Made by a program: the position numbers and the translations under genes. Below the pieces are notes generated by a model. It was not told the DNA's origin and did no database searches. It worked only from the letters and a program-made list of their open reading frames with translations. DNA of 64,000 nt from Microbotryum violaceum (taxonomy: Eukaryota). Shown here piece after piece: positions 1 through 64,000 of the stretch; within the stretch, counting starts at the first letter, position 1; each line of letters opens with the position of its first letter. The DNA is taken from NCBI GenBank assembly GCA_001244265.2, contig CDLV01000004.1:1798001-1862000 (forward strand), given 5' to 3'.

Positions 1-1171
1 TAGTAGGGGGCGATTGAGCAAAGCAAAAGAATGGGCGGTATGCGCGAGCGCGACGCGTCGCGGCCCTCTCCAGCGTCTCCGGAGTCGTGACGCGTCGACG
101 TCCCGGCCAGTCCCGGCCCCAATTGTTCCACGCGACCCGTGCCGAATCACGTGTTCGAGGTAGCGCTCTTGTTCAGCTTGCAGAGGACAATAGTAACTCT
201 CAAAATATATGCAAAAATCCGAATGCACTATTACTCGCCGACTGTGCCTTTGTTTCCAGGTTTTCCACCGAGTTATAGTGGGAGTGAACGTCTCGGTAGC
301 TCGACATCGAGGTGGGCATACCTCAACGTGGCCAAGTCGGCGCCCTGGGGTAGCAAGGGTACACCCCGCTGGGGCAGTGACTTGGAAGGCACGTGAGGGG
401 GCGCTGCGCGCGCGCCTGGTTAGGCGTATTTTTTATGTCTGCCCGAGGTGGGAGAGACCTAAGCTCAACTAAGCCCTCCCTCTGGGAGGGGCTTACGAGT
501 TATCGGCGCGCTTGGCCCAGTTGCCCTCCGAAATTTCAGGGCTATTTTGGGGTGGTTCTCTGTAACTTGGCAAGTAAACGCATTCATGCAAAAGTGAGGG
601 ATAATATTTTTCTTTGCGCTCTAAAAATGACATACCCCAAGCGGTGAGATCTTTCATAAGCTGTGGGTGGAGCTACAACGATCCGAAGTCTGCGATTTCG
701 GTCGATCGGGCCTCAGATGGTCCGAGCGCATCGTATAATTGGCGCGCTCATCATCGGCGAGCCTGCTCTGTTCGGCTTGATCCCCTTGCGTACGCTTCGC
801 TGTTCTCCTCTTTTCACAAGGATTGTTGGCCACGTCAAGCGCGACAATATCTGAAACCAAAAATAATGCGAACAAGCAGACACCATACCTCATCAACTTG
901 CCAGAACAACCGCCGCGAGGCGGATCCGTATTCGCTGAATTTTGTAGCCGCGATCTCTCGCTATGTCAATACCTGTCGTGGTATTTCAGCCCAACCACAC
1001 GATTTGGAGGCGTTCAAACACACCGACCAAATCTGTTCAACAGCAACTGGTCTAGCCTTAATCGTGTACATGTTCTCTTTCTACGACTTGCACGCGAGGA
1101 TGGCGCAGAGTCAAGAACTTGAAGCCGACTCAATCAATGACTGGATCGCCGAGCAGGTGGACAACACTTCG

Positions 1172-3010
1172 TGTTGAAGTAAATTACTCTTGCCTTAAAT
1201 CCGCACTACGCGCGTCTCCACTTTATATTAGTCGCGCGCGCGATTCGCGTCTTTGTCTCCTCTTCACTTGATTACGAACTCATTGGCTCGTCCTTGCCGC
1301 CAACTCGTTCAGCACATCGCTGTTCAGTTTCAATAGGTTACGAGCCCAACCGAACGGCCAGTCAATTCGAGTCATCAAGACATGAGCACTCCGCTCATGG
1401 TCACAGGGGGAACAACCCCTATCGTCCTCGTCAAACCACGCGATGTTGACCCATCATGCCATCTGCGAAACGCTGGGGGCTGGTTGCAATGGATCGACGA
1501 CGTGCGAGGCGCCCTTGGCGGCGACTATTGGAACTGCACCCTCGCGACGCCCGTCCAATCACCCAACACGGGCACGGATCTCGATCACGCCAATTTCCAA
1601 GCGGTCGCGCTGCTGATGCGTTCTGTCTCACCGGACATCCGAAAACACATAAGGATGGTTACGACCACACTCCTGCGGAAGTCTTACAGATGATCAAGAA
1701 GGCGGTCGGTACCGGCACGGTGGCTGACATTCTCATCCGTCTCCAAGCGTTGCTCGACGTGGGACCCCCTCCCACCGGCATGGACGCCTTCGCAAAGTAC
1801 CAAGCGACGACCATTGAGCTATTTAACACGCTCTTGGGACACGAGCTTACTTTCGAGCAGATTGTGTTGTTCCGCCTTGTCCACTTTGGCAAGGATCTGT
1901 ACCGTGAATACTACACGCAAACACTTCGGCAAGGATTGGATAGGCTACCGAGCCCAACGGAGGACCTCCAGTCGCTCCACACACAGGCGGATCAGACGCC
2001 AGCTCCCAAACCCGTCGCCATGGTGGCAAGCCCGATTGCGACAGCGGACAAGTCTACCGCGCCTCCTTTCTCCCCGTGCCACCACTGCGGAGGTCCGCAC
2101 TGAAATTGCAAGTGCCCGGACAACAAGGCTGGGTCCAAGGGGAAGAAGACGAAGGCTCCTTCAGCGCCTTCCGCCTCGCTCGTCACTGCGCTTGATATCT
2201 CGACGCTGGTTGACGGTCCTGTGCTTGGCTACCTCACAGCCACAATGTCCACCTTGGCCAGGCCCTCCATCATCCTGGACAGCGGGCCAACGCACCACAT
2301 TGTCAATGATTGCGCATGTTTCACGTCCTTCCGCAAGTGCAAGCCAGCTCCGCTCGAAGGCATCACTGGTGAAGTTGTCAACTCCATCGAAGGTGTCGGC
2401 TCCGCAATTGTTCGTTCCTTCGACGGCAGCATCGGCCAACTCAACGACGCCTTGTTTGTGCCCACCGCTCCGGTCAACCTGTTCTCCGCCAGTCGTGCCG
2501 ACATCGGGGGTTACGACATCCGTCTGACTCGGGCCAAGGCAACGGTCTCCTCCATGTCACGCAAAGTCCTTGCTGTCCGCTCGGATAATGGGGGTGAATT
2601 CATGTTGAACGAGTTCTCCAGATTCCTGGAGGAGCAAGGCATTACTCGTCAGCCCTCTATCCCTGACACGCCTCAACAGAATGGAGTCGGCAAACGTGCA
2701 AATTGTTCGATCACCGAGGGTGTCCGCTCAATGCTCCACCAGTCGGGCCTACCTCACGCTTTGTGGGCCGAGGCATTGGCAATGTACGTCTACGTCAAAA
2801 ATCGCTTGCCGCACTCTTCAAACTCAGGCACCAGGCCTCACACACATTGGTACGGTTCCAAACCTTCAGCTGGCCATCTATGCGTGTTCGGCTGTCGAGC
2901 GTGGAAGGTCGCTACCACCGAGCCGCGCAGCAAGCTTGATCTGCAAGGCATCCCACTTGTCTTCGTCGGCTACGACCTCGAGTCCAAAGGGTACAGACTG
3001 CTGGACCCGC
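1172..3010 (+). mobile_element. Truncated Ty1/Copia LTR retrotransposon (family A, diverged copy): 5' LTR 1172-1332, PBS, frameshifted gag, protease, internally deleted and 3'-truncated integrase
   Basis: The TG...CA LTR is homologous to 12944-13109. PBS GGTTACGAGCCC at 1336-1347. Zinc knuckle CHHCGGPH*NCKC, protease ILDSG, integrase VRSDNGGEF and TPQQNG. No RT or 3' LTR. The 3' end is approximate. Confidence 0.9.
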
Positions 3011-4698
3011 GACACTCGCGCGGACTCGCGCGGCCGCCTTCCACACACACACCGCCCCCACGTCAACCTTGTCCAGTTATTCCCCGCTTTCATAACGACT
3101 CTGTTTCACTCAACAGCCTTCAACTGCTATCATGAGAAAAGTAGATGGCATCATTCCGACTTGGGAGAGGGAGTTGGCCGCCAAGGGTGCAGGTACGTTG
3201 CAAGCTGGGAGCTCTTTGAGCCCTCCTAATGCAGGCTGGAGCAGATGCAGAGATTCTTCCAGTGCCGATGTTCAATATACGATTCTGCTGCTGCATACCA
3301 AGACTCTTGGCCGCGAGCACCGGCACAGGATTTGTCGGCCGACCCCGACAAATAATTATCTGGAACGAGCCCTACTAGTTCTCTGGAACTCAATGGAGCC
3401 CGACTCTCGGAGTGCCCAGCCCTGAGCCTCGAAAGCTCGAACGCTTTCAACAGCCACACCACCAACCCAATACACCATAGCAATGTCACCATTTGCAACT
3501 ACATAAAGCTTAGCATTCGGAGCAAACGCCCTCCTGCCATGAAAATGAGTTCCATACCGCGGAGTAAAAAGGCAAACCTCCTCCGAGTGGTGTCGGTTCC
3601 CGCGCAAGTAGAAAATGTTGAATGTGAACCGAAGGGCTTATCGGAATTTGGCGTAGCGACCGACCGACGGGCGTCATGAATGGGCGATGCTCTGGATGGC
3701 CGATGAGACATGAGGACAGTGGCGGCAAGCTGGCGGCAGCTAGGCGGAGGCAACGGTTCAGCGAGACAGGAGAGGTAAATCGACGAAGTCCCGATGTGGA
3801 GGCGGCGGCGCGCGAGCGTGAGTTGAAGAGGCTGGCGCGGGGGGCGGCGAACAAGGGGGCGGCTTAGCCGCGGAGGCGAAGGCGCCGAGGCGAAATACTG
3901 AAGGGGGCGGCTTGGCTGCGAAAGCGAAGGCGCCGAGGCGAAGGCTGGGCGGTCCGAACAAACGGCGGCCCAAAGTTGAAGTGTTCGAACGCTTGTAGTA
4001 GAATGAAATTCAACAGAAAAAGCCGCGAGCGTGTGAGCGTTTCCGGTCGCGCCCAGCCCACGCGCCTTCTTCGTCTTTCGTCGTTCCTTTCGTCCTCCTG
4101 CGATTCTGCGAGCGTGAGAACTGTTTTGGGAGCGCGTGTAAGCAGCTTCCGAGGCGCGCAAATCGTAAAGAGCGGGCAGTGCGGGGTTCGGAATTTAGCT
4201 ATGAAAATTGAAAAAATTGAAATCATTTTTTGGATTTATTTTTTATTTTTGGAAAAATCCCAAAAAGCGCGTAGATTGAGTAGGTTGCGCGCGCATGAGC
4301 GCGCAGTAGCGCGTGTAATGCCCCGTCCGTGCGCGGATACGGCGGGGCGAGCGAGTCTAACAGTGAGTGAAAAGCGCGCGACCGCCAATAGGGGCCAGGA
4401 ACAGATGTTTTTCCTGGAAAGCGCGCAACTTCGCAGGTTCCAGAGCGCGTTAGAGACCAAGAGTGCGTCCAAGAGTGAATGACGCGCGTATGAAGGCCCT
4501 TTGGCGCGCAATTGCACGATTTTCGGCGCGCGTACAAACAAATTGTAACGCGCAAGTAGCCCCGGGCGCGCAAATCCATTCGTTGCCCAAACGGCGGCCC
4601 ATTGGCTGCCCTCAAGTTGCCCGCGCGCCTCGTGCCCTCCTGCGCTCTTCCGCTCTTGCCTCACTCGACCTTGTGCATCCGCAGCATAGTCTACGCGT

Positions 4699-7089
4699 AT
4701 GCGCTCGACATACGAGAATGACTCGCTCTCGTTCTCGACGCGAAGGGAACTGTTAAACCCCAATTTCGAGTCGTACAAGTTGACGTCACCGCCTGCCGGC
4801 TCGAGCTCTTTGTCCTTCGCATTGCCAGAACCGGGCCTTGGGGTTCGGACCCTTGCGGACCACACTCGACTATCGTACCACCAAGTTCAGTATCGGGCAC
4901 GACACAGTCACCTCTACCCTGGACTGGACGGCGATGCAGTCTATATCGACGCTGCGGGCCGTGTGCTAGCGATCGAGTTCGGTCAGGTGAGTTGTCCTCA
5001 AACGGGGGGAGCTCGCCATCCTCATGCTGTATCGCCCCCTGAATGCTGTTGTCACTTCATAATACCCTTGATCTGATTAGATTCTTGTTTCGCTTGCCGA
5101 TGCCGGATGCAGGCTGTAGAACACGGGCCCAAGTTCCATCACCTGCTCACGCTCGCCTCACCCACAGCAAGCTTGACCTACACTCGGGATGAGTTGGAAT
5201 ATGCCGCAGGCGTGGCAATAGCACCTCGTCGTTGGGTCGTATCGAGCGGGGATGGTCGCTTGTCATCAATTGCGGTTGAGAAGAACGCCCTCAACTGGAA
5301 AGGCACGATCGAGGCGACCTATGAGTTGCGGCTCGAGGAGCAACTCGATGTCGATCGTGCTACGCCGTTCCAATTGCACGCTGCAAACGAGGATACATCC
5401 TCGAGCTCAATTTTTGCATTGCTATCTGTAGCCATCAAGTCTGCGAGGACTACTGCGCCTCCAAGCTCGGCCGGTGCAAGCCACAACCCCGACACCGGGT
5501 TTGCGCCGGCGCCAGGGACCCGAGTTCGACTGGCTTCCACTACGATCTTCAAATACATTTGTGTGCGCCTGGACAGCACCGAGACGACCGGAATAAGCGA
5601 TCCAATGCCTCTCACGGTGCTTTGGCGAGCCACCGGGGATGACCTGCCGCACTTCGTGCATTTCGAACCGACCCTTCAGCGATATTGCATCGGCTCCACC
5701 GCGCCGATCCAGCCATCCCCTTTGGTGTCAGAGCAAACAGGAACTGAACGGGGTTCTACGGAAATGAGCGTCGCCGAAAACGACCAAAGGGAGGGTCCGC
5801 ACCGAAGTAGTGAAATTTCGAGGAACAAGGACGCGTGCCACGTTTTGCCCCAGCCGTTTTCGTGGACCCAAGATTCGGATTCCGTCACCGTTGCCTTTGC
5901 AATTCCGTCGGACGTCCTGACTTCGAGTATAAAGATAACGTTCTCCAGGCAGTACATCACCCTCTTCATAACAAGTGCCCGAGCATCCCTACGCTGGCCG
6001 CTCAACGCTCCCGATGGCACACTCCTACGCATCTCTCACAAAAAGCTATGGGATCTGATCGATCCTCATACCAGCGTTTGGACCTTTGACCGCGAAGCCG
6101 AGGGCCGAGATTCGACGTACGGCATCTTGAGTATGCATCTCGAGAAGGCTCATCCCGGAACACGATGGTCCGATGTCTTTGCGCCCACTCTTCCGGCCGT
6201 GCAGGGGGCGCGGCCCCGAGAGACTTTTTCTGACGCCGCTGAAACCCGCATTGTCGAGATGCAGGATGACGACAATTGCGGAGATGATGGCACCCGCGAA
6301 GCCAGGTACCAACTGTGGCTCGAGAATGTGCCTGAAACGCTGGACGCATCGGAACTTGCAGGCATCGTGGATGGAATGGAGCAATGGCACCGCAATTTTG
6401 CTGAATTACATGGAGGCAAAGGCATCATCCAAGACCAAGGCTTTGGAGATGGCGCCCCAGCGACTCTGAACGGTGACGAAATGGATGTCGAAGTCGACGG
6501 TGAAGTAGGAAAGCCTCTTGTGGTGAGCTGGATTGACTGTGCGTGGGCTACGACACCTCGGATCAACCATCCGTATCCTACGGTCAACTTCAGCCTCCTC
6601 TCCACCGGCTTGCCCATCGCTGTATCGTCTCCGACTGTCGACAGTTGCACCAAATCGCTTAGTCAAACAGGGCTTGTCATCAAGCACAATGTCGATGGAG
6701 CCTTATTTGTACCTCCGAGTAGCGAAGATGCAAAGTCGACGACCTGGACGCACCACTCGACGTTCCCCGCTCTGGCGTTCGTGCTTGCGACCAAGACGAA
6801 TGCGAGTTTTGTTACACACGTGAGCGACCAAGCCGTTCTCGCCTTCGACAGCCCCTCACCTTTGGCTGTTGATCCCAGTGCAACAGTATCAACTCGCAAC
6901 CTCTTTGTATATTGGGCGCCCGCGAATATCAAGGACAGAATGAGTCAGCAGATGGTACTTAGGATAGGGGAGGCCTCTGATGGTGCGTTGCTGGGAGTGA
7001 TTGGGATGCGTCGGCCCAGTGGATCTGCCGTTTCCGTGGTGGCTCTTTGTGAGCAGTCGTTGGTTGTTTTCAGAGACTTGATTTCTTGA
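4699..7089 (+). CDS. NUDCD1: NudC domain-containing protein 1 homolog (CS/p23-domain co-chaperone). Exons 4699-4986 and 5113-7089, about 754 aa
   Basis: N-terminal RELLNPNFESYKL resembles the NudCD1 LLDPRFEGYKL motif. CS-domain PFSWTQDSDSVTV; C-terminal HNVDGALF and HHSTFPALAFVLATK motifs. A phase-0 intron 4987-5112 (GTGAGT...CAG) joins ORFs 4699 and 5107 in frame. No stops or frameshifts. Confidence 0.85.
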
Positions 7090-7168
7090 TGCAAAGTCTG
7101 TCTCAAGGAGTGGTGCAAGATCACGATGAGTTCCGCTTCGAGAGCTATGCTAGATGGCCGCCCCAATG

Positions 7169-7369
7169 TGAAAGGCACGAGATTGCTCTCGAGCCTCACT
7201 GGTTCCGAGTCCAAACTGAAAGGATCAAACGGTGTAATTTGCAGGCGAAGAAAGACTACTAAAAGGACTAAGGTCAAGAGACGCGGCGGCGCCGCGCGCG
7301 AGGGCAAGCGTGAGGCCGCAGAGGTCGGCTCGAGGTCGTTGTGAGGCGTAAGCGGAGCGGCGCCTTACA
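7169..7369 (-). mobile_element. Solo LTR, family B (201 bp)
   Basis: TGTAAGG...CTTTCA termini. 5-bp TSD CAATG (7164-7168 and 7370-7374). Homologous to 27511-27710 and 42698-42898. Confidence 0.93.
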
Positions 7370-7790
7370 CAATGTTGCGCAGAACAGGTCCATGATGAGT
7401 CTACAGACACACTCAGTTACTATTCCGGCTCGGGCGTGCTATACATCCACCTCCCCGCGAGATGAAGGCTCGTTGCGGGCTCCGGCCGCACCTCCCGGAT
7501 CATGGTGTCAGGCAAGGCCTTACCTGGCCTTACGACGGGCCACATGCATGCAAAGGAGAGTGAAGAAAGGGATAGTATAGGCTACTACATTATTACAACC
7601 GCGGTCACAAAAGTTTGTAACCGCAATCACTTGATCTACTACAACTGCGGTTAGTGCGGTTGCGACTGCGGTCAGATGGCGAAACCCACTTTTTAGGCCT
7701 GAAGTTGAACCACGGTTACTTTCGAATGGCTTGACGGGCGACGTCTGTTCCACCAACCGCGGTCAACTGCGGTTGCGTGGATTTCCGAAA

Positions 7791-8055
7791 TATTTTTGCC
7801 AGCCCCTTCACAACTGGACTACACAGCCAAAAAAGCCAGCAATTTCAAGCGATGCGGAATCAGAAGGGAGCCATTTTAAGGCGCAAGGTAACTTTGCGTG
7901 TAGTTAGTTGTGAAGGGGCTGGCAAAAATAATAACGATTTCAATCGATGCCAATTGAAATCAGAAGGGAGCCGTTCACGGTGCAAGGTAACTTTGGTCTT
8001 GGCAGACATACGGCGTTTTTCCATATGGGCTCCATGAGTTTCGCGCGCGCATGTG
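7791..8055. mobile_element. Partial copy of the long-TIR MITE at 31889-32278
   Basis: Near-identical to part of 31889-32278. Ends CGCGCGCATGTG followed by TA; the other end is missing. Confidence 0.8.
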
Positions 8056-8549
8056 TAGCCTGTCGAACGGGAGGCACTGCGATGCGCTACAATTCAACAG
8101 CGTAGATAGAGCGGACTTGAAGAGGTCTGACATTAATGTTGTGTAGGTGTAGTGATGACGTGACGTCAGTCTTCCCCATTCATTGTGGTACAATTGTCCC
8201 AGACTTCGAGATCAGGCATTCATCATCTCCAATGCTCCTCACGGTCCCGCAGGTCTCATCTGATTGGGGTACCACTGTGAACACTGAGCATGCCTGTATG
8301 AAAAGTTATGATGGGTTACGTCTTTTCTATCTCACTTTGACCTCGCTTCTCCAACCAAAACTTGCGGAACATTCTTTACCAACTGCGAAATCGAGCTCGG
8401 CGGCAAGGTCCGATATCCAATAAGCTAGTAGTGCTGACACTAGTACTACTCCCATCAACTCGGCCAAGTTCTTAACTTCGACTCTCCTGACCACTCGCGC
8501 GAGTTGTAGCGGAATAGTGGTTCGGGTTGCTGCAAGATGAAGGACAACA

Positions 8550-11500
8550 TGTAGAAATCAAATAGCGATGTGCTGAGCGAGTTGGCGGCAGTGGCAAGCC
8601 AATGAGTTCGTAATCAAGTAGAGATTGCAATAAAGGAGTTCTTCACACACCTGAACAAGTTGGCGGCAGTGGCAAGCCAATGAGTTTGTAATCAAGTGGA
8701 GAAGAAGAAGGAAAGACGTGATTGGCCCGCGCGGCTAATACAAATAGAGACGCGCGCTAGGCGGATTTAAGGCAAGAGCAATCTACCTCAACACCCCCCC
8801 TTGCTCTTGGCCTGAAATGTGGCGCAGACCGATGGCGTCACAATGACGCTGGAAGACTACTTGTGGCAGCGGCTTGGTGCAAATGTCGGCAACCATATTG
8901 TGGGTTGGGATGTAGGTGACCAAGATCTCGCCGTTCCGAACGTGCTCCCAAACGAAGTGCTCCAACATGCGCAAATGTTTGGTGCGAGCGTCGAAAGCCG
9001 GATTCTGGGTGAGCGCTATAGCTCCCTGGTTATCCCCGAGAAGACGTAAAGGGGACGACATGTCAAGACCGAGTTTGGTGAGGAGCGAGCGAAGGAAGAC
9101 AGCCTCCTTGGCTGCATGCGAGAGGCCCAGGTACTCCGCTTCCGTGGATGAACAAGCTACGCGAGGTTGGAGACAAGATGACCATGAGATGGCCCCACCT
9201 GCCAGTTTGAACAAGTAACCCATAGTGGACCCCAACGTCTGTATGTCCGATCCCCAGTCCGAGTCAGAGTACCCCTTGTACCCCAGCAGAGGCTCACCGG
9301 TGCGCATGTAGTGAATGCCAAGATCAAGTGATCCTTTGATGTAACGAAGGACGCGCTTGGCCGCCTCGAGGTGAGTGTTGCCCGCCTTGCCAACGAAACG
9401 TGACGGATATCCGACGGAGTGGGCTAGATCAGGGCGAGTGGCAACGACAGTGTACATGAGTGAGCCGATCATGGAACGGTAGATGGCATTGACGGCGGAG
9501 TCTGGATCGGGTTCCGGCAAAAGCTGTAGGTTGGCTTCCATGGGTGACTTGCAGGGGTTGCAGTCGGACATGTTGAAGCAAGCCAAGATGTCAAGGAGGT
9601 ATTGACGCTGGAGAAGGGAGATCCCGCCATCGTCGTGTCGTACGACCTGAACCCCAAGTACCCATTTGGCCGGGCCAAGGCATTTGACTCCGTAGAGGGT
9701 GTCGAGTTGGTCAAGGACTCGATCAATTTCCCCGAGATCCGGCCCAAAGAAGAGTAGATCGTTGACGTAGAGTGCGATGTAGTGATCACCCCCAGCGTCC
9801 TCATGACGATAGATGCATTTGTCGCAGGCGAGGTGACGATAGCCGAGACTCGCAAGCGTGGTGATGATCGTGTTGTTCCACACTCGACCTGCCTGCTTGA
9901 GACCGTAGATCAATCAATGAAGGCGGAGGCATTTGCCTTTGTAGCCTTCGATGCCAGTTGGAACCCGCATGTAGATCTCCTCCTCCAGCACACCGTGAAG
10001 ATAGGCCTTAACAACGTCGGCCTGAATGATGTGGTGGCCCTTCGAGGCTGAGTGCGCGATGAGCGTGCGAATGGAGGTGTACTTGGCCGTGGGTGAGAAG
10101 GTCTTGTTGAAGCTGTTCGGGCCTTGTGCGCAGCCCTGTACAACAATGCGGTTCTTCAGTGAAACCATCTTCCCGGCTTTGTCGCGTTTGGTTCGAAAGA
10201 CGTGACGACTTGGTAGATCATAGCTCCTTTGGGCACGGAAGATAGTTTGACAACGCTGAACACCTTGAGATCGTCTTTCATCGAGCGGAATCCATCAATG
10301 GCTCCCGCTTTCCATCCCACGGCGTGAGGATGGTGCATGGCATCATTCCACGTGGTGGGATCACTGCTTAGGAGCGAGAACGGGTCCTCTGGTTCCGAGA
10401 GTGGTCGATCCGCTGTTGAGGTGTCGATGCCCGCCGCTTTGAGATCAGCAACAAGTTCGGTTACCTCCTTGCCTAGAGAGAATGCGAAGGCAGAAGGGGT
10501 CAAGCGCGAAGATGCGAGGGCGCCGTAACAAGCTGGGGGGTTGCGCGGGCGCAAACCCACGGGTGGCTGCCACACGGGCCCCAGTGTGTCGAAACGTAAA
10601 GCAGCCGGAAGCTCTGCTTGGTCGGGGGGTGCCTGATCGGCATGCTGGTCAGGGAGTACAATGACTATGTTGTCGTCGTTGCCTGTGACGGGCACATGAG
10701 CTGCTGGGATGCCCTCCTGCCTGGCTGGGAACTCGTCCTTGAAGAATGTGACACTGTGCAATTTGAAGACTTGTCTGGTAGTGGGGTCAAACAGTCGGTA
10801 TTCCTTGGATTCGAGATCGTAGCTGATGAATAAGAGTGGAATACCCCACGGATCGAGTTTGCTGCGCGCTTTGGTGGTAGCTGCCTTCCATGCTCTGCAG
10901 CCAAATATGCAGAGATGGCCGGCCAACGGCTTCAATCTGTGCCAATGCGTGTGTGGTGTGACACCTGAATTTGCCAAGTGTGGTGAGCAATTCTTGACGT
11001 AGACATATGTTGCCAATGCCTTGGCCCACAAAGTGTGGGGTAGACCCGACTGGTGGAGCATTGATCGGACACCCTCGGTGATCAAGCGATTTGTGCGTTC
11101 GGCAACCTTGTTTTGCTGAGGGGTATCAGGAATCGAAAGCTGACGAGTGATGCCTTGTTCTCCCAGGAAGCTCGAGAACTCGTTCAACAAGAATTCACCA
11201 CCATTGTTGGAGCGGACTGCCAGGAGTTTTCTTGACGAGGAGTGCTCGACCTCTGCAAGCCACAACTTGAAGGCCGCAAAGGTATCGGACTTTGCAACAG
11301 CGGAATTGCCCAGAGATATCGGGTGTAATCATCGACAATGACGAGGGCGTATTTCGCGCCGCCTAACGACACGGCGCCGTTGAACGCAAGAAGGTCCATG
11401 TGGACTTGATCAAGAGGTTGGGCCGAACAATTCGATGTGACAGTGGGGAAAGGGTGATGTGTGATCTTCCCAGCCTGGCATGTATCACATTTCAAGTCTT

Positions 11501-13109
11501 TGTTTGATGCTACCTCCATGTTGACTCCCAGCACAGCCTCAGTTGAGATCAGCTGTTGTAGAGCGCATGGGTGAAGGTGAGCAAAACGTCCGTGCATGAT
11601 GGAGACAGGAACGGCCGCAAATGCGCATGGGGATGCACCCGTTTGCTTAATGAGAGTAGTGACGTTGACGAGGGAAGCATGCATGTGGTACAAGCCGTTC
11701 ATGATCTCCCCGGTGTGGCAAATCAACCCGCCAACTGAGACCGTTGCTTTGCCTTGGGCAAGGCTGATGTCGTAGCCTGCAGCGTCGGCGCAACTGACGG
11801 AGAAGAGGCTGACCGGCGCGCTGGGGACGAACAACGCGTGGTGGAGTTGGCCGATGCTGCCATCGAAGGAGCGAACGACAGCGGAACCGACACCTTCGAT
11901 CGAATTGACCGCCTCACCCGTGATGCCCTCGAGCGGAGCAGGCTTACACTTGCGGAAGTTGGTGAAACAAGCGCAATCATTGACGATGTGATGCGTCGCG
12001 CCGCTGTCGAGGATGAGGGAAGGTTTGGCCAATGTGGACATCGCTGCGGTGAGGTATCCGCGGACCGGGCCGTCTAGCAACGTCGAGATGTCGGGAGCAG
12101 CGGCGAGTGATGCGGACGGCGCGGAGGAGGCCTTGGACTTCTTGTCCTTGACGGGGCATTTTCGATTCCAGTGAGGACCTCCACAGTGTTGGCACGGAGC
12201 TGACGGAGTCGATGAAGATCTGTCCGTTGCGGTCAAGCTAGCTACCATTGCCACGGGCTTGTGTGCCGGTGTGGATTCAGCTTGACTCTGAAGCGTTTGA
12301 AGCGCTTCGATCGGATCGGGGAGCTTGTCGAGGTCTTGACGGAGCGTTTGAGTATAGTACTCCTTGTAGAGGTCCTTGCCAAAGTGGATCAAGCGTATCG
12401 AGATGACCTGTTCAAAGGTAAGGCTGTATCCCAAAAGAGTGTTGAACAGCTCAATGGTGTTGGCTTGGTACTTCTTGAACGCGTTGACACCGGAGGGAGG
12501 TGGACCCGCATTGAGCAGGGCTTGGAGCTTGATGAAGATGTTGGTGACTGTGCCTGCTGCGACCGCTTTCTTGATCATCTTCAAGACGTCGGTGGAAGTG
12601 TGATCGAATCCGTCTTTGATCTGCTTCTTGATGTTGAGGGAGACCGAGCGCCTCAAGAGCGCAATCACTTGGAAGTTGGCGTGCTCCAGGTCGGTGCGCG
12701 CGTTGGGTTTCTGAATGGGCGTCGCAAGCGTGCAGTTCCAATAGTTGCCCCCAAGAGCTCCACGGACGTCGTTGATCCATTGCGACCAGCCTCCCGCGTT
12801 GCGCAGGTGGCATGACGGGTCGATATTGTGGGGTTTGACATAGACAATAGAGGTTGTTCCCCCTGGTACCACAGTGTCCGTATCACCGGGCATGATGACT
12901 TGATGACTCGAGTTGGCTGGGCCGCTACGTTGGGCTCGTAACCTGTAGAAATTGAACAGCGATGTGCTGAACAAGTTGGCGGCAGTGGCAAGCCAATGAG
13001 TTTGTAATCAAGTGGAGAAGAAGAAGGAAAGATGCGATTGGCCCGCGCGGCTAATACAAATAGAGACGCGCGCTAGGCGGATTTAAGGCAAGAGTAATCT
13101 ACCTCAACA
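8550..13109 (-). mobile_element. Full-length degenerate Ty1/Copia element (family A). 5' LTR 12944-13109 (166 bp), 3' LTR 8550-8793 (244 bp)
   Basis: TSD CAACA (8545-8549 and 13110-13114). PBS GGTTACGAGCCC at 12932-12943; G-rich PPT at 8794-8806. Order gag-PR(LILDSGATHH)-IN-RT(YGLKQAGR)-RH(GYSDSDW), with frameshifts. Confidence 0.96.
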
Positions 13110-14073
13110 CAACATTGGTGTAGGAGTTGTCAAACAAATACCTCAAGCGGTGAAAACCCAGCCTTCTGGGGAAAACTGCAAGAAATTGATCTAAATGGAG
13201 GAAAGTTCGAACTTTTTGGTGATACACAGGGATGGTGGGCGGGATGACAATTGGGAGCTTTGCAACCCAAGCTTCTGGATGTCAGTTGGCTGCAACTGAG
13301 GATGGAGCAAGTCCACTGATCATCTCAGCATACCTTTGCGACAAAGGCAAGACACTGTATAAAGACAGTTGTGGCGCGGTTGGTGCAAAGGACGGCAAAG
13401 GGTCTGCTGAGAGATATGCGATTTAGCTCGTTGCCCAACAAGGACTCGGAGCAAAATGCCCCCACAAAGAATTTGCAAGGATCCAAGTGCAAAGTACACC
13501 CTGCAACAAGCTTGGGTGTATCGAAGCACTTCCCCCGAGCTATTCTAAGCGAGCCACATCGAGGGTTTCATATCGAGCTGCTAGCAGCTGTGAATGTCCG
13601 GCAAGATGGAACTCTCAATCAGCGACCTCAGATCAGCAAAATGGCCAAACGCGCGTAAGCGCGCGAAACCTCGTAAAGCAGTCGTTAAGCGGCCTAAAGC
13701 TGCTCTTAAGCGCCCTCAACCACTCGTTAAGCCGCACACGTGTTAAGTGTACCCTAGATAAGGGACACCTACGGCGCGCATACGGCGCGCTTTGTTTGCA
13801 TACGCAAAGCGGTCCGTAAGCGCTCTTATGCGCGTATGCATCCTTATGCGCATCTTATGCACCGTTAAGCGCTGTTAAGCGCGCGTAATCTCGGGCAAAT
13901 CCTTAAGCGGGTTCGCGCGCATCGCCATTTTGCTGATGCTTGTCAGCTGGGAGGTAGTCTTGGGAGTGAGGAACGCACCTGTCGCTACAGGTGGTGAACG
14001 CAGCCATAGAAGCTGGTAAGGAAACATTGACAATGCAGTGAAGGCCCAAAAGGGAACGTGCGTTGCGAGTACC

Positions 14074-14297
14074 TGTAATACACTCCGTAGGAGTGTACAC
14101 CAGAGAGCAACGACGAGAGTATCACAGGACCAAAGTATGTGGAATTAACACTGGACACTCGTGTTAGTTGCTACAATGACTATGACTTCTGATCCACCAT
14201 AGGCTCACCTGGACACTCGTGTTAGTCGCTGAGGGGAGACTAAGATTGTCCAGGCGCGCGCTCCCTTCTCATAAGGCCCAGGCGCACGGGCCTTACA
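14074..14297 (-). mobile_element. Solo LTR, family E (subfamily E2); left inversion breakpoint
   Basis: TGTAAGGCCC...TATTACA on the minus strand. Its flanks (CCAAG and GGTAC on the element strand) do not match each other but match those of 41735-41957. Confidence 0.93.
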
Positions 14298-15825
14298 CTT
14301 GGCTGTGCGGCGCTTGTGGGTGTGGAGCCGCTTTCGGCGATCACTCAAGTCAAGAAGTACAAGATCCCCAACAGCCCAAGAGGGCTCATCCCGACACCTC
14401 TTGTTGGACTGTGCTGCCTGGCAAACCTTGGAAATGGCAAGCTGGTCCCAGGCATCTTCGCAGGCTTGGAATTGAAGGGCAAGCAACTCCTCAACCGACG
14501 GCAAGTTGTCATTGCCGTCGACACGGGCAAGTGGGGTGAGGGAGGGCATGTAGCCAAGCACAAGCTCAAAGGGGGTTTTCCCGGTAGCAACATTGAGAGA
14601 CAAGTTGATGGCATACTCACAGACAGCAAGGCACTCCGCCCAGTTGGATTGCTCCTTGTTGACGAGCGCTCAAAGAATCTGGAAGGCAGTCTTGTTCGTT
14701 TTCTCACTGCAACCGTCCGTCTCCGGGTGAAACACCAAAGAGAGCTGGCGCTTGTGTAGGGCAGTCCAGAACTTGCTTGTAAACAGCTTGTCCCGGTCCG
14801 AGACGATGCTTTGAGGGAGGCCCAAGAGGCGGTGCCATCCTTCATGGAAGCGCGCAGCAACCTCTGCTGCAGTGTCAGCTTCGCGTGCAGGGAGCAAACG
14901 GATGTACCCCAACAGGCGGTCAGTGATTGTTAACACACGGTCAAAGCCTTTGTTGGTGGGCAGCGGTCCGACAAAATTGATGGCAATGTCGGCCATGGGT
15001 TGTGCTGGGACAGGTAGCGAGTGGAGTTTGCCAGCAATGCGAGTGGTACGAGCCTTTGTCCGTTGACAAGAATCACATTGTTGGACGTAGTGCTTGACGT
15101 CCCGGGACATGTTTAGCCAGAAGTATGCCTACTGAACGGTCCGGTACGTTTTCATATCACCTAGGTGCCCCTGCGCATCATGAGCATCATGAAGGATGGA
15201 CTCACGGAGCGGGGCTAGTGATGGAATGATAAGCCGGCCCTGTAAATACAGCAATGCATCAACAATCTTGAAGTCCGATGTGACCGAGCCAATGTTAGTC
15301 ATGGCTTGCTGGCAGAATGGGTCGGTCTCGTACGCGTCAAGGATCTGCTGCTTGACAGCATCCAAAAGCTTGACATGGGAGACAGAGGCCATTAGGGTGG
15401 ACAGTGGATCAGTGAAGGAGTATCGACTCATCGACTCATTGCATTGGCTACAATGTTGTCCTTGCCAGGCAGGTATCGAAGGTCGCAATCAAATTTGGCC
15501 AGGGTGTCCAGCCAACGGGCTTGTCGGCAAGAGAGAACGGTGCGCTGGGTCTGGAAGTGCTCGATTGTGGAGTGATCAGTGAGGATGTGGAAGTGACCGC
15601 CAAGCAAGTTGATGCGCCATTCCTTGAGTGCTTTGACAATGGCAAGGAGTTCCTGCTTGTGAGTGGGGTAGTTGCGTTCAGTGGGTATGTATTGCCTGGA
15701 CCAGTACGCAATGGAGCAAGCCATCTTCCACTCCTGACCCTGGAGGAGGACACCACCAATTCCGTGATTGCTTGCATCAGTCATCACCCAGAACGGAGCG
15801 GTGTCGGCGGAGTGGTTGGGCGGCT

Positions 15826-24811
<8,986 letters not shown>

Positions 24812-26911
24812 TGGCTGAAGGCAGTCGAGTGAGGTGACAATGGCCTTGATGGCTTTGAAGTGGCGGATCTCGTTGGGTGTCCAGATTGTGGCAATAGATG
24901 AGAGTCCTTGGCGTGTCGAGGGAGTCAGCGCGGCGGTGTGCTCAGCAAGGCCAGGGATGAACTTGCAAAGATACTGCACCAGCCCAAGGAAACCCCTGAG
25001 TTCCTTGACCATCTTGGGTAGTGCCCAGTCTTCAATGCGCTGGATCTTCTTGGGATCAGCATGCACCCCGGCGCGGTTGATGATGTGGCCAAGGAACGAG
25101 CATTCCGCGGTGGCAAGGTTGGTTTTGGTTGGAGAGCAGTAGAGTTTGGCACAGCGCAGCGCTTCCATGACTTGCCAAACATGGGCCTTGTGCTCCTCCA
25201 GTGTGTCCGCAAAGATGGTGATGTTGTCGAGGTAGACGAAGCAGATGGTGCCAAGCAAGCCTTGGAGTGCCTTGTTGACACGTTGTTGGTGGGTGGCAGG
25301 GGCATTGCAGAGACCCATGGGCACGACGGTCCACTCGTACAAACCCCAAGGTGTGGACACAGCCATCTTAGGGATGTCCTCTTCCGCCATCTTGGTCTGA
25401 AAGAAGGAGTTGGTCATGTCGATTTTGGCCCAGAATTGCGCATTGGAGCACATCAAGAGAATGTCATCAGGCAAGGGCAGAGGCGTGAGGTCTTTGACGG
25501 TGTGCTTGTTGAGCTCGTGGTAGTCGTTCACCCAGCGCGGGGCGATCGTGGGATCCACGTCGCAGCCCTTCTTTGGGATGATGAACGAGGGTGACGAGTA
25601 TGACAACCGAGAGGGGCGGAGGCGACCAGCCGCAAGATGTTCCTGTAGCAGTAAGTGCCATGCCTCGCAATACTTCTTTGGGAGGGGGTATCCCCGAAGG
25701 TTGACAACAGTGGCCGGATCGTCAAGCTCGATGCGGTGTCGCACCGGGGATTGGTACGAGTGTACAGGCGGGATATCCGCAGGAAAACGGTTGGCAAAGT
25801 CCGCTTGGAGGCGATGGTCAAGCGCGGCAAGGCGGAGCTGCTTCTCGTCGTCAGAAACCGGAGCAATTGCGGCAACCCGCGCGGCAGCGCACGGCTGGGA
25901 TGACAGCGCCAGCAGGTTGATAGAGTGTATAGGGTTGGCTTTGGAGGTGAGGTGTGGCTGAGGGAAAAGGCCAAGCTCCAACTTGTGCCAATAGATGAAG
26001 TTGCCTCCCAGGATAATCTCAAGGTCCTTCCCAAGGGGCGCTACCTTGGCATACGTTGGTCCTGCGGTCCAGAGCCCATTGGCCAGCTCGAGCGGGACTC
26101 GAACAAAATGCGTACAGGTGAAGACAGTGGGCCCTTGGTTTTGCATTGCAAGGGTGTACTTTGAGTGCGGTTCCAAGGTGCGCCTTCCCAAACCCAACCA
26201 CTGAACAAGCTCCTCACTGACAAATGTTTGTGGCAATCCCGAATCGACTAGGGCGGAGGCAAGGAGAGGGCCATGAGCGCCAAGTAGGGAGACGGGTAAG
26301 GGGGGAAAGGGATGCGGTGCGTAGGTGCTGTGGATTTAGGGCGGGTCATTGGGTTTGTACGCGGGGCTGTGGGCGCTGTGGAGTTGAGGTGGGTCATTGG
26401 GCTTGTACGCGGGGCTGGGGCTAGGGGCAGCGGACGTGGACATGGTGCGCGGAGATTGTGTGAGGGCGGCTGGTGAGGCGTGCGAAGGTGGTGCGTGTGT
26501 GGGCATGCTGGGCTGTGCTGGGGCTGGGGGTGTGCGTGCTATGGTTGTGGGATCGGCTTGCCTCGACCGATCTGGGCTAGTCGATAGGTTTGATGGTTCG
26601 ACTACGGCCGGGCCTGATGAATGTAGGCCGTATCGTTGGGGTACCAATGAACTCAATGTTGTCAAAAAAAAAGTGAAAGGCACGAGATCACTCTCGAGCC
26701 TCACTGGCGACCTAAGCTGACAGGTGCAAGTTATATGGATTGCAACTAGCTTCTGGTGTCAGCCCAATCATCTACGAGAGTGCTGAGATATGGAACACCA
26801 GTACTCACCTAGCTTCTGGTGTCAGCACGATGAGGAGGGAACTGAAGAAGCTAGGTGCGCGCAATCTCTATTTCTAGTGCCTGTGGCCCGTAGTAAGGCG
26901 CGCGCCTTACA

Positions 26912-27710
26912 CCAGAACCCGACCCCAATTCAGACCGAGACCGACACCGATACAGAAGCCGATACCGATACCGATACAAACACAGACACAGACACCAATA
27001 CCGATACAGACACAGAACCCGAACCCGAGACCGATAGAGAACCAGAACTCGAATTCGACGACGCACGGGGCAGACCAGCTCCGCCGCCGCGAAGGACAAG
27101 ACGAACCAGAACCCAGAACTGAGATCTCGAACAAGAACCAAGACAGGAATTCTTCGAACTCAAACACGAACCAGAACCCCGCGACCCGGCCCCACAGTCG
27201 CTCCCGCCATCACGCCTGCCCAGCCCAGCTCTGCGAAACGGCCTCAAACACCGTTACCGCCCCCCTGCAAGACGGCTTCAACACCGCACCCGCCCCAGAT
27301 ACCGATTGGAACAAGACAAGAACCGAACGAGATCAGACCCGAATTGATCCGAACCGAACAAGAACAGACTCCTGAGCCAAATCAAACAAGAAAAGGACGC
27401 AACAGTTACGACCGAACCCGGAGGACTCTCAAGCGTTTCAGAGGCAGACCACAACAAACGATCCCTTGCATCAGAAGCTGGAGGAGGGAATTGATTCAAG
27501 GAGGGGTGAGTGTAAGGCGCCGCTCCGCTTACGCCTCACGACGACCTCAAGCCGACCTCTGCGGCCTCACGCTTGCCCTCGCGCGTGGCGCCGCCGCGTT
27601 TCTTGACCTTAGTCCTTTTAGTAGTCTTTCTTTGCCTGCGAATACACCGTTTGATCCTTTCTGTTTGGACTCGGAACCAGTGAGGCTCGAGAGCAATCTA
27701 GTGCCTTTCA
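26912..27710 (+). mobile_element. TRIM-like non-autonomous LTR element (family B), 3' half: low-complexity internal region, PPT, 3' LTR 27511-27710
   Basis: PPT AAGGAGGGGTGAG precedes TGTAAGG. The 3' flank CTTCG matches the 5' flank of the LTR at 42698-42898 (CGAAG on +). Internal GAYACC/GAACCC hexamer-like repeats with no retroelement domain. Confidence 0.85.
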
Positions 27711-28409
27711 CTTCGAGCCTCTATTCAGGAGTCCAAGGGTTGCCTAATGTCTCTGTAAGACACCAAAGGGGGCTTTAGTGGGTATGGTTGATCCTGGTTC
27801 AGGGTCAACAAGTCCTACACTACTGGCATCTGCCAGTGTGCGTAACAGCATTCCCTCCAACTTTTCCGAAGATCCTTAAAACTATATAATAAAAAACACC
27901 ATCCAGACAAAGAACGTCAAAGAACATCAGAGACTGGGAGACAAACCACGTGGCGTGACGTCATAGGCTCTTGGTCCACCTTGTCCCAGCTAGCTAGCGC
28001 TGTTTCAGAATGGTTTGGCCAGCCACAGGTCGTTTTGTCTACGTTCGCCGAGGTTCCATTTTCCATCAAAGCAGTCTAGGCTGGCACATGACTCTCTGCT
28101 TCCCAAAGCAGACTGAGACAACCTGTCTTGCGTGTCTACCACATTGTAGCATAGTTCTTTCAATCATCAAATTCCTGCCACTGCCGAAATCTATGCCAGA
28201 CCTCGGGTAGTGTTGGCCAGTGCGCCAATTCCGCCGTTAGGGGCCCCGCCAACGTGTCACGGACTTGCCGACACTGGGCTTCACTCCACAACGTTCCGCG
28301 CCTTCCGCAACATTCTATGAGTCCGGTTTAAACTGAGGTGCAGGCTTCTCCATCTTTCTCCCTCCTGCTCTTCACACCTTGCCCATTGCACCTCATCCCA
28401 TTGCCACCT

Positions 28410-28812
28410 CATCAGGAACTTTACCACACGCGCTTCAGAACAATCTAGAGCAATTCAGAGCCAATCTAGAACAATTCAGGCGTAAAGCGCATTCAGCCCT
28501 GCGCTGCTAGATTGCTCTAGATTTGTCTGGAAATCCAGACATTCAGCATTTCCAGAACATTTCCAGCTTCGCTGGATAAAACTTATGGCTGTGTTTGCAA
28601 TGACTACATCAGGATGTGAGCACTACTGCCTGCCATGTGGTACAAGACTCTGACTAGTGTGTATAAGTCTGTGACAGCAAAAATAATTCATTGCACAAGT
28701 TGCTACTTCAGTGTGACAAAGTGGTGGATCTAGACATGATCCAGAACAATTCAGATGTAAAGTCATCTAGACAGATTTAGCCGCGCACCGTCAAGTGGTA
28801 AAGTTCTTGATG
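28410..28812. mobile_element. Non-autonomous TIR element (MITE), 403 bp
   Basis: 18-bp TIRs CATCAGGAACTTTACCAC and GTGGTAAAGTTCTTGATG (1 mismatch). Subterminal CAATCTAGA/CAATTCAGA repeats. Possible 2-bp TSD CT. Confidence 0.7.
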
Positions 28813-28982
28813 CTCAAGCTCACGACATCCGAAGCGGTTGTTGTGGAAGCTCTGCAACAAATACGGGATCAAGAAATGGCTGCATGCAACATAGCTATGA
28901 ATTCGAGTAAGTAACTTCATGAACTGTGCTCTTGGTGTGGGATTGTTCAGGAGCTAATGGAAAACTACCAAGCAGCAATACC

Positions 28983-29207
28983 TGTAAGGCCCGTGCACCT
29001 GGGCCTTAGATGGAGGGGGGGCGCGTGCCTGGGCACTCTTAGTCTCTCCTCAGTGACTAACATAGAGTGTCCAGGTGAGCCCAAGTGGATCAGGAGGCAT
29101 TGTTGTATCAGCAACTAATGTAGAGTGTGCAGTGTCAATCCTACATACTTTGGTCCTGTGATCTTATTGTTGTTGCTCCGGTGTGCACTCCTACGGGGTA
29201 TATTACA
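28983..29207 (+). mobile_element. Solo LTR, family E (older, diverged copy)
   Basis: TGTAAGGCCC...TATTACA. TSD ATACC (28978-28982 and 29208-29212). Confidence 0.93.
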
Positions 29208-29462
29208 ATACCCTTCAACATGTCTTCTTTGAATGTCAACCCTCGAGTTATTTCTTCACCGTCAGCTGGTGACACTGCATGCGTGAGTTGTCCCTTGACA
29301 TGGCTGTGCAGTATTAGTTATGACGGAAAAACTGATACAAAAAACAGACATTGGACATCAGTGACACAGCGGAAGGACTGACTTCATACGGTTGAGAATC
29401 CGGGTCGTTGGGACACTAAAGTGAGTTGTCACTGCCATTGTCAGGAGTGGGTCCAAGCTTTA

Positions 29463-29669
<207 letters not shown>

Positions 29670-29794
29670 TCAATGGGAAAGGCTCGAGCGAGAGCGTTCC
29701 GGTCCGGTCCCACACAGTTCTTCGCCGAACCCTGCCTCTACTGCATCAAACATCGACGAATCATTCTGCTTCCAGAAAATCTAGAGCACAACAA

Positions 29795-30259
29795 TTGCGG
29801 AGACTCAGGGCAGGCAGCAAAATGAGTCTATCAATCAATCACCTCCACCCCAGCCAACGCCCGATGCCAACGCTATCCCGCAGCGACGACCTACAGTCCG
29901 GAACCTCCGGGAGCGCGTTTAGTTCGCGCACGGCAACATCCACCCGCCGCACAGTCACCAACTGCACTGCGTCCACTGCCGGGAGCCCACCCTCGACACG
30001 ACTTAGGTGCAATGGATACTCTGTGTTGGAAGTGGACTTTGAACGCTTGGGAGGACGGGACACTCCAGTATTCAGGGCATGTTGCAACGACGGCAAGGTG
30101 GAGCTGCCGATGATCAAAGCTCGGAACTTCTGTCCAGTCCTGCAAGAACTCCTGAAAACATAGATGAAAGCAGCGTAGAACCGTTACCATCTGCAATAAT
30201 GTAACAGAACTGCCAATTTTCAATGTGAGGTGGCGCGCGGAGCGCGCCGCCCAACCTAG
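29795..30259 (+). mobile_element. Internally deleted Helitron remnant: RepHel N-terminal Zn-finger fragment plus 3' terminus
   Basis: FRACCNDGKVELP...LQELL matches the Helitron CC..GKV.LP motif. GC hairpin GTGGCGCGC-GGA-GCGCGCCGC (30230-30250) followed by CTAG (30256-30259) and T. The 5' end is not defined. Confidence 0.75.
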
Positions 30260-31888
30260 TTTCTAGGTTTAAATATAATTATGCTGTTAATGAACTCTAT
30301 CAAATAAAAAAACCCTAGTTGAGACCGTCGTCAATTTCCCAAACTCGTGGCGCCTCCCAAGCCACCCCTCGGCACTGAGATCGTCGTCAATTTCCCAAAC
30401 TCGCACCTCCGAATTTTTCTGGAACAAACCTTCAGCTCTAAAGAGCTTCAGGTATATAAGATGGAAATAACATTCCCAGTCGGTATAGGATGCGTGAGAG
30501 TGTATTGAGAAATATTATAAGTCTGTTGTCACTGCATTGACTCTGAGGCTGTGATTCATCATATGGCTGGCTCGAGTTTGGACGCCGCGGGACCTTAAAC
30601 TGTTGCTTAAACCGTGTTAAACCTGCTTGCGAGCAGGTTTAACGCAAGCGGTTTAAGGCGGTTTAGCAACCGTTTAGTGGAAGTGCGCGCGTCGCTGCAC
30701 CAGGATTCGATCTAAACGGGGCGAGCTCACTGTCACTCACGACACACCAACTTAATTCCCGGCAACAACTGAAGCATGCTTGGTCCCTGGCGCATCGACC
30801 TCAAACAGAACCATCGCTTTCGACCTCCGAAATATTCTGGAGAAGAATAGAAACATCATGCGGATGCTGTGATCCTTGTGCGCAGGCAGGAAGGGACTCC
30901 AAGTTGATCCGGTGAAGCTCGCCCTCCTCGCTCCGCAGCCTGTGCCGCAGCCTTGACGGTCACTGCACAGCACCCACTGATCATGTGAAGCTTGAGCTGC
31001 CGGATGAGGATTGAGATGATCACTGGTTTTGATACAATCATAGACCGTACATAAAGGCTCAATTTGATTACTTGCCAAGTATGGGACATTTCGCGGTCAT
31101 GCGGCCCACCGGCCCCACATCTCAAATCAGGCTAGCCTGATCGTGCTCGGGGTCCCTCGGGCTATGCCCTGGCGGTAATTGAAAGACAGGGGATGTGCTT
31201 CGCTCCTTGCGGCCGCAGTTGTAACAGTCAAGTTGGAGTCATCACGTGCCTGCATTGAGCCAACTTGTTCCCTTGACATGCTCTGCCAAGTGCGTGATGA
31301 ATAAAGCCCACTGCAGCCTGCCTCCGACAACAAACAGCCCAAGCATGACATGCTGACATCAGCGGATATATAATTTCTGCCATTTGACGGAACTCGGCCT
31401 AAACTGCGACTATAGTGATGCTGTCTTGAACAGCGTTGAGATAGGCGCCAAACAGATCTTTGTAGTGACAGACTAATCCTGAGCCCCGACAATTGAACCT
31501 CGATCGCCGCGCATGGGTATGGCCCCTGTAATTAGGAGCACATAATGCTGCCGCACGTCATTTCAATACGGGCAGAGCTTTTGAGTCAGGATTTGGACAG
31601 TATCCAAACGTAAAAAGCAAACCCAAGAATCCGAGAGTTTTGGTGACTGTGTTTCTCCACTTTCGAGGCGCGTTCTTCTCGTTCATGGCGGCTTCTGCAG
31701 TGTTCACTCGACCCCTTGTCTACCGCTCATACAATATGATGTCGACTCTTGTGAGAGTTCGCAAAATGCAAAAAATTAGTTTGCGTATGCTCTGAGTCTC
31801 ATTGCCGCCGCCTGACAAGCTTTTAATGAAGGTTTTTGAATTGCCCCCCTCACAAGTAGTCACCTTCCTCACTGAAGCCGAGCACCTA

Positions 31889-32278
31889 CACATGCGCGCG
31901 TGAAACTCATGAAGCCCATATGGAACAACGCCGTATGTCTGCAAAGACCAAAGTTACCTTGCACCGTGAATGGCTTCCTTCTGATTTCAATCAGCATCAA
32001 TTGGAAGTGTTATTATTTTTGCCAGCCCCTTCACAACTAACTACACACAAAGTTACCTTGCGCCTTAAAATGGCTCCCTTCTGATTCCGCATCGCTTGAA
32101 ATTGCTGACTTTTTTGGCTGTGTAGTCCAGTTGTGAAGGGGCTGGCAAAAGAAATAACAATTTCAATCGATGCTGATTGAAATCAGAAGGGAGCCGTTCA
32201 CGGTGCAAGGTAACTTTGGTCTTTGCAGACATACAGCGTTTTTCCATATGGGCTCCATGAGTTTTGCGCGCGCATGTG
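31889..32278. mobile_element. MITE with long (~150 bp) imperfect TIRs and TA target duplication (Tc1/mariner-type)
   Basis: TA|CACATGCGCGCG...CGCGCGCATGTG|TA. The inverted similarity extends through GCCAGCCCCTTCACAACT. A second partial copy lies at 7791-8055. Confidence 0.88.
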
Positions 32279-32871
32279 TACTCCACCAAACCGCCGCCAA
32301 AAGTCAGAGCATTTGCAACTTCACCATCTGTGAAACTGGTGAAGATGGCCGTCAACTAATCGAATGTACTTCTCCGGCCGTTACCCCGGTCCATTTTCAA
32401 AAGTCAGAGATATATGTACTTATTATGAATGAACCTCGGTCGAGGTCTCTCCTTACTGGCGCCGAGTCACCTTTGGACTCAAAGGACTTAATCCTGCCCT
32501 TGTACATCAAACAGAACCCTGGTCAAAACTCGTGAGTGGACTAATTCAACATGTTGTTTTCATCTCTTGCCATCGGATAGGGTCCAATTGCAAAGTTCGG
32601 ATGCATGATTGAGCGCCTTGCCCAAATCAGAAAGCTCGGCGGTTCCGAGTGGCTTTTGCATTCAAAGCGCACGTAACTGCTCGTGTTAGCGATACAAAAA
32701 TCTCGTCAAAATCGGTGGGTGGATTCGATCAATATAATCAACATCTCTTGCCAGCGAACAGGGTCGAACCGCAAACTTCGGATGTATGTGCAAGCGCCTT
32801 TTCCGACCAACATGCCTCGGAGGTGTTAGAATCAACGATGATCCCGAAATGATCTACGAAAGAAATAAGAA

Positions 32872-32943
32872 CAGCTGGACCAGGAGTCGAACCTGGGTCG
32901 CTTCCATTAATCGGAAAAGCTTTGACCACTAGGCTATCCGGCC
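32872..32943 (-). tRNA. tRNA-like gene or pseudogene (72 nt) with non-canonical anticodon loop GATTAAT (apparent anticodon TTA)
   Basis: Folds as GGCCGGA-TA-GCCT-AGTGGTCA-AAGC-T-TTTCC-GATTAAT-GGAAG-CGAC-CCAGG-TTCGACT-CCTGG-TCCAGCT-G. A and B boxes present; perfect T arm; one mismatch each in the acceptor and D stems; lacks U33. Confidence 0.7.
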
Positions 32944-33000
32944 CCTGATATCAGTGCAAGGTCTACTACCACCTTCAACAGGAGGTTCCTCTTACTGGTT

Positions 33001-33119
33001 CATCTTTCATCTTTCATCTTTCATCTTTCATCTTTCATCTTTCATCTTTCATCTTTCATCTTTCATCTTTCATCTTTCATCTTTCATCTTTCATCTTTCA
33101 TCTTTCATCTTTCATCTTT
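33001..33119 (+). repeat. Perfect heptanucleotide microsatellite (CATCTTT)17
   Basis: Direct count: 119 nt = 17 x 7. Confidence 0.98.
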
Positions 33120-35169
33120 ATCGCACTACCCTACCTCGGCAAACGTCAATACATCGAATACATCAACCGCTACATCAGCTATCGACCCAATGTCCGACCA
33201 GGCACCGCCTGATCCGGGCCGCGGCCCTCCGGAGCCGGCAGCGACGGGGCAACCACGTGGTGACGCGGGGGCGGAGGCCGATGCCGCCGAGGGACCAGGG
33301 AACCCCGGCCTAGCGCTGTACCAGGAAAAGCGTGATGAAGAGAAGAAGAGGAAGGAGGATGTCGCGAGGATCCTGAAGATGATCAGTGTCGAAGATGGCA
33401 CACGCCAGGGCACCCGCATCCTTGTGCTCAAAGAAGCACTCCGCTTCGGCAAGGACCGGGCCACCTCCCTGCGCTTTAGCGCACTCAATGCAACGAAACC
33501 AATCGCCGACACGTCTGGTGCCGTTCTTGAAGTCACGTTCGAACACACCGGTGTGGCCACTGAACGCGAGAAGTCCGAGTTGTACTCGAAGGTGCTCCGT
33601 ACCCTGTCGCCCGACACGTCGTTGTGTTTTAACCTGCCCGCAGGAGTTGTCCTCCCCCCCGAGCTCCAGAAATACGCTCCAGTCATCCATGGAGTCGCAC
33701 CGGAGTCGATCATCCAAAACGGCAACACCCGGTTCAAGTTCGTGGTGCGCTGCGCTAGCGCAGCGGCGCTCGACCAAGTCCACGACGCGGCGACCAAGAT
33801 CGAGTGGAAACGCTCCTTTGCCCAAGTCCGCAAGCGCTTGGCGTTCGTCAAGAACGTCGTCGAACTGCGTTTCATCATCAGTCCTGAGGCTGAATACACG
33901 AATGACGACCTCTGGAGCAAACTGCAAGGCGTCGTCGCCAAGCTTACCGGGGACGGCCACAAATGCGACTTGCTCCAACTCCAGCAGCCTCTAACAGTCG
34001 TTCAAGGCTCGTATCTCGTTGCTCGAGGAAACTACGCGGCCATCGTCCAGTTCGACGACGACGATCTGTTCAAAAACAACGGTGCTCAACTTCGACAGGT
34101 TCTACCGACGAGGATCGACCTTCGAGGACGACTCGCAACTCTCACCCCCTTCGCCACGACTACGAGGCCGAAGCCTCCTGCCGCCGATGCGGTTTTGTAG
34201 GCCACTCCGACAACTGCGTTCAAAAGCCGGTCCAGCGTCAGCAGGCCGCCCAGAAAAATAACAACAACCAAAGGCCCCAGGCCGAGCCCCAAAGCAGCAT
34301 CGAGCAAACCTCGACCCCCAAAAACAACGCAGAGGTGATGTAGCCTCTCCCTCTCCCCCAATGTCCCCTGTCGCGTCCAAGCGTTCAAAGAAGAACGCAT
34401 CTCCCACAAGGGCCACTAACAACTCACCACGAGTCTACCCTGCTCGTTCACAAAGCTCTACACCCACAGCATCCGCCCTTTGCGGTTTCATCGTCGCCGC
34501 AAACCCATTCGCAAGTCTGGCCGGCGACGTGGCCGAAGAGGCGCAGGGGGAGCCCGCTCAGGCTCTCGAGGACGACGAGGACGCGATGAGCGTAGTCGAG
34601 GCACAGCTGGAACCACAGCAGGAGGTGCCGCCGTTGGAGCCTTCGGATCTGTCGGATCTGCAGGACCGCGGAGCGGAGGGGAACCAGGAGGAACACACGG
34701 AGACGAGTGACGCGGAAGAAGGGGAATCGCAGTCGGCCGAGACGGGGTCTATGCCTGAGGTTGTCTCGACGACCCCTGAGCTGACGCGGTTCCGATCGGC
34801 CAGTCACCATCAGCTTGATATGGACGGCCTTCCTGACGACTGGATGAATCGTGTGTCGGATCGCGAGCGCAAACAGGATGCCGGTCTGTACGATGAGATC
34901 ACCGAGTTGGACCGCACCCCGTCTGTGACCGGTTGGATGCCTTCGCCGTCTCCAGGTCCAGTGTGTGATCCCGAGCCCGAGCCCAAGCAGGAGGTGGAAG
35001 AAGGAACTTCCCAGGGTCTTCGCCGGTCCGAGCGTATCCAGCGTCTCACCAGCGTTGCGCGCACATCGGACTGGAACGAATCGACTGCTGCGGACCCTCT
35101 CCCGCCACCCACATTCGGACCTATGTTGTCCATCAAGGGAGCTGCTGCTGCAACGAAGGCGCGATCGTA

Positions 35170-38100
35170 ATGATTGAGTTCATCATCATGACCTGGAACG
35201 TCAACAGGGGCTTCAATACCCCTGAACGACGTCGTCTGCTTCTTTCGTATCTCACTTCGCTCACACCTCCCCCTTCTGCTATCCTTCTCCAGGAACATAA
35301 TGTTCCTAAAGCACGACAATCTCACATACGCCACGAGTACGCCCAGTCCCACCAGGGCGAGGCCTACTTTTCTCAACACTGCCTCACTTTGATTCCAAGC
35401 TCTTCTCCTCTTCTCGGTGGTCATCGTCGCACGCGTCAGTCTCTTGGCGGGCGCTTACTCGTGACCACCTTCGATGTGCGGGGTTCGACGGACGTCGTCG
35501 AACTCAACAATATCTACGCTCCGGTTCAACCCGCCGAGCGCCTCCTCTTCTTCACCTCCCTTCACTTTCGGGCGACCGTCTCCTCTCATATTCGGTTCAT
35601 CGCGGGAGATCTCAACGACTGCCCTATTCCCGCGGTGGATCGAGCGCAACAGGTGGACCGCCCGAACACCCACCACTGGCCTGTGCTTATGTCTCGGCTC
35701 GACGGGGCGTACACGGATGCCATTCGGCTCATGCACCCACTGTCGCCGGCGACCACGCGCCCACATCTCAGCAAGGACGGCCAGCTCATTTCGCGCGCGC
35801 GCATCGACTTTGTTCTGGTGCAGCGGCGACACGAGCGACGGGTCGTTTCTGCTTCTACTCTGTACAATATCTCTCGATCCATGTCGGATCATCGACCGGT
35901 TACGGTCACATTTAGGCTGCGCGCAAGTGGTGCCGAGGTCGAAGAGGAGCTCTGCCTTCCCCAGGCGGCTCATTTTCTGACCCGCATCAACTCGTCGACC
36001 TTCAGACACGCCGAGTTTAAGGAGTTCGTCACTCGTCTCCTTGAGCAGGCACCGTCTGGGGTCCGGTCGCGGACCTTCAGCGCGTACTCTCGGAGTCTCG
36101 GGTCCAAGCTCTCGAGCTGTCTCGGCGTCTGTTTCGGGAGCGCAACGCCCTCGAAATGATGCTGGTATCTCGACTGCAGGACATTGAGTCTCGTCGGGTG
36201 CTGAGCCCCTTCGATATTATCGACTGGACGAACACCCACGACGCTCTCACCAAACTTGTGAACGAGCGAGCAAGGCAGTCCCGGATCAGGGCGCACGTGC
36301 CCGAGATTGCATCCGAGGAACGTCTCAGTCGTCCGGTACATGCCAAACTGGCTGCTCGGTCCCGGGATGTGAAGTTTCAGAGTATCCGGCTCGCTGATGG
36401 CGAGCTCACCACTGACATGGAGCGCACGCTCGAGCACACCCATTCTCATTTCCAGCAGCACTACCTTGTCGAAGCGAAGGATCCGGAACAGGTCGTGACG
36501 ATGCGGGATGAGCTCTTGGGACCCATCAGATCAGCAAGACCTTGTGACGACCCGCTTTCCGACGCTCGCTTCCTTCGGCGGTTCTCGAATTCGCACGCCG
36601 ACATTCTGGCCGAGCCCATCAGCGAGGCCGAGGTGCTCGCAGCGATTCGAACCACGCACGAAGGTCGATCTCCGGGTCCTTCAGGGGTCCCCTATGAGAT
36701 GTATCGAGCCTGCCCCCTGCTTTGGGCCCCTCTCTTGACTCGAGCCTACAACGAGCTGATTACTCGAGGCTCCCTTACTCCACAACAGAGCCAGGCCAAT
36801 GTGCGCCTCTTGTTCAAACACAACAAACCTGGTGCAGCGCGGTGCGACCTCAAATCGTATCGTCCGATCACCTTGCGGGAATGCGACTACAAGATCTTCA
36901 CCAAGGTCTACGTGGCTCGTCTGAACCGGATCCTCCCCGATGTTCTTCCGGCCGGACAGCATGGGTTCGTCAAGGGGCGAAGACCAGCGGACGCGGCTTT
37001 GCATCTGCGGCTCCTGATCGATGAGATTAGGGGTCGTGGGGCAGAGTTCCCGACAGCAGCGCTCCTCTCCCTGGATCAGAGCTCGGCTTACGACATGGTC
37101 GAGCATGACTGGGTCTTTGCGGTGTTTGAGGCTCTCGGCGCGCCGGAATCTTTCCAGCGCGTCTTGCGGATGCTCTACAACGGCGAGACGTCCACAGCGC
37201 GGTACATTGTCAACGGTTTCCTTACCGAGACGGTGCGACTCCTGTGCGGTCTTGGCCAGGGCGATCCTCTCTCTTCTTCTGTCTGGGATGTGGTATTCCA
37301 ACCCTTCCTTGATTCTCTCAGTCGACGCAACATTGCGCTGACTATCACTCTTCCGGAGCTGGCTCATCGTCCGCAGACTCGATGCATCACCAATTTGGCG
37401 TTCGCGGATGACGCCGTCGTCGCTGTTGCTGGGCCGGAAGCTATTGCTTCGCTCGAGGCGTTAGCTCGGGATTGGCGACTCGCGACGAACGGACGTCTAA
37501 ACACCGACAAAACTGTGGTGATGCCATTGGGCGCGACGTTGTGGGATCGCGCGGACTTGTCCAAACTGTCGTTCGTGGCACCGGACGAGTCTCTTCCCTG
37601 GATCGGTCTCCAGTTTGCGCCTGACGGCAACAACAGGCTGGGATTCCATGATCTTGAGCGAAGGGTTGATCGAGTGATTCTATCGGTGCGCGACCGATGG
37701 ATGACGCACCATACCCGGGCTTTCTATCTTAACCGCTACGGCATCTCCAAGGTGCTGCACTCTCTCTCCGCCGACATCCCGCCATCCGACGTGATCAAGT
37801 CGATCGAGCGCAAGCTTGCTGACTTTGTGAAGGGAGGCCCGCGGCGCAGCGACTACAAGCAATCGGTCGTCTTCACGGCACGGGCACGAGGCGGTCTCAG
37901 CGTCGTGAGCATCCAGGATGTGGTGGATTCAGTCTCGGTACGGATCTGGGATGTGCTGGCCGGCGGGTCAACTGCGATTTGGGGCGATCTGGCTCGGAGT
38001 TCCATCCGGCGAGCGCTTCCGACCTTTGACTTTGCTGCGGATCTGTGGACGTGGAGGAACGCCGACGCACCCCGGGAGCTACATCCCCGCTGGCGAGCGG

Positions 38101-39211
38101 TGCTCTCGGTCGCTGAACGCTACCCTGCCGTCGTCGATCCTGCCAAACTTTCGGTCTCCAATCTTCTTTCTCTTTCCCCCTCCAACCGGGTCTGCATGAC
38201 TCGCGGGCGTTCTCGGAGCAGGATAAGCGTTTGGCGAAGCATTTCAGTTTCGAACGCACCATCGCCGACATCTATGCTCGAGCTCAATACCCCGCAGCTC
38301 CAACGGTGCCCTGGACCCCTGAGAAGCATCCCCAAGGCGACGGCTCGGAGCTGTCCAACCTTTGGCAATGGAAGCGCGATCAAGTCCAGGCGTGGATCCA
38401 GGTCGCAGGCGATCGCTTCATCCCGCCGCTTCCGCCTCCTGTTCCCGTCCTCGCACGTCGACCACCCGTCATTCGTGTCGTTGGAGCACCTGGAGCCCGG
38501 CCCGGCGGTCCCCTCGAGCACATCTTGCCCAGAGCGACTCCGGTCGGCATGCCTGATCAAAGACTTCCCCTCCCCTCCGCCCCCTTGCTTGCTAATCAGT
38601 GGAGAATGTTGAGCTTGGACAGACCCTACACCATTGCGCGACTTCGACGCGTCATCAACCATCGACGTTTCGACGACACACAACGCCCTGGATCACTCGC
38701 CACACCCAAAGAAAGGCGACTCTTCTGGGGTGGTTCCACACCGGGCCCGCCACGGCCCGCGAGCGCGAGGTGCACTTCAAGCTGGCGTACCACTTCACGC
38801 CAACGCGGAAGCGCCAGTTTGTGCAGCGGCATGGCGACTCGGCCTGCTGCCTTGTGCAGGCATGCAGCCTGGCAGGGGTGGAGGATGACTTTACTCACTT
38901 TTGGCATGATTGCCCTGACTCTTCTCAATTTTGGCAAGCAGCTAGGTCCATTATCTGCGACGCGCTGGGGTCGTGTCGATCCTCGACCTCGACTACACGG
39001 CACTTCAGATCGAGCACGGCCTCCCTCGACTGCGCGCTCGCCTTCCGACGTCGAAAAAGCGTCCAATCCGCGCCTTCATTGCGCTGGCGCTCAACACTCT
39101 CAGCAACCGACGCTGGGATCTCCATCGCCACGCCAGAGCGATGTCGAGCATGGACAAGGAGATGGCGGGACTGAAGGAGAGGTTGGAGCTCAGATTGGCG
39201 CGATGAAGTAG
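35170..39211 (+). pseudogene. LINE ORF2 (APE endonuclease-reverse transcriptase-Zn knuckle), frameshifted
   Basis: Domains are spread over ORFs 35170-36159, 36156-38612, 38231-39211, 38599-39174 and 38973-39206. Confidence 0.9.
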
Positions 39212-41587
39212 ATGTCCCTCCCTCCCTATCCAAGCAAAAACCAAACCCCCAAAAAATCACAAGTCCCTTTTCCCTCCTTCTCAATCTCCAAAATGTCTCC
39301 CAAACACGCCAGAATACTGAACCTGTTTTCTCTCGCTCTTTTTACCATTCCTCCTCATAGGCTTCCGTACTCCCCAGGAGCCTCGGGTTCTTTGCGCCGG
39401 CGGGCATTGTCGCCCTTGGTTCGAGCTTCTGCCACATCACGATGACACACAGCGAAAACGGATCCCCTTGGCCCTCTCCTGGACTATACCGTGAGTTTTC
39501 CACTCCTCTCAAGGGCCGGGTCTGTCTTCTCTTTCGGTCGAGCGACCCCGTGATCTCCTGTTCAAGGCCGGCACAAACTGCCTGCGTGGCTCGCCTCTCC
39601 TTGCTTTGCTGCTCGCTCGGAGTCGCGGCCCCGCGGCGGGTGACTCGGGTACCGAACCGCCATACACATCCACACTCGAGCGAGGTCCCACCCAATGACA
39701 TCACCGTCGTGGGCCTCATGCTCCTTCTTTCCCCAGTATCTGCGGTGATTGGGAACCACCTGCACGTACAAGGGGACTCGAGTGTGCGTTCCGAGATTGG
39801 GAGTACGCCGCAGGGAAGCGAGGCCCCTGCGGAAGGTATACCCCGCCCTTGTCTCCAGCCGCGCGCCGGTGTTGACGGCCACCCGCCCGCGCTGCACCCG
39901 ACCGAGGCGTGTCCAATGGACTGTCACATGCTCCGTGACTTTCCCCGGAAATCTCTGGATTGTGTGTTTTTGTGCGAAGTAGGCCTGTTTCGCAGTTGCA
40001 GTCATTGGAATGGGGGTGATCTGGGGTCGTGCGGTCGCGAGGGGGGCCGACTTTGGTAACCGAAAAGAGGTTTGGAATCCGCGGTGGAGATCCAGCGCAG
40101 ACGGGTACAAGGGGTATGTGATTGCTGCGGTCGCAGGGGGTTACATTCCCCCTTTGGACCACGTGAATCATTTGGATTGAGCGGGATGTTTGTGCCATCG
40201 GAGGCCTTGTTCGACGCGTCTCAAAGAATTAAGGGGCTTCAAGGAGTATGGCGGTCTCAGGGGGGGGCTGAAGTCAAAAGATCGAAGAAGGTTCAACTGT
40301 ACGACTATAATCGGATTCGCCTGTACAACACATGTACCATCACCAACGACTCATCCATCTTTTCCCGATTCCTTGTGTATAATCTTCAACCTTCCTTTCA
40401 TTCGTCTCTGGGAGGGAGCAACCGTGGGTGGGGGGGACTTGAACTCGGATGTATCGGGTTGGTCTGTTCTGCTAGTTACAACGCATCAAGCGGCGGTTGT
40501 GGTCATCATCGTGCATGCTGGGTAGCATCTCCTTTAGTTCCGTAGGGGGTTTTCTCGTCTTGCAAATTAGCGATGAGTTTCATACAAAAAAAAAAAGCCG
40601 AGTGACTTTTCATCCAAAGCGGATGCAACTGCTCAAGTAGTGGAAGCTTGCACCTCATCAAAATCGGTGAGTAGGTCTGGTAGATAGGAACAATAAATGC
40701 CATGTCGTGGGCCAAGGTTGATTCACGACTTCAGATGCATGTGCGAGGGCCACCCTGGAAGATCATGTCCCACTCGGGGCCTCAGCTTGTATGCGCCGAG
40801 CGTCGAGTGACTTTTGCACACCAAAGCCGCTGTTCCTGTCCGTGTCAGGTTACCATCCTCTCTTCAATGTCGCCCATTCCACGATTATTCCCCCTATATC
40901 GTTGTCTGTTTGATCGGCAAGTTTTAGGTGTACATCCGACGTGGCGAGCGATGCATTTCGGAAAGCGATCATGCATGTTGCCTGTTCTCCGACTGAGACT
41001 TTCCTGCTCAAAACTTCCCCCATGCTATGAAGCCCTCGCTATGTCCAAAATTTGGCAATCGCTTATTGAAAAGTATTTTAAGTATCTCCTACCCCCAATT
41101 AAGTCCAAAACAGACCTTTCAGATGCAAGTCAAAGCATTGAATGCCGGACCGATTCGGCGGCGCGCATTACTGGTCAGCACTAGTACTTGTTGGTCAAGT
41201 CTATAATGTAGAATCATCTCGCATCTCGCATGAACGGGCCAATGTGCAGTCATGGGGAGCAAGTAACGGAACTGGCTTATTAGTAGTTCCACAAGCTCCG
41301 AGGATGAACCCCCTCTGCTTGTGTGCTCACATTGGCAGACGCCGACGGCAATCTCGCCTGGGTCACGTGAAGGTAATTTACTCCTGTTTGCCAAATATGG
41401 CTGCACTGGTGACTGTACTATTACAGGCTATTGTTTGCGCCATCACCATATCACTTATTGGGGGAACCACAGGTGGTCGGTAGATCTATGGAAGCAAGCA
41501 ATGCACTACATATGGTCTTTTCGACTTTTGCTGTAAGGATTTGACGCGCCAATTCAGGCTCGCGCGCACGGACCCTCTCTCCCCCGT

Positions 41588-41734
41588 GGATGCTATAGCT
41601 GTGCTTCCCACACACGCGGGCTCACGGGTGGTACTCGCAACGCACATTCCCTTTTGGGCCTTCACTGTGTTGTCGACGTTTCCCCCAGAGGATGCTATAG
41701 CTGTGCTTCCCACACGCGAGCTCACGGGCGGTAC
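41588..41734 (+). repeat. ~102-bp tandem repeat; the second unit is cut by an LTR and continues, inverted, at ~14020-14073
   Basis: GGATGCTATAGCTGTGCTTCCCACAC occurs twice. GGTACTCGCAACGCAC..TTCCCTTTTGGGCCTTCACTG is found at ~41630-41670 and as reverse complement at ~14035-14073. Confidence 0.88.
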
Positions 41735-42550
<816 letters not shown>

Positions 42551-42898
42551 TCTGGGTTCTGCCTGGTTCGGGTTCGGGTTCGATTTTTTTTCCTTCGCAG
42601 CCGCTGAGCGGCGTCGCAGGGGCGGCTGGGAGGGTCAAAGTTTAACGTCGGGTTGGGACGGAGTCGTACATCCGAGTTGTTGGTTTCAAAAAAAAAGTGA
42701 AAGGCACGAGATTGCTCTTGAGCCTCACTGGTTCCGAGTCCAAACTGAAAGGATCAAACGGTATAATTTGCAGGCGAAGAAAGACTACTAAAAGGACTAA
42801 GGTCAAGAGACGCGGCGCTGCCGCGCGCGAGGGCAAGCGTGAGGCCGCAGAGGTCGGCTCGAGGTCGTCCTGAGGCGTAGGCGGAGCGGCGCCTTACA
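42551..42898 (-). mobile_element. TRIM-like family B element, 5' half: 5' LTR 42698-42898, oligo-T tract, start of internal region
   Basis: LTR homologous to 27511-27710 and 7169-7369. GAACCC repeats continue those at 26912 onward. Confidence 0.87.
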
Positions 42899-43274
42899 CG
42901 AAGCCCCTCGTACTCCGTTTCGGTGATCGGTTTCAAAGGATCCTGTGGTACCCGGGATCCCGTCGGAGGCATTTCCGACATAGCGAGCCGTACTCAGGTT
43001 GTCTCGGGATTCCGCGGGAGACATTTCCGACATAGCGGGCCCCGTCAGGAGTCATTCCGGTTGTAGCGGGGTCTGTGTGGAAGCACCGCGTGCAGCCGTG
43101 CTCCAAGAATGATAGACAGGATCAAACAGTCGTAGTTCAAGTCTAGAACCTCGAGGCAGTTAGCTGCAATACTAAACATAGGGGACTGGTGCACTCACCT
43201 AGAACCTTGAGGCAGTCAGCTGGCAAAAGCCAAGAAAGGTTCTAGGCGCGCGCAAGCTATCCAACTAAGCCCCA
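42899..43274 (-). mobile_element. 5' LTR (43074-43274) and leader/gag start of another LTR element (family I); continues at 27711 on the + strand
   Basis: TG...CA ends. Internal direct repeat with intron signals. The short ORF PITETEYEGLR joins LRASIQESKG at 27711 across the TRIM B TSD. It truncates the LINE ORF at 43275. No second LTR seen. Confidence 0.65.
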
Positions 43275-44930
43275 AAATTCCATCACCTTCTTCCGGCTCC
43301 CGGGCAAAAGGCCTCGGGCCTTGCACTGTGGTACTTGGGATTCCATCGGAAGCAGCGGTTGTAGCGGAGTTGTTTCGGTTGAAGCAGGATTGAGTTCCGA
43401 AGTCATCACCTCACCATTGGGCCCTCGAAAAAGCGTCGGGTTTACCGAGAAGTGTATTCCGTGGCCTGCTGGGAAGAAGAGTGCGTGCGTCGCCCATTGC
43501 TCGAGGTTATGGCTCTTGGAGAGTTCCGGGGGATTGAGCGTGGTCACCAACACCCAGGCTTCGAAGTATCGGACCCAACGAGCAGGAAGAAGTTTTGTCG
43601 TCTTTCTCACTGCATGGTCCCACTTTGGGGGAGGATGGCAAAAGTATGCCCACCAGATCCAGATCCAAGGGCGAGGTTGGGGGGCCGGTCTGGACAAGGT
43701 GAAAGGTGTTGGTTCGTTCGGTACCTGGAGGCGGATGCGGATGTCGAAGGTGGCGTGTGAAGCAGCCGTCCGGGGCCCGGAGCTGGAAGACCCACTTCGC
43801 GTGATCGATCGCTAGACGCCGAGGCCAATCAATCAAGCCGAAGCCGCCGTGATCGAGAGGGGTGCAGAGGCGCGACCGGGAGACCTTCGGGTGTCGCTGA
43901 GTGCCATCCGAAGCTCGACCGTGAATGGCGAGCATGGCGGCCTCCTCAATCTCCTTGACAACACTCTTGGGGGCGGGGAGGAATCGGCTGTAGTACAGAA
44001 TCTTTGTGCAGCAGTAGATGTTGATGATCGAACGCTTGGCTGCATATGGGAGATCGTACATCGGAATTGAGCGTATCCAAGCGACGGTCGAGGCCTTGAT
44101 ATCTTCCCAGCCCGCATCCTCGGCGATCTCCACCCCGACCTGAATACCAAGGTAGCAAAACTGCGAATCGCTGGCCGAGACGCCAGGTCCCGAGCTCTGG
44201 GGCGATCGGCCGATCCTGAAAAGCTCCAAGGAGGTAGAGGAAAGATTTGGCGTTGTTGAGCTTGCTGGCACTTGCCCGTTCGTAAAGCTCGATCGCCCGA
44301 TTGAGGTGGTCGAGGTCCGAGAGGTTGTGGAGTGCGCAGCAAGCGTCGTCGGCAAAGAGGAGTTCTCGAATGTTTTGGAGGCCCGCAATATCGATGCCCT
44401 TGGCTCTCAATCGGATCTGACAGGCAAAACCTTCGAACACCAGAACGAAGAGAAACGGAGCCAGAGGATCACCTTGCCGAACGCCCGACAGGATGTCGAA
44501 AGCGGCAGAGAGCCAACCGTTGAGGAAGATCGAAGCGCATTGGTTGGTGTAGGTCGCTCGGTACCATTGGCGGGCTTTGGGGCCGAGGCCAACGGCGCAG
44601 AGGAACGCCTCTTGAGCCTTTGTCATCTCCTCCAACGGATACGCTTCCTCGAGCTTGAGTGAGTCCGCGGGGAGAGGCGAGTTGAAGCGAGGCCGTCGAT
44701 GATCGCCTTCAGGGCCGCGTCATCGATGGGGCGGTCCTCATAGACCCGCTCGAAGTAGTCGCTGGCCGCTCCAAGCATCGAAGCAGGGTCGGAATGAACA
44801 ACATCGTTGACCGTGAGCGAAGGGATCAGGTCGGATGCTCGCACTTTGCGCAGGCGGATGAAGATGGAAGAGGGACCCGCCAGAGATGGGTCGAGGCGGG
44901 ACCGCAGGGCCGCGCCGTACCGCGAGAGGA
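43275..44930 (-). mobile_element. Fragment of a second L1/Tx1-like LINE ORF2 (RT region), frameshifted and internally deleted
   Basis: GVRQGDPLAP, LLFADD, YLGI and LCTPLDHGGFGLID motifs. Boundaries approximate. Confidence 0.88.
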
Positions 44931-47160
44931 ACCTCGCAGGACCCCCGAAAGCCCAGCCATAGGCGGCCCTCTAAAAACGGCCTTTTTCGAGGCGAAATGT
45001 CCAAAAAAAAACCCAAATTTTGACTGAAAATGTCCAAATATGAGGGCCGCCTAGTGCTGAATAATTTTTGAAAACTACTCTCCAAGCTCTACAATGCTCA
45101 CAAACTTTTCTGCGCTGCGCTCTGCTAGCTCTGCTCCACACCCGCCCCGCCGCGATCCACTGCCGCGCTTGATGGGCCAAGCTCTGACAAAGCTTACCGC
45201 CATACGAGCATGAGCCAGGCTGACCTTCATTCTTCATCATTGTTAACGCCCTTTGTCTTCGTCTGTGAACGGCCTCCTGGTGCTAGACAAGCAAGGGGTG
45301 CTGTTCAAATTCCTTTGATGTTCTGCAAAAGCCTGTACTGTTTTTCTTGATTGACGGTGATGTGAATTTCCCGTTCATCACGCCAGTTAGATTGTGTGGA
45401 ATCCTTGACCTCGTAGTTGATGCTTGACAAGTCCGGTTCAAGCGAATTTATGATACAGCGCCCATCGACTTGACGAATGCGCGCGTTGCCCCGATAAGAC
45501 AGGTTGGAGTAAACTCCCGGAGCGATGACACGTAGCTCTTGTATCACGGCATTTACGACAAGAGCAAGAGAGTCAACACTCTCAACATTTTCGTAAGTCG
45601 TGCTTGACTTCTTGTAAATGTTCCTCACTGCAGGGAAGGTGACAAGTAAAATGCGCAGTGCTAGTCAGTCATGTGAAGTTTTCCCACACAAGTGGTAGTT
45701 TGGCATACCTATCCGATTGCCAGTCGTTCCCTGCATTGTTCACCCGAAGGCAAACCCATAGGTTCTTCTGGGATTTCACACACGACCAGTGTGTCCACCT
45801 TGAGAGGACGGAGTGCAGACACATCACCATCAACAGCTCGGACGAGTACGTGGTTCGACATGATCTGACCATAGACCTCTTGTCGTCCTTTCATTTTGTC
45901 CTGTGGCGTCGGAGTCAAACGTCAGCGCAGGAAAAGGCACGCCCCAGCTTGGGTCATGATACATCACGAATCAGCGACTAACGTGAGATCGTCCCTCAGT
46001 GATGATCGCAGTTGTCGCTTGCTCGTGCAACGTCTTCTCCCGGATATTTGCCCCTGAATTGCTGAAGCGAAGGTTCCTCTCGTTCCCCACAAACTGTCGA
46101 TACCTGTCCATTCCCATTGTCTCGACTATCCGTCGAAGTGCGGCAGAATGCACGTTGCCGCGGTGCTCGGTTCGGTCTTGGGCAAAGGGTTGATCTGACG
46201 CTACGTTCTGCGCGCCACCTTTAAACTTGATCTTCCCGAGGTGTCGGCATTGGTGTGCACGTCGTCGAGCGAGCAAGCTGTCCAAGTCGAGTGTGGGGAC
46301 AGAGTAGAGGGCCCCCTTCTCTAAAAGATGACGCGGGTACGGGGGCGCTTCCCACTGGTTGAGAACATGGGTCTGTATCAGTAAATGCATCGATCAACCG
46401 AAAATTGTGTTCACTCACGGATTGCTCATGCTCATGGCATGCTTCGGCCAGGATTATTTGAAGCTGTCAATCTTCTTCTTCTGCATCGGCTTGATCGAAG
46501 CCAGCATCAACAGCATCGCTGAGGGTTCAATATACGGTTGTTAGTGATCGTTTGTTGCTCTCAAACACCAAGCTACGTACATGAGAGCTTCCTGGTCAAT
46601 GTCAAGCGCAGTCACCGAAAGAAGCGCGCTCAAAATCGCGTCGCGTTCCTCGCGTCGCAGAATACACGGTAATGGCTCCGATCCGACAAGACGGAGACAA
46701 TCGAGGACTTGGTTCAGACCAGCCTCGTCCACGTTCGGAGGGACACCTTGGCGAACGATCGATGTTGCCTCATCTATCGAGAGCAAGTTAAACGACCTGT
46801 AAGTGTCATGTCACTTGCACAAGATGAGATAAGTGAAAATGACTGAGACTTAACCATTGACCAGGATGTCAGGGAGAGGAGCTTGCTTGTGTTTCTCAAT
46901 GTCCCGTTCCTCGATGATGTCGCACATGCAAAGTCCTTTGAGAATGTCGCTTGGCGCAAGCGCAGCTTTAACGGCAATGGCCTCGATGTCGCCATCGCCC
47001 GGATAGGTACCGAGCGCAGTCAAATTGAGGTTGTGCAGGTTTTGGTAGGTGTGATGGTAACCTTGCGCGGAGCCAGCCGCATCTGTGCCAAGTTGATGCA
47101 TCGCACGCTGTAGTACCTCAACTTTGGTATATGACTGAGGAAAGAAAAGCCATAGATAGG

Positions 47161-50100
47161 TGTTGCAACAAGGACTAAGAGGTACTCCACGACTCAGCTC
47201 CGAGATACACGAGTGAGATGATGAGAATAGCGTGGCTTTGCAGTAACTAACCTAAGAGGTACTCCACAACACAGCTCCAAGATACACGAGTGAGATGATG
47301 AGAATAGCGTGGAGAAGGAACCCAGAAGGAAAAAAGACGCAAAGACAAAGATAGGCGCGCGCGCAGAATAAAGTCTTAACCAAGACTAATAGCAATGAGT
47401 TAGGCTCTCAGACCCCACTTCTAACACTCCCACCGGTCAAAGAGACTAACAAGACCATTCCAAGTAGAGCACGAAGTTGATCAAAGCGTTGAAATCCCAA
47501 AGGCTTCGTCATAATATCCGCGGCATTGACGTGGGTAGGGCAGTATTCAAGTTCGACCTCGCCAGAAGCAACCTGTTCTCGAACGAACAAATGAGCAATG
47601 TCGAAGTGCTTGGTTCGCATGTGATTGACCGGATCCTTGGCACTCTGGATGCATGCGGCGTTGTCCTCTTGAATGATAGTAGGCTGTGCTTGTGGAATGC
47701 CAACATCACCAGCCAAACGACGGAGCCAGATTGCTTCACAAGTGGCTGAGGATGCAGAGAGGGTTTCGTCTTCGGTAGTGGATGTAGCGATCATAGATTG
47801 TTGCTTTGACTGCCAGGAGATAACGCCGCCAGCGAGCATTGACGCATAGGCTCCCACCGATCTGCGAGATTCCGGGTCATCCGCAAACGAGGCATCGGAG
47901 TAGACCATCAATCGAGTTGTGGAACTGTTTCGATAAAGAATTCCCAAATCGATGGTGCTGTTGAGGTAGCGAAATATACGCTTGACCGCAGCCCAATCGT
48001 TGACAGTTGGACAGGAGTTCTTTTGAGCAACGGCACGAACAGCAATCGCGATATTGGGTCAACATCGAGTGGACGCGTACTGCAGGGAACCCACAGCCGA
48101 TTGGTACAATGACACATCGGCAAACGGAGTAGCATTGATTCGAAGCGAGGGGCAATCGTCCATGGGCGTGATTGCACGGCGCTTGGATGGAGAAGCGAAA
48201 TCGAACTTCTCGAGCATAGTGCGGACATACTTGCTTTGGTGAACGAGGATGTAATCTTTGGTGCGATGAATTTCGAAGCCCAGGAAGTAGGAGACGGGTC
48301 CGAGACGCTTGAGTGGAAGGCCTCATGAAGCTATCCGAGCTCGGAGTCCAAGAAGGACTGATTGTTGGACGCAATGAGACCGTTGTCAACATAGAGAGTG
48401 ATGATAGCAAACAAAGTGCCCGAATGTTTGATGTAGAGGCAAGCATCGGCAGTTGCCCTCATGTAGCCTCGAGACACCATGAGATCGTTGACGGCTCGAT
48501 ACCATTCACAGGGTGCCTGTTTGGTGCCATACATGGAACCCACAAGCTTGAGGCACTTGCCAGGGGCTTGAGGACGATTCCATCCTTTTGGGTATTGAAC
48601 ATAGACATCCTCGGTCATCTTGCCGTTGAGAAAGGCGCAGTCAAAATCGAACTGTTCGAGATACAGGCCCTGAGCAGCAGCCAGAGCAATCAAGAACAAA
48701 TGACAGGAGCGTAGGTGTCATGGTAGTCAATGCCTGGGCGTTGAGCAAATCCTTGAGCAACGAGACGAGCTTTGAAACGAATGATTTTGCCGTTTGCATC
48801 GCGCTTGATACTGTAGACCCAGATTGTGCCGAGTACCCAAATTCCTTCGTGCCACTTAACTTCCTGAAAGACTCCATGATGATCGAATTGTAGAAGTTCT
48901 GAGACCATTGCCGCACTCCAATGGTTGCGATAGGGTGACTTCATGGCTTCCTCGAATGTCTTGGGTATCTTGATGTCTTCTTTGGCAAACACGGCAGCAC
49001 AGTAGGCATCGTAGGAAAGCTTGTCGTGGAACTGTAATACACCCCGTTGGAGTGTACACCTGAGCGACGACGACAAGGATCACAGGACCAAAGTATGTAG
49101 AATTGACACTGGACACTCGTATCAGTCGCTGGTATGACAATGCCTTCTTATCCACCTTGTGCTCACCTGGACACTCGTATCAGTCGCTGGAGAGAGACTA
49201 AGAGTGCCTAGGCGCGCGTCCCCTCTTCCTAAGGCCCAGGCGCACGGGCCTTACAGGAACATGGGTGGAGTATCCAAGACATTGACCATGATAGCCAAAA
49301 TGATGGGAAGTATATTTTCCGGAGGTTGGTCAACGACAAGAACCAGCAGGAAGGATGTTGGAAGAATCAACATTCTCGAATTGGCCAGGATTTGGACCAG
49401 TGCGAACGATGGCGTAACCTTCACAAGGAGCGAGAGTGGCTTCCGCCTCACCGTTGAGTGGTTCTTGAGGAACGACTGCAAGATACCCCCCTGTTGACCA
49501 ACTCCAATTGGAACCACCGGAGGAGGCTGTGGATCCGGCAAAGTTGGATCCACAACAGGTGAAGTTGGTGTAGACGGCAACACATCTGGCGGAGGATGAG
49601 GAGGATGAGGAGGTTGAGAATGATGAACGGGATCAGAAGCGTCCGCACGATCTTGAGACGAAGTGACGACGGAAGGAGTCTCAAGGAATGTGACGTGACG
49701 CGAAACGTAGACCTGTTTCGACGATTGGACCCAGACAGGGTAGTTGTATTCACCGGAGTACCGATGAAAACTCCCTGAATGGAGCGAGGTGCAAGCTTGG
49801 AGCGACGCTCCTTGCGAACGTGGACAAACGCCGTAGATCCAAATGGCTGAAGATGAGCAAGACTAGGCTTCTTGCCGAGAAGAACTTTGATTGCCGTTTT
49901 TCCTTGAATACGAGGATGTGGTCGACGATTGAGAACAAATGTCGCGACAGCCAGAGCATCTGACCAGAATTGCATGGGAAGACCGGAGTCGAGGAGCATT
50001 GATCGAACGAGACCCATGAGAGATCCATTGAGTCGCTCTACTTGACCATTTTGCTCCGGAGTATAGGGGGCCGTGAATTCCACGATGATGCCCTGCTTTT

Positions 50101-52174
50101 CAAGAAGAGCCCGTAACAATGAGTTGTCAAATTCACAACCATTGTCCGATCTGACCCTCTTAATTTTCTGACCCGTTTGACGCTCGGACTCGGCTTGAAA
50201 TTTCGACCATGCTTCGATAATCGTCTCAGCCCTCTTGTCCTTTAGCACGATCGTCCATTTAGCCGTCGAATACTGATCCACGATAGCGAGATAGATAGTA
50301 TCGCCATGGTGATTGGGGTGTTCAACAAACCCGAGATCAATGAAGACGCGGTAGAGTGCATGAGGCGCTTCGGTACTCTTGTTGGAGAAGGGTGATCGCT
50401 TTGACTTGGCCTGGATGCACGAGAAGCAAGGAGTAACCTTTTCGTCCTTCAGAGTGATGCCAGTGATAGCCCCGGATTTGACGGCCAAAACGATCGCCGC
50501 AGGAGATTGATGGCCCAACTTCCGATGTGCTTCCATCAACGTACAGGTTCCAGTGAGACGATTAGCTCCGACCATTGAAGGCGGTGAGGATGACATGATA
50601 GGCTGAACGGGAGCTGCATCCATGACAAACCCCCGACCAGGAAGCGAGCGCAGAATCGACTTGCCGCGGATGCTGAAAATGAGATTGCTTTGGGGACCAA
50701 CAGCGTACGTCATCGATTCCAACAGACGGTCGATGGAGATAAAACCGCATTGAGCACCGGGCATGTAGTAGACCCTCTTAATGGTGATACGAGCGCCATA
50801 TGAGGTAAGAAACGTCACTGAGCCATGACCGGGAGATTCGATTTGAGATTGATTGGCAACAGAAATTTTGAGAGGCTCAGAGACAACGTCCGATAGGACC
50901 GACTTGTCTCCAACGCAATGGACCTTAGCAACCGAGTCAATGATCCATGGAAAACGTGGCATCGTTCGCGAATAGGGGAAACTGTAGGTCATCAATGCAG
51001 ATTCATCTACACCAATGCAGCTACGTTCGAATTTGAGTCCGAGGAAGCGGGAGCGCTCGCATCCTTGTTCCTGCTTGGACAGAGACGCCAACCACGCTCG
51101 TGTCCCAGTGCTTTGCAGCGCGAACAATACGACTTGGAGTAGTCCTTTTGCGCTGTGGTGGAAATACGGGCGACGAGGCTAGTATCGTCAACGATCCGAG
51201 CGGATAACGATTCCTTTTGTTTGTTTTGGGTATCAACCATTTCGACGTTCATCAGGAGTTTCGGATAGAACGTGTTCCAATCCATGTGGATGTCGATGTC
51301 GGAGGCAAGGTTCCCAACGATCGAGTCATACTGGGCTGGGAGCGACCAAACGAGCATGCCTGCAAACAGCCAATGCGGAAGCGGAGCTCCGAGGTTCTGA
51401 AAATCGGTCATGGCGATCTTGACCTTGTTGACGAATTCCTTAAAAGGAATATCCCCAGAGTAAGGTTGCGCTAGAGTGTTGAGGAGGTCCATAGTGCGAC
51501 TCGGGCGACCGTGAGAGTGGAGACCACGGAGGGTGTCCCACATCTTGTACGCCGAGGTAAGATGAATCAAGTGAGACGTCTGTTCCTCAGAAATCGAATT
51601 GGCGATGTACTTGCATGCCAAATCGTTGCGGCGGATGGCCCGTTCGCGATATTCCGCGACCTTGTCCGCAACTTGAACGCTGGTGAGCCTGGGCGAGGCG
51701 TCCGAGTGCGCAGAACCAGAGCCCCCCCCCCCTCCAAGCCCGCTAAAGCCGGAGGAGGCTGGTTCAACTGGCGTGACGGACGCAGTTGCATGTGCGATAA
51801 CGAGCGTGGACCGATAGTCCGCGACAAGGGAGTCGATGGATTGATTGACGACATCCCATACTTTGTCGGCTCGAAGATTGATAAACGCACGTTGTGACCA
51901 GCTCTTGTACCCTTGTGTGTCCTTGAGATACAAGCAATTGCCCGACCCGTTGGGGAAGTCGGATTCGCCCGTTGAGCTCATAACCTGTTGCAACAAGGAC
52001 TAAGAGGTACTCCACGACTCAGCTCCGAGATACACGAGTGAGATGATGAGAATAGCGTGGAGAAGGAACCCAGAAGGAAAAAAGACGCAAAGACAAAGAT
52101 AGGCGTGCGCGCAGAATAAAGTATTAACCAAGACTAATAGCAATGAGTTAGGCTCTCAGACCCCACTTCTAACA
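47161..52174 (-). mobile_element. Full-length degenerate Ty1/Copia element (family F). 5' LTR 51986-52174 (189 bp), 3' LTR 47161-47426 (266 bp)
   Basis: TSD ATAGG (47156-47160 and 52175-52179). PBS GGTTATGAGCTC at 51974-51985. gag knuckle [35 protein letters not shown]. Frameshifts present. Confidence 0.96.
49033..49255 (-). mobile_element. Solo LTR, family E (E1), inserted in Copia F
   Basis: TSD GGAAC (49028-49032 and 49256-49260). Confidence 0.95.
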
Positions 52175-54289
52175 ATAGGTTCAGTCTTGCAAGTGATTTG
52201 TCAAGGAGGAAGTCCAGAGCATCAAACTCCTTCACAATCCTGCGCAATGTTCCAAAGAAGTGTTTGACCATCTCGGTCCCGTGTCTCCAGGGAATAAACG
52301 CCTCCTGCGGCCAATAGTTCCGATAATTCCGAACAAGTGCTATGTAGCCCTCGACCACTCGAGAGATGCCATCCAGTTTCTGAGGACTGAGGAAGTTGTT
52401 GGGAGAACTGCGCGGTTGGGACTCCGCGAATTACGTCCATCCCTCCAGGGCATAACGGACGGTCAAGAGCATAAGAACCCGTTCAGCATGTGGTAGCTCG
52501 CGAATTTGAATTGCGCCGTGCATCTCGCCAAAAAGGAAGAGTATGATGACCCCTTCTTGATCTATCTTGCCAACACGCGCAAGCCGTATGACAGTGTCAA
52601 GTGTCTCAAAACCAAAGGCTCGATCTGTCGCATTGTCGTCTTGTCGATCGCGGCGAAGCACATCTCGTCGATACAAAGTACGAAGTTCCGCAGGCAGTGT
52701 CGTATCAACTAACTTCAGGAGATCCCGAAAAGTGAAGCATCCCATGCCGCCAATGATGCAACGCGCACCTGTGTCGAGGGTGTTTCGACAATTCTTGGCG
52801 ACATGTTTCTCATCGCGGCAGAAGACGACGGGTGTGCCCCCATTAGCGCCGATCTGATGACGATTGCGGAGAAGATGTCGTTGCTCTATGGACGAGGTAG
52901 AATGTATGTGCACGATACCGGTGATGGTTCAATCTCGTTCAAGCGCTCCGTTGTCTTGCGTTGAATAACGCCTTCTGTTGCGGCCCCATCGGCGGAGATT
53001 GATACCAGCAAGTGTGCCACTCCGAAATTCACGAGGAGCTCAAGCAAGCCACCGAGCTCCTCCGCGGCGGCAGTGGTGTCAGTTTTCTCGCCGATCACAA
53101 AAGCCGCAAGGAGTTTTGCTGTCGAGCCGACCGCGTTTGAAGCTATCATGTACGTGCGCACCTAGAAGACGTGCTGAATAAATTAGTGGGCCTTCAGTTC
53201 ACAATGCACAGTTAAATCATGCAGAACATACCTTGGTGCTCGCAATTGGGGGATCATCGGAGTTGAAGATCGCCTGTAGCTCTTCTTGAGTTGAATAGGT
53301 GATTGAAACTCCTTCGACCCAAATCACAGTGTGCCGTTCTTCGGACGTGAAGTTGTCATAGATTGGGGTGGTCCGAATCCGGGGTCTCAAACAAGTATCG
53401 TCCACATGGAGGTTGAATGTTGCAGCTCCGGCCGAGATTTCACTGGCAACAGCAGCAATGTGTTCAAGGCCCTGTCCAAATCGTAGTTTGTGTACCGTGT
53501 TCCGAACTTGTCTGTGATACGAGCAATTGAGGCAGGCGATGTACGAATTCAGTAACCTGGCTCACAGCAGACAACAACATCAGCCCATTGTACAACTCAC
53601 TGAAGCTTCCGATTTGATGACGCGCCGATAGAAATTTGCAGGACTCGCAGGGCGGCAGGCGATGCCATTGCAATGGCTTGCTCAAAGTTGACCAAAGCTT
53701 GGGTTCGCACAAATCCACGCATTGCCTTGCCGACATCTGTTCGTTCGCTCTTGGTAACCGCAGCACGGATCATGCCATCCATAATGGCGTGACCTTGCAA
53801 TTGGCCGGACGCCATCTTCTGCGCAAATCGGAGGAACAGGCTTGGCTTGTCGTGCGAGTTAAAGAGTTCCTCCAGACCATTGCACCGTCAATATATCGAC
53901 GTGACGAGCGTGTCCCCAGCGCAGAACCACTTGTTGGTGAACCTCTGCATCTCCGTGGGCGCCACTTTATACAAAGAACCGCTGTAAAGAGACAATTGCC
54001 GGCTACCTTGAGGCATTCCTTACAAGGATTGGCCCGTAGTCCACTGTTTGGGCTGTATCCTGCTGCTCCCAGACATGTCCTGCTCTTGACGCATTGCAAG
54101 ACATGGTCGTTACGCCATTCTAGAACGTCCCTCTCCTGAAGATTCACCTGTGTCCCCTCGTCCTTGTCAAGTAGGATATTTTTTCTCAACTTCTTTGGCT
54201 GGGTACACCTGTATGATGAGATCCCTTCGTCTTGAGGCACCACCTCCTGGAGCGGATGTGCGCGTTAGGTAATCCAGACAAGTGGGAGT

Positions 54290-54629
54290 TGTAAGACCTG
54301 GGCAAGGCGTGATGGCGTCAGGAGTCTTTGCCCATGTCGAGAAATCGGAAACCTTGGGTAGTAACCCAGTGATGCGGGTGTCATTTGTATATGGTCATAT
54401 GGGTTGTCCCGTCCTTCATCTGATTATTGTTCCTATTATGGTACTTAGGATTGAGCCTAGCGGCGTGTCATTCACTCCTTAGTCACTCAATCTCCCTACT
54501 TTACTAGTCTCTAATCTCTTTCCTTATTAGCTTTACGCTTCACTTTCTAGCCTTCCGCGAGTCTGTCTCTTAGTCTCTGGCCACTCTGTTCTCGTCCCTG
54601 TTCATTGGACTGAGTCATGGTCATCATCA
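54290..54629 (+). mobile_element. Solo LTR-like insertion (family H) in the P-like transposase
   Basis: TG...CA ends. The 3' ~80 bp is nearly identical to the end of 61497-61736. It interrupts the coding frame. No matching TSD, so the 5' boundary is uncertain. Confidence 0.7.
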
Positions 54630-55834
54630 GTTTCCACTTGAGAACATTTCTGCGACAGCGGGGATTCAAACGGTTGGTGCGGCAGCTGGCTCCTTTGAGG
54701 TGGTCCCTGCATCAAGACGGTTGGAAACTCCCTTTGACCCTGATGTGCTTGCGGCAAGTACCACAGATTACGACGCGCAGGTCGGTACTGGAGACTTTTG
54801 AGCCCGGACATGCCTCTTCGATCTCGCGGGTATACCGAGTCAACTTCTTTTGAAGCTCCAGTGCCTTTGCCGCGTCGTCCCTTGCGCTTTGCGTGCGGGC
54901 TTTCAATCGCGAACCTCTTTTTTCTCGCATCTCCGATTCATCGACGGGGTGTTTGGGAGGCTTGACTACAACCGGCATCGTTGGTGTTCCAAACAGCCTT
55001 GACCAATCTCCACGAAGCTTTGCCACAGGTGCAGAAGCTACAGTCGGCGGTAGTGGGATTGATGGCTGTGCTCGTAAAGGACGACACGGAAATGCAGCAT
55101 CAAATGCAGTAGTCGCCGTGTTACCAAAAACACTTGACCAGGCCGCGCGAAGGTTCCGCGCTGTAACTACAGCTGCGGCATTCGACGGTGGCGTTGACGG
55201 TGACGCTGATGGCGATGTAGGAGGTGACGGAGACGACGAAGTTGAAGCTCGCAACGAAAGCAGAGGAGGGAACTGATCGGCTGTCGAGTCAATGGAATGT
55301 GACATAATCACGTCTTTGTCATCAAGTTCCGAGGCGTTCTCTTGATAACTCTCCAAGACGTCCAAGGAGTACATTTCGATATCACCGTCATCATCCTCGT
55401 CCGCTTCTTGGAGTATTTGCTGAGTGATCCGATCGAATTGGCGAAGACGCAGCATCTTTGAGTGCCGAGGGTCAAAGGGCTCAAGTCGGAGCAGTTCTTC
55501 CTTGACCACACTGATGCATGCAGGACCGCACGAGTGAGAATCGCCTTGGACAGCGATCGGTAGGACTTGAAAGCCTTTGTGTTTGAGTGCGATCCCGAGG
55601 TAGGCGATGAGATCGAGTACTCCAGTAACGAGATCGGAAGCTGGCGGCAGGCTGGGCATCGAGTTGGCCAAACTCCAGGCTTGCTGTTTTGCGTCGATGC
55701 GGACGAGATACCGATGCTCCTTTTGGCAAATGGGAACGAAGCAGATGATATCGTTGTCCCTTTCGATAAGTCAGCGCAGATCCGACAGCGAGGCAAGCCC
55801 CAAATGATGCAGTTCGTCAAATTTGACATTGTCA

Positions 55835-60885
<5,051 letters not shown>

Positions 60886-61736
60886 GAAATTGTCCGTGTC
60901 GCATGACGCACAAAATTCATCCTATGGCGGAGATTACACCCCAATGGTCAATGCTATTCGTCGTGGCTATTCAAAGGTCCTCTGCGTTAACTGTGGTGTC
61001 ATGGGGCATAGCGCAAAGTGGGCTAAATGTCCCAAAGCTGTCACAAATTTAGTCGCTGGTCTGCAAGTAGTGGACAAATTTGGCGATCCTGTCAAATCTG
61101 ATCCGCCTTCCCACTACGTATTTCCCTAATATGTTCGAATCTTCCTCAACATCGTCTCCTGCTCTTCGATCATATCACCACTCTCATTTGGTCCATCAAA
61201 GATCTCACGTCAACAATTGTCTATTCATTTTATCGGTCTTCAATCCGAATCGTCTATTTATTTTATCGGTCTTCAACCCGAAATGTCGTCTCTACAAGCA
61301 ACAGTTCCATCGTCAACCGGGACTTGGTCACTTATCTTTAACAAGCAGCGGTTCCGTCGTCAACCTGCAGTTGGTCACTTTTCTTATTCATTCCATCGGT
61401 CTTTCAATCCGAAAAGTTACCTCTATCCACGCAGCAGTTCCGTCGTCAACTGCGCAATTGTTCCCTTTCTTCTTCGGACTACTAAACCGGGGGGAGTGTC
61501 AAGGATAGCTGGTTTCACCGTCCTCATCCGATCACAACATCTAAGTTGGTTCTTGGGATTGAGCCCAATGTGCCTTCATTTGGCCCGTTGGTATCTCAAT
61601 CTCCCAGCTCTAATTGTCTCCTTAGTTCCTCTATTATTGCAGCGCTTTACTAGTTAGCCTTCCGCGAGTCTGTCCCTTAGTCTCTGGCCACTCTGTTCTC
61701 GTCCCTGTTCATTAGACTGAGTCGTGGTCATCATCA
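60886..61736 (+). mobile_element. 3' remnant of a small or non-autonomous LTR element (family H): gag Zn knuckle, PPT, 3' LTR 61497-61736
   Basis: CVNCGVMGHSAKWAKCP. PPT GGGGGGAG immediately before TGTCAAG. LTR similar to 54290-54629. Confidence 0.78.
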
Positions 61737-62412
61737 GATTCTCCTAGCGGTCGGCGTGGGAAGTTTTGCGGGAAGGATTTTTAGTTGGAGACGCTAAATT
61801 ACTGGCTGAATTATTTTTTCTCGGTCAAGGTGAGTCTCAAAAAGTGTGGGGCTTTGCTTGTTGTATAGAAGATTAGTACTGATACCCTTCGACAGGGTGC
61901 TGGTTGTTCCTTTGACAAGATGCGCGACGTCATATCATCCAACATTCTTCTGGTCAGCCGGAGCTCCTCTTCAGAAGCATTTGTGCAACACCTTTGACCT
62001 GACATCCTGAGAACGGGTTAGTGATCAACAGTTTCGACAACTGATGTGCGATATGAAAACAATCACCGGGCGCAAAAGCCTTTCTCGAAACCATATCAGC
62101 ACCATCAGCCCAGCAAGCGTGCGGTTTGCACTGGACGACATGCGCCGCAACAAGATCCATCGTCCATGCGACAACACTTCAGGACTCTGGGACCTCAAGC
62201 GCAGACCTATCGTGGACAAGAAGGAAGAAGGCACCCAGAAGCTCGTGTGCATGACATAGAGCGAGTTGGATCTATTTCGCTATGGACCCAGTCTTCCGCC
62301 CCAATTTTCCCCTTCTCAGGAGTCGCAGGAAGACGAAGATCCTTTGATTGATGTATCGGAGGAGTTGGCTCAGGAGTTCAGAGAGAACATGGAGGCGATG
62401 ATTTTCGATTGA
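61737..62412 (+). pseudogene. C-terminal fragment of an Academ-type (DUF6589-like) transposase
   Basis: SPSGRRGKFCGKDF*LETLNYWLNYFFSVK, intron 61830-61895 (GTGAGT...CTGAT...CAG), then GAGCSFDKMRDVISSNILL. This resembles the PSG..G.F..KD..LE..NYWLK motif of rust-fungal Academ proteins as I recall it. In-frame stops present. Confidence 0.68.
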
Positions 62413-62439
62413 GACAAGATTAGTGCTTAAGCTTTTATT

Positions 62440-64000
62440 TCACAGAACGTTGATAGACTTGGGGGCCAATGCAATCCTTTTGCGAGGAGTCTGAACCTTG
62501 TCACCAGAGGGAGATGATCGTTTTTGCGAAGGCCCGGCCAGTCCAATCCTCCCTTCCGTCTCAACGTGCTCCGCTTCTACCTCCCCGCCCTTTCTCCTTG
62601 CTTGTTCTTGTCCGGTCTTCTCACTTTCTTGCCCGCGCTGCCTGACTTCCGCATTCACTTTCTTCCACTGCGTCATGACTTGCTTCCGCTCTTTCAGACG
62701 CTCGCGCCTACGATTCAGGACTGCCCTGACCAACTTCTTCCGCTGCTGCTGAATCTCCTTTTGCTCCCGAGCTTCCGCCTTTCTGACCTCTTCCGCTTTA
62801 AGCGCACTTTGTTGCTCGATGAGGAAGTCGCGCTGCTCACGGACAACAGGAAAGAGAGCTTTCCACATGCCCGGAAGGGGTTCGGTGAAATCGTTGAGAC
62901 GAAAGGCATCCTCGGAATCGAGCAGCGCGATCTCCTTGGCAACACGTTGCGCAATGATAAGAGGGAAGCGCCACGGGAGGTTCTCAGTCGGTCCATAATT
63001 CAGGCCCCGAGTATATTGCCTGTACTCGAGTAGGAGTTTCTCGACAAATTCGTCTCGTTGTTGGGACTTCATACGCCATGGATTGTGCCCTCTCGTCTGT
63101 CGATTGACTGACTGCGTTGCGCGTTCATCGGCAAAGTCCTCCAAGTCGTCCTCGGCAGTTTCGACCTGCGAGTTTTGTGTGGGTTGGCTCATCTTGTCTG
63201 CTTCGATGGTTGCCCCGTCGTAACTTGAAAATTCGTGGTAGCTTTCCTCTGTGGTGTACCTCAGGTGTTCGATAATGTACTTGGCGCCTTGAGGATCACA
63301 TCGAGAACACTGGCAAGATCTGCCGGTGATGTTTCCTTGACGCTCCATTTCAGCAACGATGAGAGGATCGTCCGCAAGCTCGCCTTGCCTGCATGTTTCA
63401 ATAGTACGAGGGATTAGATTATCTATGGCCGTGCGTCCTGACGGGTTCAACTCACGTGTATAGGACGATGGCCAGAGCGTGCAAGCACGCCTTCGACTCG
63501 TAGAAAAAACGGATTGAGAGTTCGTTCTCAGTGAGTAGCTCGAGTCGTGGACGGTCGCCATGCATACCGGAAGTCGAAATCTCGTCTGGAGTTGTGTCTT
63601 CTTGCTCCGGATTGCTCGCCGCGTCCTTTTTACGTGCGTCCTTCCGAGGCTCCAAAAAAGTGATCCCAATTCACCGCTGCCCACTACGCCCTCCTCGACC
63701 CTTGCGCTGAATATTGTCCTCAACAGTGGTCCGACCGTATTAAGTCACAGTCCGAACACGAGGCCAATGTATCCCAAGACCCAGGGCAAATGTCAAACAG
63801 GAGGTCAACCGGCACATACAATCAGAATGAAGGAGAGCGTGTGATTGGGGTCGTCCAACTGCCTGTACAGCTCGCCGTCTCTCCAGGCCTCCTCAGATAC
63901 CACAACCGCTTTCTTTCCCTTTCGATTGAGATCGGCAGCCTGAAAGAGGCATGTGACTGCGGAAATCAGCACGGATATCGGTCCAGCCAGCCCAGTCGGC
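62440..64000 (-). pseudogene. RecQ-like SF2 helicase remnant (AcademH helicase), runs off the window
   Basis: Motif VI QRKGRGGR at ~63690-63715 (shifted frame). Cys cluster CL...CR...CQCSRCDP and a charged tail. Convergent with the Academ transposase fragment. The DEAH core is not seen. Confidence 0.65.

Follow-up and report, generated by a model that had tools for sequence, protein, structure and literature searches.

How could an LTR that carries a short intron keep it from one replication cycle to the next, and why would that intron end in a copy of the exon before it? Both questions are raised by a 64,000-nt TE-rich region of a Microbotryum anther-smut species (hereafter, the window), where a first-pass annotation had described LTRs with a repeat ending in AG (repeat 1), a directly following GT that opens a spacer, and a second copy of the repeat also ending in AG (repeat 2). 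Spacer and repeat 2 together form the candidate intron; junctions are written with a slash.

Repeat-bounded candidate introns in the window

Both strands of the window were scanned for the pattern X-AG/GT..X-AG with an intron of 40-130 nt. Nine of the ten previously noted loci were recovered, and the pattern was confirmed by eye in the remaining diverged copy (E_28982, intron 29075-29132). No further locus was found on either strand, the single extra hit (43150-43205) being an overlapping sub-hit inside the family I locus. There were no hits in 20 shuffles of the sequence, and a chance origin of the AG/GT repeat pattern is excluded. All ten annotated intron coordinates were correct, with the pattern on the strand given. 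The repeats, annotated as 18-61 nt long, measured 18 nt in C, 22-24 nt in E, 24 nt in I, 52 nt in A and 61 nt in F, and they did stop exactly at the AG in five of five families: the next base is G past repeat 1 and T, T, A, C or T past repeat 2. About 12 distinct short-range direct-repeat loci occur in the window, and the AG/GT type makes up five families; its introns lie in sense orientation wherever the coding strand is known (E, C, A and F). This LTR architecture is likely real and apparently undescribed so far, as the literature searched held no description of an R region duplicated in the LTR with the acceptor copy inside an intron.

Gypsy-type and copia LTRs

The gypsy-type LTRs of the window are as follows (left arm, the U3 segment that pairs with the end of repeat 1).

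18028..18250 (+), E 5' LTR of a truncated chromovirus: left arm 18070-18081, repeat 1 18095-18116, intron 18117-18174, repeat 2 18153-18174, U5 18175-18250
22115..22337 (+), E 3' LTR of the same element, preceded by a purine-rich tract: left arm 22157-22168, repeat 1 22182-22203, intron 22204-22261, repeat 2 22240-22261
28983..29207 (+), E solo or diverged LTR, third subfamily: left arm 29027-29039, intron 29075-29132; an extra base and CTAAC/CTAAT common to both repeats
41735..41957 (+), E LTR, second subfamily: left arm 41777-41788, perfectly complementary; intron 41824-41880; CTAAC in both repeats
14074..14297 (-), E LTR, second subfamily: repeat 1 14209-14230, intron 14151-14208, repeat 2 14151-14172
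49033..49255 (-), E LTR, first subfamily: intron 49109-49166; repeats 24/24 identical
26674..26911 (-), gypsy C 5' LTR: left arm 26846-26856, repeat 1 26809-26826, intron 26746-26808, repeat 2 26746-26763; then C-T9-GA
42375..42550 (+), second gypsy C LTR, intron-less: exactly the 63 nt missing, single repeat
42944..43325 (-), family I LTR: left arm 43236-43247, repeat 1 43199-43222, intron 43143-43198, repeat 2 43143-43166
42694..42899 (-), C2 LTR, negative-control family; also at 7165-7370 (-) and 27510-27711 (+)

The E element spans 18028-22337 with the TSD CTTGC, and its empty-site joint (18022/22338) has five shared bases; the C 5' LTR lies upstream of an RT ORF (24758-26236, -). E introns are 57-58 nt long with the donor GTGAGC, a CAG end and CTGAT, CTAAC or CTAAT within the repeat; the donor is GTGAGT in both C (63 nt) and I (56 nt). 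Neither an intron nor an AG-terminated repeat was found in the C2 LTRs, which are related to C. The E, C and I LTRs can be aligned collinearly, with a mean column identity of about 54%, in the order TGYAAGGC start, GCGCGC, CT-rich tract, repeat 1, GTGAG, repeat 2 and CCTGT box, which indicates that they are homologous gypsy LTRs.

The copia LTRs are listed below.

8550..8794 (-), copia A 3' LTR: repeat 1 8651-8702, intron 8573-8650 (spacer and repeat 2 8573-8624), U5 8550-8572
12944..13110 (-), copia A 5' LTR, intron-less: one repeat abutting U5, then a PBS-like GGTTACGAGCCCAAC
47161..47426 (-), copia F 3' LTR: repeat 1 47252-47312, intron 47175-47251, U5 47161-47174
51986..52174 (-), copia F 5' LTR, intron-less
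15826..16104 (+), copia D 5' LTR, intron-less; its partner at 24533-24811 (99.3% identity) is also intron-less
1172..1335 (+), 5' LTR of the related copia element A', intron-less: one repeat abutting U5

The limits of copia A were taken from the empty-site joints 8543/13109 and 8550/13116. Its intron is 78 nt long (donor GTGTGT), and that of F is 77 nt, a 16-nt spacer plus the 61-nt repeat 2 (donor GTTAGT). A variant of D in the contigs of run X1 reads CACAATAG/GTTAGTTGAAATACATT; an 80-nt repeat beginning at 15980 comes next. A CT-rich TCTCC/A boundary ahead of the repeat is common to the A, F and D LTRs, and the D and F spacers both open with GTTAGTT; A, F and, in other genomic copies, D are copia LTRs of a common layout. 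The intron-less copia A and F 5' LTRs and the intron-less C copy (42375-42550) were absent from the first-pass annotation. It had further taken the five families as unrelated, with no other LTR similarity; the collinearity of E, C and I and the shared boundary of A, F and D instead point to about two lineages, one gypsy and one copia, and speak against five separate origins.

Splice signals, relatives and the putative start site

The spacers of the five window families and the D variant open with GTNNGY (GTGAGC, GTGAGT, GTGAGT, GTGTGT, GTTAGT and GTTAGT), and all six introns end in AG. The gypsy repeats hold CTGAT, CTAAC or CTGAC 12-17 nt before the AG, and candidate LTR introns range from 56 to 97 nt. 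The single host intron in the window reads CAG/GTGAGT...CTGAT...CAG. Among the 15 contig joints listed (of 37), none fell at an intron; the contigs of four runs cover all 30 bins and therefore look like DNA. If the leader is spliced, repeat 1/U5 would equal the genomic repeat 2/U5 in sequence, so that short junction reads would be non-discriminating. Against splicing count the very short first exon (18-24 nt) and the poor donors of three metagenomic elements (GTATAG, GTAATT and GTAGAT).

The metagenomic set comprised 80 loci, 502,421 nt in all, that encode E polymerase relatives, and hits with a score of at least 20 outside tandem arrays were considered. Eight were on the sense strand of seven loci (L001, L002, L005, L006, L007, L008 and, twice, L013) and none on the antisense strand. 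Six cases lie 58-78 nt upstream of a conserved C-T(7-10)-GA site, a spacing that agrees with the 75 nt in E and C, or, for L013, occur in each of its two identical LTRs. Among the 80 loci, six related chromoviruses have the same structure in their LTRs. Relative to the first base of repeat 1, a TATA box is found at -30 (L007), -31 (L006) and -32 (L013), and a weaker TTTATT at -31 in L001; L002 and L008 have no TATA near -30, which counts against a start there. In all window families the repeat begins directly after the CT-rich tract. By the CT-rich tract and the TATA boxes in three of six metagenomic relatives, the repeat has a 5' edge that behaves as a transcription start would.

A proposed cycle of intron renewal

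We propose that a short spliceosomal intron is located between the transcription start and U5 of the LTR, and that its last 18-80 nt (repeat 2) copy the first exon (repeat 1). Transcription from the 5' LTR would begin at the first base of repeat 1, and the cap-proximal intron would be spliced, giving the leader repeat 1/U5. The same intron would be left unspliced in the 3' LTR; in gypsy-type elements, the transcribed end of U3 would pair with the end of repeat 1 and the donor GT, enclosing the donor and repeat 1 in a hairpin. Minus-strand strong-stop DNA, the complement of repeat 1/U5, would then anneal to the free repeat 2 near the 3' end of the RNA, and copying of the spacer, repeat 1 and U3 would give both new LTRs the form U3-repeat 1-intron-repeat 2-U5. 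An intron-less LTR would arise if the transfer went to repeat 1 or if the 3' copy were spliced. Because repeat 2 would be overwritten by repeat 1 in each generation, the two would stay near-identical while all else diverges, and the repeat would end at the splice junction and start at the presumed start site. Copia families would follow the same repeat logic without the masking stem. We consider this self-renewing intron plausible, though unproven, and lean modestly towards it.

The two repeats evolve in concert

Under the proposed cycle, the rewriting of repeat 2 from repeat 1 predicts homogenisation within elements and divergence between families. Within a copy, repeats 1 and 2 are 80-100% identical (eight window copies), and the same repeats compared between E, C and I are only 50-65% identical. 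Two sites and one indel separate the three E subfamilies, and each state is common to both repeats. In six metagenomic elements the repeats are 100% identical over 23-42 nt and differ between elements. The two repeats thus evolve in concert.

These data bear on a more conventional reading, in which the intron is real and replication is retrovirus-like. Use of unspliced RNA as the template is the established, standard way in which retroviruses keep introns; R would here comprise repeat 1, spacer and repeat 2, and the spliced RNA would serve only as messenger. The duplication would then have another role: it might offer the U3 arm a second pairing partner, act as a decoy or recursive AG/GT site, or provide tandem poly(A) sites. 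However, an R copied as a block would leave the repeats to be inherited independently and to diverge like the spacer, contrary to the identities within and between these homologous families; the perfect identity in the metagenomic elements extends far beyond a stem of 8-13 bp, and it is left unexplained why the predicted start site and the splice junction bound the repeat. We regard this reading as unlikely.

A U3 segment complementary to the donor region

In gypsy-type LTRs, the left arm (0-19 nt upstream of repeat 1, and assigned to U3 because of the TATA spacing) pairs with the last bases of repeat 1 and the GT after them in a contiguous stem of 8-13 bp that ends exactly at intron +2. Stems as good as the observed ones arose in 0-8 of 2000 shuffles for E (three subfamilies), C, I, L007 and L013, and in 26-65 of 2000 for L001, L002 and L006. 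RNA folding gave -20 to -35 kcal/mol (z -3.1 to -8.4) in 7/7 gypsy-type segments, and the arms vary in sequence between families with complementarity kept (covariation). Complementarity, stability and covariation are thus observed for the unspliced-copy step of the proposed cycle. Being encoded in U3, the stem would mask the donor in the 3' LTR only, a concrete reason for an unspliced 3' copy. Counting against this role, L008 and the copia families had no significant stem in the shuffle and fold tests, and repeat 2 is an alternative partner for the left arm, in a pairing shorter by 2 bp. An arm able to pair with either repeat would also fit retrovirus-like replication, where a donor-masking stem could simply set how much of the RNA is spliced and how much is not.

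The stem also weighs on the improbable reading that nothing is spliced, and that the same initiator in both repeats starts transcription from each, transfer to either repeat giving the two LTR forms. An RNA starting at repeat 2 would indeed be identical in sequence to the spliced leader, and the L006 and L008 spacers are AT-rich. Yet the Microbotryum spacers are not AT-rich, the TATA box lies at -30 from repeat 1 and not from repeat 2, and neither the stem built around AG/GT nor the GTNNGY openings, AG ends and branch-like motifs would be explained. Most improbable of all is a static relic without a present role in replication, whether an intron or short fragment inserted with a long target duplication or a chance AG/GT from ordinary tandem duplication in LTRs, where short tandem repeats are frequent. 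Direct repeats flanking introns are reported in PMC11782384 as marks left by insertion or break repair. A tandem duplication, however, would run beyond the AG into the GT, which is never so here, and a relic would neither keep its repeats alike as the LTRs drift apart to about 54% nor recur in sense at the same LTR position in distant relatives. Transposases are not known to make target duplications of 18-80 nt.

Intron-less LTRs

Single-repeat, intron-less LTRs comprise the C copy, the 5' LTRs of A, A' and F, both D LTRs and L012, and they are the failure product or by-product that the proposed cycle predicts. Their distribution in copia elements counts against it: the intron is missing in 4/4 copia 5' LTRs and present in 2/3 copia 3' LTRs. 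No 5' splicing is possible in those copies, and a leader intron is not needed there. In copia A, the 3' and 5' LTRs differ at 7/75 positions in repeat 2 and U5 and at 3/144 in U3 and repeat 1; in copia F, the repeat and U5 of the 5' LTR are identical (75/75) to repeat 2 and U5 of the 3' LTR. Standard reverse transcription should yield identical LTRs, with which the A and F pairs are at odds. The intron-less D, with its near-identical LTRs and very high contig depth, is young and high-copy, so the intron is not essential. The first-pass proposal that the repeat acts as R and the intron is rebuilt each cycle therefore stands in part: the homogenised repeats, start-like 5' edge, intron-less LTRs and U3 stem speak for it, and the copia 5' LTRs and the young D against.

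Relation to known systems

As in retroviruses and LTR retrotransposons, the first template switch of minus-strand strong-stop DNA would be guided by a redundancy between the RNA ends; in those elements short R regions suffice (about 15 nt in MMTV). Unlike the classic case, the acceptor R would lie inside an intron, R would occur twice per LTR and the donor copy would be made by splicing. HTLV-1, BLV and foamy viruses have their major splice donor in R, and likewise an LTR-internal 5' splice site close to the cap, but they use an acceptor in the interior of the genome and package unspliced RNA, whereas here donor, branch point and acceptor would all lie within the LTR. In HIV-1-type leaders, hairpins occlude the splice donor or poly(A) signal in a context-dependent manner; there too a sequence occurs at both ends of the RNA, and in one of its copies a stem conceals a processing signal. 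Here, the masking arm comes from U3 and is absent from the 5' copy by construction, and its function is predicted from sequence. The AG of repeat 1 abutting GT has the juxtaposed acceptor/donor form of recursive splice sites, which are AG/GT zero-length exons, but would be explained by its identity with the intron end.

In retroviral vectors of the split-intron type (Ismail et al. 2000, summarised in PMC3182074), a 3'-LTR splice signal is copied over to the 5' LTR, and reverse transcription likewise assembles a working intron in the progeny provirus. As that summary presents them, such vectors are engineered and work once, with an LTR donor and an acceptor located downstream of the packaging signal; the proposed cycle would be natural, recurrent and based on a duplicated R. 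In E, C, C2 and 31/80 metagenomic loci, C-T(7-10)-GA directly follows the 5' LTR in place of a tRNA-type site. By this feature, not by phylogeny, they resemble Tcn1-clade chromoviruses, described in the portion of PMC2864245 drawn on here as having T-rich post-LTR sequence and no recognisable primer-binding site; that portion mentions neither an LTR intron nor a duplicated R. With a T-run in place of a tRNA site, reverse transcription in the clade may follow a non-canonical pathway, a point against the proposed cycle. If the cycle is true, a long RNA that otherwise lacks introns would likely benefit through intron-dependent expression or export, or by evading silencing.

Retroelements of the window

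The window has 53.7% G+C and no N, and it is a nest of retroelements adjoining one host gene.

Annotated features
4699-7083, host gene with a NudC/CS domain; protein 96% identical to Microbotryum lychnidis-dioicae MVLG_06612, which assigns the window to a Microbotryum species
8550-13110, minus strand, copia element A (Pfam)
15826-24811, plus strand, copia element D (Pfam)
18028-22337, plus strand, truncated chromovirus E, nested in D (Pfam)
33126-39211, LINE-like element with endonuclease and RVT_1 ORFs
47161-52174, minus strand, copia element F (Pfam)

Fragments of the gypsy families C and G are also present, and a perfect (TTCATCT)17 microsatellite (32999-33119) adjoins the LINE-like element. 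In E, RVT_1 and RT_RNaseH (19075-20457) are followed by Integrase_H2C2, rve and Chromo (20509-22080), the order RT, RNase H, integrase, chromodomain of Ty3/gypsy chromoviruses. Its LTRs (TGTAAGG...TTACA) are 97.8% identical and flanked on both sides by a 5-bp target duplication, CTTGC, and a polypurine tract, GGAGGGGAG...GGTGGTGGAGAG, precedes the 3' LTR. In C, only RVT_1 was seen, and the gypsy LTR family I is without an internal part in the window. The three copia elements carry Retrotran_gag_2, gag_pre-integrs, rve and RVT_2 in Ty1/copia order, between LTR pairs that are 97.1-99.3% identical.

Contigs of four runs (X1, X13, X18 and X19), compared with 7001-26930, covered 30 of 30 bins and look like DNA. 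Contigs lacking E (CTTGC at 18023-18027 and 22338-22342) occurred in all four runs, and contigs lacking D (15821-24813) or A in some of them, so these sites are polymorphic or multi-copy. Differences from the window were mostly A>G and T>C, with A/T in the window where other copies have G/C; this bias fits the RIP-like TCG/CpG hypermutation reported for Microbotryum (PMC5381629). Two E copies (14074-14297 and 41735-41957) are inverted and 97% identical, and share the same flank in other genomes (41581-41733; loose ends at 14073), thus being parts of a larger unit that is itself repeated. LTR I contains 52-nt tandem units (CGCTATGTCGGAAATG...; 42953-43041) in its 3' part, and because a further similar 52-nt unit lies just upstream of its start (43327-43390), the exact 5' limit of this LTR is uncertain.

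A putative intron between duplicated repeats

The first-pass annotation had described, in five LTR families, a putative intron bracketed by a direct repeat, and all of its intron coordinates proved correct. On the sense strand each LTR reads U3, repeat 1 ending in AG, a spacer starting GTNNGY, repeat 2 ending in AG, and U5. Scanning both strands for this pattern recovered nine of the ten loci, and the only further hit was an overlapping one within the I locus. The tenth locus belongs to a diverged E copy and was verified by visual inspection. Shuffling the window 20 times gave no match. Roughly 12 distinct loci in the window have short-range direct repeats, and five families are of the AG/GT type. 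A 28-nt repeat at 30320-30403 (spacing 56) serves as a negative example, as it ends CA/GTGCCG and its surroundings are AT-rich and not an LTR.

The GTNNGY donor is found in the five families and in a variant of D, and a CTRAY branch motif lies 12-17 nt before the AG in E, C and I, the branch motifs of the copia families being weaker. The GT...AG ends, donor and branch motif are those expected of a spliceosomal intron, with one host intron as the comparison, and the predicted first exons are short (18-24 nt). None of the 15 run joints compared, out of 37, fell at an intron, a result without bearing on splicing.

The same annotation took the families to be unrelated, which does not hold, as E, C and I can be aligned over their whole length and share one order of blocks. 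The LTRs of A, D and F share a CT-rich ...TCTCC/A boundary before the repeat. The D LTRs within the window are intron-less; run X1 contigs carry a D variant with the intron layout (...CACAATAG/GTTAGTTGAAATACATT, then an 80-nt repeat), which makes D a sixth family, and its spacer starts like that of F.

Two other origins of the structure were considered and rejected. An introner-like or TSD-flanked insertion is at odds with repeats of 18-80 nt that stay homogenised across families diverged to ~54%. A tandem duplication across AGGT fails because the base after repeat 2 differs from G in all five window families. Judged from the sequence, this LTR architecture is a real and conserved feature, apparently undescribed: no account of an intron that lies inside an LTR and has its 3' end duplicated was found in open-access papers and preprints, and a prior description elsewhere is possible. 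The nearest analogue is an engineered split-intron retroviral vector (PMC3182074).

Concerted evolution of the repeats

Within a copy, repeats 1 and 2 are 80-100% identical, and homologous repeats of E, C and I are only 50-65% identical to one another. Three E subfamilies differ by G/A, by T/C and by a one-base insertion, and whichever state a copy has, its two repeats share it. Where only one repeat has changed, the change is mostly a CpG or TCG transition, which is what post-insertion decay in Microbotryum would be expected to leave (PMC5381629). Likeness within copies together with divergence between families indicates that one repeat is recopied from the other again and again. An R region inherited as one block would instead let the two repeats diverge separately, and would not give this combination.

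Forms with and without the intron

The intron was present in every gypsy-type 5' LTR seen, namely those of E, C and I and of L002, L006, L007, L008 and L013, metagenome loci encoding relatives of the E polymerase. Another C LTR (42375-42550) is missing precisely the 63 nt of the intron, which is likewise absent from the related or unrelated gypsy LTRs of C2 (three copies) and G. In copia A and F, U5 directly follows a single repeat in the 5' LTR, and the complete structure is found in the 3' LTR; empty-site contigs with joints 8543/13109 and 8550/13116 confirm where A begins and ends, its additional 3' segment included. A related copia 5' LTR at 1172-1335 is intron-less. In total, the intron occurs in none of four copia 5' LTRs and two of three 3' LTRs (Fisher p ~0.14 by our own arithmetic, from two informative elements, which are too few).

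We rejected this asymmetry as a systematic product of reverse transcription, since no standard step yields it. Nor does it argue against transmission, because an intron-less 5' LTR with a full 3' LTR would give the same RNA as a spliced full element. Between the LTRs of A, repeat 2 and U5 differ at 7 of 75 positions, and U3 and repeat 1 at 3 of 144; within U5 (8550-8572 vs 12944-12966), 3 of 23 positions differ, none at TCG, which suggests another template history for the 3' end. As intron-less D elements are abundant and young, the intron is dispensable for at least the D family. Among copia relatives in viral_contigs, none of seven pattern matches was confirmed.

Relatives in metagenomes

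An alignment of the E polymerase and 12 homologues was used to scan metagenome contigs, giving 80 loci (502,421 nt). Applied to these loci, the pattern scan detected perfect 20-42 nt repeats around introns of 50-65 nt, all on the sense strand, in L001, L002, L005, L006, L007, L008 and both identical LTRs of L013. Antisense matches of comparable score were tandem arrays only, and matches in L024, L029, L067, L068, L075 and L080 were dismissed as tandem arrays or for low scores. In six cases, a conserved C-T(7-10)-GA site, located past the 5' LTR, comes 58-78 nt downstream of the structure, in agreement with the 75-nt U5 of E and C; L005 (26-85), at a contig edge ~120 nt before the polymerase match and with no LTR placement, is left out of this count. 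In the best 30 of the 80 loci, this type of 5' LTR end was present in 19, and 6 of these 19 have the structure. Loci with it are among those closest to E in the list (50-60% identity), and more distant loci are without it. Some donors in these relatives are poor. L012 has the same AG-ended repeat but lacks the intron. Five more distant loci with no LTR intron (L020, L024, L026, L028 and L063) have GTGAGT or GTGAGC in U5, ~35-45 nt before the T-run and followed by a short hairpin; this may be a splice donor for a leader that is arranged differently.

A predicted hairpin covering the donor

Gypsy-type LTRs carry, immediately before repeat 1, a segment complementary to the final 6-11 nt of that repeat together with the GT. 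This predicted masking hairpin is new relative to the first-pass annotation.

Left and right arms of the predicted hairpin
E: GCCTGGGCACTC / GAGTGTCCAGGT
C: ACCTAGCTTCT / AGAAGCTAGGT
I: GCCTAGAACCTT / AAGGTTCTAGGT
L007, L013: ACCTTCGTTGC / GCAACGAAGGT
L001: GCCTGGTG / CACCAGGT

Stems were anchored so that the right arm ended at intron position +2, and the upstream sequence was shuffled 2000 times. The observed stem length was reached by 0-8 of 2000 shuffles for E (three subfamilies), C, I, L007 and L013, and by 26-65 of 2000 for L001, L002 and L006. For L008, copia A and copia F, shuffles often reached it. Single-sequence RNA folds gave -20 to -35 kcal/mol, with z of -3.1 to -8.4 in all seven gypsy-type segments and ~-0.3 in copia A and F. 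A consensus fold of ten hairpin segments in a MAFFT alignment yielded no structure because the arms are misaligned between families there, and the stem claims rest on the donor-anchored stems with their shuffles and on the single-sequence folds. In E, C and I, a GCGCGC motif forms the outer part of the left arm. The motif is also seen in copia U3 (A, ~8745-8755 and ~8715-8725; F, ~47355-47365; D, ~15880-15895), in no stem.

Predicted start site and T-run

Relative to the first base of repeat 1, a TATA box starts at -31 in L006, at -30 in L007 and at -32 in L013, and L001 has TTTATT at -31; among the six metagenomic elements examined, L002 and L008 have no TATA near -30. In the Microbotryum families, the repeat starts right after a CT-rich tract, with only that tract there. 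These positions fit a repeat extending from the predicted start site as far as the donor. Judged by the TATA spacing, the left arm would lie upstream of the start site, and the stem would form only where U3 is transcribed, in the 3' LTR.

After the gypsy-type 5' LTRs, a T-run (CTGTTTTTTTCACACC in E, CTTTTTTTTTGA in C and C2) stands in place of a tRNA-type primer-binding site, and nothing complementary to the opening bases of repeat 1 was apparent by eye. C-T(7-10)-GA or -AA occurs in the window at 18251-18270, 26655-26673 (minus strand) and 42675-42693 (minus strand), and at 32 sites in 31 loci among L001-L079. In Tcn1-like chromoviruses, a conserved T-rich sequence replaces the primer-binding site, the priming mechanism being unclear according to PMC2864245. 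As a speculation, the T-run could pair with the poly(A) tail. Tf1-like self-priming was rejected, E showing only a 6-nt AGCGAC/GTCGCT match inside U5 and no complement after the LTR by eye. A likeness between the spacer tail and repeat start of copia A and a U5 with primer-binding site was dropped, as nothing comparable was seen by eye in F. In E, C, I, L001, L002, L006-L008 and L013, U5 has a conserved box, approximately YTTGRTCCTGTC, ~8-25 nt past repeat 2, which could act in poly(A) site choice, packaging or priming.

Discussion

Retroelements replicate through RNA and should lose any spliced intron, and many fungi express intron-less RNAs poorly or treat them as foreign. The most economical reading of the sequences is the model of the first-pass annotation, in which the repeat acts as the R region, with a masking arm added. 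The 5' copy, at the capped end of the genomic RNA, would be spliced for expression, since the U3 arm is absent there, and the resulting leader would match genomic repeat 2/U5 in sequence. The 3' copy would be protected by the U3 arm, an anti-donor hairpin that would bury the donor and repeat 1, leaving repeat 2 free as the acceptor for strong-stop DNA, so that the intron would be rebuilt every generation. The poly(A) tail of the RNA itself, adjoining repeat 2, may prime reverse transcription via the T-run, and the first jump would then be intramolecular. This model would account for both repeat edges, the homogenisation, the sense-strand position and the intron-less derivatives, and as a candidate replication model it is well motivated by the sequence evidence. 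The joint reading (5' splicing, a U3 anti-donor hairpin, a duplicated R in an intron and possibly poly(A)-tail priming) is put forward tentatively, its probability falling, in our judgement, just short of even. Within that tentative reading, the intron paradox of retroelements would have been solved by one clade of fungal chromoviruses and, through convergence, by some copia elements.

Element age and family structure will be misjudged wherever an LTR consensus library lumps forms with the intron and forms lacking it. If the reading is true, the elements would carry a compact module of a duplicated R, a masking stem and a 50-100 nt intron, which would bear on the rules of strand transfer, on how splice sites are masked according to context and on designing retroviral vectors that keep an intron. 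A natural LTR able to restore its intron despite being spliced would be a new answer to the conflict between retroelements and intron dependence, and would account for the continued activity of such elements in intron-dependent hosts.
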